The notes under the pieces were generated by a model. The model worked only from the letters and a program-made list of their open reading frames with translations. It made no database searches and was not told where the DNA came from. Positions 1-64,000 of a DNA stretch of 64,000 nt are shown one piece after another. The position numbers and the translations under genes are program-made. The number at the start of each line of letters is the position of its first letter. Position 1 is the first letter of the stretch. The DNA comes from Turneriella sp. Lineage in GTDB: Bacteria > Spirochaetota > Leptospiria > Turneriellales > Turneriellaceae. The stretch spans positions 1,728,001 to 1,792,000 of the forward strand of contig CBDIID010000003.1 in assembly GCA_965279515.1 (NCBI GenBank), written 5' to 3'.

Positions 1-154
1 CATCACAATCAAATACTGGCCTGAGAACCCCGGCTGGGGTGAGTGGCAGGAAGCAACAAAAGCGGCGGCGTTTGCCCGCGTGCTCAATGCCAATCCGCCA
101 AAAGTTATTTCATCGAACCTTGACCGCTACGGCGTTGCGGGTTTTATCCGTTAA
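1..154 (+). CDS. 3' end of an unidentified CDS entering the window (partial)
   Basis: Frame from nt 2 is open (ITIKYWPENPGWGEWQEATK...YGVAGFIR*) to TAA at 152-154, overlapping the pdxH stop. Confidence 0.55.
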   Translation, partial: ITIKYWPENPGWGEWQEATKAAAFARVLNANPPKVISSNLDRYGVAGFIR

Positions 155-777
155 GGTTGCAGCCAGACGCGCCCGTACGTACCATCCGTGCTGCGGGTAT
201 AGAGTAACCTCTGGTGCAGGCGATTAGGTTGGCCCTGCCAGAATTCCACACTGTCGAAAGTGACCAGGTAGCCACCCCAATGTTCGGGCCGGGGTATCGC
301 CTTGCCGGCAAAACTTTTTTTCGCCTCTTCGAAGCGAATGCGCAGCTGGTTATAAGACTCTACGGGTTTACTTTGTGCAGATACCGCCGCAGCGACCTGT
401 GACTCGTGCGGGCGGCTGGCAAAGTATGCATCGGCCTCTGCTGCGGCAACCTGAGAAACTTTTCCCTCAAAGCGTACCTGCCGGTGCAGGGTGGGCCAGA
501 AGAAAACACCGGCGGCGGCTTGGCTTTGCGCCAGCTGATTTCCCTTAAGGCTTGCGCCGTTTGTATAGAAGGTTAATCCCGCCTGGGAAATATTTTTCGC
601 AAGCACCACGCGCACTGAAATTGCCTCACCCGCATGCGTCGCCAGTGAAAAGGCCGTCGCATCGTGTTCAACTTTAAGGGCCTCTTCGAGCCAGAGTTCG
701 ATGCCACGATGAGGCGCCATTGGCAGGGTAGAAATATCTTCTCCGGAGTAATCAGACCGAATCGCTGCTAAATCCAT
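151..777 (-). CDS. pdxH: Pyridoxine/pyridoxamine 5'-phosphate oxidase
   Basis: Motifs RVVLAK, FYTN..S.KG.QL, RQVRFEG, YFASRP, RPEHWGGY, EFWQGQPNRLHQR; start moved to ATG 777 (MDLAAIRSDY). Confidence 0.95.
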   Translation of the reverse strand: MDLAAIRSDYSGEDISTLPMAPHRGIELWLEEALKVEHDATAFSLATHAGEAISVRVVLAKNISQAGLTFYTNGASLKGNQLAQSQAAAGVFFWPTLHRQVRFEGKVSQVAAAEADAYFASRPHESQVAAAVSAQSKPVESYNQLRIRFEEAKKSFAGKAIPRPEHWGGYLVTFDSVEFWQGQPNRLHQRLLYTRSTDGTYGRVWLQP

Positions 778-795
778 GAAAGATTGTTCACTTTT
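776..795. promoter_or_regulatory. Candidate TetR-type operator (ATGAA-N6-TTCAC-TTTT) in the divergent pdxH/tetR gap
   Basis: Imperfect palindrome; the same motif recurs at 61770-61789. Confidence 0.4.
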
Positions 796-830
796 GCTAT
801 ACAGGCCGTCCGCCAAAAAAAGAATCGGAT

Positions 831-1436
831 ATGGCGAAAGAGGCTGTAGACCAACCCATCGGCAAACGCGACCAGACAAAAATACTGAACAAGCAGCAAA
901 TACTGGAAGCGGCCAAAAATCTGTTTGCCGACAAGGGTTTTGAAGCCACCAATGTGCGCGACATCATCCATGAGAGCAATCTCTCGCCCGGCACTTTTTA
1001 CAATTATTTCCAGAGTAAAGAAGAGATTTTTGAGGTTTTGACCGACGAAATTATCGGCGAGGTGCGCGGTCAGATCCAGGACTCATACAAGAATGTGAAG
1101 ATGGACCGCACAGAAATCATCAAGTCGCTGCAGAAGTTTTTCCAGATCTTTCTCGGCAATCCCCGCCTGATGAAGTTCCTGTCGCGCAACCAGTCATACC
1201 TGCGCGAACTGCGGAGCAAAGGCCGCTTCGACGACATGCTGAAAGACCTTGAACGTGCGCTCGAAGACGGCGTGAAAAACGGCATGCTGCCGCAGCTGCC
1301 GGTCAAGATCGTCGCCATCGCGGTTTTCGGCGCGGTTTTTGAGATCATCGCCACGATGGTGGCAACACCGAACTTTGCCGTCGACAAGGCCATTGAAACC
1401 TTGTCACAGCTGCTGTTCGTTCACACGGGAAAATAA
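831..1436 (+). CDS. TetR/AcrR family transcriptional regulator
   Basis: N-terminal HTH ILEAAKNLFADKGFEATNVRDI...SPGTFYNYFQSKEEI. Confidence 0.95.
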   Translation: MAKEAVDQPIGKRDQTKILNKQQILEAAKNLFADKGFEATNVRDIIHESNLSPGTFYNYFQSKEEIFEVLTDEIIGEVRGQIQDSYKNVKMDRTEIIKSLQKFFQIFLGNPRLMKFLSRNQSYLRELRSKGRFDDMLKDLERALEDGVKNGMLPQLPVKIVAIAVFGAVFEIIATMVATPNFAVDKAIETLSQLLFVHTGK

Positions 1437-1437
1437 A

Positions 1438-2757
1438 CTACTTTTTGGGTTCCGGGAACAGCAGTCCCAGGGCGACGAAATAGCGCATACGCGCGATCTC
1501 TTCGCGGTACTCGGCCGATGCACGCGAGGCACGCGCCAGCTGCAAATCTTCCAGCGCCTGAATCACATCGAGCGTGGTCGCAAGGCTCATGCGCAGGTCA
1601 CCCAGCTGGGCACGGTAATTTTTGTCTGCCGCCTCGGCAGAAGCACTGTATGCCGTCCGTTCAGCAACGGCTTTCGAGTAAGCTTCGCGTGCGTCTTCGA
1701 GCTCGGTACGTGCCTTCCGCTCTGCCTGCTTGAGTTCAAGTTCCGCCTGCCGCAGCCGCGACCGGGCGATATTCTGGTTTTCGAGAACCTGACCGCCCTG
1801 GAAAAACGGAAATTCGGCAACGACGCCGCCGAAATAAGAAGTCGCCTGGCTGTCGCTGAGCGCCGGGCGGTAAGAACCGTCGAGATAAATATTCGGCAGG
1901 TGTCCGCCGTCTGCCGCGGCGACTTCGTTTTTGCGGATCGAAACCACGGTCTTGCCGAGCGCGATATCCGCACGGTTGCTGAGATCGGTCTCTTCTTTGC
2001 CTGTGATGTCACGCGTGAAAGCGGTCGTGCTGGTATCCACGACAAAGTCGCCGGATAATCCCGTTAAAAACTGCAGGTAGCGCATTAACTGCGCCTGCTT
2101 CTCTTCCGCCGCCAGCAGATCCGCCTGCTTCTGGCGTAGCCGCGCCTCGGCCTTGAGGGCATCCCCGCGCTTGTTGCGGCCGATACCCACCCGCCGGCGT
2201 ATTTCAGAAAGATTAGATTCGGTCAGGCGCACTGCTTCGCCGGTCTGCTCGCTGAGCGTACGGCTGAGTTTCAGTTGCAGCGCCGCGTCGGCGATGTTCA
2301 GCAAATGCGCCGCGAGTTCGGCCCTGAGCCCCTGCTCTTCGGCGACACGTGTCAGCCGGGCACCAACGATGCCGGTATACTCGGTCAGCCCCGTCATGAT
2401 ATTTTGCCGGGCGGTGAAACGCACACCGGGCACGACGAATCCGGGCGCGGCCGGTGCATACTGGGCAGCGCTCACTGACAGGCGGGGCATCCACGCGCCA
2501 TAACTTCTGCGCACCTGGGCATCGGCGATGAACCCTTTCTCGGCGCTGATGGCGAGTTGCTCGGTGCGGTCGAGCGACAGGATGAATAGCTCTTCAATAG
2601 TGAAATTTTTTCGTGTGAAATCGATATCCGCGAGCCGTTTTTTTACGGCCGACTCGCGCAGCATCCGCTCGAACACAGGTTCAATCGTATTGTCGTTGAG
2701 CGTGACCGGGGCACTGCGGCAATGGATGGCAATGAGCAGGATAACAACATAGCGCAT
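1438..2757 (-). CDS. TolC-family outer membrane efflux protein (possible lipoprotein)
   Basis: Signal peptide with Cys; two OEP repeats (WMPRLSVSA, HLPNIYLDGSY, EFPFFQGG, TTLDVIQA). Confidence 0.88.
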   Translation of the reverse strand: MRYVVILLIAIHCRSAPVTLNDNTIEPVFERMLRESAVKKRLADIDFTRKNFTIEELFILSLDRTEQLAISAEKGFIADAQVRRSYGAWMPRLSVSAAQYAPAAPGFVVPGVRFTARQNIMTGLTEYTGIVGARLTRVAEEQGLRAELAAHLLNIADAALQLKLSRTLSEQTGEAVRLTESNLSEIRRRVGIGRNKRGDALKAEARLRQKQADLLAAEEKQAQLMRYLQFLTGLSGDFVVDTSTTAFTRDITGKEETDLSNRADIALGKTVVSIRKNEVAAADGGHLPNIYLDGSYRPALSDSQATSYFGGVVAEFPFFQGGQVLENQNIARSRLRQAELELKQAERKARTELEDAREAYSKAVAERTAYSASAEAADKNYRAQLGDLRMSLATTLDVIQALEDLQLARASRASAEYREEIARMRYFVALGLLFPEPKK

Positions 2758-2758
2758 G

Positions 2759-3376
2759 CTATTTACCGGCCTGCGTCAAGAGAAACGCGCCGGAGCCGAT
2801 CATCAAAACCGCAGCACCACGGATGGCATAAAACCCAACCCGTGCGCCGATATGTCCCCGGAATTTCTTAAAAATTTCCAAAAGGAGACTAAACCAGCAC
2901 ACGATGCCGATGCCGGCAGCGACCGGAAAAAGGACCATGTCCCAGAAGGAAATCTTGGTAAACCAGGAAAAGATCGTCGACGTCGCACTACCCCAGGTAA
3001 GAAACAACGTCGGGTTCAGAAAAGAGATCAGAAACCCCGAGAGCAAGCCAGCCTCTTTTTTACCTGAATCTGCCACATGCGCATCACTCATGTGGACCTT
3101 CTGGAACATAAAAACGATCCCGAGAACCAGCAAAAAAACAGCGCCGATGTAACGAATATATTTTGCAAGGTAAGGGTAGGCTGAGATAATCTGGACATAA
3201 CCGAACGTTGCCAGTGCACAATAGATAACTTCGGCGATAGCTGCACCGGCAACTACCCGCATCGCTGAACTGAAACTACCGCGCAGGCTGGAACGGAATA
3301 CAATAAGGGCAATCGGCCCCGTCACGGGCATTGAGCCGAGAAATCCGCAAGTGAAACCGAGAACGGCGCCGAGCAC
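2759..3376 (-). CDS. LysE family translocator
   Basis: Hydrophobic 205 aa; PVTGP near N-terminus, GFLISFLNP motif. Confidence 0.85.
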   Translation of the reverse strand: MLGAVLGFTCGFLGSMPVTGPIALIVFRSSLRGSFSSAMRVVAGAAIAEVIYCALATFGYVQIISAYPYLAKYIRYIGAVFLLVLGIVFMFQKVHMSDAHVADSGKKEAGLLSGFLISFLNPTLFLTWGSATSTIFSWFTKISFWDMVLFPVAAGIGIVCWFSLLLEIFKKFRGHIGARVGFYAIRGAAVLMIGSGAFLLTQAGK

Positions 3377-3390
3377 TAATTAGCCAACGG

Positions 3391-3891
3391 CTAACGGTTG
3401 ATCCGCTCTGTCACGGGAGAGCTGCCCTTGACGCCGATGATATCCACATATTTGACCGTTGGCTTGATGAGCCCTTCTTCAGCAAAGACATAGATGTGTT
3501 TAAGTTTTGATTCCTGTCCATTGATGGCAACATGGGCTGTGACTTTGCAGCCGCTTGCGGCAGCAAAATTCACGCGGATGACCCGGTCGGGAAAAGCCTT
3601 GAGCTGTACCAGAAGATCATCGCCCTTAAGTTCTTGCGACGAGATACCGTAAGCGATCCGCTCGAAACGACCGATGGGTTCATAGTTGTTAGGGCCGATT
3701 TCAAGATTCAGCCAGTAACCGTAAACCGCATCGCCCTCAACAGGCTTGCAGGTTTTTTCGTCGTAGCGCACGGCATAATGCACTTCATTTCTGTTCTTAT
3801 TGCGCTTTATGTGAAAGAGGTTCGCACGCGCCTCAGCAGCAAGTGCGCTGAAACCGGCGGCGATCAGGAAAAAAAATACGATCTTTTTCAT
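3391..3891 (-). CDS. Exported DUF4833-like protein
   Basis: Signal peptide; LFHIKRNKNRNEVHY, YGYW, ERIAYGI, PTVKYVDIIG pattern. Confidence 0.7.
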   Translation of the reverse strand: MKKIVFFFLIAAGFSALAAEARANLFHIKRNKNRNEVHYAVRYDEKTCKPVEGDAVYGYWLNLEIGPNNYEPIGRFERIAYGISSQELKGDDLLVQLKAFPDRVIRVNFAAASGCKVTAHVAINGQESKLKHIYVFAEEGLIKPTVKYVDIIGVKGSSPVTERINR

Positions 3892-3901
3892 CGTTAGCCG
3901 G

Positions 3902-4633
3902 TTACTTCTTTTTATCTACCATTTCTTCTTCAACGATGAGGAAATCTTCATCGTCGTCGTCGTCGAACACGCCCAGCACGTCGTCGTCTTCGATGATAAT
4001 TTCGTCAGACGGTGCCGTTTTGGTTTCTTTTTTCTCTTCGGTCCTCTTTTCGGCGACGATCTCTTCTTCGTCTTCGAGAAGAATAATTTCGTCGTCGTCT
4101 TCGTCGATCACGATTTCGTCTTTTTCGTTGAGCACTGCGGCTGCAGTCGCACCTGCGACAACACCGACGGCACCGGCGCCGACAACAGTGGCAGTCGTGG
4201 CAGCTGAAGATGAAGATTCTGCCTTCGCGGGTTCTGGCGCTTTCTCAGAAGCAGTCGAGCTCGGAGGCGGAGCGCTCACTGCGCTGACGGTTCCGGATGA
4301 TGAACTGACCGGCGCGGAGGATTCCTGGCGTGCCGGCTTGTCGGAACCCTTGAGGTTGTCGAGTTTCGCTATGATCGAGAGGATGCGGGTTTCGAGTTCT
4401 TGTTCTTTGGATTTGAGGCGGCTGAGTTCTTGCGTCGCTTCTTGCAGCTGCGACTGCCATTTCTGCGCTTCACGCTCACGCTCTTCGGCGGTCAGGCGCA
4501 GCTGGTCGTTGCTGGCCTTCAGGCGTTCGGATTCTGATTCGAGATGACTGTTTTCGACCCTGAGGTCTGAGATGAGTTCGAGCGCCTTGACAATACGACC
4601 TTCAAGCTGCTCAAGCTGTTCGAGAGTTACCAT
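3902..4633 (-). CDS. ZapB-like coiled-coil protein with long low-complexity acidic tail
   Basis: N-terminus MVTLEQLEQLEGRIVKALELISDLRVEN resembles spirochaete ZapB; about 90 aa heptad coil, S/A/P linker, D/E-rich tail. Confidence 0.65.
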   Translation of the reverse strand: MVTLEQLEQLEGRIVKALELISDLRVENSHLESESERLKASNDQLRLTAEEREREAQKWQSQLQEATQELSRLKSKEQELETRILSIIAKLDNLKGSDKPARQESSAPVSSSSGTVSAVSAPPPSSTASEKAPEPAKAESSSSAATTATVVGAGAVGVVAGATAAAVLNEKDEIVIDEDDDEIILLEDEEEIVAEKRTEEKKETKTAPSDEIIIEDDDVLGVFDDDDDEDFLIVEEEMVDKKK

Positions 4634-4777
4634 GGGTTTGGCTGTACTTCGAGCCCACTGCGGCGGGCAAGTCTTTTTTGACCGACCATCTGTGCATACC
4701 CGGCCGCCTACGGCAAGCCTGCGTACCTCAGCCCCTTTAAATACTTGAAATCCTGTGGAAGAATTTTATGCACTGCC

Positions 4778-6262
4778 ATGAGAAAATTGTTTCTAGCCGT
4801 GGCCGTTACACTCTGCCCTGTTTTTTATCTGCACGCCATTACCGTCGGCGTTTTCGATATCCGGGGGGATGTCGGCGGCGAGGGCGCCAGGCTGGCGGAT
4901 CTTGCTCAATCGCAGATGCAAAATGATAAATCCCTGACCATGCGCGACCGTGTGGCTGTGAAAACGATTATCGCCCAGCAGGAAAAATGCGCGGCCGGGC
5001 TCAAAGACTGCCCGGAACTTTCAGGACAGCTGAAAACCCTCGACGTCTATATCACCGGCGAAGCCATTTCACTCGCCGGGCAAAAACAGATTATCCTGCG
5101 CGCGGTGAAAACCGGTGACCAGAAAATCGCGGCATTGGCTGTGGGTAACGGAGCGACGCTGGAAAAAAGCATGGAAGAAGCGGCGGCCGAACTCAAAAAG
5201 AAAATGGCGGATGTAAAAACTGCGGACGCCGGCGCTTCTGAAAAATGGAAGGTGGCCATACAGCCGGTGCGCGCCGCAAACGAGCAGGCGCAAAAGCTGC
5301 CCGAACTTGCCGGCCTCGATTCGATGCTGATGCATGCACTCTCTAAACGCGCGGCATTCGACCTCGTCGAAACCAAAACCGACGACATTGTCGAAGCAGA
5401 AAAGATGCTGACACTCCAGGGTTTTGCACCTGGTGCGCTCGCCCCGGCAGGTTCAGACTATACACACTTCGTCACTGCCACCATCAAGGTCTACGACGAA
5501 TGGCGCACACTGTCTTACCAGGTGGTGAGTAAAAAGACAGGGACTCCCGTGATCTCAGACACCATAGAATGGAGCGTGAACCAAAGCCCGCAAAAAGCAC
5601 TCGATGAAATCGCCGAGAAAGCAGAGAGCGACGTCATGAAAGTTCTCGGTAAACTTGAGATCGCAGCGTGCGATCCCAGGGACGCGGTGATGAGCTTCGA
5701 ATTCAAAGATAACACGCGCGCACCGGAAGCCATCCAGTGCAAGACGCCACTCTTGATTGAGGATATCCCCGCCGGCGAATACACGCTGGTGTTTAAGCAT
5801 GAAGACCGCAATACGCTGACGCAGACTATCACGATCAAGGCGAAAGAAACCCTGAAGCTCGGTAAGATACAGCTGCCCGATATCGACATGACGCTCTTTC
5901 GTGAAGCGTCGCAGGCCGAAGGTTCGGGGAAATACGCGGACGCCAATTCGCTCTACTCGCAGTTCTACACAAAATACCCGCGGCACCGCATGGCATCGTA
6001 CGCGATGTACCGCGAAGGCTATGTGACGCAGCTGCGCCTCAGAAAAGTCGCCGATGGCCGCAAGATTCTTGAAAACGTCATCGCGCGCAAGCCCGATGCG
6101 GAGATCCGCAGCGAGGCCTATGTCGGCATGGCGCTCGGCTATAAAGCTGAAGGCGACGGCGCGAAAGCCAACGGTATTTTCCAGATGCTGACGGACCAGT
6201 ACGCGGGTACGACAGCGGCCGAATTCGCGCGCGAATGTCTCGAAGGCAAATGCAGTTTTTAA
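4778..6262 (+). CDS. Exported protein with CsgG/FlgO-like, PEGA-like and C-terminal TPR domains
   Basis: Signal peptide MRKLFLAVA; IEDIPAGEYTLVF (PEGA-like); YSQFYTKYPRHRMASYAMY and LTDQYAGT (YbgF-type TPR). Confidence 0.65.
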   Translation: MRKLFLAVAVTLCPVFYLHAITVGVFDIRGDVGGEGARLADLAQSQMQNDKSLTMRDRVAVKTIIAQQEKCAAGLKDCPELSGQLKTLDVYITGEAISLAGQKQIILRAVKTGDQKIAALAVGNGATLEKSMEEAAAELKKKMADVKTADAGASEKWKVAIQPVRAANEQAQKLPELAGLDSMLMHALSKRAAFDLVETKTDDIVEAEKMLTLQGFAPGALAPAGSDYTHFVTATIKVYDEWRTLSYQVVSKKTGTPVISDTIEWSVNQSPQKALDEIAEKAESDVMKVLGKLEIAACDPRDAVMSFEFKDNTRAPEAIQCKTPLLIEDIPAGEYTLVFKHEDRNTLTQTITIKAKETLKLGKIQLPDIDMTLFREASQAEGSGKYADANSLYSQFYTKYPRHRMASYAMYREGYVTQLRLRKVADGRKILENVIARKPDAEIRSEAYVGMALGYKAEGDGAKANGIFQMLTDQYAGTTAAEFARECLEGKCSF

Positions 6263-7281
6263 AGACGCTTAGCTTTGCCGCGGCGCTGGCGGCAGTCACT
6301 GGCGTGTCGGCGCTTGGCCGTGTGCGCGACGTGAACCCGCAGCGCAACCAGGTTACGATCATGACGAATAAGGCCGGCGAGTTCGGCATGGGTGCCACGG
6401 TTTATTTTTTCCGTCAGGGTAAGCCGACGGGTAAGGCGCAAGTGGGCCAGGCTTTCCATACGAAAGCCATTGCGCGCATCCTCGAGGGAAATCCGCGTGT
6501 CGATGACGATGCAACCACCACGAATAAGGCACCGAAGACGGGGCCCAAAATCAGCCGTGTTTCGTTCGGCGCCACCGGCGTGCAGGCACAGGAATTTCTC
6601 GTCGAAGTGCAGTTCGACAAACAGGAAAAGCAGCAGCGCAAGCTGACGCTCAATACGGAGATCGCCGCACAGATCGAGGGGGCGCCCGGCTTTATCGGCC
6701 TCAACTCTTCGCTGCTGAAAGAAATCCACATTATCTGGCAGAACGGCGCGCTGCGCGTCGACAAGGTACGCCTGAGCGACCGTTCGAATTTTACCCTGAG
6801 TGCATTCGTCGCAGCCGATCTCTATGCGAAGATTAAACCTTCGGCAGAGACACGCTCCGAAACGGTGAAGGGAAAAATTACGATCGTGAAAAAGGCGCGT
6901 GATCTCGGTAACCTCGCCGATGGCATTCAGGTTGACCTGAGAGTTCTCGCAAAAAATGAGCGTGTGAAAAACGGCAGCGTCTACAAGCTCAAGATTTATT
7001 GCAATGAACTTTTCGCATCGGAGTTTATCCTGCGGCCGCAGGGGGCCGACTTAACGGACGGCATTATGCTGAACCCGGTTGACTTAGCTCCGGTTGAGAA
7101 CAGCCTCGAGTTCCGCCTGGTCGAAGTCACCGAACAGGAAGACCTCATGCTTGAAACCGACAACAACCAGCTCATCGGTACGCTCCTGGTCGAGAGAGTG
7201 GCAAACGACCGCAATGCCCGTGTTGTGGTAACTTTGGCGGCGGGCCAGAACACAACCACGAACCAGATAAAGTCTCCTTGA
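6250..7281 (+). CDS. Exported hypothetical beta-rich protein
   Basis: Long ORF with signal peptide MQFLKTLSFAAALAA, overlapping the upstream stop. Confidence 0.65.
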   Translation: MQFLKTLSFAAALAAVTGVSALGRVRDVNPQRNQVTIMTNKAGEFGMGATVYFFRQGKPTGKAQVGQAFHTKAIARILEGNPRVDDDATTTNKAPKTGPKISRVSFGATGVQAQEFLVEVQFDKQEKQQRKLTLNTEIAAQIEGAPGFIGLNSSLLKEIHIIWQNGALRVDKVRLSDRSNFTLSAFVAADLYAKIKPSAETRSETVKGKITIVKKARDLGNLADGIQVDLRVLAKNERVKNGSVYKLKIYCNELFASEFILRPQGADLTDGIMLNPVDLAPVENSLEFRLVEVTEQEDLMLETDNNQLIGTLLVERVANDRNARVVVTLAAGQNTTTNQIKSP

Positions 7282-7312
7282 CGTGAAGATTTATGTTCGC
7301 ACTCAAGGCTAA

Positions 7313-8521
7313 ATGCGAACGCTCGTTTTTATCCGCTTTGCAGCCGCCAGCCTTCTGCTGTTCGGCGGCGCGGCCCTGTTAACGCAGGAAAAATCCACCG
7401 AAGAAACCTATCCGGTACGCATTATTCTCGAACCCCGCCTGGACGCAAAATTCTACCAGGTCGAGTGGCTGGAGCAGAACGATATCGAGGGGCAGGCCGC
7501 CGCACCGGCAAACGCAAGCCTCAGGGAAAAAATCACCAAAACAGATATCCGCCGCAACCTGCCGGTGCGCTTCAAATATTTCCGCCTGCGCTCGGCATAC
7601 CGCGACGGGCTCTATGGCCTGTGGGGCGAAGTTGTCGAAATCCAGCGCCCGGTGAAAACCACGCAGAAAACGGAAAAAACAGAGAAAGCTGAAAAACCCG
7701 CACGCAGCGACCAGGATATCTTTGTGCGTGTGATCGATAAGAACGGCAGGGAAAAATGGGTGCTCCATGGCAATTCCATCGCTCTCGACAAGCTAACGAA
7801 ACAAAACCCGCTTTTTTACGAAGTCCAATTCCTTGCGGACAAAGACGCGCCTGAAAACACCAATGGCCGCAAGAAATACGAAACCCCTCTGCAATTTACC
7901 CGCCCCGGCGAATACAAAATGAGTATCTATGCCAGCGATGACCCTGCGGCCGCGGCGCTGCAGACCTGGAACTTTTGGGTCTACACCGATGTGCCCCGTA
8001 CCTATGTGAAATTTTTTGCCCCGTTTCTGCACGGCAAAGGCGGATTCACCGTCGGTGGCAAAACCAAAATTGCCCTGTTGCCGCAATTCTCCCAGGTCGC
8101 GACCGATAAAATCGAATACAGGGTTTATAAAGACGCAGCGACTCCCGGCGCATGGGTGAAATACGAAGACGAAATTGAGGTGAACTCCTTCGCCAAAGGG
8201 CAATATGGTTATTTTAATGTGGAATTCCAAACGACCAATGTCGCGGGTATTACCGAGTTGCCACAGCACCGCCGTATGCTGATCGATGCGACCGGGCCCA
8301 TTATCGAAGAAGTTCCGGGTGCCGAACCCGGAATACTGCAGCTTTCATTTAAAGATGAAAATTTTCCGATCGTGGTGCGCGCCTACCAGGGCGGTAAACT
8401 CATCGAAGACAAATATTTCAGGCACTGGAATGCCCGCGACGTGGTTAAACTGCCCGCAGGCGCCGGCCTTGAAATCAGGGCGATTGATCTTCTGGGTAAC
8501 GAAACTATCTTAAAGAAGTAA
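7313..8521 (+). CDS. Exported protein with FN3/Ig-like (OmpL47-like) segments
   Basis: Signal peptide; KYFRLRS...GLWGE (FN3-like); DKIEYRV..W..Y...VEFQTTNVAG..E..IDATGP.I and RAIDLLGNE Ig-type motifs. Confidence 0.6.
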   Translation: MRTLVFIRFAAASLLLFGGAALLTQEKSTEETYPVRIILEPRLDAKFYQVEWLEQNDIEGQAAAPANASLREKITKTDIRRNLPVRFKYFRLRSAYRDGLYGLWGEVVEIQRPVKTTQKTEKTEKAEKPARSDQDIFVRVIDKNGREKWVLHGNSIALDKLTKQNPLFYEVQFLADKDAPENTNGRKKYETPLQFTRPGEYKMSIYASDDPAAAALQTWNFWVYTDVPRTYVKFFAPFLHGKGGFTVGGKTKIALLPQFSQVATDKIEYRVYKDAATPGAWVKYEDEIEVNSFAKGQYGYFNVEFQTTNVAGITELPQHRRMLIDATGPIIEEVPGAEPGILQLSFKDENFPIVVRAYQGGKLIEDKYFRHWNARDVVKLPAGAGLEIRAIDLLGNETILKK

Positions 8522-10813
8522 CAGCTTCTCAAATTCCTGCAGCGGCACCGGCCGTGAGAAGTGGAATCCCTGGAAGGCATGGCAGCCCATGGCGTGCAGC
8601 GCGGCGAGCTGCTCCTGTGTTTCGACGCCTTCAGCGAGAACCTGCAGGTTAAGGTTTTCTGCCATGCCGATAATCGTGCGGATCAGAATCGCGTCGTTCT
8701 TATCGGTCGTCAGGTCGCGTACGAAAGACTGATCGATCTTGATCTGGCTGAAGGGCAGGCGTTTGAGGTAGGCGAGCGAAGAGTATCCCGTGCCGAAATC
8801 GTCGAGACTGAAGCCGATGCCCATTTCCTTCAGTAACTCCATCTTTTCGATCGTCTCATCGACGTTTTCGAGCATGAGACTTTCCGTAAGCTCAAGTTTC
8901 AGCGCACCGGGATTAATGCCCGATTGCCGCACGGCGTCCCCCACCATGGCTGAAAAGCCCGCCTCGCGGAATTGTTTTGGGCTGACATTGATGGCGAGCA
9001 CGAGGTGTTTTGTTTCCGCGCGTTCGGCCCATTCCTGCAGTTTGACACAGGCCATGCGGATAATCCAGGTACCGATTTCGACAATGTCACCGGTCTCTTC
9101 AGCCAGCGGTATAAAATCGCCCGGAAATACCATACCACGTATGCCGTGCCGCCAGCGGAGTAAAATCTCGGCGCCGAAGATGATACGCTGCGAATTATAC
9201 TGCGGCTGAAAATGCAGCTCAAACTCGTTGTTCCGCAGCGCCCGTTTGAGGTCTGATTCCAGCGCAATGCGTGCCTCGATCTGTTTCTGCATCTCGACGT
9301 CGAAATTGCGCAGCCGATTCTTGCCGCCGACTTTCGCCTGGTACATGGCGATATCGGCACGTTTCAGAAGCTCGTCGGCCGAATGGATGTGCCCGTACAT
9401 GAGTGTAATACCGATGCTCACGCTGTTCTGATAGTACTGCCCCAACGCATACGGGTTTACCGTGGGGACATTGATTGCCTCGAGAATCTTCTCGCCGATT
9501 TTTTCAGCCTCATGAGCCGCCTGGCTGATCGAACCGCTCAGGTTTTCAACAATCACGACAAACTCATCGCCGCCCCAGCGGGCGACAGTATCACTCTCTT
9601 TCACCGAAGCTGTCACGCGCTCGGCGACGACGGTAAGAAAATAATCTCCGCTGGCGTGACCCGAACTATCGTTGATATTCTTAAAATTATCGACATCAAT
9701 AAAAAAGACAGCGCCATATTTCAGGTCGCGTTCGCTCGTTGCCTGCGCGTGCTGCAAACGGTCCTGAAAAAGTTTACGGTTGGGCAGCCCTGTGAGATTA
9801 TCGTAGAGCGCAAGACTCTGTATTATTGCCTGCTGTTTTTTCCTTTCGCGGATATCCGTAATACTGCCGCGAACCAGAGGCGGATCGCCCGGCAGGCGCA
9901 ACAAGCGTATCTCGCACGGAATATTCTGGCCGTCTTTGTTCAGGCATATCCATTCGAATACGGGAATCTCACCTTCTAATGCCGCGCCGATCCTTTCACG
10001 CGCTAATTGTTCCGAAACAATCCCGCCTTCCTGGAATTCCGGGCTGACATCTGCAGGGCCGAGATTCTTCAGCTCTGTTGCCGAATAACCGAAAAACTTT
10101 TCAGCCATGGGATTCACTTCGACAAACTTACCCGTCCCTATATCAAGCACGACAATAGCATCCGGTGCATTATCGATCAGCCGGCGGAATTTCTGCTCGT
10201 TTACGTTTGAAATTTCTGAAACCCGCTTCAACCGCTGCGCACTGGTTTCGAGTGATTCGACGAGGCTATGAACAATCATCGACAACAACAAGTTAAGCGT
10301 AACGAAGACGACGCCGGCTTTAAGCCACGTGACAAAAACGGGATCGCCGGGCAGGGAAATATCCGGCGGTGTATTCAATCCCAGGTGTGCAAGAATTCCG
10401 TAGGTGATGATGGCGAGAAAGTCGGCCGCGACGATCACAAACGCAGCGCGGCGGCCAAAAAACGCCGCGGCGATCAGGCTTCCCGCACCGGCAATCGCTA
10501 AGGCAGTGTAACGGGGACCCACGAGGCAGGGAAAATACATCCCCACCAAAGTGAAATTAAAGATGAGGATAGCCGCTTTGCTGCGCCAGCCAAATGCCGG
10601 ATGCAGACTCGCAAAAACGAGCACATCGAAAATAATCCCTAAGGTACCGGCGGCATCGAGCCCCCGGATACGGAACATCCACAGCGCGATCGCCACAGCG
10701 CTGCCCAGGAGCACGATACCAATCGTACGGTTGAGTATTTTGAGCTTCCAGATATCCTGGTATTCCGACGCGGCGAACGGTTTTCCGGCGGTGTTTTTGA
10801 GGGAATTCTCCAC
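8510..10813 (-). CDS. Membrane-bound PAS-GGDEF-EAL diguanylate cyclase/phosphodiesterase
   Basis: TM region; PAS (LIDNAPDAI); DNLTGLPNR, RWGGDEF; EIL variant of EAL, DDFGTGYSSL, AEGVET. Confidence 0.95.
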   Translation of the reverse strand: MENSLKNTAGKPFAASEYQDIWKLKILNRTIGIVLLGSAVAIALWMFRIRGLDAAGTLGIIFDVLVFASLHPAFGWRSKAAILIFNFTLVGMYFPCLVGPRYTALAIAGAGSLIAAAFFGRRAAFVIVAADFLAIITYGILAHLGLNTPPDISLPGDPVFVTWLKAGVVFVTLNLLLSMIVHSLVESLETSAQRLKRVSEISNVNEQKFRRLIDNAPDAIVVLDIGTGKFVEVNPMAEKFFGYSATELKNLGPADVSPEFQEGGIVSEQLARERIGAALEGEIPVFEWICLNKDGQNIPCEIRLLRLPGDPPLVRGSITDIRERKKQQAIIQSLALYDNLTGLPNRKLFQDRLQHAQATSERDLKYGAVFFIDVDNFKNINDSSGHASGDYFLTVVAERVTASVKESDTVARWGGDEFVVIVENLSGSISQAAHEAEKIGEKILEAINVPTVNPYALGQYYQNSVSIGITLMYGHIHSADELLKRADIAMYQAKVGGKNRLRNFDVEMQKQIEARIALESDLKRALRNNEFELHFQPQYNSQRIIFGAEILLRWRHGIRGMVFPGDFIPLAEETGDIVEIGTWIIRMACVKLQEWAERAETKHLVLAINVSPKQFREAGFSAMVGDAVRQSGINPGALKLELTESLMLENVDETIEKMELLKEMGIGFSLDDFGTGYSSLAYLKRLPFSQIKIDQSFVRDLTTDKNDAILIRTIIGMAENLNLQVLAEGVETQEQLAALHAMGCHAFQGFHFSRPVPLQEFEKLLLL

Positions 10814-10921
10814 GTGGGGAATTATCGCCGGGCGGATGGCTCAGTAAACCAGAATATGACTTCTAAATGGTCAAAATCCCTTTCTCCTTGACGGTATGTC
10901 TAATTCGCAATTTCAGACTCT

Positions 10922-11338
10922 ATGGCGAAACTATCAGGCGCGACCCCTCAAGGCGGTGGCACAACGAACGGTTCGGCAGCCGGCGCCCACGCAAAAGTAA
11001 CTATCTACTACAACCCGAAATGCCGCAAGAGCCGCGAAGCTCTGCAGATCATCAAAGAAAAGGGTATCGACCCTGAAATACGCAATTATATGGAAGAGCC
11101 GCCCACCAAAGCCGAACTTTCCGAAGTTCTGCGCAAAATGGGCCGCCGCCCGCGCGACATCTTCCGCAAATCTGAGCCTCTTTATAAAGATCTCGGCCTC
11201 AAGAACAAAGATTTGAGCGACGACGAACTATTGACTTACCTCAACGAATACCCTATCCTGATCGAACGCCCGATCGTCGTCAAAGGCCAGCGCGCCGTAC
11301 TCGGCCGCCCACCCGAAGACGTACGCCGTATCATCTGA
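10922..11338 (+). CDS. arsC: ArsC family (glutaredoxin-dependent arsenate reductase-like) protein
   Basis: TIYYNPKCRKSR, PILIERPIVV, GRPPE; unusual 22 aa N-terminal extension. Confidence 0.85.
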   Translation: MAKLSGATPQGGGTTNGSAAGAHAKVTIYYNPKCRKSREALQIIKEKGIDPEIRNYMEEPPTKAELSEVLRKMGRRPRDIFRKSEPLYKDLGLKNKDLSDDELLTYLNEYPILIERPIVVKGQRAVLGRPPEDVRRII

Positions 11339-11357
11339 AAACCGGTTAGGCCTCCGC

Positions 11358-12008
11358 GTGGCAAGTCGCAAGATCGTTGTCACCTCGGGTCCCACCCGCG
11401 AACATTTTGACCCGATTCGTTTTCTCTCGAACCCTTCCACCGGCCGCATGGGCCATTCCATCGCCGCAGCAGCGGTTGCAAAAGGCGGATTTACCGTTGT
11501 TTTCATTTCCGGTCCCGTAACTCCCGATTTTGCCGAAGTTCAGGGCGCAAAAAATATTTCCGTGACGAGCACAGAAGACATGCTCGCTGCGGTAGACGAA
11601 CACCTGAACGCAGGGGACATCCTCATCATGGCAGCCGCGCCGGCCGACTACAAACCCGCCGTGCGCTCGCCGGTAAAAATCAAGAAGACCGAAAACCCGC
11701 AGATCAATCTGGTGCCCAACCCCGACATTCTCAAGAAAATGGCCGAGAAAAATAAATCGCTCACACCCCGGGCGACGCTTGTCGGCTTTGCCGCCGAGAC
11801 GCATGACACCGAAAAGTATGCGCTCGGCAAACTCAAAGACAAAGAGCTCGATATGATTTTCCTGAACGACGTCTCGAAACAGGGCGCGGGCTTTGCTTCG
11901 ACGACGAACGAGTTCACTGTTTTTTTTAAAGACGGTCACAGGCTCGAACTCGCCAATGCCAGCAAAGAAGAGCTCGGACAGAAAATTATCGACTGTGTTC
12001 TGCCATGA
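11358..12008 (+). CDS. coaB: Phosphopantothenate-cysteine ligase (stand-alone CoaB domain)
   Basis: VTSGPTREHFDPIRFLSNPSTGRMG, AAAPADY, NPDIL, VGFAAET; no CoaC flavoprotein domain. Confidence 0.9.
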   Translation: MASRKIVVTSGPTREHFDPIRFLSNPSTGRMGHSIAAAAVAKGGFTVVFISGPVTPDFAEVQGAKNISVTSTEDMLAAVDEHLNAGDILIMAAAPADYKPAVRSPVKIKKTENPQINLVPNPDILKKMAEKNKSLTPRATLVGFAAETHDTEKYALGKLKDKELDMIFLNDVSKQGAGFASTTNEFTVFFKDGHRLELANASKEELGQKIIDCVLP

Positions 12009-12670
12009 CCGGCATTCTCATCGCCACTAAATCAGAAGCGGCTTTTTTGCTGAACGATTTAGCTCCCGCGAAAAAAGATGGCATCTTTCATTACCGTGGC
12101 AATATCTCTGGAAAAAATGCAGCCCTCTACCTGACGCGGCCGGGCGTTGCGGCCAAAGAACAGTTGCGGCGCTTTCTGCGCCTCTACACTTTCGAACGCA
12201 TCATCAGTACCGGCGCCTGCGGTAACCTGACGAGCGAACTCAAACGCCTTGACGTTGTGCGCATCGCCAACGCCGCCTACCCGGGGAAAAAAAACATCAT
12301 TCTTACGCAAACCGGCCGCACCGCTGTTTCGATCGAACACCTGGTCACCGCCGACAGCGTGAAGGCCGACCTGCGGGCGCAGACAGGGGCCGATGTCGTC
12401 GACATGGAAACCTATGCGATAGCAGCAATCATGGCGGAAAAGGAATTTGCCCAACTGCCGTTGACCGCCATCCGTGTCGTCGACGATTTACCCGGTGAAG
12501 AGAATTACCTGACGAAGGAAAAGATGTTACGCGAGATGACGGCGGCAACGCCATCAGGCAATCCCCGCTGGCGCGACATCTGGAGTTTCGGTATCTGGGA
12601 TTATTTCCGCATCACCCTGCGCCGCCATGCCGTCGCCCGCGCCATTTTTGACGCCGTCAGCAAGGCCTGA
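12005..12670 (+). CDS. Nucleoside phosphorylase/MTA nucleosidase-fold protein
   Basis: IISTGACGNL, VVDMETYA, AIRVVDD motifs of the PNP_UDP_1 fold. Confidence 0.75.
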   Translation: MTGILIATKSEAAFLLNDLAPAKKDGIFHYRGNISGKNAALYLTRPGVAAKEQLRRFLRLYTFERIISTGACGNLTSELKRLDVVRIANAAYPGKKNIILTQTGRTAVSIEHLVTADSVKADLRAQTGADVVDMETYAIAAIMAEKEFAQLPLTAIRVVDDLPGEENYLTKEKMLREMTAATPSGNPRWRDIWSFGIWDYFRITLRRHAVARAIFDAVSKA

Positions 12671-13542
12671 TGCAGCTCACCGCACGCCTCAAGGGCACAC
12701 TCTTCATACTGTGCTCGGCCCTGCTCTTCTATCTCGCGACCTTTTTCGTGCGCATCGCCAGCAGCGAGTTTCGTGTTCCCGGGTCATGGTATATGCTGGC
12801 GCGGTTTTTATTGGGATTGCCCCTGTTCTATATATTCTTCCGCAGAAGCGGCGCGCCGGTCACCAGCAGCGGCTGGCTCATCATGCGCGCCGTTTTCAAC
12901 GTCATCGCGGTAATATTTTTTATTTATGCCACACATTTTGGCTCAGCGCTGAACGCCAATGTCCTGAACATGACCTACCCGGCTTTCGTGGCCCTGCTAT
13001 CTCCCATCTTCATCGGTGAAAAGAGCTCGTGGCTGACCTGGCTTGCAGTCATTGCCGCGATTGCAGGCTCGACCATCATCACGCTGGGCGGCAATAAACT
13101 GGAATTTCGCACCGCCGACCTGTTGGGCCTTGCCTCGGGTATTACCGCCGGGGTCGGCGTGATGAGCCTCAGGCAGATCCGTAAGACCGACTCGACATTC
13201 AACGTGCTCTATTACACCTTTCTCCTCGGAACGATGGCCTCGCTCGTTCTTGTGCTCATCGAAACCCTGCTGCTGCCCGCCGCCCCTGCAGCGGTGAGCT
13301 CCCCGCGCTTCTGGTCACTGATCGCTCTCTCAGGCCTGTGCGGTGTGCTCGGGCAATGGGTCTTCACCTATGGCTTCGCGTGGGTTGGTGCCGTTGAGGG
13401 TTCGATTCTCTCCTCATCACGCATCCTGATTGCACTGGCGTTCGGCGTGACCTGGTTTCATGAATCGTTTACAGCAATGGCGGCCCTGGGCGCCGCACTG
13501 GTATTATTTTCCAATGTCTCTCTCGCGCTGCGGCGGCGCTGA
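12670..13542 (+). CDS. DMT/EamA family transporter
   Basis: About 10 TM helices in two repeats; TYPAFVALLSPIFIGEK. Confidence 0.9.
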   Translation: MQLTARLKGTLFILCSALLFYLATFFVRIASSEFRVPGSWYMLARFLLGLPLFYIFFRRSGAPVTSSGWLIMRAVFNVIAVIFFIYATHFGSALNANVLNMTYPAFVALLSPIFIGEKSSWLTWLAVIAAIAGSTIITLGGNKLEFRTADLLGLASGITAGVGVMSLRQIRKTDSTFNVLYYTFLLGTMASLVLVLIETLLLPAAPAAVSSPRFWSLIALSGLCGVLGQWVFTYGFAWVGAVEGSILSSSRILIALAFGVTWFHESFTAMAALGAALVLFSNVSLALRRR

Positions 13543-13583
13543 ATTTTTTGGCAAAATCGGCCGCTTTTGATTATGCTTGCCCC

Positions 13584-13946
13584 ATGAAGAGATTCCTTGG
13601 CGGCGCCGTCATCGGTGCGGTGGCAGTTTACGCCTTTGGCGCACAGGTTGTGAAAATCGTACGCGAACCGGGCCTCGTCGCCTTTTCCCTGCAAAAGGGG
13701 TATGGCGTTCAGAAAGAAGCCAAGAATGAACTGACTTTTACCTCCGTAACCAACGGCAAAGAGATCAAAAAAGTGACGGTTTTCACGGGAACGACAGCTG
13801 CCGAAGACAAGAAATATTTCAGCAAATTAAATTCGATTCATGTTCCTGCTAACGCGGGCAAAGTCCGAGTCACGGGCCGTATCTTCTACTGCAGCTTCGA
13901 ACAGAAATTCTGTTCGGTGCAAAAGGTCGATGAAGAACTGAACTAA
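13584..13946 (+). CDS. Small exported protein (Leptospira MPL17-like)
   Basis: Signal peptide; C-terminal GRIFYCSFEQKFC Cys pair; family recalled from memory only. Confidence 0.5.
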   Translation: MKRFLGGAVIGAVAVYAFGAQVVKIVREPGLVAFSLQKGYGVQKEAKNELTFTSVTNGKEIKKVTVFTGTTAAEDKKYFSKLNSIHVPANAGKVRVTGRIFYCSFEQKFCSVQKVDEELN

Positions 13947-14185
13947 TCTATTTCAACCCGCGCGGCCAGCTCGCCGATCTTCGGGTGCGATTTTTCTGCC
14001 TGGCAAATCTCAATCAGTTTTCCGTTTTGTGGCGCTTCGAGGGAGAAAGCAGCCTTATCGGTCACCAGCTCGCAGAGCTCGTCGCCCGCGGCAAAGGTTT
14101 CACCTGGCTTTTTGTTCCATTTCACGAGCTCGATGCCGTCGTTGCCGCCGATGTCGGGAATTTTGAGCTCGATGATGCGTGGCAT
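13943..14185 (-). CDS. Stand-alone lipoyl-carrier domain protein
   Basis: LKIPDIG...KWNKKPGE...ELVTDKAAFSLEAP lipoyl-lysine motif. Confidence 0.85.
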   Translation of the reverse strand: MPRIIELKIPDIGGNDGIELVKWNKKPGETFAAGDELCELVTDKAAFSLEAPQNGKLIEICQAEKSHPKIGELAARVEID

Positions 14186-14236
14186 GGTTTAAACCGGTGA
14201 GCCGGACGCCCCGCGTAAATCAATATTCATTCAGGG

Positions 14237-15532
14237 TCAGGCATCGATCGACCAGAGTGTGATCTCCTGCTCCCTGCCTTTTACCTTAGCCTCGCCCACC
14301 CTGCGGCAGCGTTCTTTCACTGGCGCTGAGGCCGCCTGGTAAACAGCATCGGAAAAAATCAGGTCTGTTTTGAACTCTTTGCAGAGCCCTTCGATACGGG
14401 ATGCGCTGTTGACGGCATCGCCGATCACCGTGAAATCCTTACGTTCGGCGCTGCCAATGGCCCCCTGCAGAACCTCGCCATAATGGATACCAATACCGTT
14501 TTGAATGGGTTCAAGCCCCGCGGCTTGCCGCCGGCCATTGAGCTCTGCCAGCGAAGCGCGCATCAGCAGCGCCGCCGCTAACGCGGAATCACAACTGTTC
14601 TCCACATCCATAACGCCGCCGAAGACGGCCATAATCGCATCGCCGATAAATTTATCGATCGTACCGCCGGCAGAGGCGATCGCGCGCACCATCGCATCGA
14701 GGTATTCATTGAGGTATTCGACCACCTTTTCGGGAGCGACCTTTTCGCTAAAGCTGGTAAAACCCCGGATATCGCAGAACAAAATCGCCACAATTTTTTT
14801 CTCGCCATGCCCTAACGTACCGGCATGTGAGAGAATCTTATCCTTCACCTCATTCGAGACAAATTGCCCGAAAAGGCGTGAGACCATCATCGTCTCTCTC
14901 TGCCGCGTCAGTGTGTCGGCGATCAGCATGCGCACATGGCGGCTGACAATGCCGACGGTGAAACCGGTGACGCCCATCATCATTGATTTAAAGTGATAGA
15001 AACTTTCCTGAGTCAGGTCTTGCAATAACAGCGCATCGGGGTGCTGTGTCGCCGCCAGATAGGGAATCGCGAGGTGCGCGGCGAGGCTGTATTGCAGCGC
15101 AGAATAAAGCCCGGTCACCAGCGAGAGGCGAAAATCAAACGCAAAACCCGTGAGCACAATCAGGAAAAAATACAGGTAGCCCGGCGGCCCGGTGATGTAG
15201 GTCGCCGTGCCCGAGGGCAGCACAAAAAAGGCGATGATATAGATCGAAGTCGGCAAGGTGCAGAAACCGAGCATGACGAACCAGGTGCTCCGGCTTTTGA
15301 TTTTCCCGGCGCGCGCCAGCAGCCAAACCAAACCCGAGTAGATGCCGCCGATAAAAGTCCAAACGATCGGAACTTCGATACCTTTGACAAAACCCAGCCG
15401 CGTCAGAACAAAGAGCACTCCGGCGCTTAAGAATCCCATAAGGCAGGATGCGAGTGACCCCTTTTGCAGGGTCTCGTTCATTTGCTGTGTCACAAGCTGG
15501 TCAAAAGTTACAAGGTCGGAAGTTTGGGCCAT
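14237..15532 (-). CDS. Membrane-bound class III adenylate cyclase
   Basis: TM region; LFCDIRGFT, DKFIGDAIM, FTVIGDAVNSASRIEG. Confidence 0.93.
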   Translation of the reverse strand: MAQTSDLVTFDQLVTQQMNETLQKGSLASCLMGFLSAGVLFVLTRLGFVKGIEVPIVWTFIGGIYSGLVWLLARAGKIKSRSTWFVMLGFCTLPTSIYIIAFFVLPSGTATYITGPPGYLYFFLIVLTGFAFDFRLSLVTGLYSALQYSLAAHLAIPYLAATQHPDALLLQDLTQESFYHFKSMMMGVTGFTVGIVSRHVRMLIADTLTRQRETMMVSRLFGQFVSNEVKDKILSHAGTLGHGEKKIVAILFCDIRGFTSFSEKVAPEKVVEYLNEYLDAMVRAIASAGGTIDKFIGDAIMAVFGGVMDVENSCDSALAAALLMRASLAELNGRRQAAGLEPIQNGIGIHYGEVLQGAIGSAERKDFTVIGDAVNSASRIEGLCKEFKTDLIFSDAVYQAASAPVKERCRRVGEAKVKGREQEITLWSIDA

Positions 15533-15570
15533 ATTCGAAGCCAATCCGCCTTTAAAAAAGCAGCGCTGCA

Positions 15571-15608
15571 AGAAAAAAAAGAAAGCCCTGCCGTTAGAGC
15601 AGGGCTTC
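15571..15608 (-). terminator. Intrinsic terminator downstream of fcpA
   Basis: Minus strand AAGCCCTGC-TCTAACG-GCAGGGCTT followed by TCTTTTTTTT. Confidence 0.88.
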
Positions 15609-15643
15609 GGACGATCAGCGGCCCAATTTTCCGGGCCTTGAAG

Positions 15644-16483
15644 TTATGGAGATGGTTTCGTCGCGATGATCTCGTCGCGGTTTACGAGCTCAAGAATGTG
15701 CTCATACTCCGGAGAATCTTTCTTGTACTTAAGCTCTGTCGCACGCAGCAGGTGCTTGTTTTTATTCTTCTTGTAGAAGATGCGTTCTGCTTCGGTGCCT
15801 TTGTTGTACTTCTCTGCAACAGCTTCTTTGAAGCCGTAACCTGAAGCCAGGTATTTATGCGGAGAAATCTCTGTCTCAAACGCAGGGTCGATTTTCAGAT
15901 AACGCTCAAGCAGATCGATGGTCTGCGGCAGGTTCTGCAGGTCGTACTGTGAAATGATCCAGTCGCGGTATACCGAAGCTGTCAGATCTTTCATCTGTTG
16001 TTTTTCACGGAACGAACGGTTTTGTATTTCGTCGAGGTGGTTGATCGCGCGGGTGAAATAGGTCACCGCTTTGATTTTCGCACGGTCTTTCTTTTCGCGC
16101 AGAATGCGTTCTTCGCGCATTTTGCGATCGATCGTCTGCCAGTACCATTTTTCGTTCAGGTATTTGGCATCGGCCCACTCTTCTTTGTTGCGCTGAACTT
16201 CTTCGCGCATCTTATCGAGAATCGAGCGGCCGGTCTGGTAGTTCGAAAGCGCCAGACGGAACTTGTTGTTGGCAAAATCGTCACCGAGCTTATAGAGCTC
16301 GTCAAACGAAGCCACGTAAGGGCGATAATCCGGGTTATACCACTTGGCTTCTTTTTCTTCAGCCGGGCTGGGTGCCGCTGCGGTACCGCCGCCGGTTGTC
16401 GGCTTGCCCGCCGCGGGTTGTGCCATTATGGCTGTACCAATAAATACAGCGAGTAATGCAACTGCTGCTATGAACTTTTTCAT
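15644..16483 (-). CDS. fcpA: Flagellar coiling protein A (periplasmic flagellar sheath)
   Basis: WYWQTIDRK, YFTRAINHLDEIQN, YDLQNLPQ, HKYLAS.Y.F.E, HLLRATELKY.KDSPEY match Leptospira FcpA; SD GAAGGAG. Confidence 0.9.
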   Translation of the reverse strand: MKKFIAAVALLAVFIGTAIMAQPAAGKPTTGGGTAAAPSPAEEKEAKWYNPDYRPYVASFDELYKLGDDFANNKFRLALSNYQTGRSILDKMREEVQRNKEEWADAKYLNEKWYWQTIDRKMREERILREKKDRAKIKAVTYFTRAINHLDEIQNRSFREKQQMKDLTASVYRDWIISQYDLQNLPQTIDLLERYLKIDPAFETEISPHKYLASGYGFKEAVAEKYNKGTEAERIFYKKNKNKHLLRATELKYKKDSPEYEHILELVNRDEIIATKPSP

Positions 16484-16555
16484 ACGTTTCTCCTTCAATG
16501 CTGTTCGTCCATTTCTAACGCAGGCATGAGCATACATTAGAAAATACTATATTCT

Positions 16556-16582
16556 TTGTCGGCTTTCTGTGTGTAAATCTTA
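16556..16582 (-). promoter_or_regulatory. Sigma-28 (FliA)-type promoter of fcpA
   Basis: Minus strand TAAG-N15-GCCGACAA vs consensus TAAA-N15-GCCGATAA, about 70 nt upstream of the ATG. Confidence 0.75.
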
Positions 16583-16628
16583 AATCGAATTCTTAGTTCT
16601 GCGCCAGGGGGATGCCCCCGTCGTTATG

Positions 16629-17066
16629 TCACTTTTTGACGCTGAGCAGCTCCTCCAGAAGCCTGAGGAGATCGGTTTCCGTCAGTAATCCAAGCAATTT
16701 GCCCTCTCCATCGCAGACGGGCAGGCAGCCGAACTTGTGTTTTATCATGATGCGAACCGCGGTTTTGATGGAATCTTCAGGAGCCGCGGCAAACGGTTCG
16801 CGCGTCATAACCCGGCTCATCGTCAGTTTTTGGTCGCCGATCATCAGTTTGTTGCCCTCAGAATCATTGACAAAGACGAGGACATTCCTCAGGTCACGGT
16901 CTGAAACGATGCCGATAAGCTTGTTGTCTTTGGCGACGACAGGCATATGCCTGAAACGCCCCTCAAGCATCGCCGCATAAACCTTCTCGACATTGTCGCC
17001 CTCTGCGGCGGTTACGGGTTTTTTCAGCATCAGCTCGCCGACGGTCATCGCATCGCTGTAGCGCAT
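16629..17066 (-). CDS. CBS domain pair protein (AcuB-like)
   Basis: FRHMPVV..LIGIVSDRDL and FGCLPV..LLGLLTETDLL. Confidence 0.9.
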   Translation of the reverse strand: MRYSDAMTVGELMLKKPVTAAEGDNVEKVYAAMLEGRFRHMPVVAKDNKLIGIVSDRDLRNVLVFVNDSEGNKLMIGDQKLTMSRVMTREPFAAAPEDSIKTAVRIMIKHKFGCLPVCDGEGKLLGLLTETDLLRLLEELLSVKK

Positions 17067-17088
17067 CTATGGCCGTTAACACGGCCAA

Positions 17089-18015
17089 CTACTTGCCGAG
17101 AATCTTTTTCCGCAAATCTTCGACGCCGGCAAGCCGCTGCGCCTCGCTGAGGTTCTGGTTTTTCTGCAGGTATTCTTTTTCTGCGGCGAGAAACTGGTCC
17201 ATTTTGGCGTTGGATTCTGCAAATGCCTGGTTCTGCCGCGCTTCATCCTCTGCCATACGATTTGCCATGTGTTCGCCGAAATGTTTCACACGCAGTTCCT
17301 GGGTGGTTTTGGTGCGTTCGGCCTCAGGCATCTTTGCCATTTCTGTCTGGTGGAGCATGAGTTCGGTCCCAAACTTGATATCCGCCGGCTCACGCTCGAG
17401 GGTTGTCTGGTAATAAGGCCCCAGGATTTCTTTTTTACGCTCCGTAAACAGCCGCATACGTTCGTCGACGGGCAGATTCGCGTATTCGGGGCTCGCGAAC
17501 TTCGCCTGCTCTTCCTGCAGGGCCACGCGCGCCTCTTCGACCCCAAAAATGAGGCGTGCCGTCTCTTCGCCAAAAAAGTCGCGCCGCGCCTTCTTCATGA
17601 GCTTGTATTTATCCTGATCGCTTAACTGGGCATAGTTTTCAGGCGGACTCGTCTGGCGCATACTGGCCTCAAAAGCCAGGTACTGGTCAAAAATTTCGAG
17701 TAATTTCTGCTTATCTTTGCCAGGCAGGCGCTGGATTAACTGTTTGATGCGTTCGTTGCAGCCCGCTTCGTCGGTTTCACCGGCACAGTCGCGGCGCAAT
17801 TTTACGAGTTCAATAGCCAGGTCGATGCGACCCACCTGGACATCCGCCATGACATAATCGGCCTGCGATTCGGCGAGGCGGTCTGTAGGATACGGAAAGC
17901 GCTCTATGCCCTGCGCAGCCTGCTTTTTATTTTTTGAAGAATCGCCTTTAATGAAGATAAAATAAATGAATATTGCGGTAATAATGATGAGAATGGGTGC
18001 GATAAATTTTTTCAT
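17089..18015 (-). CDS. Lipase chaperone (Lif/foldase)-like protein
   Basis: N-terminal membrane anchor; all-helical; LLEIFDQYLAFE, RRDFFGEETARLIFGVEE, LRVKHFGE patterns. Confidence 0.65.
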   Translation of the reverse strand: MKKFIAPILIIITAIFIYFIFIKGDSSKNKKQAAQGIERFPYPTDRLAESQADYVMADVQVGRIDLAIELVKLRRDCAGETDEAGCNERIKQLIQRLPGKDKQKLLEIFDQYLAFEASMRQTSPPENYAQLSDQDKYKLMKKARRDFFGEETARLIFGVEEARVALQEEQAKFASPEYANLPVDERMRLFTERKKEILGPYYQTTLEREPADIKFGTELMLHQTEMAKMPEAERTKTTQELRVKHFGEHMANRMAEDEARQNQAFAESNAKMDQFLAAEKEYLQKNQNLSEAQRLAGVEDLRKKILGK

Positions 18016-18028
18016 AACTATGATCCGT

Positions 18029-18059
18029 CTACCCCTCTCCATGACATGGCGAGGGGTAG
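18029..18059. other. Intergenic stem-loop between the PLC-lectin and foldase genes
   Basis: CTACCCCTC-T-CCATG-A-CATGG-C-GAGGGGTAG; no U-tract on the transcribed (minus) strand. Confidence 0.7.
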
Positions 18060-18075
18060 GAAAGGATTTTAAAGG

Positions 18076-19356
18076 TTACTCTCTCCAGTTGCCTTCAGAG
18101 GAACGGTCAGAGTATTTGAGCCAGACATCGTTCACACCCGCAGCGCGTTTCGCTTCGAGCAGTTTCTGATTCTGGCTGCCATTTTTTGGTACCGCAAACT
18201 GGTAGGCACCACCGGTCTCGTTGGCACAGATAGAAGCGCCTGAGGTCCATGCGCCCGCACTGTTGGAGATTCTCCACTGGCCGGCAGAATTGCTGCAGGC
18301 AAAACGATAGCTGTTAGCGCAGTTCGCGTCGTTCCAGCGGCCGTTAGACCATTGCATGGCACAATCTTCGTTTCCGCCCCAATCGTTCGGCTCACCCGCA
18401 TTCCATGAATAGACAGCTGCCGCAAGGCGACCGTCGGTCGGATTAATTTTATCCATACCCGGCAGGTTTACACCGCACTTGATCATCTCGGCCATATTCG
18501 CTGTCGTCGTGTGACCTGAGCCACCGCCAAACATCGCTGTCAGGTTGGTGCGGTCTTCATAGAAACGTACCATCTTGTTGCCAGTGTAACTATCTGCGCT
18601 CATCGTCGGCGATCCGCAGGTTGGGTAAGAAGAAAATTTCGAGATGTTTTCTTCGGGCACTGCATTGTTCTTCAGGTAAACCCAGCTTTGCCATTCGCCT
18701 GTGCCGCAACCGCCGCTCCAGAGAATGATATTTTTGCCGGCATTCAGAACCTGCTGGCGTGTCAGATTGACCGGAGCATCCTGGCAATTGCCGCCCGGGC
18801 GGTAGATCAGGTCACCGAGTTTTGATTTGATAGTATTCAGCGCCGACTGGTGGTTACCACTCAAGTGATCTTCAATATAGAGGATAACCACTTCAGAGCG
18901 GTTCGAACGGATAAAGCTGTTGAGCTCTGAAATACCGTCGTCGAGGTGCTTATCGTAAGAACTGCAACCCACGTGATTGCTCTGGCCGTGGCAAAGCAAC
19001 GGTCTCATACCCCATTCCCAGGGCCAGCCGTGCATGCTGAAATACCAGTGAACATCGAATTCGATGGCGCGGATGTCCATACGGAGCTGATCGTGGATCG
19101 AGAAATTGTGGTTGGGGTCCCAGTACGCAAACGCAGTCGTATAGACCGACGAGTTATAGGTATTATGGGAATGCAGAAATGTATTGTCTTTCAGGGGCAA
19201 ATTGGCTTCCAGGCCGCGTTGCTGACCCAAAGCTTTCTTTTCCCATGAGCGCTGGTAGATATCCACCGGCGTTTCTTTCGGCTTACTACTCGATGAGCTA
19301 TGCAGGGTAAAAACCGCTGCTGCCAGGGCGAGAGCAAATAATGCAACTCTTTTCAT
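18076..19356 (-). CDS. Secreted PI-PLC-like phosphodiesterase with C-type lectin domain
   Basis: Signal peptide; HSHNTYNS, DQLRMDIRAIEFDVH, LCHG, ILYIED (PLC-X); EPND...EDC...WND.C lectin motifs; SD GAAGGAG. Confidence 0.8.
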   Translation of the reverse strand: MKRVALFALALAAAVFTLHSSSSSKPKETPVDIYQRSWEKKALGQQRGLEANLPLKDNTFLHSHNTYNSSVYTTAFAYWDPNHNFSIHDQLRMDIRAIEFDVHWYFSMHGWPWEWGMRPLLCHGQSNHVGCSSYDKHLDDGISELNSFIRSNRSEVVILYIEDHLSGNHQSALNTIKSKLGDLIYRPGGNCQDAPVNLTRQQVLNAGKNIILWSGGCGTGEWQSWVYLKNNAVPEENISKFSSYPTCGSPTMSADSYTGNKMVRFYEDRTNLTAMFGGGSGHTTTANMAEMIKCGVNLPGMDKINPTDGRLAAAVYSWNAGEPNDWGGNEDCAMQWSNGRWNDANCANSYRFACSNSAGQWRISNSAGAWTSGASICANETGGAYQFAVPKNGSQNQKLLEAKRAAGVNDVWLKYSDRSSEGNWRE

Positions 19357-19829
19357 ATTGTTTTGTTTAACTCCTTCACACATTGTTTCGTCTTTGACAG
19401 ATGATCGGCCACGGGGCGAAAACCGGGCCAAAAAAACAGCGTTAAATACAAAAAAAATGAACATTCTCGCGAACTAATGTCATTAATTTAGTTTCGCCTC
19501 TGCGTTGAGAATAGTCAATAGAATCAATACTAAAGTGATGTTAATAGTTTCACTAATGACAAAAAGCAACGATTACAGTAGCTAAATTAATGCACACAGA
19601 GGAAAACGAACGTTCACCATCTTGCGAGCGGGTGATCCGCCTGCTTCAGGGCCCGAACCGCCTCAGCATAAAATTGCAATACAATATTTTCCGGCCCCGT
19701 GCGTCTGCATCATTATGCCCACCTCCCAAAAAATAATGGCTGGGTCATGGGATTTATGGTATATGGTATGCAGATTTCAGCGATACATGACGGACAGACG
19801 GCTGGCCGCATATATCACAGGAGAACATA

Positions 19830-20840
19830 ATGGCAATAGTAGACAGAATTAAATTCAACGGCGGTCCGGACGATATCGCCTGGAAATATCCCGATGAAGG
19901 CATCACCTGGGGTGCCCAGCTGATCGTCAACGAATCTCAGGAAGCAATCTTTTTTAAAGGCGGTCAGGTGCATGACCAGTTCTCAGCCGGCACCTATACG
20001 CTGAAATCCAACAATATTCCCCTCCTCGAAAAATTCGTCAACATGGCATTCGGCGGTGACACCCCGTTTGCAGCAGAAGTCTGGTTTATCTCCAAACAGA
20101 TCTTCCAGGGCATTGGCTGGGGCACAAAAACCCCCATCCAGGTCGAAGATCCGAAGTTCGGCATTCTGACCAACCTGCGCGCCTTCGGCGTCTATGGCAT
20201 CCGCGTCGCTGACGTGCGCACGTTTGTGCAACAGGTCATCGGTACGCAGGGTAAAACCACAACCGAAAGCATCCAGAACCTGATGCTCAGCAGCATCGTG
20301 TCTGATATTGAAGAGATGCTTTCACAGGTGGTGCACGAGCAGAACATCGACATCATTCGCATCAACACACAGCGCTCCAAAATCGAAGAAGCGTTCAAAC
20401 CGCTGCTGGCGAAAAAATTCGAGAAATTCGGCATCGCGATTGAACAATTCGAAATCGAATCGCTGAACATCCCGCAAGACGATCCGGGTTACCAGACCCT
20501 CGTTAAGGCGAAAGCCGAACGCGCAGCAAAAGTCGAGTCGGCGATGGGCGACAAGGCGCAGATGGATATTCTCGGCAATGCATACCAGCAGAAGCGTATG
20601 CTCGACATCGGCGAGGCATCCGCGAAGAACGAAGGCGGCGGCGGTATGATGAATGCCGGCATGGGCATGGGCATGGGTCAGGCCATGGGCCAGATGATGA
20701 GCGGCATGGGCCAGCAGGGCGGCGGCAACGCTGACGATCCCACTGTGAAAATCCAGAAGCTCAAGGGCATGCTCGATTCAGGCCTCATCACGCAAGACGA
20801 GTTCAACGCCAAAAAAGCGAAGATCCTCGAATCCATGTAA
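19830..20840 (+). CDS. SPFH/band-7 (YdjI-like) protein with C-terminal SHOCT domain
   Basis: GAQLIVNESQEAIFFKGG, PFAAEVWFI, WGTKTPI, LRAFG; KLKGMLDSGLITQDEFNAKKAKIL; SD AGGAG. Confidence 0.88.
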   Translation: MAIVDRIKFNGGPDDIAWKYPDEGITWGAQLIVNESQEAIFFKGGQVHDQFSAGTYTLKSNNIPLLEKFVNMAFGGDTPFAAEVWFISKQIFQGIGWGTKTPIQVEDPKFGILTNLRAFGVYGIRVADVRTFVQQVIGTQGKTTTESIQNLMLSSIVSDIEEMLSQVVHEQNIDIIRINTQRSKIEEAFKPLLAKKFEKFGIAIEQFEIESLNIPQDDPGYQTLVKAKAERAAKVESAMGDKAQMDILGNAYQQKRMLDIGEASAKNEGGGGMMNAGMGMGMGQAMGQMMSGMGQQGGGNADDPTVKIQKLKGMLDSGLITQDEFNAKKAKILESM

Positions 20841-20843
20841 TCG

Positions 20844-21917
20844 TTGCTTTTCTTAGGCAAAAACATCCAGGGGTCGGGTAAGGGTTCGAAAAAACTCCTT
20901 ACGCCGGCCCGCGTCATTCAGGAAACCAATAAGGCGATCGCCGAGATTCTGCGCGGGGATATCCCTAAGCGCACGGATGCGCCGGCAGGTCGCGGCCACG
21001 GAGGGCCTCGAAGCGACCTGAAAATCCTGCGCAAGATCGCTGCTTATGTCGTCGAGTCGGGGGGCAAACGCATCCGGCCGCTCTTCCTGTATTATTTAGG
21101 TAAGGCGCACCACCATGACGGTACAGAACTCATTCGCCTCGGTGCGCTGCTCGAGATCGTTCACGCAGCCAGCCTTTTGCACGATGACGTCATCGACCGC
21201 GCAGACGAGCGGCGCAGCCGGCCCACAGGAGCCAAGCTCTTCGGCAATAAAGAGGTCGTGCTGGGTGGCGATCATTTATTGTCTTCAGGGCTCAGGTATC
21301 TTAACGCGATGGGAAATCCCCGTTATATGGAAGTTTTCACCGACGCGATTCAGGCCCTGTCTGAGGCGGAGCTTTTGCAGATGCAGCACCACTTTGACCT
21401 CAAAACCGATCTGAAAATACATGCGCGCATCGTCGACGGCAAGACAGCGGTGCTGTTTCGGGCGGCCGGCGCCCTGGTAGCCCTCATGCAAAACGCTGAT
21501 GGGGATTATTACCGTTCTGAACCTGCCCTGTTAGGGGAACTTTTTGGTCGTTATTTTCAGCACCGCGACGACTACCTGGACTATTTCGACGCCGCCCGCC
21601 TGCGAAAAAAAGGCTTACAGGACTTCGCCAACGGCATCGTCACCCGCCCCCTCGCCTATCTGCTGAAGGCTGCAGAGCGGCACGAGACCACGCTGCTGCG
21701 TAAAGAGTGGGATTACTCCCGTGCCAACGGCCGGGTACGCGCAGAGGGTGAAATTCTGCAGCTGATGCAGAAACACCGGATCGAAGCAAAATGCCTTGAA
21801 CTTTTGTACGCCGACGAAAGCCAGATTTTGGCCGCCCTGACGGTCTTGCCGGCCAAAGAGCCCGGTGAGATCATCGCACGGGAGTTTCAAAAAATTCTTG
21901 CCGTGCGCGCTGCCTAA
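20844..21917 (+). CDS. Polyprenyl diphosphate synthase (IspB/HepT-like) with a 19-codon palindromic insertion
   Basis: GGKRIRP, ASLLHDDVID..ERR, GKTAVLF, FQHRDDYLD; start codon uncertain. Confidence 0.9.
   Translation: MLFLGKNIQGSGKGSKKLLTPARVIQETNKAIAEILRGDIPKRTDAPAGRGHGGPRSDLKILRKIAAYVVESGGKRIRPLFLYYLGKAHHHDGTELIRLGALLEIVHAASLLHDDVIDRADERRSRPTGAKLFGNKEVVLGGDHLLSSGLRYLNAMGNPRYMEVFTDAIQALSEAELLQMQHHFDLKTDLKIHARIVDGKTAVLFRAAGALVALMQNADGDYYRSEPALLGELFGRYFQHRDDYLDYFDAARLRKKGLQDFANGIVTRPLAYLLKAAERHETTLLRKEWDYSRANGRVRAEGEILQLMQKHRIEAKCLELLYADESQILAALTVLPAKEPGEIIAREFQKILAVRAA
20956..21020 (+). repeat. Intragenic nested-palindrome element, copy A
   Basis: GGGATATCCC; GCGC-ACGGAT-GCGC; CAGGTCGC-[GGCC-ACGGAG-GGCC]-TCGAA-GCGACCTG; encodes IPKRTDAPAGRGHGGPRSD. 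Confidence 0.75.
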
Positions 21918-21950
21918 ATTGCTGTAACTGAATTCTTCAAGGGGACTACT

Positions 21951-22457
21951 ATGAAAAAAATAGCATTAATACTGGCGCTGGTTTCTGCCGCGAGCCTCGC
22001 AGCCAAAGATAAGAAAGAGAATATCGCAGACCTCAAATCGGCTGACGACGCAGTGGCGATCAAAGCCGCTCAGGAACTCGGCGCTGACAGTGTCAAAGAC
22101 GCAATCGAGCCACTCGGCGAAGTCATCAAAAGCAACCGCTCTGCAGGCGTACGCATTGCCGCAGCTTCGGCGCTGGGCCGTATCGGCGAAAAAGGCCGTT
22201 CGACCACGATTCTCAAAGAATCGATCGAAGTGGGCCAGGATAACCACGTTGTTTATACTGAACTGCTCGCCCTCATGAACATCGCGGACCTTGAAAACCC
22301 CGACCTCACCAAGGCGGTAGAATTCTGCGAGAACAACAAAAAGTCAGATATCTACATCACCGACATACTGACGCGTATCCGTAAAAAATTCCCGCAGAAG
22401 AAAGAAGAGAAAAAAGAAGAAAAACCCGCCGACAAACCTGCGGACGCCCCGAAATAA
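21951..22457 (+). CDS. Exported HEAT-repeat protein
   Basis: Signal peptide; AIKAAQELG, VRIAAASALGRIG; SD AAGGGG. Confidence 0.8.
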   Translation: MKKIALILALVSAASLAAKDKKENIADLKSADDAVAIKAAQELGADSVKDAIEPLGEVIKSNRSAGVRIAAASALGRIGEKGRSTTILKESIEVGQDNHVVYTELLALMNIADLENPDLTKAVEFCENNKKSDIYITDILTRIRKKFPQKKEEKKEEKPADKPADAPK

Positions 22458-22460
22458 TTC

Positions 22461-23459
22461 GTGGTTGATTTGGAAAAATGGGGGAAGCTCTCGCTTCCCC
22501 TTTTTTTTTGCCTCGGCGTAACTTCAGCCACCCTCGCCGAAGACGGCCATGGTTGTCAGTTCTCTCTAAAAGCAGAAGTTCCGAAAAATATTAAGTTCAC
22601 AGTTCAATCGGGCCGCATTGCTTTTCTCTGCAAAGACGAGGCATTTTTCTTGCGAGGTACCGTCACGCGCACCCTACCCTGGCAACTAACCGGGAAAATT
22701 TTTGAAACAATGGCCGAACGCCTGAAGGCCGAAACGCTGGAGAAATGGCCGTCGGGGCGCCTCTACAAAATCAGTGCCGATAAAAAAAGCGATCAGAAGG
22801 CATTGATCTGCGGTTACCACACACGCGACCAGTATTCGATCGATCTTTGCTCCCCCGAGGTTGGCAACAGAAAGTCGCAGACTACAGAGCTGGTCGGTGG
22901 TATTCTGAAAGAATTCAAAACCGTCCCGCTCGACATGGCGCCGCTCCTTAAATCGGCGGCTCTCTTCGCCGAAAAAAAAGTTTTCACGGAAGAGAATGAA
23001 ACACGCGAGCCTGCCCTGCTCGCCCTGACCATGCCACCGGGTTATGTCGAAGTCACGCGCCGCGAAAACCGGGCGCTCTTTACCGACGCAGCCGGCCTTG
23101 CCGAAATGGAAATTTTCTACGAAATTTCTGAATTGCCGCTCGACTCCGATCTCGCGCACAAGGTGTACCGCAAATCGATTGCTGCTTTTCTCGCGAAACA
23201 GGGACCATGGCGCCCCGATAGGGAAGAGACGAACAAGGCCGGAGATACGACTTGCCTGCTTTTCACCGACAACGATAAACGCCTGAGCCATTATTGTTAC
23301 AGTGTTGCGCAAATCACGCAGGCCGGTAAAAAACGCTACTGCCGCATCGCCTTCGTTATCGCTTACCTGGGCGAAGCCGTTGACCGCACCCGCCTGCTTA
23401 CAGACCAGCAAGCGCTTATCAATAACTGGGCGAATATTCTTCGCAGGCATTCAAACTAG
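22461..23459 (+). CDS. Exported hypothetical protein
   Basis: 332 aa ORF with signal-like N-terminus filling the gap between co-directional genes. Confidence 0.6.
   Translation: MVDLEKWGKLSLPLFFCLGVTSATLAEDGHGCQFSLKAEVPKNIKFTVQSGRIAFLCKDEAFFLRGTVTRTLPWQLTGKIFETMAERLKAETLEKWPSGRLYKISADKKSDQKALICGYHTRDQYSIDLCSPEVGNRKSQTTELVGGILKEFKTVPLDMAPLLKSAALFAEKKVFTEENETREPALLALTMPPGYVEVTRRENRALFTDAAGLAEMEIFYEISELPLDSDLAHKVYRKSIAAFLAKQGPWRPDREETNKAGDTTCLLFTDNDKRLSHYCYSVAQITQAGKKRYCRIAFVIAYLGEAVDRTRLLTDQQALINNWANILRRHSN
22481..22509 (+). terminator. Intrinsic terminator after the HEAT gene, inside the 5' end of the next ORF
   Basis: GGGGAAGC-TCTC-GCTTCCCC followed by T9. Confidence 0.85.
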
Positions 23460-23460
23460 T

Positions 23461-24183
23461 TTGTCCGCTTTTTCAAAAAACGAAATCGAACGTTACAGCA
23501 GGCAGATCTTGCTGCGCGGCATCACAGCGCAGCAGAAACTCAAAGACACGCATGCCTTAGTAGTGGGCGCGGGCGGTCTGGGCTCTGCGATTCTGCCCCT
23601 GATTGCCGCCTCAGGCATCGGCAAAATCGAAATTTTTGACGCCGATAGAGTCGAGCAGAGTAATTTAGGCAGGCAGTGGATTTACCGCGAAGGTGATATC
23701 GGCAAAAACAAGGCGTCTGCGGCGGCAGCTTTTCTCCAGGCGCTGAATCCGCATATCGAGGTTATTGCCCGCGAACAAAAATTCGACGCCGCAGATGCCG
23801 GGTGCGTCGCCGCTGCGGATGTCATTTTTGAAGGCAGCGACAGCCTAAAGGCAAAATTCCTGCTGAACGACCTGGCAGTTGCACACAAAAAACCCGCTTT
23901 TATCGCCGCCCTCGGTGCCGCACAAGGCCATGCGATGCTCGTCGGCCGCAGCGCATGCTACCGCTGTGTGTTCGATGAAATGGATGATAACGAGCTGCCG
24001 AATTGTGCCACTGAGGGTATCCTCAGCACATTCCCTGCCGTCGTCGGCGCCAGCGTTGCACACGCGGCTGTCGAATACCTGCTTTCCGGAAGCAGCGAAA
24101 GCATATTCTGGGTATTTGAGAAAAATCATTGCCGCAAGGTGGCGGTCAGAAAAAGACACGACTGCAAAAACCACGCTTCATGA
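23461..24183 (+). CDS. HesA/MoeB/ThiF family adenylyltransferase
   Basis: ERYSRQI, VVGAGGLGS, D.D.VEQSNLGRQ, CYRC, CATEG; TTG start inferred. Confidence 0.92.
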   Translation: MSAFSKNEIERYSRQILLRGITAQQKLKDTHALVVGAGGLGSAILPLIAASGIGKIEIFDADRVEQSNLGRQWIYREGDIGKNKASAAAAFLQALNPHIEVIAREQKFDAADAGCVAAADVIFEGSDSLKAKFLLNDLAVAHKKPAFIAALGAAQGHAMLVGRSACYRCVFDEMDDNELPNCATEGILSTFPAVVGASVAHAAVEYLLSGSSESIFWVFEKNHCRKVAVRKRHDCKNHAS

Positions 24184-25076
24184 AACCGAAACACAAAAAA
24201 AGAAAAAAGCCGGTTGCAAAACGCAAGGCTGTGAAACCACGGCGGGGCACTTATGCGCTGGCGCTTTCGGGTGGTGCCGCGCTTGGCGCTTATCAGGCCG
24301 GGGCAATCCGCGCGTTTTTTGAAGCTGGTCTCAATATCCGTTCCGTGGCCGGCAGCTCTGTAGGCGCCCTGAACGGCTATTTAACCGCCACCGGTGAAAT
24401 CGACGAAATGCTGTCTTTCTGGCAGAACATCGACCAGAAGAAGCTCATCACCATCAACTCCTTCACGAAATTATTTTTTTCAGCCATGCCATCGCTGCTC
24501 ACGGACGAAATGCAGCGCCGACTCGTCGAAAAGCACGCCCGCGTCGAAAACCTCGTGCGCGCTAAACGCGAATTTATCTGTTCGGCGATCAGCATCAATA
24601 GCGGAAAATTATTTTTTTTCGAGGGTAATAAGGCGAAGAGTGACAAAGAGCTGCAGGATTACATTCTCGCCTCTGCAGCGGTTCCCGGCGTGTTTCCGCC
24701 GGTGCAGATCGGCCATGAACTCTTCATGGACGGGGGCCTGATACGCAATACGCCGATCGAAGCCCTGTACCGCAAGAACGTGGACGCCGTGATCGGCATC
24801 AGTATGGAGCCAGAGACATATCCCGAAGAGCCGCTGAAGAACACCGGCCAGATTGCGCTGCGCACGCTGAGCATTTTTTTCCGCGCGCAGGCATCCGACG
24901 CCGTCGACCGCGCGCTGCTTTCGCGCAGGCGCAAGGCAAAAAAAATCCTGCTGCTGCGCCCCCAATACCCTCTCGAGATGCAGCAATACGAATTCGATCC
25001 GAAAAAAATAGCCCTGTTGCTGAGCCAGGGTTATGCTGAAGCGCGCGAATTTATCCGCAAGAATAAACTGAGGTAA
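24180..25076 (+). CDS. Patatin-like phospholipase
   Basis: LSGGAALGAYQAG, GSSVG, ASAAVPGVFPPV, DGG. Confidence 0.93.
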   Translation: MKPKHKKRKKPVAKRKAVKPRRGTYALALSGGAALGAYQAGAIRAFFEAGLNIRSVAGSSVGALNGYLTATGEIDEMLSFWQNIDQKKLITINSFTKLFFSAMPSLLTDEMQRRLVEKHARVENLVRAKREFICSAISINSGKLFFFEGNKAKSDKELQDYILASAAVPGVFPPVQIGHELFMDGGLIRNTPIEALYRKNVDAVIGISMEPETYPEEPLKNTGQIALRTLSIFFRAQASDAVDRALLSRRRKAKKILLLRPQYPLEMQQYEFDPKKIALLLSQGYAEAREFIRKNKLR

Positions 25077-25077
25077 A

Positions 25078-26049
25078 ATGATCGACCTGCACCACCACTT
25101 CGACGGAGCCTTCGATATCGACGCCCTCTATGCCGAGGCTAAACGCCGCAATTTGCCGCAGGGCAAACTTTCTGCCGCAGAATTTCATGCAAAATGCCAG
25201 GTTCCGCAGGATTGCCGCACGCTCACGGAGTTTCTCGCCGTTTTTGATTTTTTTTACGATATCGCACAGGACATGGATTTCCTGCACACGGAAGCCAAAA
25301 AACTGCCGACGCGCATGGCAGATGCCGGGGTTATCTATCTTGAAACGCGCTTTGCCCCCCATCTTTTTACCGGTACGCATTATGCTGCAGCAGATATTGT
25401 GGAAAGTGTGGTTTCCGGGCTCGAAACAGGCAAAGGGACTCCGGTGCGGCTGATTCTCTGCGCCATGCGGAATGCGCCGATCGAACACGTGCAAGAGCTC
25501 ACCACCCTCTACCAGAAATTTGCCCAACGCGGCGTCTGCGGCATCGATCTGGCGGGCGATGAATCGCGCTATGCCTGCCGCGAGTATGCGCCGGTTTTTA
25601 AGCGTGCTCACGAAACCGGCATACCAATCACCATCCATGCGGGTGAGGCCTCGGGCCCGCAATCGGTCTATGACGCGCTGGATCTCTTCAAGGCACAGCG
25701 CATCGGGCATGGCATACAGTCGATCCAGGACGCGGCGCTGGTGCGGCGTCTCGCTGAAGAAAAGATCGGCCTTGAGGTATGCCTGACCAGCAACCTGCAG
25801 ACAGGTAATGCGCCCTCATACCAGGAGCATCCGTTTTTGCGCCTGAAAAATGCAGGCATACTCGTGACGCTCAACACCGACGACCCAACGGTTTCGGGCA
25901 TCGACCTTCAGCATGAATGGCAAAAGGCCATGGCAGAATATGGTTTTTCGCAGGCAGAAAAAAAAGCGCTGCTCAGAAACTCTGTTGACGTTGCTTTTTG
26001 CAGCGAAACCCTGAAGGAAAAATTACGCAAACAGATCGAAGCGGCTTGA
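25078..26049 (+). CDS. add: Adenosine deaminase
   Basis: DLHHHFDG, YLETRFAP, GIDLAGDE, IHAGE, RIGHG, NTDDP. Confidence 0.93.
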   Translation: MIDLHHHFDGAFDIDALYAEAKRRNLPQGKLSAAEFHAKCQVPQDCRTLTEFLAVFDFFYDIAQDMDFLHTEAKKLPTRMADAGVIYLETRFAPHLFTGTHYAAADIVESVVSGLETGKGTPVRLILCAMRNAPIEHVQELTTLYQKFAQRGVCGIDLAGDESRYACREYAPVFKRAHETGIPITIHAGEASGPQSVYDALDLFKAQRIGHGIQSIQDAALVRRLAEEKIGLEVCLTSNLQTGNAPSYQEHPFLRLKNAGILVTLNTDDPTVSGIDLQHEWQKAMAEYGFSQAEKKALLRNSVDVAFCSETLKEKLRKQIEAA

Positions 26050-26095
26050 CGGGGCCCGATCTTTGCCGGCTTAAGCTAATTACCGATAATCAACT

Positions 26096-26953
26096 ATGAA
26101 ATTCAGCGTAGCCACATGGAATTGTTTTGGTATGGGGCAGACCGTACTCGACGTCATCGCGCACCTTGCCCCCTTCCGTAAGCGTTATCTCAATCCGGAA
26201 CTTATCGAAGAGTGCGGCGATGCGAATGTTCTCTGTCTCCAGGAAATTTTATCAGGCGATTCGCAGCGGTTCTTCGATTCCCTGGTGAGAAAATATTTTC
26301 CATTCGCCATACGCGATAACAACAGATTCAAACTGATATCGTTGCGGGGCAGCGGCCTGGGTGTCGGTACCCGCATCAAACAATCGGTGGCAAAATTTCT
26401 TCCGTTTCAAAGCCGCGGCATCAGCTGGGACCGCTATGCACGCAAGGGTGCACTTTACACACAGCTCGAATTTGAAGGCCGAACCATCGACCTCATCACG
26501 GCGCATCTGCAGGCCGGCTATTCCGCCGAGTCGAGCCGGGTGCGCGCACAGCAGCTCAATGAGCTCAAAAACTGGGTAGCAGAGCTCGGCGCACCAGATC
26601 GGCACTTTATCGTCTGCGGTGATTTTAATATCCAGGGGCTCGCCGGGGCACGCGACGCGGGTGAGTACAAAACCCTGACCACGATGCTCGACGGCTTCAC
26701 CGACCTCGGTGCCGAAAGCGATCTCGCCACCTACCATCCGCATCCCGAGGGAAATCCGCTTGCGCATGCTTTTGAGAAAGAGACGACGGCGCAGCGCATC
26801 GACTATATCTTCGTACGCCCTGCTGTGCGGGCCGCAGAGATTGTCTGCTCAGGGTTCAAACGTTTTTTCGACAAACCCGTGGCAAGCCTCGGCCAGGGCA
26901 TCTCGAGCTGGGCCTCGGACCACTACGGCCTGAAGGCCACGTTCGAAATTTAG
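26096..26953 (+). CDS. Endonuclease/exonuclease/phosphatase family protein (sphingomyelinase-like)
   Basis: ATWN, LCLQE, GSGL, KGALY, AHLQA, GDFN, RIDYIF, SDHYG. Confidence 0.88.
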   Translation: MKFSVATWNCFGMGQTVLDVIAHLAPFRKRYLNPELIEECGDANVLCLQEILSGDSQRFFDSLVRKYFPFAIRDNNRFKLISLRGSGLGVGTRIKQSVAKFLPFQSRGISWDRYARKGALYTQLEFEGRTIDLITAHLQAGYSAESSRVRAQQLNELKNWVAELGAPDRHFIVCGDFNIQGLAGARDAGEYKTLTTMLDGFTDLGAESDLATYHPHPEGNPLAHAFEKETTAQRIDYIFVRPAVRAAEIVCSGFKRFFDKPVASLGQGISSWASDHYGLKATFEI

Positions 26954-26970
26954 CGGCGATCTACGGGGGA

Positions 26971-27543
26971 ATGACGCAAAAAACGCTGTGGTTCATCGCG
27001 ATCATTCCGCCCGATGACGTTGCGGAAAAAGTTCGCGCCATCCAACAGGAAATTGCCGGGCGCTTTGGCCCCCGCAGCAGTCTTAAGATTCCCGTTCATA
27101 TCACCCTCGAACCTCCCTTCCGTTTGCATGATGCCGAAGAGCCGCAGTTGGATATATTGCTGCGGAATTTTTTTGCAACGAAAGAAGAATTTTCACTCGA
27201 GCTCAGGAACTTCGGCTCTTTCAGGGAGAATGTCGTTTTTATCGAAGTGACGCCATCGCTGCCGCTTTTGGAAATGCACGATCAATTGTCCGAGCTGCTG
27301 CGCGGCCCTGCCGCCATTGTTAAGGCTGCCCCCTGGCATGGCGGATACACACCACACATGACCGTCGCGAACCGCGACGTCACTCCCGAAGCCCATGAAC
27401 GTATCTGGCGGGAATTTAACACGCGCAAATTTTATGCCGCCTTTCCGGTACAGGAGGTGGCGTTGTTGCGTCACCATCCTGAGGAAAAACTGTGGCAGGT
27501 ACACCGGCGTTTTTTACTGCTAAAACCGGCAACTGCTGAATAG
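26971..27543 (+). CDS. 2H phosphoesterase (2'-5' RNA ligase family)
   Basis: Two HxT motifs: VHITL and PHMTVA. Confidence 0.9.
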   Translation: MTQKTLWFIAIIPPDDVAEKVRAIQQEIAGRFGPRSSLKIPVHITLEPPFRLHDAEEPQLDILLRNFFATKEEFSLELRNFGSFRENVVFIEVTPSLPLLEMHDQLSELLRGPAAIVKAAPWHGGYTPHMTVANRDVTPEAHERIWREFNTRKFYAAFPVQEVALLRHHPEEKLWQVHRRFLLLKPATAE

Positions 27544-27601
27544 CCGCAACAGTAACCGGTAATTTCCGTTGACGCCCGGATTTCAACGGCGACAGAGCGG
27601 C

Positions 27602-27961
27602 ATGGCTCTCAATGTTCTCGGCACAGAGCTGCAATCGTGCAGCACCGAACCTCTCACGGGTTTTTTCCGCGACGGTTGCTGCAATACCAATGCCGAAGAC
27701 ACCGGCATGCACACGGTCTGCGTCGAGGTCACGGATGATTTCCTGGAATTCAGTAAATCTGTAGGCAACGATCTTTCTACCCCCGTGCCTCAATATGAAT
27801 TTTTTGGTCTCAGCGAAGGTGACCGCTGGTGCCTGTGTATGCCCCGCTGGATAGAAGCCTACAATGCGAACAGTGCCCCGCGCGTCGTGCTCGAAGCCAC
27901 ACATGTCTCGGTACTTGAACACATTGATCTTGACCTCTTAAGGCGCTTTGCCGTCGCATAA
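27602..27961 (+). CDS. DUF2237 family protein
   Basis: NVLG..L..CS..PLTGFFRDGCC, GNDLSTP, GDRWCLC. Confidence 0.9.
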   Translation: MALNVLGTELQSCSTEPLTGFFRDGCCNTNAEDTGMHTVCVEVTDDFLEFSKSVGNDLSTPVPQYEFFGLSEGDRWCLCMPRWIEAYNANSAPRVVLEATHVSVLEHIDLDLLRRFAVA

Positions 27962-27964
27962 ATT

Positions 27965-28753
27965 ATGAAATGGATTCTTTTTTTCCTAGCCGCGTCGGCT
28001 CTGAGTGCCGACGGCATTAACTATTTAAAACTGGGGAAAACGCACCGCCTGATCGGGCATAAAGTGCGCGTCCGGGCCGAGCCCGACGCCAAGGCAAAGA
28101 TTCTCGCCGAATTCTCTATTGGTTCCGAAGTCACTCCCGTAAAACAGACCGAGATCAAGATGACGCAGGACGGTGTCGAGGCCCCGTGGTATAAAGTGAC
28201 CTTCATGCGCGATGGCCAGAAAAAAGAGGGTTTTATCTGGGGCAACCTGATCGCAAAGGGTTTTGCAGAAGGCAAAGACGGGTTATTATTCCTCTACGGC
28301 ATCGGCCGCGGGGTTAAGTCCGATCCGACGTGGACAAACTATTCGTCGCAGGTGCGCGTCGCCAAAGACGGCACAGAACTCGCGCGACTCGAAATCAAAG
28401 AAGGTGTCGGTTTTATGTCAGGAGAAGAGATCGCGCTGCGCGACGGGACAGGATTCGACGGCGTCGGGAATATCTTCAGTATCCGCTTCATTCAGGAATA
28501 TTGCGGCGGCAAAGGCAATACGATCTTCGTTTTCTGGACCGGCAAAAAACTACTGTTCGTTCACAGCTCGATCGACGGCGCCGACGCTCCCGTTTATGCC
28601 ACAGAGAAACAGACTTTCCCCGGGGAAAAAGCGGGTAAGAAGAATCACCTCTACATTGAGCAGGAATGGGGTGACCATGATGATCCCAAGGCGACGAAAT
28701 TCGAAAAATTCTGGCTGAAGTGGACGGGAGAGAAACTGGAAAAAGTGCCCTGA
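27965..28753 (+). CDS. Exported bacterial SH3 domain protein
   Basis: Signal peptide; VRVRAEP...APWYKV...EGFIWG. Confidence 0.8.
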   Translation: MKWILFFLAASALSADGINYLKLGKTHRLIGHKVRVRAEPDAKAKILAEFSIGSEVTPVKQTEIKMTQDGVEAPWYKVTFMRDGQKKEGFIWGNLIAKGFAEGKDGLLFLYGIGRGVKSDPTWTNYSSQVRVAKDGTELARLEIKEGVGFMSGEEIALRDGTGFDGVGNIFSIRFIQEYCGGKGNTIFVFWTGKKLLFVHSSIDGADAPVYATEKQTFPGEKAGKKNHLYIEQEWGDHDDPKATKFEKFWLKWTGEKLEKVP

Positions 28754-28762
28754 GATTTTCCG

Positions 28763-29698
28763 GTGCAAGATCTCGAAAACCGCCTCAGGCGGATGCAAAA
28801 ACACTGGGCGAAGTGGGCCCGCCGGCGGGGCATCACCTGTTACCGCGTTTACGACCGCGATATCCCTGAGTATCCGTACATTGCCGACATCTATGAAGAT
28901 CATTTGATCCTCACGGAAATGCCGACCGATGCCTTCGAAGCACGTAAGGATATCGAAACTGTGCGGAAAGAAATCCGGCAAATTTTTTCCACGGTATTCG
29001 AAATCCCCCCTGAAAAGCTGCATCAAAAAAAACGCGTGCGCCGCAGCGAGGGCGAGCAACATGAGAAACTTGCAGAAGCGGATGGGTTTGTAGCGCACGA
29101 AGCCGGGCTGCAATTCAAGATCTATCCCGATAACTGGCTCGACACGGGTCTTTTTCTCGACCATCGCAACCTGCGCGCTGAGGTGAGGAAAATCGCAGCG
29201 GGCAAAAAAGTTCTCAACCTGTTCTGTTATACCGGTTCCTTCAGCGTTTATGCGGCAGCAGGGGGAGCGTCACTGGTCCACAGCGTCGATCTTTCGGCGC
29301 GCTACCTCGAAATCGTTTCGGAAAATTTCAAACTCAACGAAGCCATTTTCCCGCCGGGGTTAATCCGCGAAAATTTTCGCAGCGATGCCCGCGAGTTTCT
29401 GAAAACAGCGGATGCTGCGTTCTATGATATCATCATCTGCGATGCGCCGGTATTTTCAAAAAGCCGCAGGCAGGAACGCGACTTCGACGTGTTGCGCGAC
29501 CATCCCGAGCTGGTGAGGGATTGTCTTAAGGTGCTCAGACCCGATGGCGTTCTCTTTTTTTCAACCAACTTCCGTAAGTTCCGCATCCGTTTTCCCGCTG
29601 AGGGAGAAACCGGGCAGGTAAAAGACATCAGCGCGAAGACCATCCCTGAGGATTTCCGAAATAAGTGGATCCATGCCTGCTATGAGATCCGGCCTTGA
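28763..29698 (+). CDS. SAM-dependent rRNA methyltransferase (RlmK/RlmI-like, stand-alone)
   Basis: YRVYDRDIPEY, DTGLFLDHR, VLNLFCYTGSFS, FSTN, TIPEDF. Confidence 0.9.
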   Translation: MQDLENRLRRMQKHWAKWARRRGITCYRVYDRDIPEYPYIADIYEDHLILTEMPTDAFEARKDIETVRKEIRQIFSTVFEIPPEKLHQKKRVRRSEGEQHEKLAEADGFVAHEAGLQFKIYPDNWLDTGLFLDHRNLRAEVRKIAAGKKVLNLFCYTGSFSVYAAAGGASLVHSVDLSARYLEIVSENFKLNEAIFPPGLIRENFRSDAREFLKTADAAFYDIIICDAPVFSKSRRQERDFDVLRDHPELVRDCLKVLRPDGVLFFSTNFRKFRIRFPAEGETGQVKDISAKTIPEDFRNKWIHACYEIRP

Positions 29699-29773
29699 TT
29701 GGGCAGATAGTAAAAGCCAAAAAAAAACAGATTTCGGGTAACAGAATTGAAGCGCCCGGTTGTTGCATAACAT

Positions 29774-30853
29774 ATGAAAAACAGAAAAATTGGAATGCTA
29801 TTCCTGGGATTATTTCTGATGAAGAACATATTCGCAGTCGAACTTGCAGAATTCGGGCCAACAGCCGGAGATAAGATCCCGCAAGAAGTACTGAAGGGTA
29901 GGATAGCTGTGCTCAAATTCGCGCCTGCCAGGGCCGAAAGCTTTGATCAATTGTGTGTAGACCTGCGATCAAAACTGATCATCTATCTCAGCCAAAAAGG
30001 ATTTCGCGTCCTTGAGCGGGAAGATATCGGCAGCGTACTCAGGGAAAAAGAACTCGTCCAGAATGGCCTTCTGCAATCCAAAGACCAGGCGCTTCAGAAT
30101 GCGGAACAGGTTGACTATGTTATCTCCGGTAGCGTCGGGCGCCTCGATGGGCAAACGATCGCGGTAACGATAAAAGTCGTCGAAGTCCGCACGCTGCGAA
30201 TGGTGTCTTTAAACGACACTCTTGTTGCAGCCGGAAATCCTCTTGCAAATACACCCGGATTCCATGCACATGACGGCTTCTATTTTGCCTCAAATCTGGG
30301 ATTTGGCTACCAGGGCACCACTGTTTCCGAATTTCAAGGCTTCTCAGAACTCGGTCTGAAAAGTTCCTCTCTGATCCTTGGGATTAAAGCCGGCTGGTCG
30401 CTCAATCCATCATGGGTGTTCGCTCTCGGAATACAAACTCTGTTCCTGGGGGCATTTGGTGCTCCGGCAATAAATTCGGCACCCGACATTATTACCGAGA
30501 CGCCCAATCAAACCAAACAACTATCTGTAACGATGACAGGACCCCACGTCACTTATTACTGGCCTTCCAATTACTTTGCAACTGCTTCGATCGCAACCGC
30601 GGGTATTCTCTACAAAGATCCGGCAAAAGAAATCAACATTGATAATGGCTACGGGCTTACGGCTGGCTTTGGGCGCGAATGGTGGATTTCAAAAAATTGG
30701 GGAATCGGTTTTCTGGTTCAGATGTCATACAGCCGCGTCGAACTGAAGAACATTGACCTGGCCCTGACAACGACACAGGGAACAGTAAGCGATAGAAATT
30801 TCGTGCTCTCGACGTGGTCGCTCACCGTTTCGGTGAGCGCCACCTACAATTAA
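29774..30853 (+). CDS. Exported protein: CsgG/FlgO-like domain fused to a probable outer-membrane beta-barrel
   Basis: FRVLEREDIGSVLREKEL, VDYVISGSV; then HDGFYF, GREWWISKNWGIG, terminal VSVSATYN. Confidence 0.6.
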   Translation: MKNRKIGMLFLGLFLMKNIFAVELAEFGPTAGDKIPQEVLKGRIAVLKFAPARAESFDQLCVDLRSKLIIYLSQKGFRVLEREDIGSVLREKELVQNGLLQSKDQALQNAEQVDYVISGSVGRLDGQTIAVTIKVVEVRTLRMVSLNDTLVAAGNPLANTPGFHAHDGFYFASNLGFGYQGTTVSEFQGFSELGLKSSSLILGIKAGWSLNPSWVFALGIQTLFLGAFGAPAINSAPDIITETPNQTKQLSVTMTGPHVTYYWPSNYFATASIATAGILYKDPAKEINIDNGYGLTAGFGREWWISKNWGIGFLVQMSYSRVELKNIDLALTTTQGTVSDRNFVLSTWSLTVSVSATYN

Positions 30854-30856
30854 GGT

Positions 30857-31363
30857 TTAAGCGCCTTTTGCCGCGGCGAGAGCTTTTTCGTAATTGGGTT
30901 CGTTGACAGTTTCAGCAACCTGCTCCGTATAGACAACCTTGCCTGACGCGTCGGCAACGACTACGCTGCGCGAAAGCAGGCCCTGCATCGGGCCGTCGGC
31001 AAAGGCCACGCCCCAATCTGTGCCGAATTTTTTGTCTTTAAAGTCAGATGCCGTGATGACGTTGGAAATCCCTTCCGCACCGCAGAAACGCTTCTGTGCG
31101 AAGGGTAAATCCGCTGAAACGCAGAGCACAACGGTATCGGCCAGCGAAGCTGCCTGCTCGTTGAACTTACGCACTGAGGTCGCGCAGGTAGCCGTATCGA
31201 TGCTGGGAAAGATATTGAAGATCACCTTTTTGCCTGCGAGATCAGAAGATCTGATATCGGAGAGATCTTGTTTGGTGAGGCGGAAATCGGGTACTTTAGA
31301 ACCAACCGCAGGAAGATTGCCTGCCGTATTCAGGGGATTTCCCTTGAGGGTAACTTGTGCCAT
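30857..31363 (-). CDS. tpx: Thiol peroxidase (atypical 2-Cys peroxiredoxin)
   Basis: NIFPSIDTATCATSVRKFN, SADLPFAQKRFCGAEG. Confidence 0.96.
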   Translation of the reverse strand: MAQVTLKGNPLNTAGNLPAVGSKVPDFRLTKQDLSDIRSSDLAGKKVIFNIFPSIDTATCATSVRKFNEQAASLADTVVLCVSADLPFAQKRFCGAEGISNVITASDFKDKKFGTDWGVAFADGPMQGLLSRSVVVADASGKVVYTEQVAETVNEPNYEKALAAAKGA

Positions 31364-31408
31364 GGGCGTTTCTTCTGTTCGCGCTCTCTCTGTACACAAC
31401 TATGCCGC

Positions 31409-33238
31409 ATGTGCGGTATAGTCGGGTATATCGGCCCGAAGTCCATCGAATCGGTACTGCTTGTCGGCCTGCAAAAACTCGAATACCGTGGTTATGACTC
31501 TTCAGGCATGGCCGTCCTTAACGGCGGAGAACTCGCTACGCGAAAGGCTGTTGGCAAAATTGCCGAGCTGGAAAAACAACTCAAAAATCAACCCATCTTC
31601 GGCAGTGTCGGCATCGGTCACACGCGCTGGGCAACCCATGGCGAACCTTCGATGGTTAATGCCCACCCACACCTGAACAGCCATAAAAATATCGCCGTGG
31701 TCCATAATGGCATTTTCGAAAATTACGCGAAGCTGCGTGCCGAACTCGTTGATGATGGCCATGTCTTTCTGAGTGAAACGGATACTGAAGTCGCTCCACA
31801 CCTCATGGATAAATATATCCAGGAGGGTTTCTCGGCGGAGGAAGCGTTTGTCCGTATGCTGAAACGGGTGGAAGGACAGTACGCCATCGCCGCAATCTGT
31901 GAAAAATCCGAACGTAAAATCTTTTTCGCCCGAAAGGGTTCGCCACTGATTGTGGCTCGCGGGAATAATGAATATCTGATCGCATCCGACATCCCCGCTG
32001 TCGTACCGATTGCGCATGAGGCCATTTATCTGGAAGACGATCAATGGGGCTATATTGCCGCGGAAGGGGTTTCTATTTTTAATGCCGCGGGTGAACCAAT
32101 CCAGGCGGCATGGCAGCCGGTTTCGATGAGCGCCGAAGATGTCGACAAAGGCGATTATGAATACCTGATGCTCAAGGAAATTTACGAGCAACCGGACGTT
32201 TTCGAGCGCATTTTTAAGGAACGCCTGGATGACACCTTCATTCATTTCCCTGAACTCAAATTCGGCAAGGAATACCTGGCGCGTGTGGGCAGAATACTGA
32301 TTCAGGCATGCGGCACTTCACTCAACGCGGGCATGATTGGACGCATGTATCTTGAGCAGTTCGCGCACATCAGCGCGGAAACAGACTATTCGTCTGAATG
32401 GCGGTATCGCAACCCTCTCGCCAGCGGCGATTCGCTGGTCGTAGGCATTAGCCAGTCGGGAGAAACCGCGGACACCCTTGCCGGCATGCGCGAGGCGAAG
32501 GCAAAATTCATGCGCGTGCTTTCATTTCTGAACAATGTCAATTCCACCATGGCGCGCGAATCCGATGCGATGATTAGCCTCATGGCCGGGCCCGAAATCG
32601 GTGTTGCTTCGACCAAGGCATTCACCGCGCAGGTTTTGAATCTGCTGTTTTTCTCCCTCTACGTAGGTTCGATCAAATGGTTGCTGCCGGCCGAAGAACG
32701 CACCACGGTCCTGAATGAAATCCGTGCACTGCCCGATAAGATGCGTAAAATTCTGCAGAGCCATGACCGCATTAAGGAAATTGCCCAGTTCTTAAAAGAT
32801 AAGAACGACACGATTTTTCTCGGGCGAACTTACAATTATCCTTCGGCACTCGAGGGAGCGCTGAAGCTCAAGGAAATATCATATATCCACGCCTCGGGTT
32901 ATGCCGGCGGCGAATTTAAGCACGGTCCTCTTGCGCTGGTGAGCGATAATGTTCCCGTGGTGATTATTGCACCGCAGGGGGATATCCGCACCAAGATGAT
33001 TTCAAACCTGAAAGAGGCGCAGTCAAGAAAAGGCAAGATTATTTCGATAATAACCGAAGGCGATGAGGAAATCAAGAAAGAGTCTGATTTTTATGTCGAA
33101 ATTCCCCCCTGCCTCGAGAGCATCTCACCGCTTTTGGTTGCCATTCCATTGCAGCTTCTGGCATACTACACAGCGATTGAGCGCGGCTGCGATGTGGATC
33201 GTCCCCGCAACCTTGCGAAATCCGTAACTGTAGAGTAG
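31409..33238 (+). CDS. glmS: Glutamine-fructose-6-phosphate transaminase
   Basis: MCGIVG, LEYRGYDS, GHTRWATHG, SQSGETADT, RPRNLAKSVTVE. Confidence 0.98.
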   Translation: MCGIVGYIGPKSIESVLLVGLQKLEYRGYDSSGMAVLNGGELATRKAVGKIAELEKQLKNQPIFGSVGIGHTRWATHGEPSMVNAHPHLNSHKNIAVVHNGIFENYAKLRAELVDDGHVFLSETDTEVAPHLMDKYIQEGFSAEEAFVRMLKRVEGQYAIAAICEKSERKIFFARKGSPLIVARGNNEYLIASDIPAVVPIAHEAIYLEDDQWGYIAAEGVSIFNAAGEPIQAAWQPVSMSAEDVDKGDYEYLMLKEIYEQPDVFERIFKERLDDTFIHFPELKFGKEYLARVGRILIQACGTSLNAGMIGRMYLEQFAHISAETDYSSEWRYRNPLASGDSLVVGISQSGETADTLAGMREAKAKFMRVLSFLNNVNSTMARESDAMISLMAGPEIGVASTKAFTAQVLNLLFFSLYVGSIKWLLPAEERTTVLNEIRALPDKMRKILQSHDRIKEIAQFLKDKNDTIFLGRTYNYPSALEGALKLKEISYIHASGYAGGEFKHGPLALVSDNVPVVIIAPQGDIRTKMISNLKEAQSRKGKIISIITEGDEEIKKESDFYVEIPPCLESISPLLVAIPLQLLAYYTAIERGCDVDRPRNLAKSVTVE

Positions 33239-33239
33239 C

Positions 33240-34346
33240 ATGCCCGAAAAAACGCGGAAAAGACCTGCCCTGAGTTCGTCGAAGGGCGGCGTCAAGAAGC
33301 GTACCAACTCAGCGGCCAAACCAAAATCCGCAGCCTTGCCGAAAACCGGCACTACCAAAGAAGAAACACCACAGCTGACTGAGATGCAGGAAGCGCGCAG
33401 CGAGCGCGATGAAAAAGTACATGCCCTGTTGCCCGATATTCAAAAGAAAAAGCCCGAGGCCCTCGCCGAATTTTTCGAAGTTTTTTCAGACGACATCTAT
33501 AACTTTCCCATGCGGATGTTCCGCTTCAATGAAGACGAGGCGAGCGAATTTTATCTCTACGCATTCGAACATTTGCGCGACGGCCGCAAAATCTCCAGCT
33601 TCCAGGGGAAGGCCAAGTTTACCACCTGGTTTTATGCGGTATTGAGGAACCTGACGATTGACTTTCTGCGTTCGCAGAAAGACAAGATGCGTTTCACGAC
33701 CTACCTCAAGGCCGATGCCTCGGGCAAGATGGTAGACGCCATCGAATCCGTTTCAGATACGCGCGATCAGAACCTTTTTGAAGAGACCTTATTCGAGCAG
33801 TTCAATACCTCGCTCACCTCGCTGGCACTGGCGCAACGCGTGCTCTTCAAACTCGCGTATGCCTGGTATTTTGAACTCAATGCCGAAGAACTGGAATACC
33901 TGACAGATTTGCATAAAAAATCTCCCGCTGAAATCTTAAGCCGCCTGCAGGAACTCAAAAAAGTAGCGCACGAACGCTCCGTCGAGGTGCGTGATCTCGA
34001 AGAAAAACTCACCAGTAACTTTCAGGGTATTTCGGTACTTGAAACCAAGGTCGAGGCTTTTTTCCGCGAGAATCCGGACATCGACAAAAGACGCGAAACA
34101 TGGAATGAAGAATTTTTCTCGACGACGATACCGCCGCAGATCACCGACATGATCCAGAGCCTGATGAAGAAGAAGAAAAAGCAGCAATCGCTGCTGCTGC
34201 ACCAGAAAAAAAGTCTGTTGTCGATCCGCGTACCCTACAAAGATCTCGGTGAATTATTGCAAAGCACGCAGGGAGTTCTCTCGGTGCAGTTAATCCGCAT
34301 CGTCGAAAAACTCAGCCAGTCGCTGACGAATCCGCTTGGCGAATAA
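33240..34346 (+). CDS. Sigma-70 family (ECF-like) RNA polymerase sigma factor with an insertion in region 4
   Basis: Region 2 AKFTTWFYAVLRNLTIDFLRS; region 4 halves LTSLALAQRVLFKLAY and PYKDLGELLQSTQGVLSVQLIR. Confidence 0.8.
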   Translation: MPEKTRKRPALSSSKGGVKKRTNSAAKPKSAALPKTGTTKEETPQLTEMQEARSERDEKVHALLPDIQKKKPEALAEFFEVFSDDIYNFPMRMFRFNEDEASEFYLYAFEHLRDGRKISSFQGKAKFTTWFYAVLRNLTIDFLRSQKDKMRFTTYLKADASGKMVDAIESVSDTRDQNLFEETLFEQFNTSLTSLALAQRVLFKLAYAWYFELNAEELEYLTDLHKKSPAEILSRLQELKKVAHERSVEVRDLEEKLTSNFQGISVLETKVEAFFRENPDIDKRRETWNEEFFSTTIPPQITDMIQSLMKKKKKQQSLLLHQKKSLLSIRVPYKDLGELLQSTQGVLSVQLIRIVEKLSQSLTNPLGE

Positions 34347-34354
34347 TACAGATT

Positions 34355-35233
34355 TTAAACGGGGGAAATCCCCACTGCCCGCACCCCCAGTTCTGTGACG
34401 GCGAGAGTAAAGCTCAGGCCATCACCCTTACGCGGCTGCCATTCGGCCGGAATATTTTCACGGAAAAAAGGAATATAATCGTGCGGGCCTTTGGCTTCGA
34501 TCTGGCCGCGGCCGCTATTGCGGTTAAAGAACTTCACAGTGCCGCGGATGCTGCGGCCATCGAGTTGGTAATAAGCCAGAAGGGCCTCGAGGGTATGCGC
34601 CGAAGAGATTGCGGCGTTCAGCTTTTTCAGCAACTGGTCAAAATCCTGTAAATGTTTCGCATAGTCGGCCTGCGGAATCTGCCGGTAAAGGCGGCCATCC
34701 CAGTTTTGCAGGTGCACCAGGTTGCGGATCTCATTGCGGAAAGCATCGAGTTCGTCGGCGAGCGCGGCATCGACGATCTGCATTCCGCGCAGCTGCTGCG
34801 CATGCATCGCAAAGGTGCGCTTGCGGATCAGGTTCAGCAGGTTCTGGTGCCCGGCATGGGTCGACCCTTTCGAGCGGTCTGACGCATCGGAGACAACCAG
34901 CGGATCGGCAATGAGGGCAAAGACCACTGCCTCGATGATAATTCCCTGCGTGATCAGGAGCTGAAAGAACAGCGCGCTTTCGAGCGAATACTGCGGCTTG
35001 AAAAGTTTGTATTGCCAGAGCTGGTATTCAATCAGCTGCAGCATGTAGCAGATATTTGACTTAAACTCCGAATCTTTAAGATACTTGAAGTAGGTATCCC
35101 GGTAATAATCGATGGTCTTGAGCGTGCCCTTGGGTATCGCCAACGGAATCTGCGCGCCGAATTTTTCCGAAAACTCGACGAACTCACGGATGAGATGCTG
35201 TGCCCTGTATTGAGGAGTCGTTTGGCCTTCCAT
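34355..35233 (-). CDS. Hypothetical protein: helical HEPN-like domain plus C-terminal cold-shock-like domain
   Basis: LDAFRNEIRNLVH; C-terminal IRGTVKFFNRNSGRGQI...GDGLSFTL...GVRAVGI. Confidence 0.6.
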   Translation of the reverse strand: MEGQTTPQYRAQHLIREFVEFSEKFGAQIPLAIPKGTLKTIDYYRDTYFKYLKDSEFKSNICYMLQLIEYQLWQYKLFKPQYSLESALFFQLLITQGIIIEAVVFALIADPLVVSDASDRSKGSTHAGHQNLLNLIRKRTFAMHAQQLRGMQIVDAALADELDAFRNEIRNLVHLQNWDGRLYRQIPQADYAKHLQDFDQLLKKLNAAISSAHTLEALLAYYQLDGRSIRGTVKFFNRNSGRGQIEAKGPHDYIPFFRENIPAEWQPRKGDGLSFTLAVTELGVRAVGISPV

Positions 35234-35293
35234 TTTATTATGTCACTTGATATTTGCGAAGGGAACCGGGGGTATGCGCAGCGTCAATCCGGT

Positions 35294-36361
35294 TTATTTT
35301 TTCGGCCGGCGCCTTACACTGCCGGCGATCGGCGCCTTTTCCAGAATGGTAATCGCCTTCTTCTCGCCGCGGATCTCCACAAAAAGTTCTGTGCCTTTTG
35401 CGGCGGCATCAAAGCGCATCATACCCATGCCGTAATTTTTCGTAAAAGAAAAGGTTCCGGATGTGACCTCGCCGACCTTCGCGCCGCCGGCATTCACAAT
35501 GGGATATCCCTGGCGGGGCACACCTTCCGCGTTCAGCGAAAAACCATACGTCACCTGACCGATAGCTTTTTCCCGCAGCGCCTTCGGCGCGATGCAGTCG
35601 TGGTCAGCGTAGATAAAGGCAATGCCTGATTCCTGTGGCCTGAGCTCGGTGGAAAGCTCATGGCCGTAGAGCGGCATCAGTGCCTCGAGGCGCAAGACAT
35701 CGCGCGCCGCGAGGCCGCAGGGCATAACGCCCGCCGCCTGCAGGTCTTGCCAAAGCTTCACGCCCTCGGCCATCGGGCAGGCAATCTCAAAGCCGTCTTC
35801 CCCGGTATAACCCATGCGGCCGATGAAAGTTGTCTCCGCCGGCAGGCGCACTTCGTAATAATACATCTCATCGAGAAAGGAAAACTTCTTCGCAAGAAAT
35901 TCATGCGCCTTAGGTCCCTGTACGGCGATCAGGGTGTAATCCGCCCACGGAGAAACTTCGACCAGATCAGCAATGTGCTTTTTTAACAAAGCGACGTCGA
36001 CCTCGCGGTTGCCGGCATTCGCAACGATGAGCCAGTGCGTGTCGCTGATCGCCGAAACTGTAATATCATCGACGAGGCCTGCGTTTTCATTGTAGAGTGC
36101 ATTGTATTGCGCCTTACCGGCTTTCAGTTTGTCAGGAACACGCACGCAGATACGGCTGAGCGCCGTCACCAGGTCGTCGCGGCTTTTAGCCTTGAGCGAA
36201 ACCGGCAGCATGTGCGAAACATCGAACATGCCGCAGCGTTCGCGTACCGCGGTTACCTCGTCTTTGACCGCACCGTACGAAACCGGCATATTGTAACCGG
36301 CAAACGGTGTGAACTTTGCGTTCAGCTTCTTATGCTCGTCAAAGAGCGGCGTGGTATTCAT
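35294..36361 (-). CDS. gcvT: Glycine cleavage system aminomethyltransferase T
   Basis: FAGYNMPVSY, GMFDVSHM, GYTGEDGFEI, GLAARDVLRLEA..PLYGHEL. Confidence 0.96.
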   Translation of the reverse strand: MNTTPLFDEHKKLNAKFTPFAGYNMPVSYGAVKDEVTAVRERCGMFDVSHMLPVSLKAKSRDDLVTALSRICVRVPDKLKAGKAQYNALYNENAGLVDDITVSAISDTHWLIVANAGNREVDVALLKKHIADLVEVSPWADYTLIAVQGPKAHEFLAKKFSFLDEMYYYEVRLPAETTFIGRMGYTGEDGFEIACPMAEGVKLWQDLQAAGVMPCGLAARDVLRLEALMPLYGHELSTELRPQESGIAFIYADHDCIAPKALREKAIGQVTYGFSLNAEGVPRQGYPIVNAGGAKVGEVTSGTFSFTKNYGMGMMRFDAAAKGTELFVEIRGEKKAITILEKAPIAGSVRRRPKK

Positions 36362-36993
36362 GCAGTCGGCGTAATTTTATGAATCAGCTTTTCAATCCGC
36401 TTTTGTTGTGAAGCCTTGGGCAGCGATTTTAACCGACTTTTGAGTATCGCCTGAAATTCGACCATGGCCTTTTCATCGAGTACCGGGGCGCACATTTCCG
36501 CGTACATACCGAACTGGTTTGCCGGGCTGTTTTTCAGCCGGCTGAAAAGCGGCGGCAATGCCTGCGCCGCATGTTTCTTAATGCCGGCAAGTTTCACAAG
36601 AATTGCTGTGGCATGATCGTTGGTAATCACCGACCCCTGATTTGCCGCAGACAAAATCGTGCCGAGCTGTTCGGCAATGAGATCGGCATCAAAAGCGGCA
36701 ATCAAATCGAGGGCCTTCATCGCGCCCCACTGCAGGCGGTTATTATCGCTCGCCAAAAGCCCGGCGAAGAAACTGACCCTGCCCGCAATGAGTTCGGGCT
36801 TCAGTGCGGCTATTTCATAGAGCACTTTGATCGCGTCATTTTGAATGCCCGGCTTATCTGTCTCCACAAGGCGGATTAACTCCGCTACGGATTCTTTGTC
36901 GCCGGCCGCGGCAATTTTCTGTGCCAGGGCAATATTCGCGGCTTCACCTCGCTGCCCTTTCGAAGAAGACAATTGGTCTGTGATACTCATCAT
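36358..36993 (-). CDS. HEAT/ARM-repeat hypothetical protein
   Basis: Helical repeats (IQNDAIKVLYEI, NNRLQWGAMKAL, GSVIT); stop/start overlaps on both sides. Confidence 0.7.
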   Translation of the reverse strand: MMSITDQLSSSKGQRGEAANIALAQKIAAAGDKESVAELIRLVETDKPGIQNDAIKVLYEIAALKPELIAGRVSFFAGLLASDNNRLQWGAMKALDLIAAFDADLIAEQLGTILSAANQGSVITNDHATAILVKLAGIKKHAAQALPPLFSRLKNSPANQFGMYAEMCAPVLDEKAMVEFQAILKSRLKSLPKASQQKRIEKLIHKITPTA

Positions 36994-39233
36994 ACGCGCT
37001 TCAGCTCCGTAAATTTCAACAGGAATTTCCGCGTCTTGCCGTCGTCAAAAAAGATATGGATGCGCGCGGAATCGCCGTCACCCTCGACCTTGAGCACCCT
37101 GCCAGGGCCGAAATTCATATGTGTAACCTTATCGCCGCTCGAATAATTTTTGCCCGTACCCTGCGGTACAACCACACTGCCAAAATCCGGTTTTTTTGCG
37201 GTATCGGCAAAGGCGGCCCGGAAGGCGGGCTTCGGCCGTGAAGGCAGAATTGAAACGCGCGACGCAGACGGGGCGCCGCTAAAACCGTACGTTTTCTGTA
37301 TGCGGATCATTTCGCCGGGAATTTCATCGAGAAACGGCGAGGCCTTGGACGCCTCATAAAACCCCTGCGACATGCGGCGTTCAGCACGCGTGAAGAAGAG
37401 ATTGGTCTTCGCCCGCGTCACTGCCACATAAAAAAGCCGGCGCTCTTCGCTGATATCGCCATCGCGCTCGGACAAATAATGCGGAAAATAATTGCGTTCG
37501 AAGCCGGCGATAATGACAGTCTCAAACTCGAGCCCCTTCGCATTGTGCACGGTCATCAGGCTCACACTGGCGGTTTCAGCGTCTTCAGGGGCTGTGGTAG
37601 TAATCAGGGAAATCTGCTGCAAATAATCGCCGAGTGTCGCGTTTTCTGTCTGCCGCTGGTAGGCCAGCAGCGAATTTTTGAGTTCGGCGATATTCTCCAT
37701 GCGGCCGCTCGAAAGCAGCCGGTCTTCCTCTTCGTACAGCTTCTGCAAACCCGTGACATCCAGAAGCTCATCCAGGAAAAAACCCAGATCTGTTTTCGCC
37801 TCGGCTTTTTTCTTGAGCGCGGCGATGTCCCGGCCCAGCTTTTCAGAGGCGCCCAGGGCTTTGCCGGAAAGGGGATTCAGATCTGCGGCAGAGAGAAGTT
37901 CGACAAAGTCTGTCTGACCGCTCTCGGCACGAACGGCAAAAACTTTCTCTACGGATTTATCGCCGATGCCGCGCGGCGGCGTATTGATAATGCGGGCAAA
38001 CGCTGCTTCGTCGCGCCCGTTAACGATCAGGCGAAAGTAGGCAAGTACATCTTTGATCTCTTTGCGGGCGAAGAATGACATGCCGCCGTAAACGCGGTAA
38101 GGAATGCGCGCGTTGAGGCAGGCCTCTTCCAAAAGGCGTGATTGCGAGTTGGTACGGTAGAGTACCGCGATTTCGGAAAGCGAAGAATCCTTCGCTGCAT
38201 TCTGGATAATACTAATCACCTGCTGCGCTTCGGCGACATCGTCGGCGGTCGCAATCAGCACCGGTGTCAGGCCGCCTTCGCGCTCGGTGAAAAGCTTTTT
38301 CGGCATGCGCTCGAAATTGTTCTGTATGACCGCATTGGCAATCGCGAGAATCGGTTTCGTCGAGCGGTAGTTTTCTTCGAGTTTAATGACCACCGCGTCC
38401 TTGAAATCCACCGAAAAATCGAGAATATTCTTCACGTCGGCGCCGCGCCAGCCATAGATTGCCTGGTCGTCGTCGCCGACCACGCAGAGATTGCGGTCGC
38501 GCGAGGCGACGTGCTGCACGAAACGGTATTGTGCAAAATTGGTATCCTGGTACTCGTCGATGAGCCAGAACGGGTAACGGTTCTGCCAGCGCGTCAGCAG
38601 TTCGGGGTACTTGTCGAACAGGTGGCAGGGCAATGAAATCAGGTCCGCAAAATCCACAGCAAAGGAGGATTGTTTTTTGACCTCATAGAGCTGATACACT
38701 TCTTGCAGCATATCGCCGAACTCGTATTCGTCTAAATCAATTTCATCGGCGAGGTTCTGCGGCGTAACCAGCTTATCTTTAAAAGAAGAGATCGTATTCG
38801 CGAAATAACGGAACTGCGTCTTGTTGTATTTGCCGTCGAATTTTTCGAGAATCTGTGACAGCGCCTGCTGCTGATCGCCGTCATCCCAGATCGAAAAGTT
38901 TTCGGGATACTCGAGGTACTGGACATTGCGGCGCAGAAGATAGAGACCCAGCGAATGGAAGGTGCGCACGGTGCATTCGCTGCCAATGGGGCCCGCTGTA
39001 TTCAAAAGCCGCTCGCGCATCTCTCCCGCAGCTTTATTCGTGAATGTAACTGCGGCAAGATTATACGCCGGAACTTTTTCGACATGGATGAGGTAAGCCA
39101 TGCGGTGTATGATCGTGCGCGTCTTACCGGAACCTGCGCCCGCGAGAATAAGAAGCGGTCCGCGTGTTGTCTGCACCGCCTGCTGCTGCGGTGCATTCAG
39201 ATTTTTAAGTATTTCATTTTTCCAGTCAGACAT
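36990..39233 (-). CDS. pcrA: UvrD/PcrA ATP-dependent DNA helicase
   Basis: AGAGSGKT, TFTNKAA, DEYQDTN, VGDDDQAIYGWRGA, LEENYRS, HNAKGLEF, EERRLFYVAVTRA, C-terminal Tudor-like domain. Confidence 0.95.
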   Translation of the reverse strand: MSDWKNEILKNLNAPQQQAVQTTRGPLLILAGAGSGKTRTIIHRMAYLIHVEKVPAYNLAAVTFTNKAAGEMRERLLNTAGPIGSECTVRTFHSLGLYLLRRNVQYLEYPENFSIWDDGDQQQALSQILEKFDGKYNKTQFRYFANTISSFKDKLVTPQNLADEIDLDEYEFGDMLQEVYQLYEVKKQSSFAVDFADLISLPCHLFDKYPELLTRWQNRYPFWLIDEYQDTNFAQYRFVQHVASRDRNLCVVGDDDQAIYGWRGADVKNILDFSVDFKDAVVIKLEENYRSTKPILAIANAVIQNNFERMPKKLFTEREGGLTPVLIATADDVAEAQQVISIIQNAAKDSSLSEIAVLYRTNSQSRLLEEACLNARIPYRVYGGMSFFARKEIKDVLAYFRLIVNGRDEAAFARIINTPPRGIGDKSVEKVFAVRAESGQTDFVELLSAADLNPLSGKALGASEKLGRDIAALKKKAEAKTDLGFFLDELLDVTGLQKLYEEEDRLLSSGRMENIAELKNSLLAYQRQTENATLGDYLQQISLITTTAPEDAETASVSLMTVHNAKGLEFETVIIAGFERNYFPHYLSERDGDISEERRLFYVAVTRAKTNLFFTRAERRMSQGFYEASKASPFLDEIPGEMIRIQKTYGFSGAPSASRVSILPSRPKPAFRAAFADTAKKPDFGSVVVPQGTGKNYSSGDKVTHMNFGPGRVLKVEGDGDSARIHIFFDDGKTRKFLLKFTELKRV

Positions 39234-39237
39234 CGCG

Positions 39238-40107
39238 TTACATGCCAAGACCGGGAAAGCTGCGCTTCAGCAGAATATCGGCGTTGAGAAGCAGCATCAC
39301 AACGAGCATATAGATGATCGATGCGAAAAAAGCCCTGCCATACTGCTCTTTTCGGTAGATACCGCGCACAGTGCGGATGACGTAGTATACGGAAGCAATC
39401 CCACTGCCGATCAGGTACACCAGGCTATAGCCGGCCGATAAGCCCACGGCGAGAGCCAGCGGCGGCAAAGACAGACCGTAGATTAAAATATAAAGACGCG
39501 TGTAATCGTTACCGTAGACCAGCGGTAACACCGGCACACCGCCTTCGGCATAGTCGTGCTGAATTTTCAGCGTGAGCGCCCAGAAGTGCGCTGGCTGCCA
39601 CAGCATCATGAAGGCAAACAACAACCAGACGTCGGGAGCGAACCGGTCAGAGATACCATAAGAACCAATGAGCACCGGTAGCGCACCGGGCAGACCGCCG
39701 ACGATCGCACCAAAAGGGCCACGGCGTTTGAGGTATAATGTATACCAGACCGCGTAGGAAAGAATCGCCGCCATCGTGAATGCTGCGGCAAACCAACGCT
39801 GGTAAAAAACCAGCGGCGCAAATGACAACGCCGCCATGAAAAGAGCGATGCCCCAGAGCGTTTTTTTACCGAAACGATCGATGAGCTGGCTGCGCCACAG
39901 CGTCCGTTTCATGTTCTTGTCCATCGCATAGTCGAGCAGGTTGTTCATAATCGCCGAAGAACCTGATGACAGTGTGAGCGACCCCAGAATCCAGCAAAGT
40001 TCAGAGAGCGGCGGAAACCAGCGTTTCGCCATCAGCATGCCGGTAAAACCGGTCACGACGACGGTGAATATGATCGAACCTTTCGCGAGGCGTATTATGT
40101 CGCGCAT
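39238..40107 (-). CDS. cyoE: Protoheme IX farnesyltransferase
   Basis: NNLLDYAMDKNMKRT, YTLYLKRR, GGLPGALPVLIG, WQPAHFWAL, DYAEGGVPVLP. Confidence 0.93.
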   Translation of the reverse strand: MRDIIRLAKGSIIFTVVVTGFTGMLMAKRWFPPLSELCWILGSLTLSSGSSAIMNNLLDYAMDKNMKRTLWRSQLIDRFGKKTLWGIALFMAALSFAPLVFYQRWFAAAFTMAAILSYAVWYTLYLKRRGPFGAIVGGLPGALPVLIGSYGISDRFAPDVWLLFAFMMLWQPAHFWALTLKIQHDYAEGGVPVLPLVYGNDYTRLYILIYGLSLPPLALAVGLSAGYSLVYLIGSGIASVYYVIRTVRGIYRKEQYGRAFFASIIYMLVVMLLLNADILLKRSFPGLGM

Positions 40108-40152
40108 TATACCGAACGTATTAAGAAGCCAGACAGGGCGGAAACTGAAACT

Positions 40153-41061
40153 TTAGGCGGGAAGTTCGGACACAATCTTATTGCGCCCGGTGTTTTTTGC
40201 GTGGTATAGACGCTTATCGGCGAGTTCCACGAGGCGTTCTATAGGGTCAACGGGTGACATTTCAGAGAGCGACGCCACGCCGCCGCTAAACGTATACCGG
40301 ATCGCATGCCCGCCAGCCTCGCAGGCGGATTGCAACAGAGCCGTGCTGATACGGTTCAGGAAATCAATGCTTTTCGTAATCGTGCAGTCGAAGAACTGGA
40401 TGACGAATTCTTCGCCGCCAAAACGCGCGAGAATATCATATTTGCGGATCTGCCCCTTGATGGTCTGTGTAAAATGCTGCAGCACGGCATCGCCCGCCTC
40501 ATGCCCGTACTGGTCGTTGACATTCTTAAAGAAATCGATGTCTAATATCGCAACGCAGAGATTGCGGCGCATACGCATCGCGTAACTCAGATTCGACTGC
40601 ACGGCCTCAAAAAAGTAGCGGCGGTTGTAAGCCCCCGTGAGGTAATCTGTCACCGAGCGGATACGCAGCTCATACTCAAGGCTTTTCAGGCGCAATGCGG
40701 CCCGCATACGCGCCTTGAGCTCGCGCTGCATGACGGGTTTTGTCACATAGTCATGCCCGCCGACTTCAAAGCCCTTTTCGATATCCGTGGCGCTGTCGAG
40801 CGATGTGACAAATATGACGGGAATAACGCCATACTCTGAATTGCGTTTAATCTGCGAACAGAGTTCGAAACCGGAGATCTCTTTCTGCATCACGTCGAGC
40901 AAAATCAGGTCGGGCGGATGTTCGGCCATATGCGCCCAGAAATCGATCAGGTTTTTTGCGAGCGCAACTTCAAATTCGTTTTTCAGCAGGGCTTCGAGGT
41001 AGAGGCTTTCGACTTCAGAATCGTCAAGAATCAGAATACGCGGCAATCCCCCGTCAGCCAT
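40153..41061 (-). CDS. Response regulator diguanylate cyclase (REC-GGDEF)
   Basis: ILILDDS, LILLDV, DYVTKP; DYLTGAYNRR, I-site RKYD, RFGGEEF. Confidence 0.95.
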   Translation of the reverse strand: MADGGLPRILILDDSEVESLYLEALLKNEFEVALAKNLIDFWAHMAEHPPDLILLDVMQKEISGFELCSQIKRNSEYGVIPVIFVTSLDSATDIEKGFEVGGHDYVTKPVMQRELKARMRAALRLKSLEYELRIRSVTDYLTGAYNRRYFFEAVQSNLSYAMRMRRNLCVAILDIDFFKNVNDQYGHEAGDAVLQHFTQTIKGQIRKYDILARFGGEEFVIQFFDCTITKSIDFLNRISTALLQSACEAGGHAIRYTFSGGVASLSEMSPVDPIERLVELADKRLYHAKNTGRNKIVSELPA

Positions 41062-41137
41062 TGCAACCCCGCGCTACCATCAAGAATGTATGGTTGCAAA
41101 ACAGGCTGGAATGTAAATCGGTATTTTTCAAACAGCT

Positions 41138-42256
41138 TCACCACGTCATCACAGCCGCGCCGAATGTGAATCCCGCCCCATAAGCGGTCATCAGCACGCG
41201 GTTTCCCGGTTGCAATTGCCCGGACTCCAGTGCCATATGCAGCGAAACCGGCATCACGGCTGTCGAGAGTGAACCGTGCTGTGTGAGTACATCCGGGATT
41301 TTCTCTGCCGGAAAATTCAGATGTTCGGCAAGCTTGCGGATGACGTGCTTATTGGTCTGGTGCGGCAGAAAAACATCGATGTCTCCTTTGGCAAGGCTGG
41401 CATCATTCAGCACGGTATCGATTGCCTTCGGCACGTGGGTCAGCGAAAGTTTCATGATCGCGCGGCCATTCATCTTCGTATAATAGTCGGCGCGAAGAGG
41501 CACATCGTGTGCCCCGCCGACCCCGCGCTTTCCTGCGCCAGGACCACCAGTCCTGCGCTCCGTTTCGCCCGCAAGATAATACAGAGGAGAATTCAACGCA
41601 GCAGAGAACGGCGTCGCTAAGGATATGGCATCCGAATATTCGGCACCGATATGCGTCGCCAAAAGTCCCGGTTTTTCCGAGGGTGAGAGCACGACTGCCC
41701 CTGCTCCATCGCCAAACAGAACCGCATTTCTGTCGCCGCTCCGATGCACATCCTGGCCTGCCTGCGGCAGGGCAACGCCATCGTCGACCCCGCGCTTCCC
41801 TGCGCCGGGGTCACCCCTCCACAGGAAACCGGTCGAGAGTGCATCGCTGCCGATTACCAGGACAGAAATATTCTGCGACTCAACGACTGCCTTTGCCTGC
41901 GTCAGCGCATAGAGAAAGCCCGTACACCCCGCCTGCAAATCGTAACCGGGAATATGGCCCAGCTCAAGCCCCTGCGCGATGCGGCAAGCCGTCGCAGGGT
42001 AGAGCACATCGGGCGAATTGGTGGCGCAGATCACGAGGCGGATGTCCCCCCGCCCTGATTTTTGTACCGCTTCCCGGCCTGCCTCGATACCCATACCGGC
42101 AATCGTCTGTGCGGGATCGATCACCGAGCGCGTTTTGACGCCGATATTTTCCTGGATCCAGGCATCGCTGGTATCGATTATTTTTTCCAGTTCGGTATTC
42201 GACACATGCCGTTCGGGAATGTATTTTCCGACGCCGGTTATCCGCGCATAAGTCAT
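41138..42256 (-). CDS. Atypical 3-oxoacyl-ACP synthase III (FabH-like) with two palindromic in-frame insertions
   Basis: DTSDAWI, AGCTGF, LFGDGAGA, MNGR, PHQTN, YGAGFTFG; GNTS motif appears as GSLS. Confidence 0.88.
   Translation of the reverse strand: MTYARITGVGKYIPERHVSNTELEKIIDTSDAWIQENIGVKTRSVIDPAQTIAGMGIEAGREAVQKSGRGDIRLVICATNSPDVLYPATACRIAQGLELGHIPGYDLQAGCTGFLYALTQAKAVVESQNISVLVIGSDALSTGFLWRGDPGAGKRGVDDGVALPQAGQDVHRSGDRNAVLFGDGAGAVVLSPSEKPGLLATHIGAEYSDAISLATPFSAALNSPLYYLAGETERRTGGPGAGKRGVGGAHDVPLRADYYTKMNGRAIMKLSLTHVPKAIDTVLNDASLAKGDIDVFLPHQTNKHVIRKLAEHLNFPAEKIPDVLTQHGSLSTAVMPVSLHMALESGQLQPGNRVLMTAYGAGFTFGAAVMTW
41486..41558 (-). repeat. Intragenic nested-palindrome element, copy B
   Basis: Minus strand CAGGAC-TGGTG-GTCCTG; GCGC-AGGAAA-GCGC; GTCGGCG-[GG-GGCAC-ACGAT-GTGCC overlapping]-TCTTCG-CGCCGAC; 23/25 nt identical to copy C. 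Confidence 0.8.
41732..41818 (-). repeat. Intragenic nested-palindrome element, copy C (with nested CCTGCC-N3-GGCAGG hairpin)
   Basis: Minus strand GGGGT-G-ACCCC; GCGC-AGGGAA-GCGC; GTCG-A-CGATG...AGGAT-GTG-CATCG-GAGCGG-CGAC; interrupts the W-x-D-R-x-x-x-LFGDG motif. Confidence 0.85.
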
Positions 42257-42343
42257 CTGTAAAACTCATTTGCGAGGCACACGCGTAAACGTGTTTTACG
42301 CCGCATGACACCGACGGTGCGTGAGAAGTTGCGCACTATGCCG

Positions 42344-43693
42344 TTACGCAGCATCGTCCGCTGAATATTCGCGCAGCGGCATCCGCAGGCAAAAAACACT
42401 GCCTGTAGGCGAGCTTTCTGCCAGGCTTAGCGATCCCCCGAGCTTTCTCGCGAGACTCAGCGATACCGTAAGCCCGAGGCCGGTGCCGTGTACACGTTTG
42501 CTCATATTTGAAATTCTTGAAAACGGCAAAAACAGCGAATCCCGCTCCGCTTCCGGTATGCCGCGACCCGTATCTTTTACGGAAAATTGTACTTCGCCGG
42601 CCGGCAATTTCACAATGTGCAATTCAACGCTGCCAACCAGCGTATACTTGATGGCATTAGAAAGCAGGTTGCTCAATATCTGATCCAATCGGGCCGAATC
42701 ACTGAGAATAACCCTGGGCAACGCCGGATCAATCGCAAGAGAGAGAGAAAGCCCCTTTGCTGAAGCGGCCGTCGCAAAGGTACTCTGTAAATCCTTAGCG
42801 CATTCCGCCAAATCAACAGGGCCTTCGACGATCGACACGTCACCGACTTCTTGTGCCCGCACGACCAGCAAGTCATCAATACGTCGCAGCAACTGTAGCG
42901 CCGAACGTTCCATATGTTCCAATATTCCGTTTCGGTTAAGGCTTTCGGGACCGTCTCTGAGTAGCCGCACTCCGCTAACGACGGAAGCCAGCGGTGTACG
43001 CAACTCATGCGACATTGCCGCAAGAAAATCCGAACGCTGAACGAGCGATGCCTCGGCGGCGTTTTTCATTCGAACAAGTTCTTCGTTCAGCGCAAGAAGT
43101 TTCAGGTTTTTTTGCCTGAGCAACGTTTGCTCGGTATCGAACTGTTTCCTCAAGCCGCTGAAAAAAAGCACCTGAAAGATCAGCGTAACCGATATGCCGA
43201 CGAGCAGGTCTTGCCAATGGGCTGAAACATCGTGGTAATGGGTAATCAGTCCAGGATAAAAAAGTTGTAATACGATAAGCAACGCCAGCAGGAGTGAAAA
43301 TCCGCCGACAAACCACACATGGCGGCGTTGTTCGTGTGCGGCTAAGAGCCATGACATAACCAGGTAAAACAGATAAGGAGACGAACCGAAGATGCCGTCC
43401 GAACTAAACCAGCTGACAACAGCTACACCGGCCCCCACCAGGACGATTATTGCGAGTATGGGGTTCATATTCTGCGATTTGCGGGCATACCCATATACCA
43501 AAACAAGCAGGCCACCTGCAGCCGCCGAAGTAACCGTGATGACCCATCCCTGTCGGGTTGCCAGGTTAATTACTGTAGCGGCGATTCCCAACGCCGCGCC
43601 CCATGCGGTCAAAACCATAATTTGGCGCTTTTGGAAAGAATCACCAGGATACCCGGCGAAGAAGATACGTAAATGCGCGAAGATGTTTGCCAT
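42344..43693 (-). CDS. Membrane sensor histidine kinase
   Basis: TM helices; MSHELRTPL, NLLSNAIKYT, DTGRGI, GTGLGL. Confidence 0.93.
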   Translation of the reverse strand: MANIFAHLRIFFAGYPGDSFQKRQIMVLTAWGAALGIAATVINLATRQGWVITVTSAAAGGLLVLVYGYARKSQNMNPILAIIVLVGAGVAVVSWFSSDGIFGSSPYLFYLVMSWLLAAHEQRRHVWFVGGFSLLLALLIVLQLFYPGLITHYHDVSAHWQDLLVGISVTLIFQVLFFSGLRKQFDTEQTLLRQKNLKLLALNEELVRMKNAAEASLVQRSDFLAAMSHELRTPLASVVSGVRLLRDGPESLNRNGILEHMERSALQLLRRIDDLLVVRAQEVGDVSIVEGPVDLAECAKDLQSTFATAASAKGLSLSLAIDPALPRVILSDSARLDQILSNLLSNAIKYTLVGSVELHIVKLPAGEVQFSVKDTGRGIPEAERDSLFLPFSRISNMSKRVHGTGLGLTVSLSLARKLGGSLSLAESSPTGSVFCLRMPLREYSADDAA

Positions 43694-43806
43694 CAAGCCT
43701 CAAAGAAGGAAATTTTGAATAGGTCGTAAAGTGCAAGATACCGGGGACGAACTTGAAAGTTTGAAGAACCTTTTCAGACTTGCGCATGGCTGCATCCATA
43801 AGACTC

Positions 43807-44820
43807 ATGGAAAAGATTCCCCGCGTCAGCATCGTCATGCCCGTACGCAATGCGGCGCCGTGGCTCGCCGAAACCCTGGACTCCATTGCCGCACAAACCC
43901 TGGAAGATTTTGAGCTCATCGCCGTCAACGACCGCAGCACAGACGAAACGCTTTCGATGCTGACGACCGCTGCGGCGGATGACAAACGGATCCGCATTCT
44001 CGAAAATCAAGGCACGGGCCTGGTTGCTGCGCTCAACACCGGTATGGCAGCGGCGACGGCACCCTTTATCGCACGCATGGACGGCGACGATTTTATGTCT
44101 CCGCAACGCCTCTCTTTGCAGGTCCGGTATCTCGAGCGGCATGCCACAGCCGCCGCCGTGACGGGCCATGTCGAACACTGGGGCGACGCCGGTCTCACGG
44201 CGGGTTATTCGCGTTATGTCGACTTTATTAACTCGCTAAGAACACCGGAAGACTACTTCTTGAAACAGTTTGTTGAATCTCCGATGGCGCACCCGTCGGT
44301 CATGCTGCGCGCCTCGGTGTTGCCGCAGCACCCCTACCGCGACGGCGACTTCCCGGAGGATTACGATCTCTGGCTGCGGCTCTTCGCCGAAGGGAAGGAA
44401 TTCCACAGCATTCCTGAAACGGTGTTGCGCTGGCGTGACCATCCGCAGCGCACATCGCGCATCGACCCACGCTATGACATCGAAAAATTTTACCGCCACA
44501 AGGCGACATTTCTTGCCGACTGGCTTAAAAAAAAAGGCCATCACAGCGCCATTATCTGGTCAGGGGGCAGGCGTACCCGCCGCCGCATCGATGCCCTGCG
44601 GGCCACGGGAATAACAATTTCAGGCTATGTCGATGTGCATCCGCGCCGCATCGGCCAAACCATCGACGGAGTCCGGGTGATGGCGCCGGAAGAATTGCAC
44701 AGGGATACCGCGGGATTTATCGTTGTCTATGTGGGCTCTGCCGGCGTGCGGGCCATTATCACAGAACACTTGTTATCGCTTGGGTTTAAAGAAGGAAGCC
44801 ATTTTCTCTGCGCTGCCTGA
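43807..44820 (+). CDS. Glycosyltransferase family 2
   Basis: VSIVMPVRN, NDRSTD, ARMDGDD, HPSVM, EDYDLWLR. Confidence 0.92.
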   Translation: MEKIPRVSIVMPVRNAAPWLAETLDSIAAQTLEDFELIAVNDRSTDETLSMLTTAAADDKRIRILENQGTGLVAALNTGMAAATAPFIARMDGDDFMSPQRLSLQVRYLERHATAAAVTGHVEHWGDAGLTAGYSRYVDFINSLRTPEDYFLKQFVESPMAHPSVMLRASVLPQHPYRDGDFPEDYDLWLRLFAEGKEFHSIPETVLRWRDHPQRTSRIDPRYDIEKFYRHKATFLADWLKKKGHHSAIIWSGGRRTRRRIDALRATGITISGYVDVHPRRIGQTIDGVRVMAPEELHRDTAGFIVVYVGSAGVRAIITEHLLSLGFKEGSHFLCAA

Positions 44821-44863
44821 GCAAAACTTGACGTCATAAAACCCCATGCCTTTTCCACCCTCC

Positions 44864-46753
44864 ATGAGCAAAGCACGGACATTCTATGACCTTTTCAAAA
44901 TTGCAGCGGTCGAAAGCCCAAACCTCGAATCATTCAAAATCCGTAAAAAGAACGGCAAGATCCAGGGGCGCACCTTCAAAGAAATACACGCGCTGGTGGC
45001 GGAACTCGCCGCGGGCCTGAATGCCAGCGGCATTAAAGCGGGGGATCGCATCACTCTGCTCTGCGACAGCTCACCCAACTGGATTCTCGCCGACGCGGCG
45101 ATCATAGGCGCAGGTGCTGTCTGCGTACCGCGCGGCACCGACGTCACCGACGACGACATTCTCTATATCATCGGGCACAGCGAAAGCCGCTGGGCGATCG
45201 TGCAGCAAAAAAAGGATCGTGATCGCTTGCTGGCATTCAGCAAAGACCTCCCTCTCCTTGAAAAAATAATCGTTCTGGAAGAAGGCGATTTTAATCTCGC
45301 GGCGGGAGAACACTCGGTTGCGGAACTTCTGAACGCGGGCAAAGCAGCGCTCGGGAAAGATCCCGCGCTGGTTGAAGATCTCAACCAAAAATGTAATCCC
45401 ACAGATATGGCCACAATCATCTATACGAGCGGCACCACCGGTGCACCGAAGGGAGTCATGCTCAATCAAACCGGCTGGCTGAACGCGCTCGATCGCGCGC
45501 TCGAAATGAAGATCTTCGTCAAAGGTGATTCCGCGCTGTCGCTATTGCCGCCCTGGCATGCCTTCGAGCGCGCGGTCGAATATGGTGTGATGATGGTGCA
45601 GTGCCCGTTCATGATTTCAGGCATCAATACGCTCCGGCAAGATCTCGCCGAATTCAAACCGACAAGTTTCCCTTCGGTGCCGCGCATCTGGGAGTCTCTC
45701 TACAACGGCATCATGCAGAAGCTCGAAAAGGAATCGCCTCTCAAACGCGGGATCTTCCACTTTTTCCTCGGCGTGGGTACTGAATGGGCCAAATTTGACG
45801 CGATCTTCAACGGTTATGATCTGCAGGTAAAACCCAAGCCGGCGCTCGAAGAGGCGTTGGGAAAAATGACTGCGGCCGGGGCCCTTGCATTCCTGTTTCC
45901 GCTAAAGCTCGCTTCAGGCGCAATCTTTGCGCCAATCCACAAGGCACTGGGCGGGCAGGTAAAAAAATCCGTGTCGGGCGGCTCGGCGCTGCCACAGATG
46001 GTCGACCAGTTTCTCACTGCCATCGGTGTCAAAGTCATCGAGGGTTATGGCATGACCGAGACCTCGGCGCTCATTAGCCTGCGCGATCTCGCAAAACCCG
46101 TGGGTGGCACAGTGGGCCGTCCCTTCCCGGGTTACCAGATTAAACTCAAGGATGAATCCGGGCGCGAAGTACCGCTCGAACCCGGGGCCAAGGGCACGCT
46201 CTGGGTACAGTCAAACCAATTACTTTTAGGTTACTATAAACGCCCCGAACTGAATGAGGTGGTGTTCGACAAAGACAAATTCTTCGACACGGGCGACATC
46301 ATGGTCTATACCTCGCAAGGCGATCTGATGTTCGCAGGGCGCAGCAAAGAAACTCTGGCGCTGGCGGGCGGCGAGAATATTGAACCCGTGCCCATCGAAG
46401 ACAAGCTGCTCGCCTCTGAATTCATCGATCAGGTCATGGTCGTGGGTGACGATAAAAAGACACTGGGCGCGATTATCGTTCCGCACTACGACAAGGTACG
46501 CGCGCAGACAGGATTAAATATTCCTGAAACCGAGTGGAATGCGAACGCGGCGATTCGGGAAATTTTTAAAGCAGAAATTTCAAAGCGCATCTCGGCAAAA
46601 ACCGGCTTTAAGAGTTTTGAGCTGATTCCAAAGAATATTTTTTATCTGGCGCCGAAAGCGTTCGAACCAGGCATAGAACTCACACGCACCTACAAGCTGC
46701 GGCGCACCGTCATCAAGGAAAAATTCAGCGAACAGATCGAGGCGATGTATTAA
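44864..46753 (+). CDS. Long-chain fatty acid-CoA ligase (FadD-like)
   Basis: IYTSGTTGAPKGVML, LPPWHAFER, EGYGMTET, DTGD, GENIEP. Confidence 0.93.
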   Translation: MSKARTFYDLFKIAAVESPNLESFKIRKKNGKIQGRTFKEIHALVAELAAGLNASGIKAGDRITLLCDSSPNWILADAAIIGAGAVCVPRGTDVTDDDILYIIGHSESRWAIVQQKKDRDRLLAFSKDLPLLEKIIVLEEGDFNLAAGEHSVAELLNAGKAALGKDPALVEDLNQKCNPTDMATIIYTSGTTGAPKGVMLNQTGWLNALDRALEMKIFVKGDSALSLLPPWHAFERAVEYGVMMVQCPFMISGINTLRQDLAEFKPTSFPSVPRIWESLYNGIMQKLEKESPLKRGIFHFFLGVGTEWAKFDAIFNGYDLQVKPKPALEEALGKMTAAGALAFLFPLKLASGAIFAPIHKALGGQVKKSVSGGSALPQMVDQFLTAIGVKVIEGYGMTETSALISLRDLAKPVGGTVGRPFPGYQIKLKDESGREVPLEPGAKGTLWVQSNQLLLGYYKRPELNEVVFDKDKFFDTGDIMVYTSQGDLMFAGRSKETLALAGGENIEPVPIEDKLLASEFIDQVMVVGDDKKTLGAIIVPHYDKVRAQTGLNIPETEWNANAAIREIFKAEISKRISAKTGFKSFELIPKNIFYLAPKAFEPGIELTRTYKLRRTVIKEKFSEQIEAMY

Positions 46754-46754
46754 A

Positions 46755-48221
46755 TCAGGTGCCGCAGAAAGTGCGGTAAGGCTCGCCGTCTACCGGCGCG
46801 GCCTTGCGGTAATCGGCGTTCGCGGCTGATTCGGTGAATGGGGCCGTGACGGCCTGCCAGAGATTTTGCAGAACGCTCAGGTCACCTTGCACAGCTGCGG
46901 CAAGCGCCTCTTCGACCTTGTGATTGCGCGGAATCACAGCCGGGTTCACCGCGCGCATGTTTTGTTTTGCTTCGCCCGGTGACATGCTTTGGCGCGCGAG
47001 CCGTTCGTGCCAGAGCTTTGACCAGCTGTGGAAATCCGCATCAGCGAATAGCGCTGAATCGGGCAGGTTATCTTCAGAGAGGTGACGGAAAGTATTGGTA
47101 TAATCGGCGCCGTGTTTTTCCATCAGAGCCAGCAAACCAAAGGCAAGATCGGCGTCTTTATCTTCGGTGTTAATAATCCCCAGTTTTGCGCGCATGCCAC
47201 GCAGCCAATAGTTGTTAAAGCTCTCGCCAAATTCGGCGAGCGCCTGTTGCGCAAGTTCAATCGCCTTCGCATCGTCTGCGTCTATCAGCGGCAGCAACGT
47301 CTCTGCAAGGCGGGCGAGATTCCACGAGGCGATGCGCGGCTGGTTGGCGTATGCGTAGCGGCCATGCTGGTCGATAGAACTGAATACCGTCGCGGGATTA
47401 TACGCGTCCATAAACGCGCAGGGACCGAAGTCGATCGACTCGCCCGATAGGGCCATGTTATCGGTGTTCATCACGCCATGGATAAAACCGACAAGCTGCC
47501 ACTGGGCGATGAGCTTTGCCTGGTTCCCGGCAATCGCCTGGAAGAATGCGAGGTAGATATTTTCCTTCTGCAGAACTTCAGGGTAATGCCGGCGGATTGT
47601 GTAATCGGCCAAGGCCTTCACCGTGCCGATGTCTCCCTGAGCCGCAGCGAATTCGAATGTGCCAACCCGAATATGACTCGCCGCCACGCGCGTCAGAATC
47701 GCGCCCGGCAAAACATTTTCACGGTACACGGGTTCACCTGTCGCCACGACCGCCAGGCTTTGCGTCGTGGGGATTCCCAACGCATGCAGCGCTTCGCTGA
47801 TGATATATTCGCGCAGCATCGGCCCCAGCGCCGCACGGCCGTCGCCGCGGCGCGAATACGGCGTCTGCCCCGAGCCCTTCAGTTGAATGTCGAAGCGTTT
47901 ACCGTCAGGCGTCACCTGCTCGCACAAAAGAATCGCGCGCCCGTCGCCCAGCACCGTAAAATGGCCGAACTGGTGTCCCGCGTATGCCTGCGCGAGCGGT
48001 TCTGCGCCCAAGGGTAAATCATTGCCTGAAAAAAGTGCCGCGAGTTTTTCGGGCGCCTCACCGGCAAGGTCAAGGCCAAGCTCGCGCGCGAGGCGATGGT
48101 TAAAAATCACCAGGGTGGGCTCTGCGATCGTGGCCGGTTTTGCCGCGGCGAATAAAATGCCGGGCAGCGTTCGGTAACTATTGTCTAAATTCCAGCCGGC
48201 TGTTTGTGTAGAAGTTGTCAC
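46755..48221 (-). CDS. selO: Protein adenylyltransferase SelO/YdiU
   Basis: YAGHQFG, LGDGRA, QLKGSG.TPYSRRGDGRA, HGVMNTDN, IDFGP, TFCGT; GTG start inferred. Confidence 0.95.
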   Translation of the reverse strand: MTTSTQTAGWNLDNSYRTLPGILFAAAKPATIAEPTLVIFNHRLARELGLDLAGEAPEKLAALFSGNDLPLGAEPLAQAYAGHQFGHFTVLGDGRAILLCEQVTPDGKRFDIQLKGSGQTPYSRRGDGRAALGPMLREYIISEALHALGIPTTQSLAVVATGEPVYRENVLPGAILTRVAASHIRVGTFEFAAAQGDIGTVKALADYTIRRHYPEVLQKENIYLAFFQAIAGNQAKLIAQWQLVGFIHGVMNTDNMALSGESIDFGPCAFMDAYNPATVFSSIDQHGRYAYANQPRIASWNLARLAETLLPLIDADDAKAIELAQQALAEFGESFNNYWLRGMRAKLGIINTEDKDADLAFGLLALMEKHGADYTNTFRHLSEDNLPDSALFADADFHSWSKLWHERLARQSMSPGEAKQNMRAVNPAVIPRNHKVEEALAAAVQGDLSVLQNLWQAVTAPFTESAANADYRKAAPVDGEPYRTFCGT

Positions 48222-48321
48222 AGATGCATGCAAGTTAAGGAGGATGGCCAGCGGCGGCGAATAAAAACCTCGCCACGCCACATTTGCTTGACGATGAAAA
48301 GCTACACAAAACTGCAACAGC

Positions 48322-48795
48322 ATGACCTTGCCAACCCTTCTCGCAGGCCTGCACTTTCTGGGGCTCGGCCTCGCCTTTCTTGGCAGCGGCAGCCGTATCG
48401 CAGCCCTCGATAGGGTGGCGCAAGGCGATCGTGGCCAACTGAAAGCCGTATTTGCAGCCGACAATATCTGGGGAATTTCCGCCCTGTTGCTGCTGGCGAC
48501 GGGGCTGGTGAGGGCATTCGCCGGCTATGAAAAGGGCAGCACGTTTTATCTGAACAATGCGGCGTTTTTTGTAAAGCTGGGGTTATTCCTTCTCGTATTT
48601 GCGCTAGAGATTCTGCCGATGATCACGCTCATCCAGTGGCGCATTGCCGGGGCAAAGGGTCAAACACCGCCCATGGAACAGCTGGTAAAAAAATCACGCA
48701 AGCTGCGCGGGATTTCCATAGTGCAGATGTTCCTGCTGGTGGTTTTGGTTCTCACCGCCTCGACCATGGCGCGCGGCCTCTGGATGCTGCATTGA
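48322..48795 (+). CDS. DUF2214 family membrane protein
   Basis: ADNIWGISA, TGLVRAF..EKGSTFY, LEILPMITLIQWR, MARG. Confidence 0.8.
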   Translation: MTLPTLLAGLHFLGLGLAFLGSGSRIAALDRVAQGDRGQLKAVFAADNIWGISALLLLATGLVRAFAGYEKGSTFYLNNAAFFVKLGLFLLVFALEILPMITLIQWRIAGAKGQTPPMEQLVKKSRKLRGISIVQMFLLVVLVLTASTMARGLWMLH

Positions 48796-49445
48796 TACCG
48801 CGGATAAAAATCTGCTGCATCGGCTCGGTCGCCGAGGCGCGCCTCGCGATCGAACACGGTGCCGCAGCTGTTGGCCTCGTCGGCCATATGCCCAGCGGGC
48901 CAGGTATCATTACCGATGAAGCAATCCGTGAAATCGCCCTGAGCGTGCCGCCCGGTATTTCAAGTTTTCTTTTGACCAGCGAGACGACGGTTCAGGCCAT
49001 CGTCGCCCACCATAAAAAAGTACGCACCTCGACGATACAGCTCGTCGATGCACTGAGTTCGGGAAGTTATGCAGACCTGAGAGCAGAGCTCCCCGGGGTT
49101 AAACTCGTTCAGGTGATTCATGTTCTGGATAAGAAAAACGTCGATGAGGCTCTGAGCATTGCGCGTGAAGTCGACGCATTGCTGCTCGACAGTGGTAATC
49201 CTAATCTCGCCGTCAAAGAACTCGGCGGCACGGGCCGCACGCACAACTGGCAGATCAGCCGGCAGATTGTGGATGCCTCGCCGGTACCGGTCTATCTCGC
49301 CGGTGGACTCAATGCCGCGAATGTGCGTGAAGCGATCGAAACCGTGAGGCCGTTTGGTCTCGACCTGTGCAGCAGTGTGCGCACGAATGGAAAACTTGAC
49401 GCAGAAAAGCTAAGCACCTTCGCGCAAGCGGTGCGCAGCAGTTAG
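48792..49445 (+). CDS. trpF: Phosphoribosylanthranilate isomerase
   Basis: RIKICCI, LLLDSG, GGTGRTHNW, LAGGLNAANV, DLCSSV; TTG start overlapping the upstream stop. Confidence 0.88.
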   Translation: MIPRIKICCIGSVAEARLAIEHGAAAVGLVGHMPSGPGIITDEAIREIALSVPPGISSFLLTSETTVQAIVAHHKKVRTSTIQLVDALSSGSYADLRAELPGVKLVQVIHVLDKKNVDEALSIAREVDALLLDSGNPNLAVKELGGTGRTHNWQISRQIVDASPVPVYLAGGLNAANVREAIETVRPFGLDLCSSVRTNGKLDAEKLSTFAQAVRSS

Positions 49446-50551
49446 CCGTTATTCAGGCGAATCTTGCCACCAGCGATAATAAATCCGCCGGCAGTATCAT
49501 AGAGCACGCCCGCCTGCCCCGGCGTCACAGCCCATGCGGGTTCAGTGAGTTCAACGCGCAATAAATCCCCTTCCCTATAAGCAGTCGCTGCGAGGGGCTT
49601 GCCATTATAACGGATCTGTGCAAGGCAGGGCACACCCTCGCTCCAGGCGCGATCATCAGCTGCCACGCCCTGGAAAATGACATCGCGGATATAAAATGTT
49701 TTGCGTTCAAGTTCTTCGCGCGGCCCTAAAATGACATCGCCATTGGAGAGCACATCGAGCACAAATTGCGCTTCGGCAAAACCCGCCACGCCCAAACCCT
49801 TGCGCTGGCCGATGGTAAATCCCACTGAGCCATCGTGTTTACCTAAAATTGCGCCGAGTCGGTTGCGAAAATAACCCGGCCGCATATCGACGCCCTCGCG
49901 CTTCAGGAAAGCGCGGTGGTCGTTGTCGGGAATAAAACAAATCTCTTGCGAGTCGGGTTTGCGCGCGACGGGAATGTTATTTTCTTCGGCGATGCGGCGC
50001 GCATCGTCTTTGACGATTTTCGCCAAAGGAAAAACCGTGCGCGCGAGCGAGTCCTGCGACATGCCATAGAGATAATAGCTCTGGTCCTTTTTTTTATCCG
50101 CCGCAGGCGCAACCGCGTAGCGGCCATTGGGCAGGTGCACAATGTCGGCATAGTGGCCGGTCGCGATCTGGTCAAAACCCAACGCCGTGGCCTTGGTATA
50201 AAACTCACCGAACTTGATATAAGTATTGCAATGCACGCAGGGGTTGGGCGTCAGCCCGTTCTGGTAATCGGCAACAAAGGGGTCGATCACGTTCTCGCGG
50301 AAGTCGGCTTCCATCTTCAAAGCATAGAAGGGGATGCCCATACCGCGCGCCGATTTTTCCGCATCGGCCATGTCTTCAGGCGAGCAGCACGAGGTGATAC
50401 GCGATTTCTTGGTGACGTCGGTTTCACACTCGGTTTTGTATTCCCAAAACCGCATGTTGGCACCAATGACCTCATGCCCCTGCTCTTTTAAGAGGTAGGC
50501 AGAGACGGCCGAATCGACACCGCCTGACATCGCACAGAGAACGCGCGCCAT
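49442..50551 (-). CDS. mnmA: tRNA-specific 2-thiouridylase
   Basis: AMSGGVDSAV, TPNPCVHCN, ATGHY, KDQSYYL, DSQEICF, TIGQRKG, VTPGQ. Confidence 0.97.
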   Translation of the reverse strand: MARVLCAMSGGVDSAVSAYLLKEQGHEVIGANMRFWEYKTECETDVTKKSRITSCCSPEDMADAEKSARGMGIPFYALKMEADFRENVIDPFVADYQNGLTPNPCVHCNTYIKFGEFYTKATALGFDQIATGHYADIVHLPNGRYAVAPAADKKKDQSYYLYGMSQDSLARTVFPLAKIVKDDARRIAEENNIPVARKPDSQEICFIPDNDHRAFLKREGVDMRPGYFRNRLGAILGKHDGSVGFTIGQRKGLGVAGFAEAQFVLDVLSNGDVILGPREELERKTFYIRDVIFQGVAADDRAWSEGVPCLAQIRYNGKPLAATAYREGDLLRVELTEPAWAVTPGQAGVLYDTAGGFIIAGGKIRLNNG

Positions 50552-50555
50552 AGGG

Positions 50556-50876
50556 CTAGTACCGGGCCATATTGGGGTCTATACGTACTGCCCAATCTTC
50601 GATGCCGCCCGCCAGGTTTGAAACATTTTTGAAGCCCTGAGACAGTAAATACTCGGCCGCGCGCTGTGAGCGCCCGCCGTGGTGGCATTGGATAACAAGT
50701 TCGTCTTGGGGGTCGAGCTCGCCGGCACGCTGCGTCAGCTCATGGAGCGGAATATGCACCGCGCCCTCGATTTTACAGATATCGAGTTCGTTCGCCTGGC
50801 GCACGTCGACTAGGACAAATTTTTCCCCGGCGTCGAATTTTGCCTTGAGCTGTTCTACGGAAAGCTGATCGATCAT
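50556..50876 (-). CDS. Single-domain rhodanese (sulfurtransferase)
   Basis: LVDVR, CHHGGRS, NLAGGIEDW. Confidence 0.9.
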   Translation of the reverse strand: MIDQLSVEQLKAKFDAGEKFVLVDVRQANELDICKIEGAVHIPLHELTQRAGELDPQDELVIQCHHGGRSQRAAEYLLSQGFKNVSNLAGGIEDWAVRIDPNMARY

Positions 50877-50961
50877 CGAGCAAAATATACAACCGAAACA
50901 TGCCGTAAGCCAGAAAAGACTCCGCACTGCTCAGGCACCCGCATCAGCTTTTTAGGATAGA

Positions 50962-51007
50962 ACTCCCAAAAAGTCTTGACTATTTGGGAGTAAGAGTCCA
51001 AATAGTC
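50962..51007. promoter_or_regulatory. Overlapping inverted repeats over the AAA-DUF4143 promoter
   Basis: ACTCCCAAA-A-AGTC-TT-GACT-A-TTTGGGAGT and GACTATTTGG-N10-CCAAATAGTC; TTGACT at 50976. Confidence 0.75.
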
Positions 51008-51009
51008 GA

Positions 51010-52182
51010 ATGCCATCTGATGGTCGCTATCTTACAGAAATCATCCGGACCGACGCGGCCAGCAAAATGGTTATCCTGGCTGGCCCCCGCCAGGCAGGCA
51101 AAACGACACTCTGCCGCCACCTGGATGCAGACCATGAATATCTGAATTTCGACGTCGACCGGCACCGCAAAATCATGCGCGAACGCACATGGGACCGGTC
51201 AAAAAAGTATCTGATTTTCGATGAGCTGCATAAAATGCCAAAATGGAAGAACTGGCTCAAAGGCATTATCGATGACGACGAGGAAAACCAGCGCATTCTC
51301 GTCACGGGCAGTGCGCGGCTTGAAACTTTCAGAAAAACCGGCGACTCCCTGGCGGGGCGTTTTTTCCAATACCGGCTGCACCCCTTTGACCTGAAGGAGA
51401 TTTCAACCTGGGAAAAAAAAACTCCCGGTGATGAAATTATCACCCGCATGCTGACCTGCGGTAACTTCCCGGAGCCATATCTTAAGGGATCGCTCGCGTT
51501 CTACAACAAATGGAAAACGGCGCACATCGACATCATTCTGCGGCAGGATCTCATCGATCTCGAACCGGTGCGCGACCTGAAGGGCGTCGAACTGCTTATA
51601 GATCTCCTGCGTGAACGCGTCGGCTCCCCCCTGTCTGCAAACTCGCTGGCGCGCGACTTGCAGAAAGACCACAAAACAATTCAGCACTGGCTGACCATCC
51701 TGGAAAATCTCTACGTCATTTTCACGGTCCGACCTTACCACCGCAATGTCGCACGCGCGATTCTGAAAGAACCCAAAATCTACTTCTTCGATACGGCACA
51801 GGTTGAAGGTGACGACGGCGTAAAATTTGAAAATCTCGTTGCCTGCGCGCTTTTTAAAGAAGTACAGTATTGCACCGACGCGCTGGGGCAAAAGCTCGAC
51901 CTGCACTATGTCCGCAATAAAGACGGTAAAGAGGTGGATTTCCTCGTGACGCGCGATAAAAAACCCGAACGCCTTATCGAAACGAAGCTCGGCGATGAAA
52001 ACATTTCACCGCACCTCAAAACCTTTGCGGCGATGCTCGGAACAAAACTCAACACCCAGGTCAACAGAACAGCGGCAAGGGAGCAGACGTTACGCGGCGG
52101 TTTTGAGCTGAGGCGCGCCGCTGATTGGCTCGCCCGACTGGACCTTTCAGCGCATAAAGAATTCGAGCGCAAACCAGAATAG
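51010..52182 (+). CDS. AAA+ ATPase (AAA_14) with DUF4143 and PD-(D/E)xK-like C-terminus
   Basis: GPRQAGKTT, IFDELH, VTGSA, SLAGR, PKIYFFDT, FENLV, EVDFL...IETK. Confidence 0.92.
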   Translation: MPSDGRYLTEIIRTDAASKMVILAGPRQAGKTTLCRHLDADHEYLNFDVDRHRKIMRERTWDRSKKYLIFDELHKMPKWKNWLKGIIDDDEENQRILVTGSARLETFRKTGDSLAGRFFQYRLHPFDLKEISTWEKKTPGDEIITRMLTCGNFPEPYLKGSLAFYNKWKTAHIDIILRQDLIDLEPVRDLKGVELLIDLLRERVGSPLSANSLARDLQKDHKTIQHWLTILENLYVIFTVRPYHRNVARAILKEPKIYFFDTAQVEGDDGVKFENLVACALFKEVQYCTDALGQKLDLHYVRNKDGKEVDFLVTRDKKPERLIETKLGDENISPHLKTFAAMLGTKLNTQVNRTAAREQTLRGGFELRRAADWLARLDLSAHKEFERKPE

Positions 52183-53301
52183 ATCCATCGCGCCGGGGCT
52201 GGTGACGGTGCCGAAGAAGGCGCGGCGCGGCAGGCCGAATTTCAGATTCAGCTCTTTGAGTTCATGCATCTGCTCGCCGTCAAGGACCAACTTCTTAAAT
52301 TCCTTTTGTGAGCTATCGGAAAAATTCTGCGCGAGCAATGTCTTCACCGCGGCGCCGGCTGAGAGATGCCCCATTATAAAGGAAGAACGGATGCCCGAAC
52401 CGCCGCGCGCCTCGACCTGCCCCACGGCGTCGCCTGCCAGAATCAGATTCGGTGCGGGCAGAATATCTGCCCCGACATCGCCCATCGGTATTAGCGTATT
52501 CGTCTCGTAATAACGCTCCGAGCCCTTGAGTTTCTCGCCGAACACCGGGTGCAGGGTTTCAAAGTTGTCGATGATTTCGGCGATCTTTTTGAAATTGAGC
52601 GGCACTTCAGGCTTTTGTGCCGCGTCGGTGATAAACATCACCAAAACCTCGGCTTCTTGATTACCGCGCGGGAAAATTGCCGCGATCGCAGGGTATGTCT
52701 CATCGACATGGAAAAAATATTCGAGATGGTCGTCGCGGCCCTGGTAATTGCGGACGAGATATTTCCGCAAGGGGATATCCAACCGGCTCTTCGCTCTTTT
52801 GTCGCGGTCGATTGTCGGGTCACTGTGACCGCCCGTGGCGAAAAACAGATCGGCTTCAAAGCGGCGCTCGCTACCCGCCACATCGGCGACGGCTGCGGCA
52901 ATACGGCTGCCGGTCTTATCGTAACGCAAAACATTTGCACCAGTGATAATCTCGGCGCCCGCCTCGCGCGCGACGCGTGCGAGAGTCTGCACAAAACGCG
53001 GGTATTCGATGATGAGATTCCACGTCGAGATCTGGCGGTCGGCCTTTTTTTTCCCGGTGTGAGAATAGTACGTGCGCTTGTTGATGCGGTGGATGGTCTG
53101 CTCGGCAAAAAAGCCTTTGTACAGCAGGTCTTCCATGCCCTGGTGGAAACGGATGGTTTCGCCGCGGCGGTTAATCCCCACTTCTTTTTCTTTTTCGAGA
53201 ACAGTGACTTTGACGCCTGAGCGCGCAAGGCTGAGCGCAGCCCCTAGACCGGCGGGGCCGGCGCCAACAATGACGGCTGTCTTACCTGACATCACTGTCA
53301 T
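52147..53301 (-). CDS. FAD-dependent oxidoreductase (geranylgeranyl reductase-like)
   Basis: IVGAGPAGL, AIFPRG, LAGDAVGQV...GGSGI. Confidence 0.85.
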   Translation of the reverse strand: MTVMSGKTAVIVGAGPAGLGAALSLARSGVKVTVLEKEKEVGINRRGETIRFHQGMEDLLYKGFFAEQTIHRINKRTYYSHTGKKKADRQISTWNLIIEYPRFVQTLARVAREAGAEIITGANVLRYDKTGSRIAAAVADVAGSERRFEADLFFATGGHSDPTIDRDKRAKSRLDIPLRKYLVRNYQGRDDHLEYFFHVDETYPAIAAIFPRGNQEAEVLVMFITDAAQKPEVPLNFKKIAEIIDNFETLHPVFGEKLKGSERYYETNTLIPMGDVGADILPAPNLILAGDAVGQVEARGGSGIRSSFIMGHLSAGAAVKTLLAQNFSDSSQKEFKKLVLDGEQMHELKELNLKFGLPRRAFFGTVTSPGAMDLFWFALEFFMR

Positions 53302-53348
53302 TATTTATTGGGATTCAGGACGACAAGCAGATCGTTGCCGTATGCCCA

Positions 53349-53840
53349 TCAATTTTCGGAAATTTTCTGCAGCGCTGCGGCCGTCAACTGACGCCAATAC
53401 TCTGCGCAGCCGTCAGAGCCTTCAGCGGGCGCCCAGGGCGCAAATTCCTTATCATTCGTAACAATGTATGGCCCGGGCTTAACCTCATAACAGACAGCGG
53501 TGTCGCTAAGAACAATAATCGTGTGCCAGATGCCGGCGCCGACATCGACACCATAGTTTGCCCCAGCGCCCAAACGGTGCACTGCGCGGATTTCCCCGGT
53601 ATTTTCAAAGATCACACAGGCAACACTGCCCTCGAGCACCAGAAAGGACTCGGGTTTAGGCGGGTTGGCGTGGCGGTGAGGCGTAAAATAAGCGTCTTTC
53701 AGCATCACGTTCAGAAAACGATTGGGATTTTCCCCGAGACTGGCGTGGAAATTGTGATTCACACGGCGCCGTGGTGCGGTTTTGGCTTTTTTGACGAGCT
53801 CACCCACAAGACCGGGTGAAATCAGCTGAACTTCTGGCAT
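53349..53840 (-). CDS. WbuC family cupin-fold metalloprotein
   Basis: PRRRVNHNFH, PHRH, ESFLVLEG, GIWHT, EVKPGPY, FAPWAPAEG. Confidence 0.9.
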   Translation of the reverse strand: MPEVQLISPGLVGELVKKAKTAPRRRVNHNFHASLGENPNRFLNVMLKDAYFTPHRHANPPKPESFLVLEGSVACVIFENTGEIRAVHRLGAGANYGVDVGAGIWHTIIVLSDTAVCYEVKPGPYIVTNDKEFAPWAPAEGSDGCAEYWRQLTAAALQKISEN

Positions 53841-53940
53841 CTATAGCACTTCAAAAAGCTGCAACCGCCCGCCAAGCCGAATCGCCTGCCCTTGAAGCGA
53901 AAATCTCTTGCAGCACCAAGCGCCGCTCTTAACGTGTTTC

Positions 53941-54273
53941 ATGCAGGTGATGGTTTCTCAGCTTTGGGACAATTTTATGTTCTTTCTTGTTGTCGGCGTA
54001 TTTATTGAACTTGCTGTTTCTGCTATTTTTTCGATCCGCATTATCGACGATTTCCTCAATACAACGTTATTGCGTTCCATTAAAAATGCCCTCGTCATCA
54101 TCGCCTCCTTCGGCATCTGCGCGAAAATCGATTCGCTGCGTTTCTTTTACGGAACCAAACTGGCAATGCCTGAAATGATCCATTTTATACTCTCCAGTCT
54201 CGTGCTCGCGCGTATGGCCAATCTCGTGCACGAGTTGATCAACTACATCAAGGCGCGAAGCAAGGCCATGTGA
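53941..54273 (+). CDS. Small hypothetical membrane protein
   Basis: About 110 aa with three hydrophobic segments, 25 nt upstream of the cyclase gene. Confidence 0.6.
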   Translation: MQVMVSQLWDNFMFFLVVGVFIELAVSAIFSIRIIDDFLNTTLLRSIKNALVIIASFGICAKIDSLRFFYGTKLAMPEMIHFILSSLVLARMANLVHELINYIKARSKAM

Positions 54274-54298
54274 TACGCGGCGACGGGCGGGCAGCACG

Positions 54299-56188
54299 AT
54301 GAAAAATTTATCGTTGCGCTACAAACTGATGGTGATCACCTCGGGGTTGATTATCGTCAGCCTCGTTGTGCTTTCGGTCATTTCGATCCGGTATTTTTCC
54401 CAGGACAAAACCGATCTCATCAAAAGCCAGATGAACGATACGGTTAAACTGATCGCAGAAAAACTCAAAACTGAAATCTCCACCAAAATGGATACCCTGG
54501 CGCTCTTTGATCGCCTCGGTGGCGGTGCAGCGAATGCCGCCGCTCCTAAGCGACGCGGCCGCATCGTGAAGAAAGCGGCGCCACAGAATACGACGGCAAA
54601 CAGCGACCTGATTCCTGAAAGTGCGGGAATCCTCCGCGTCAGCCGTTATGTCTACACTGCCCAGGGAGTGACACGCACCGCGAAACGCGATGTCGCCGCA
54701 CTTCTGCAAAAGGCCGAGATTGACGCTGATTCCCTCGACCGCGATGAGACGCGCCTCGCCGAAAAACTGGTTCCTGTTTTCAAGGGGCAATCGCTGCTGC
54801 TGACACGCACACAATCATTCGGCAAACCGGTCTGGTTTCTCGCGTTCCCCATCGTACAAAACCTGGTCGCGACAAAAGTCATCGCGGCGTATCTGCAAAC
54901 AGAGCTGCTGGATTCAGCATTCAAATCGCAGCTCTATACTTCTTTCTTCATCGACAGCGAACGCGGCATCGTTGTCCATACAGACAAACAGGAAACTCTC
55001 GCGGGCCGCAACGCCAAAGACCACCCTGCCGTCACATTTCTGACGGGACAACCTGCGCGCACCGCTTTCTCGATCTATAGAGCCCCCGATGGTGCAGGTG
55101 AGAACTTCGGCGCCTATTCAAAACTCGACATCGGCAATACTGCCGTGGTCGTTGAAATATCCAAAGACAAAGCGCTCGAATCGGTGAACCGGCTGCGCAC
55201 AACAGCGGCGCTCATCGCCGGCATCATCATTCTTATCGCATTGCTGCTGGTTTATTTTTTCGCCAAAACAATTTCAGAACCGATCCGTGAATTGAAGCTT
55301 GCAGCTGACCGCATCAAAAGCGGCGATTACAGCACCCACCTCACACCGCGCAGCGGCGACGAAGTCGGCGCGCTGACGCAGGCCTTCAATGACATGGCTG
55401 TGGGTTTAGAGGAGCGCGAAAAGCTCAAGGGTGCGCTCGGTAAATTTGTGAACCCTGAGATCGCCGAGAAGGCGATGAAGGGCGAACTCAAACTCGGCGG
55501 CGAGCGCCGGGTCGCCACGATCTTCTTTTCGGATATTCGTTCTTTCACGGCGATCTCTGAGAAACTCGAACCCGAAGAGGTTGTCGAGTTCCTGAACGCC
55601 TACATGACGATCATGGTCAAGATCATCGGGCAGTACAACGGCATCGTCGATAAATTCATCGGTGATGCGATTATGGCCGTCTGGGGAGTACCCGAATCGA
55701 AGGGCAATGACGCGCTGAACGCCGTGAATGCCACGATTGAAATGCGCACAGCGCTTCTCGAATTTAACAAGGGCCGTGGCTCGGACAAAAAACCTGTCAT
55801 CAAAATCGGCTGCGGCCTCAACACGGGGCCCGTACTCGCCGGGCAAATCGGCTCCGACGACCGCCTCGATTATACCGTGATCGGCGATGCGGTGAATCTC
55901 GCATCGCGCGTCGAAACGCTCAATAAACCTTTCGGCACCGACATTCTGATTTCAGAAGATACTTACCAAATCGTCAAAAACGAATTCGACTGCGAGGCGA
56001 TGCAAAAGATCAAGGTCAAGGGAAAATCCGAACCGCAGCAGATCTATGCCGTGATACGGAAGAAATCCGACAAGTCGGGACCCAAGAACCTTAAAGAGCT
56101 GCGTGCGCTGCTCGGCATCGACATGAAGGGCAAACCCGCAAAATCGGGTGACGACGAAGAAGTGAAATATGAAATTCTCGAAGGGTGA
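54299..56188 (+). CDS. Class III adenylate cyclase with periplasmic Cache-like sensor and HAMP domain
   Basis: Two TM helices; ISEPIREL...DEVGALTQAFNDM; FFSDIRSFT, DKFIGDAIM, YTVIGDAVNLASRVE. Confidence 0.95.
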   Translation: MKNLSLRYKLMVITSGLIIVSLVVLSVISIRYFSQDKTDLIKSQMNDTVKLIAEKLKTEISTKMDTLALFDRLGGGAANAAAPKRRGRIVKKAAPQNTTANSDLIPESAGILRVSRYVYTAQGVTRTAKRDVAALLQKAEIDADSLDRDETRLAEKLVPVFKGQSLLLTRTQSFGKPVWFLAFPIVQNLVATKVIAAYLQTELLDSAFKSQLYTSFFIDSERGIVVHTDKQETLAGRNAKDHPAVTFLTGQPARTAFSIYRAPDGAGENFGAYSKLDIGNTAVVVEISKDKALESVNRLRTTAALIAGIIILIALLLVYFFAKTISEPIRELKLAADRIKSGDYSTHLTPRSGDEVGALTQAFNDMAVGLEEREKLKGALGKFVNPEIAEKAMKGELKLGGERRVATIFFSDIRSFTAISEKLEPEEVVEFLNAYMTIMVKIIGQYNGIVDKFIGDAIMAVWGVPESKGNDALNAVNATIEMRTALLEFNKGRGSDKKPVIKIGCGLNTGPVLAGQIGSDDRLDYTVIGDAVNLASRVETLNKPFGTDILISEDTYQIVKNEFDCEAMQKIKVKGKSEPQQIYAVIRKKSDKSGPKNLKELRALLGIDMKGKPAKSGDDEEVKYEILEG

Positions 56189-58208
56189 TAGTCTCTTCAC
56201 AGCCGGCATTCTTATCGGCGTCGCGGTCTTAGCTGGCCTGCTCTATCTGCATGGCCGCGAACGCGGCGCAGGCAGCGGTAAAACCATCGGCAAAGTTTTC
56301 TTTAAGCGTGAAGTTGCCATGCGCAAGTTTTCAAACCGCATGGTCTGGGAAGATGTCGAAAACGGCAGCCCGCTCTACTCGCACGACGCTGTGATGACCG
56401 GTAACCTGTCCGATGCAGAACTCGCGCTCGATTCGGGGCTGAAACTACGCCTCGAGGCAAATACCCTTGTCGAACTCGACCTCGAAGACTCGGGTCTCAA
56501 CCTGCGCCTCTCGGGCGGCGGCATCAAAACCGCAGGGGTGCAGACCTCGCAAACCTTAGTGACGACCAGCAACGGTCAGGTCATGAATGTCACCGATGGT
56601 TCAGCCGCCATACGTACGCAAGGGAACCAGGTCGCCGTCGAAGTTAAAGAGGGCAAGGTCGAGGTGACTGGCAAAGATGGCAAAAAAGAGACTGTCGCCA
56701 AAAATGAAATTCTCTCTGCCGGAAAAAAATCCCGCGCGGCGCTCGAGGTTTTGTCGCCGGCAGAAGACGCCCTGACACTTTCTGCGGGGGCAACCGGCAA
56801 CGTCAAAGTGAAATGCAGCCCGGGCGAGGCTGCGAAAACCGTTGAGCTCTCGCAAGGTTCCGGTAACGCAACGAAGAGTTATGCGCTAAAGAGCGGTGAA
56901 GCTCTGCTTTCGCTCGGCGCCGGTGACTGGCTCATGCGTTGCGTGGGTGACAATGCACAATCGTCTGCACGCCGTTTCCGCGTCGTGAATGCCGGCGGTT
57001 ATAAACTCTACCGGCCTGAAAAGGCGGATATCCCCTTTGACGACAAGCCGGTACTGCGCCTCGAATACAAGCCGCCGCAAAACGTCACGACGACACAGGT
57101 CGAGGTCGCAGATAATGCACAATTTACCCAGCCGCTGTATTCGCAGACACGTGCTGATACTGCTTTGCAAATTGCGCTCCCCAAAGCGGGCAAATATTAT
57201 TACCGCTTGAAACCCGTTGCCGAGACGGGAAAACTCGACCTGCAGATGCCGGCGCTCACCGGCATTGTGAACCTGATCCAAAGCACGAAACGCATACCGC
57301 TGGCATTCGTGGCGCTGAATGCGCCGGTTTTTTCGCAGGCGCAGGTAGAGGCGGGTAAAGCCGTTGTCAGCTTCGAAGGCGCGGGCAAATATACGGTGCA
57401 GATTCAGAAAAAGGGTGAAAACAAACCGGTGATGAGCGCCGAGACCCAACCCGGACCAATCAAAATACCCGAGAACCTCGGCGCCGGTAAATATGAAATC
57501 CGCCTGACCTCGGCCGCAGAGAAAGTCACACTGCCCTTCGAAGTCAGGGACAAGATCAAAGTCGACCTTCTCACGCCGGCGAACGGTGCCGTGATTTCCC
57601 TGGCGCCCGGCGAAAAAGGCGCGGCATTGCCACTCAGCTGGCGTGGCAGCGAAGAGGTTGTGCTCTACCAATTGGTGCTGGCCGACGACCCGGGCTTCAA
57701 AAATATTCTCAAAAAGATCAACGTCGAGGGGAGTGACTTCCGTTTCACCGGGCTTTCCGCGCGCAAATATTACCTGCGCGTGCTGGCGCTCGAGAACGGT
57801 GTGCCGCGCGCCGAGAGTGCGGTTCATACAGTTACAGTGGAAGAAAAATTGGCAGAGGTCTCGGGGCTTTATCCCAAGCCGGAGCAAAAGATCGACATCA
57901 CCAAGGCAGCAGGGCTCAACCTCAAATGGCAGCCCGTAACCGGTGCGACATCGTATGAGGTGAAAATTTTTCAGAAACGTAAGGGTACGCTGACACTCGT
58001 CGATGCCCGCACGACGAAAAACCCAAACCTCACCGTTTCTGATTTTAAGAAGCTCAAAGAAGGCGATGTCGTGTGGGAAGTGCGTGCACAGCAGAGCAAT
58101 GCCGAAGGGCGTATTGTACAGAAGAGCGAACCGGTACGCAGCCACGTGAATTTATCGTTCGGACCAAACCTGCCTGCACCCGAAATTGTTCCTGTTGTCG
58201 AAGAATGA
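56169..58208 (+). CDS. Membrane-anchored FecR-domain protein with FN3/Ig-like repeats
   Basis: TM anchor; VWED...LYSHDAVMTG..SDAEL.LDSG.KLRLEANTLV, VEVKEGKVEV; YYYRL, YYLRV, WQPVTGATSYEV. Confidence 0.82.
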   Translation: MKFSKGDSLFTAGILIGVAVLAGLLYLHGRERGAGSGKTIGKVFFKREVAMRKFSNRMVWEDVENGSPLYSHDAVMTGNLSDAELALDSGLKLRLEANTLVELDLEDSGLNLRLSGGGIKTAGVQTSQTLVTTSNGQVMNVTDGSAAIRTQGNQVAVEVKEGKVEVTGKDGKKETVAKNEILSAGKKSRAALEVLSPAEDALTLSAGATGNVKVKCSPGEAAKTVELSQGSGNATKSYALKSGEALLSLGAGDWLMRCVGDNAQSSARRFRVVNAGGYKLYRPEKADIPFDDKPVLRLEYKPPQNVTTTQVEVADNAQFTQPLYSQTRADTALQIALPKAGKYYYRLKPVAETGKLDLQMPALTGIVNLIQSTKRIPLAFVALNAPVFSQAQVEAGKAVVSFEGAGKYTVQIQKKGENKPVMSAETQPGPIKIPENLGAGKYEIRLTSAAEKVTLPFEVRDKIKVDLLTPANGAVISLAPGEKGAALPLSWRGSEEVVLYQLVLADDPGFKNILKKINVEGSDFRFTGLSARKYYLRVLALENGVPRAESAVHTVTVEEKLAEVSGLYPKPEQKIDITKAAGLNLKWQPVTGATSYEVKIFQKRKGTLTLVDARTTKNPNLTVSDFKKLKEGDVVWEVRAQQSNAEGRIVQKSEPVRSHVNLSFGPNLPAPEIVPVVEE

Positions 58209-58233
58209 CGTAAATCCCCGTCAGTTAAAGAAT

Positions 58234-59292
58234 ATGCTTCCGGAAAATGCGCTTGCGGGTGCTCACCTGCTCATCGTCGACGATTCGCCCGCAAACCTGA
58301 TGATACTGGAAAAAATACTCAGCCGCCAAAACTGCCGGGTCAGCCAGGCAACGAGTGGTGAGCAAGCCCTCGAAATTGTGTACGCCGATAAACCTGAGCT
58401 CATCTTACTCGACGTTATGATGCCCGGTATGAACGGTTTTGAAGTCTGTCGCTCACTGAAGTCTGCTCCGGACACGGCTCATATTCCGGTGATCTTTGTT
58501 ACGGCCGCAGACGAAATCGACCAGGTTAAGGAAGGCTTTGCCTCGGGTGGTGCCGACTTTATCCGCAAGCCATTTCAGCCCGACGAGCTCGTCGCACGCG
58601 GCCGCCTGCACATTGAAAATATCCGCTTACGCGGCCACCTCGAAGCCCAGGTCAGGGCGCGCACTGCCGAATTATCGGGAGCCCTCAAAAATCTGCACGG
58701 GGCAAACCAGGAATTAATCCGGCGGTTAAGCCAGGCCGCAGAGTTACGCGACAATGAGACCGCCAACCACCTGCACCGTATGAGTCATTATTCGGTTGCG
58801 ATCGCGCGGGCCATCGGCCTCGATGAAGAAGTCCTGGCGATGCTGGCACAGGCCAGCCCGATGCATGACATTGGTAAAATTGGGATTCCCGACCGCATTC
58901 TTCTAAAACCGGGCAAACTGACACCGGAAGAGTTTGCCGAGATGAAAAAACATCCCCAAATCGGCGCAGACCTGTTGTCGGGACTCGAAGCGCCGATTAT
59001 CCGCATGGCCGCAACGATTGCCCTCACACACCACGAAAAATTTGACGGCTCCGGATATCCCCACGGCCTCAAGGGCAAGGAAATTCCGATCGAAGGCCGC
59101 ATTGTCGCCATCGCCGATGTCTTCGATGCACTGACGACCAGCCGCCCCTACAAAGAGCCGTGGCCCGTGGAGAAAGCTGTTGCCTTTATGCGTGAGCAAT
59201 CGGGCAAACATTTTGATCCGCAGCTGATCGCCCGATTCGATGAGGTGCACGATGAGATCATGGCTATCTTTTCGAAGCTCTCGGATGCTTAG
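58234..59292 (+). CDS. Response regulator HD-GYP c-di-GMP phosphodiesterase (RpfG-like)
   Basis: LIVDD, LLDVMMP; MHDIGK, HHEKFDGSGYP, ADVFDAL, RPYK. Confidence 0.95.
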   Translation: MLPENALAGAHLLIVDDSPANLMILEKILSRQNCRVSQATSGEQALEIVYADKPELILLDVMMPGMNGFEVCRSLKSAPDTAHIPVIFVTAADEIDQVKEGFASGGADFIRKPFQPDELVARGRLHIENIRLRGHLEAQVRARTAELSGALKNLHGANQELIRRLSQAAELRDNETANHLHRMSHYSVAIARAIGLDEEVLAMLAQASPMHDIGKIGIPDRILLKPGKLTPEEFAEMKKHPQIGADLLSGLEAPIIRMAATIALTHHEKFDGSGYPHGLKGKEIPIEGRIVAIADVFDALTTSRPYKEPWPVEKAVAFMREQSGKHFDPQLIARFDEVHDEIMAIFSKLSDA

Positions 59293-61709
59293 CCTATCTC
59301 AAGCGGCTTGCGGAAAGGTATCTCGACGGTAAACACTGTACCTTCGGAAAGTTTACTTTCCACGGTGATGTGACCGCCCATAGCCTGTACGATTTGTTGG
59401 CTGATCGTGAGGCCAAGGCCGGTGCCGCCGAACCGGCGCGTTGTCGACTGGTCTGCCTGGCGGAACGGTTCAAAAATGATTTCCAGGTTCCCGGGATCGA
59501 TGCCAATGCCCGTATCACGGATCCGGAAAACATAGGGCACCATGCCATTCTGCCCGGCTTTGCTCGCGATTTCCAGTGTGATATTTCCGCGCTCTGTGAA
59601 TTTCAGCGCATTCCCTAACAGATTCAGCAGCACCTGCCGCAACCGCGTCGGATCGCCCAAGACAATCGTATCGAGCGACTCAGGCATTATCATCTCAATC
59701 ACCACAGGCTTCGCGCGTGCCTGTGTTCTGATGATAGGCATCATTTCAGCCGCGAGATGACGCAGGTCGAATTCAATATTTTCGAGTTCTAACTTACCCG
59801 ATTCAACCTTAGCCAGGTCGAGAATGCTGTTTATCTGGCGCAGCAAAACCTGCCCGGAATCTTCAATGATGCCAGCCAGGTCGGTCTGCTCGGCATTGAG
59901 ACCTGAATCTTTCAGCACGGCCGCCATCCCCAGAATGCCGTGCAGGGGTGTGCGCAGCTCATGGCTCATGCTTGCCAGAAACTGGCTCTTTGCCTGATTT
60001 GCAGCCTCAGCCCGGTCACGGGCATCGACGAGTTCGATCTCGGTCTGCTTCAGTGCTGTGATATCAATCATGACGCCGTCCAGCCAGAGCAGCTCTCCGG
60101 TATCGTCGTAAATGCGCTGGCCGCGGTCCTCGATCCAGACCGTACCGCCGTATTTTGTGATGATGCGGTAATTGTGACGGTAACGATCCGGGGTTCCCGC
60201 GAGTTCCTGCTGCATCATCGCATCGAGATCGCCCGGTTCCATGATACTGGCGAAAGTCCGGCCTGCATCATTGATAAATTCTGAAGCGGCATAGCCCGTG
60301 AGTTTTTCAACCTCGTTGCTGATGAAGAACATCGTCCAGGGAAACTCCGGGGCACAACGGTAGGCCATACCGGGGATATTGTTGATAACGTTGGTGAGTT
60401 GCTGCTGGCTCAGCTGTGACATGACGCGCGCGTTCGCCAGTTCGCGCGTGCGCAGCCGGATGACCTCCTGGAGCTGGTCGTTGAGCTGTAATTGCAGCCT
60501 CTCCTTTTCTGCAAAGACAGTCATCGATCGCCGCGATGTCACTATAGCCTGGCAGAGAATAAAAACAACCATGCCGAAGGGGCCCAGCTGGCCGATGCGG
60601 ATGAACTCCAGGTTGAAGAGTATGTCATTCAGGGTAAACAGCGCCAGGACTAAGGCGCCTGCGAGAAAAAGCCGGACACCCTTCGAATCGCTGCGCAGCA
60701 GGCGCGCGAGCTCCACGAGGCTCCAGATCATAAATCCGAAAAACAGCAAGTTAGATGGCAGAACGGTGTAGCTGTAGAGACGCGCGGGAAGCAGTAGTGT
60801 CAGGGCAAAGAGGATTGCCAGAGTATAACAGATCGGTACGAGTTTCTTAAACCGCAGGTTCCCGAAAACCTCTTCCACAAAATGAATACCGAGCGGCACG
60901 CTGAGAAACCAGGAAAGATATTCGAGCCGTGAATAAACTCCGAACGGTATGGCTGGCAGGTACTCGGGCAGAACGCGCGCGCTCGTTGTGACGAGGCGGA
61001 TAAAAAGCGTAAAGCAGAAGAGCGCAAAGAGCAGGGAGCTGTTGCCGCGGCGGTAATAAAAATGCACGCCGAGGTGGTACATGAACATGATGAGCAGACA
61101 TCCTGATGCGAAAACCTCGAGCCATTGCCGGCGCATGAGGCCGCTGCGGATCACAGGGTCTGTCCCGAGCTTTACGACATTCCACATGCCGCCTTTACGG
61201 TAATGTTGATTTGCAATCTGCAGATCGAGCCGCAGCTCAGGCCCTGCCGCGGGTAACGTCAGCACAAGAGGTTTGGTATCCGGGACGGTCGAAATTTCGT
61301 CAACGCCGACCCTTCCCCTCTCACCCATCAATTTGCCATTGGCAAATACGCGCACCGCAGTCCCCTGCTCAAACATCGAAAGCGCCAGTGGCGCGTTAAG
61401 TTCAGGAAGAAGAATAACCAGGGAATACGTGGCATACCCGCGCCCGGGTAATGGCCCGACAGCTGTCTGCATTCCCGTCCATGACCGCGGAGCATCAGCA
61501 AAGGTTGTTGCCTTGTCGCCGCGATTGTCTGAGACGCGCAGCTCATTCCAATAAAACGCCCACTCGCCCTTAAGCTCAGCCGCTTCAACACTAAAGTCAT
61601 GCTGGCGCAGGTCGATCACACCATGCGTAGCGCGCGGCGGCTGCATGCTGGCCGCAAAGAGAGCCAGCGGCCCGCAAAGGATATAAACCCAGAAGAGATT
61701 CTGTAGCAT
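59289..61709 (-). CDS. 7TM-DISM/PAS sensor histidine kinase
   Basis: LKGEWAFYW, GYATY extracellular domain; 7TM; PAS (NNIPGMAYRC); MSHELRTPL, NLLGNALKFT, GGTGLGL; no receiver domain. Confidence 0.92.
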   Translation of the reverse strand: MLQNLFWVYILCGPLALFAASMQPPRATHGVIDLRQHDFSVEAAELKGEWAFYWNELRVSDNRGDKATTFADAPRSWTGMQTAVGPLPGRGYATYSLVILLPELNAPLALSMFEQGTAVRVFANGKLMGERGRVGVDEISTVPDTKPLVLTLPAAGPELRLDLQIANQHYRKGGMWNVVKLGTDPVIRSGLMRRQWLEVFASGCLLIMFMYHLGVHFYYRRGNSSLLFALFCFTLFIRLVTTSARVLPEYLPAIPFGVYSRLEYLSWFLSVPLGIHFVEEVFGNLRFKKLVPICYTLAILFALTLLLPARLYSYTVLPSNLLFFGFMIWSLVELARLLRSDSKGVRLFLAGALVLALFTLNDILFNLEFIRIGQLGPFGMVVFILCQAIVTSRRSMTVFAEKERLQLQLNDQLQEVIRLRTRELANARVMSQLSQQQLTNVINNIPGMAYRCAPEFPWTMFFISNEVEKLTGYAASEFINDAGRTFASIMEPGDLDAMMQQELAGTPDRYRHNYRIITKYGGTVWIEDRGQRIYDDTGELLWLDGVMIDITALKQTEIELVDARDRAEAANQAKSQFLASMSHELRTPLHGILGMAAVLKDSGLNAEQTDLAGIIEDSGQVLLRQINSILDLAKVESGKLELENIEFDLRHLAAEMMPIIRTQARAKPVVIEMIMPESLDTIVLGDPTRLRQVLLNLLGNALKFTERGNITLEIASKAGQNGMVPYVFRIRDTGIGIDPGNLEIIFEPFRQADQSTTRRFGGTGLGLTISQQIVQAMGGHITVESKLSEGTVFTVEIPFRKPLEIG

Positions 61710-61769
61710 CCCTTTCACCCCAAACACGTCGAAGCAGACAATGGAGAGGTCAAGTGCAAAGTCCGGATT

Positions 61770-61789
61770 GTGAACAAAGATTCACTTTT
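61770..61789. promoter_or_regulatory. Candidate operator GTGAA-N6-TTCAC-TTTT in the divergent kinase/DUF445 gap
   Basis: Palindrome matching the motif at 776-795. Confidence 0.45.
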
Positions 61790-61819
61790 CCCCATATCGC
61801 CTTTTAACAATTTAATCCC

Positions 61820-63040
61820 ATGGAATGGCTCTCTAAAAATGCGGAACTCATCGGTATTCTGTTCATGCCGGTGACGTACGGGTTTATCGGCTGGCTCACC
61901 AACGTCGTCGCACTGAAGATGATGTTTTACCCGATGAAGTTCTGGGGCATTCCACCATACCTCGGCTGGCAGGGTATTGTGCCGAGAAAATCCACCGGGC
62001 TGGCGCTGAAGGCCGTCAGTATGCTGACGGAAAAACTCGTGAAGGTCGAAGATTTTTTCGAAAAAATTCCCGCGGATAAACTCGGTGAATCGTACAAGCC
62101 TCTTCTGAAGGAGAACATCCCCGCGATGACACACCGCGTGATGGAACTTCTGCCTGCAGACCTCAAGGAAAAGATCAGCCCGAAAGAAGAACAGATCGTT
62201 GCAAAGGCGACGCGCGAATCAGAGCAGAAGCTCGAACAGATCACCGCACACCTCAAAGACGATGTGGGCAAGGTTTTCAGTTTCAAGGCGCTGGTGTTGC
62301 GTTGCCTCACCGGCGAGAACACGCACCTCATTGTCGATCTCTTCCAGAAAATCGGCCACAAGGAATTCAAATTCATCGGCGCTTCGGGTTGGTATTTCGG
62401 TATTCTTTTCGGCCTGATACAGATGGTGATCTGGTGGCTCTACCCCGGCCTGTGGACATTGCCGGTGCAGGGCGTCATCGTCGGTTATGTGACAAACTGG
62501 CTCGCGCTCATCATGATTTTCCGGCCGATGGTCGAGAAGCGTTACCTGTTCTTTAAATACCAGGGCCTGTTCCACCGCCGCCAGCAAGAAGTTTCCGAAG
62601 AATACGCATCGATGTTTGCGGATCATGTTCTCAACGGTAAGAATATTCTCGACGAAGTTCTCTACCGCCGTATCAGCCGCACGGTGGTTGAAACCATCGC
62701 CGAAGATATCGTGCTCGAACTGAAAAGTTCGGGTACCGACCAGAAGGCGATCGAAGCCTTTTCGCGGGCCAGCGACGGCATACGCACACAGGTCGCCGCC
62801 GAAATGGCGGCGAAGTTTTCAGAGACGTCGCAGACGATTGAAAAACTCATCAGCCGTTCCATGAACGTGAAAGCAACCATCTACAACCGCATGAAAGACC
62901 TGCCGGGTGAGGAATTCGAGACGATTTTGCGTTCGGCTTTCCAGGAAGACGAGTGGATTCTCATCATTCTGGGCGCGGTACTCGGAGCCCTCGTGGGCCT
63001 CGGGCAGATGTTCTACATGCTGGCGTTTGCCGCAGGTTGA
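61820..63040 (+). CDS. DUF445 family membrane protein
   Basis: GFIGWLTNVVALKMMFYP, GWQGIVPRK, GYVTNWLALIMIFRP, FQEDEWILIILGAVLG. Confidence 0.9.
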   Translation: MEWLSKNAELIGILFMPVTYGFIGWLTNVVALKMMFYPMKFWGIPPYLGWQGIVPRKSTGLALKAVSMLTEKLVKVEDFFEKIPADKLGESYKPLLKENIPAMTHRVMELLPADLKEKISPKEEQIVAKATRESEQKLEQITAHLKDDVGKVFSFKALVLRCLTGENTHLIVDLFQKIGHKEFKFIGASGWYFGILFGLIQMVIWWLYPGLWTLPVQGVIVGYVTNWLALIMIFRPMVEKRYLFFKYQGLFHRRQQEVSEEYASMFADHVLNGKNILDEVLYRRISRTVVETIAEDIVLELKSSGTDQKAIEAFSRASDGIRTQVAAEMAAKFSETSQTIEKLISRSMNVKATIYNRMKDLPGEEFETILRSAFQEDEWILIILGAVLGALVGLGQMFYMLAFAAG

Positions 63041-63145
63041 TGGGATTAAAATAAAAAATATACGTCGATGTCCTCTGTTTGAGCGAAGGCTATCAAGCCC
63101 GGCGAGTTTCTTTGAAACGCCGCGAAAAATTCTGCGCGTGAATTT

Positions 63146-63367
63146 TCATGCCCGATCAAAGTTGCGATTCTCTTTGGCTGCAGTATAGGCAAGAGCCGCC
63201 TGAATATCTTCTCTTGTAAGATCAGGAAAATCTGCCAGAATTTCATCGTACGTCATGCCTGATGCAAGCCAGCCAAGGATATCGCCAACGCTGATTCGCA
63301 TACCGCGGATACAAGGGCGCCCAAAACGTTTATCGGGCTCGACGGTAATAATCTGCCGGTAATCCAT
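63146..63367 (-). CDS. DUF433 family protein (antitoxin-like)
   Basis: GRPCIRGMRISVGDILGWLASGMTYDEILADFPDLTREDIQAALAY. Confidence 0.92.
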   Translation of the reverse strand: MDYRQIITVEPDKRFGRPCIRGMRISVGDILGWLASGMTYDEILADFPDLTREDIQAALAYTAAKENRNFDRA

Positions 63368-63482
63368 CGACGTATGGTTAACAAAAACTACAAGGTACGG
63401 CAAGAAAAAATGCACTGGCCCTTACCAAACCCAATTTACGAAAATATCTTGCTTCTTTGACTCCCCCGGCTCCGCTGGGTGC

Positions 63483-64000
63483 GTGAGGCGGAGTCACCCC
63501 ATTGTCGTCTGTGCGCTTTTGGCGGTCGTGTTTGCGTGCCGTTCGAACCCCTTTGGCGGTACGGGCAACTCCATTGAAGAATTTACCGTCTATACAACCG
63601 ACTTCAGCGCGCAAAATGATGGCGGCGCGAAGACAGCGTTGCTCGAAGTCATTGGCGGCGCGAAGGCGACGCTGCATTGCGCTTTCTCTGCGCTGACGCT
63701 GACCGATGTCAGTAATGCCCTGATCGGCAAAGCAATATCCGGTGTGCAGGTCAAAGTGGCGTTCGACGCCGACGTTAAGACCACCGATGCAGGGTCCGTA
63801 GCGCTTCAGGCGAGCGGCGCATTTGTCGTGGTGACGGCTCCCGTCGATTCGAAACAAAGCCAGTTGCTCTACGGTAACGGCGGCACCGCATTTATGCGCC
63901 ACAACTTCTGCCTCGCCGACGAACGTTATATCTATGTCTCCACCGCGGGCGCTGACGATACGCAGATGCGTAAAACGCCGAACGTGGCGCTCAAGATCGG
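63483..64000 (+). CDS. Lipoprotein with a degenerate phospholipase D-like domain (partial, runs off the window)
   Basis: Open frame from GTG 63483: MRRSHPIVVCALLAVVFAC lipobox; LLEVIGGAKATLHCAF, GVQVKVAFD, FMRHNFCLADERYIYVST; not in the ORF track. Confidence 0.65.
   Translation, partial: MRRSHPIVVCALLAVVFACRSNPFGGTGNSIEEFTVYTTDFSAQNDGGAKTALLEVIGGAKATLHCAFSALTLTDVSNALIGKAISGVQVKVAFDADVKTTDAGSVALQASGAFVVVTAPVDSKQSQLLYGNGGTAFMRHNFCLADERYIYVSTAGADDTQMRKTPNVALKI

Follow-up and report, generated by a model that had tools for sequence, protein, structure and literature searches.

Two enzyme genes in the window (the whole 64,000-nt stretch of Turneriella DNA analysed here) carry between them three inserts, all on the coding strand of their host gene (Table 1). 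The first gene encodes a polyprenyl diphosphate synthase of the octaprenyl type; its product matches octaprenyl and hexaprenyl diphosphate synthase chains (E about 1e-34), and an orthologue is present in 13 of 13 genomes of the same genus. The second encodes a FabH-like beta-ketoacyl-ACP synthase III, and aligns with FabH chains of the PDB (E about 1e-52) in three stretches, the breaks being the two inserts. The AF2 model of this protein has a mean pLDDT of 86.5, and values below 50 are limited to residues 156-173, 217-219 and 237-256: the two inserts are thus modelled as the sole low-confidence segments of more than three residues, and the rest of the fold is predicted confidently.

Table 1. 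Host genes, inserts and covariance-model (CM R1) matches in the window, and the Y1_Tnp gene of the same genome
Feature	Position	Strand	Remarks
Polyprenyl (octaprenyl-type) diphosphate synthase gene	20844..21917	+	357-aa ORF; host of 1 copy
Synthase insert	20958..21014	+	57 nt, in frame, 19 codons; peptide DIPKRTDAPAGRGHGGPRS
Synthase insert, CM R1 match	20965-21025	+	55.5 bits, E 3e-9
FabH-like beta-ketoacyl-ACP synthase III gene	41138..42256	-	372-aa ORF; host of 2 copies
FabH site 2 insert	41489..41545	-	57 nt, in frame, residues 238-256; peptide GPGAGKRGVGGAHDVPLRA
FabH site 2, CM match	41481-41542	-	41.2 bits
FabH site 1 insert	41735..41812	-	78 nt, in frame, residues 149-174; peptide DPGAGKRGVDDGVALPQAGQDVHRSG
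FabH site 1, partial CM match	41767-41809	-	22.2 bits, E 0.18
Y1_Tnp gene, single copy	C3:2616152-2616472		nearest CM match about 10 kb off

The limits of the inserts were set at codon level; judged by the element's own fold, those of the synthase insert may be 20967-21023. The insert at FabH site 1 is read as a 57-nt copy in which a further palindrome of 21 nt is nested, and it is these additional nucleotides that account for its low model score. Sites 1 and 2 of FabH have 22 of 22 nt in common at 95%.

The three copies by themselves are no proof of a family. Folding of single copies is weak evidence (z-scores of -1.2, -3.7 and -1.1 for the three inserts), and the genome has the exact core GCGCAGGRAAGCGC at no more than two places, each of them within fabH. 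What proves the family is the covariation found in a wider set of 25 copies.

Structure of the unit and its copies in the genome

The repeat unit is about 57 nt long. It opens with 4-5 linker bases, followed by a small hairpin whose stem has 4-9 bp and whose loop is A-N-G-G-A-N. A spacer of about 3 bases leads to a larger hairpin, which has an outer stem of 8-10 bp, an inner stem of 5 bp tipped by CA-NGGA-TG and, on its 3' side, a bulge of 5 nt (TCTTY). CA-NGGA-TG is contained in both loops, and GGA is nearly invariant in each; loop position 2 varies freely and G or T prevails at position 6, hence the notation ANGGAN/CA-NGGA-TG. In the structure supported by covariation, the first hairpin precedes, on the 5' side, the outer stem enclosing the second and is not contained in it. 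The two hairpins are in direct orientation and the unit ends are not complementary, so that terminal inverted repeats are absent from the 62 copies read with their flanks; neither the consensus nor the invariant columns hold a GTAG or CGTC tag.

Across the 25-copy alignment, 86% of cells are paired, against 28-50% when the partners are slid, and 102 double-sided changes are observed, against 15-27 in the slid controls. Such changes affect 16 of the 19 pairs, and none of 500 shuffles equalled the observed covariation values. Stems diverge between copies yet keep their pairing, as had been claimed for the window copies in an earlier note on this DNA, while the loops and the bulge are conserved. 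The short hairpin which that note placed 5' of a GCGC-N6-GCGC motif did not hold up: it uses flanking gene sequence and is not conserved in the family.

The covariance-model scan of the genome, which the note had proposed, gave 90 matches at E<=1, 66 of them at E<1e-3; 150 of 1917 candidates were scored, so that 90 is a lower bound. By the calls of a crude codon-usage gene finder made for this analysis, under which copies close to gene ends may be misfiled, 49 matches lie fully inside a predicted CDS (32 sense and 17 antisense, in all frames) and 41 lie between genes or span gene ends. The description of the family as inserted inside genes is therefore correct for the former and not for the latter. 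Some copies lie directly 3' of tRNA genes, and some form tandem arrays with a 57-nt period, which are found within genes too; arrays of 2-3 units contain 4-6 GGA hairpins.

Pfam families could be assigned in 33 of 40 host ORFs. For 18 copies in 17 hosts, among them AroA, TatD, RecG, RecF, Dxs, Ham1, RibD_C and an adenylate cyclase, Pfam-aligned residues flank the copy on both sides. The encoded peptides differ, all three sense and all three antisense frames being used, and in each of the six frames 81-94% of the in-CDS copies are free of stops; the 'G/P/R-rich' peptides of the earlier note thus correspond to no single conserved motif. Sense copies score higher than antisense ones (median 45.7 versus 35.5, p 0.04), and at 45 bits or more they number 16 to 3. 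Together with the overall sense bias, this hints at some selection at the RNA level.

Mean pairwise identity between copies is 0.60, and nearest neighbours are at 0.64-0.79, tandem neighbours and one pair at 0.87 excepted. No near-identical dispersed copies were found in this comparison; there is thus no sign of recent bursts, and the term 'mobile' draws on the comparison of far-apart species.

Filled and empty sites in related genomes

At the synthase site, 10 of the 12 same-genus orthologues are empty; one (G006) has 5 different residues, and in another (G001) the contig begins inside the site. At FabH site 2, all 6 genomic orthologues are empty, as are 26 of the 27 homologues from databases, the exception (P0004) having a 19-aa insert of its own; a groundwater contig also spans this site and has 57 letters fewer there. 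FabH site 1 is more variable, with a copy number of 0, 1 or 2 across 28 homologues: four of the six genomic orthologues are empty, G006 has a 27-nt stretch, G003 has a 57-nt version, this 19-aa form being shared with four database homologues, and three homologues have a tandem double. In the closest FabH homologue (93% identical over shared columns), both sites are empty. Aligned with orthologues, a check which the earlier note had suggested, all three places therefore have empty sites, including same-genus ones, and the stretches it had pointed out are real in-frame insertions, accurate to within a few bases.

Similar gains or losses are seen elsewhere. The TatD copy is present in this genome only (13 of 13 relatives are empty), the RecG copy and the sense copy in RibD_C are likewise found in it alone among the genomes read, the Pyr_redox_2 copy is shared only with the sister genome G001, and Ham1 contains 0, 1, 2 or 3 tandem copies depending on the species. 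Presence and absence at an identical codon in related species differ by steps of 54-60 nt, mostly 57. A direct repeat of 3-5 nt is found at the junctions of 7 of the 8 sites with a readable empty site; that of FabH site 2 is of 1 nt only. Over the whole genome, 42% of copies have matching bases at an offset of about 57, a raw rate uncorrected for background. Junction repeats are thus short and variable. The repeated filling of a few sites (FabH 1 and 2, the AroA loop, Ham1, RecG) also fits with old insertions followed by precise losses, or with local processes.

The spread across genomes has a sharp limit. With 44 candidates scored per same-genus genome, matches were found in 13 of 13 Turneriella genomes, 18-40 in each. 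Three of 21 other genomes of the order had 1-3 weak matches; in f8, the largest of the sister families within this class, all 86 genomes were without a match. Among the genomes searched, the repeat is almost only found in one genus, and nowhere beyond a single order of spirochaetes. Covariation, the 90 matches, this distribution and the empty sites all support the earlier proposal that the repeat is non-autonomous, conserved in structure and confined to one lineage, and that proteins gain peptides from it.

Probable mode of spread and resemblance to known repeats

All three inserts belong to this family of twin-hairpin units of about 57 nt, which lie in frame inside genes. We consider it likely, with a probability of roughly three in four, that the family spreads as mobile DNA that is not autonomous and depends on an enzyme acting in trans: no mobiliser was detected, and no transposase adjoins the three-copy array that was examined. 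The element would move, or be copied, in the form of a folded single strand, with its shape and loops serving for recognition, and its integration would duplicate a short stretch of 3-5 nt. It could persist in genes because 57 nt make 19 codons and most copies are without stop codon, and slippage between the short flanking repeats might cause its precise loss or doubling.

Alternatively, the element may be chiefly an RNA module, the CA-NGGA-TG loops being putative sites for CsrA or another RNA-binding protein, copies and arrays wiring transcripts to CsrA or titrating it, and mobility being only a means of spread. We regard this as unlikely, although the loops presumably resemble the CsrA SELEX consensus, with their almost invariant GGA, csrA is present in this genome, the one searched, the arrays would offer several GGA hairpins at once, copies right behind tRNA genes would be co-transcribed, and sense copies are in excess in genes and have better kept folds. 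Against it, the 17 antisense intragenic copies would display ATCCNT loops in the mRNA, and of the 20 copies classed as intergenic, about 8 are antisense to both neighbouring genes, among them a three-copy array near C3:4131221. Just as doubtful is a combination of both ideas, a transposable regulatory site. Here a mobile pair of putative CsrA-type GGA hairpins would, at each landing (in frame in housekeeping genes, or behind tRNA genes), put a new transcript under CsrA; arrays would act as CsrB-like sponges, and the stop-free design of 19 codons would let a regulatory RNA colonise coding DNA. We know of no CsrB-like sponge RNA in this lineage.

A comparable RNA motif, TwoAYGGAY (Rfam RF01731), was reportedly described by Weinberg in 2010. 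In the available part of a recent preprint (10.64898/2026.09.22.753630), its AYGGAY loops are proposed as Csr/Rsm sites, and 1,693 of its 16,086 copies are in CDS. As far as that text goes, the Turneriella element is similar in its two hairpins with terminal loops of a loosely matching form (A-Y/N-G-G-A-Y/N), its tens to hundreds of copies, its strong copy-number variation and its mobile-like spread, but differs in that both TwoAYGGAY hairpins stand on a common basal stem. Moreover, TwoAYGGAY is much longer, with 168 model positions against 57, and belongs to another phylum. The best genome-wide match of the RF01731 model (24.4 bits, E 0.43, for a threshold of 43 bits) falls on one element copy, no match at E<=1 was obtained in 17 copy loci, and nothing reached the gathering threshold in the window.

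That the element is of REP/REPIN type or derives from IS200/IS605, with the Y1 (HUH) transposase of the genome as its mobiliser, seems rather improbable. The ends of IS200/IS605 elements are imperfect hairpins with a bulge, arranged as here in direct orientation on one strand, and a single-copy Y1_Tnp gene is present in this genome and in 11 of the 13 same-genus genomes, the two without it being 82-83% complete. However, IS200/IS605 insertion is not known to make direct repeats, whereas short ones are found at most of our junctions, and Y1_Tnp is also present in genera without detected element (for example g7, g12 and g15). The palindromes flanking the Y1 gene are unlike the element, and their core, GGGAATTAATTCCC, has no other occurrence in the genome. 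The RAYT/HUH mobiliser invoked in the earlier note is thereby left without support. REPs carry their tag at the 5' end and cluster around the RAYT gene. They are 20-40 bp long and mostly extragenic, and most fall into two superfamilies with a GTAG or CGTC end tag, according to the accessible part of PMC3733652. On that description, the Turneriella element is similarly a short, G+C-rich imperfect palindrome, in high copy number, non-autonomous and structure-dependent; it differs by its lack of a tag, by having over half of its matches inside genes, and by the unrelated hairpins of the Y1 gene.

That there is no mobile family, flexible loops being indel hot spots where template switching or slippage makes palindromes locally and their likeness is convergent, is very improbable: hairpins at the three window sites do draw partly on flanking gene sequence, identical loops are filled repeatedly across species, FabH site 1 gained its nested palindrome and the 5' end of the RibD_C copy is similar to native sequence, but such a process would not yield common loops, a bulge and a unit of 57 nt at 90 places with no relation to one another, some of them in intergenic DNA and tRNA spacers, nor a model matching every genome of one genus and none of a sister family, so that covariation, copy number and genus-limited spread largely refute it.

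In-frame repeats in essential genes are rare, and the Rickettsia palindromic elements (RPEs) are the standard case. Those are palindromic repeats of a single genus (Ogata et al. 2000, 2002), found in frame and at unusually high frequency in metabolic and housekeeping genes that are unrelated to one another; they are about 150 bp long, with a conserved peptide per family, as given in the part of PMC10969869 available. Going by this description, the mobile repeat proposed here resembles RPEs in being palindromic and in frame in many unrelated genes of one genus, its peptide being tolerated by the host protein. In contrast with RPEs, for which the size criterion is about 100-150 bp, its 57-nt unit is read in six frames with no one conserved peptide, what defines the family is the covariation of its stems and the conservation of its loops, not sequence, and copies form tandem arrays inside genes. 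The enterobacterial ERIC and RU repeats, in the portion of PMC2759123 seen, are MITE-like units of 103-168 bp with terminal inverted repeats, mainly intergenic. Small intragenic repeats with open frames are, within the same source, a point of likeness; the absence of terminal inverted repeats and the 19-codon unit set the Turneriella element apart from these and from MITEs.

A free-living spirochaete genus carries a far smaller unit than RPEs, defined by its fold, which is found in both orientations in core enzymes such as AroA, RecG, RecF, Dxs, TatD and FabH, and doubles or triples in place. The copies form a natural map of the positions at which these enzymes accommodate 19 to 57 additional, disordered residues, and a clean system for the question of how stem pairing is kept over the long term inside coding DNA. 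They also offer a well-defined substrate for assays of CsrA binding, or for the search for a mobilising enzyme that recognises hairpins. In annotated genomes, the copies lead to inflated protein lengths, and assemblies can break at them, as in the relative's contig that begins inside a copy.

Three insertions in two enzyme genes

The three in-frame palindromic insertions described in the earlier note, one in a polyprenyl diphosphate synthase gene and two (sites 1 and 2) in a FabH-like gene, are real: their limits were set at codon level (see the table), and orthologues of the same genus contain the empty sites. The synthase site lacks an insert in 10 of 12 such orthologues (..ILQG/DLRILKK.., the slash marking the site), and holds five other residues in genome G006. 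The contig of the closest relative, G001, starts at its position 1 inside this site (..SRPRS/DLKIL..), and element copies seem to break short-read assemblies. In the six same-genus orthologues of the FabH-like gene, read from the genomes, site 2 is always empty (..RRTG/DYYTKMNGR..), and site 1 is empty in four, the other two carrying 57 nt, or 19 codons (G003), and 27 nt (G006). At site 1, the 78 nt of the genome under study (G000) are the 57-nt form with a palindrome of 21 nt nested in it; these 21 nt are absent from G003 and from the database homologues. The two fabH copies are alike over 39 nt at 82%. Folded singly, two of the three copies do no better than shuffles (z = -1.2, -3.7 and -1.1).

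The FabH-like protein aligns to PDB FabH chains in three pieces, with breaks at about 142-176 and 224-255, and therefore has two extra stretches. In an AlphaFold model based on 110 sequences (mean pLDDT 86.5), the predicted confidence falls below 50 in three stretches only, 156-173, 217-219 and 237-256; residues 217-219 excepted, these are the two inserts. The same FabH query matches only 6 of the 13 other genomes of the genus, with no second match in G000; KAS III content within the genus seems to vary.

Coordinates of the features discussed (bare numbers, positions in the window, which is G000:C3:1728001-1792000; C3, contig of G000; L, extracted loci)
Feature	Location	Strand	Length	Remark
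Polyprenyl diphosphate synthase gene	20844-21917	+	357 aa	
Synthase insert	20958-21014		57 nt	codon-level limits
FabH-like gene	41138-42256	-	372 aa	
FabH site 2 insert	41489-41545		57 nt	codon-level limits
FabH site 1 insert	41735-41812		78 nt	codon-level limits
G001 contig start	L022, G001:C235:1-2425			synthase site
Copy behind tRNA gene	L039:303-363	-		
Copy behind tRNA gene	L044:305-429	+		
Copy behind tRNA gene	G000:C3:2702444-2702503			
RibD_C sense copy	L067:319-381	+		
csrA	G000:C3:3198123-3198278	-		
Copy at flgN start	G000:C3:3202906-3202967	-		70.6 bits
Y1_Tnp locus	G000:C3:2616100-2616560			outside window
Tandem array	C3:4813332-4813507			
GCCTGCCGAAGGCAGGC-hairpin repeat	G000:C3:99060, 137958, 144336, 157887, 3741750, 3750186, 3766206			outside window

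A repeat family conserved in its fold

An exact core, GCGCAGGRAAGCGC, occurs only twice in the whole genome, both times in fabH; the absence of a family, which this at first suggested, was overturned by a relaxed motif and by nhmmer. The relaxed pattern GCGCANGNANGCGC has 32 matches in the genome, about half of which, by reading, run into the same larger hairpin, the core of the synthase copy, GCGCACGGATGCGC, occurs eight times, and an HMM built from 15 copies finds 24 places at E<=1e-3. One common structure was written for 25 aligned copies: a 4-bp hairpin with a six-base loop, a spacer, and a 10-bp outer stem around a 5-bp inner stem with a four-base tip and a 5-nt 3' bulge. Pairing holds in 86% of cells; sliding the partners by one to three columns lowers this to 28-50%. 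Double-sided changes affect 16 of 19 pairs (102 cells, where the slid controls have 15-27), and none of 500 shuffles reaches the observed pairing values. The conserved letters are those of the loops (A.GGA. and CA.GGATG) and of the bulge (TCTTY). That stems differ between copies while pairing is kept, as claimed from three copies, thus holds on a much larger sample. It is seen even between orthologous copies, the inner stem of the Ham1 copy being CGGCA/TGCCG in G012 and CGCCA/TGGCG in G002. Stems that stay paired despite divergence, in genes and in orthologous copies alike, point to continuing selection on the fold, or to replacement by new copies.

Further copies are indeed found by a genome scan with a covariance model of the element: at least 90 matches in G000 at E<=1, and at least 66 at E<1e-3, both lower bounds since 150 of 1917 first-look candidates were scored. 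Among 121 genomes of the class, all 13 others of the genus are positive, with at least 18 to 40 matches apiece (44 candidates scored per genome), 3 of 21 others of the order have one to three weak matches, and none of 86 in the largest sister family has any, a result that is also the model's negative control. Tandem arrays of two or three copies are common, with starts 57 nt apart in most of them among the matches listed, the exceptions being 59 nt in two G011 arrays and 55-56 nt in one G000 array. By eye, the strand list of G000 matches gave no obvious replichore bias. Some copies stand directly 3' of tRNA genes and would therefore be co-transcribed with the tRNAs; one occupies the spacer between two tRNA genes. 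A copy at the very start of flgN, among the best scores, shares a flagellar region with csrA, which lies 4.6 kb downstream of it.

According to a simple codon-usage gene finder built for this analysis, 49 of the 90 matches lie wholly inside genes (sense in 32 and antisense in 17, with every frame represented), a further 21 extend across a gene end, and the other 20 are intergenic. Pfam families were found in 33 of 40 host ORFs scanned, and Pfam-aligned residues flank the copy on both sides in 17 hosts (18 copies): AroA, TatD, RecG, RecF, Dxs, Ham1, RibD_C (two copies), a transketolase-like E1 beta subunit, adenylate cyclase, a CysJ-like reductase, ferredoxin reductase, Pyr_redox_2, GMC oxidoreductase, two MBOAT proteins, DUF2339 and DUF2071. 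The remaining in-gene copies are near protein ends, where the gene finder's calls of start and stop are at their weakest. Each frame yields different peptides (for example ..AHGGAGS..RMSSLP.., PGAGKRGV.. and PKRTDAP..; antisense ..AKT.SVPA..), so that no protein-level motif is under selection. Among 83 full-length G000 matches, 81-94% of in-gene copies and 56-67% of the others are stop-free in each of the six frames, although selection inside genes should touch only the frame in use.

Gain, loss and junctions at orthologous sites

The species compared for presence and absence are themselves distant, and the steps between them are clean. TatD contains 57 nt in G000 alone, all 13 relatives being empty, including G001 at 92% protein identity. 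RecG has a 54-nt copy in G000 and is empty in four relatives; G002 carries a different 19-residue insert, MTPAGAEVRAGVETGKART, at the codon aligned to G000 residue 491 (L156), exactly the G000 insertion codon. The RibD_C sense copy is present only in G000 of three genomes read, and a 60-nt copy in Pyr_redox_2 is common to G000 and its sister G001, and absent from four others. Two insert types occur in AroA: G000 and G008 share one, and the other, found in G012, G010 and G009, is placed four codons upstream of it. The antisense Ham1 copy is single in G000, G012 and G002, double in tandem in G013 and triple in G011; five genomes have none, and short remnants are found in G001, G003 and G006.

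Among 28 database homologues of FabH, site 1 has no insert in 18, a single one in six (including G000), a tandem double in three and a short stretch only in the G006 protein; at site 2, G000 has an insert and homologue P0004 has acquired one independently. The closest homologue, with 93% identity over the columns in common, has no insert at either site. One close FabH homologue is attributed to Turneriella by its source. On a four-protein tree, several of these patterns can be explained only if one codon took up inserts more than once, or if copies were lost precisely. Two groundwater contigs, short pieces of relatives, cover site 2: one has exactly 57 fewer letters, and the other carries the copy with three changes. 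Two near-identical contigs contain the fabH stretch in full and may be the source of the window's own DNA; a search for RNA runs containing this stretch listed none.

Of the eight sites whose empty state could be read, seven have a direct repeat of 3-5 nt at the two junctions (GAC/GAC, GAY/GAC, ACC/ACA, CGAC, CATGG, GAG(GG) and TAT); at FabH site 2, the junctions share one base only. These repeats may be duplications made on insertion, and would also make it easier for slippage to delete a copy precisely or to double it. A Gly-Asp target rule (GGN/GAY) was rejected: the empty state reads G-D at the three window sites and in AroA, but not in TatD, RecG, RibD_C, Pyr_redox_2 or Ham1. G-D may come from a GAC at the end of the element, or from loops rich in turns. 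Templating of the stems from the target, suggested by the synthase and RibD_C junctions, was likewise discarded, as none was seen at TatD or Ham1. Set beside loci L148 and L150, the RibD_C sense copy has a 5' end (GCATGGGTCAAGGATGACCC) similar to the sequence native to the empty site of G008 (CCATGGGTCAATGAC); the similarity may be due to chance, to microhomology, or to a hairpin having formed on target sequence.

Probable mobility, a possible RNA role and known families

The best-supported reading is that of a non-autonomous mobile repeat recognised by its fold: the copies are dispersed and restricted to the genus, with clean presence/absence steps and junction repeats. Such a repeat would move through a single-strand intermediate, presumably by means of an enzyme. 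The low identity of dispersed copies (mean 0.60; nearest neighbours 0.64-0.79, tandem neighbours and one 0.87 pair excepted) counts against a currently active element. The main rival is a role as RNA, with putative CsrA-type sites in both loops. A csrA gene is present in G000, and in genes sense copies exceed antisense ones and keep the fold better; however, antisense copies make up a third of the intragenic ones. AYGGAY loops are proposed as Csr/Rsm sites in a preprint (10.64898/2026.09.22.753630), which also describes TwoAYGGAY with a common basal stem below both hairpins, whereas the first hairpin of our element lies outside the outer stem. Membership of TwoAYGGAY (RF01731) was rejected, the best genome match, on one element copy, scoring 24.4 bits against a threshold of 43; the likeness is faint.

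No link was found between the repeat and the RAYT/HUH mobiliser suggested earlier. The single Y1_Tnp (IS200/RAYT-like) gene is flanked on both sides by a long palindrome (core GGGAATTAATTCCC), the two being near-identical and confined to this locus in G000. The gene represents either a lone IS200-like unit or a RAYT that lacks a REP family. The one array examined has no transposase next to it, and the family has neither terminal inverted repeats nor a GTAG/CGTC tag. Rfam returned nothing at the gathering threshold in the window or three array regions, and at E<=1 gave only tRNAs and chance matches in 17 copy loci. Literature searches on repeats and mobile elements of Turneriella brought up no description of the family. 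A larger repeat holding the GCCTGCCGAAGGCAGGC hairpin is present in seven near-identical copies, with one or two letters differing over 80 nt, and may be part of an insertion sequence or of a gene present in several copies.
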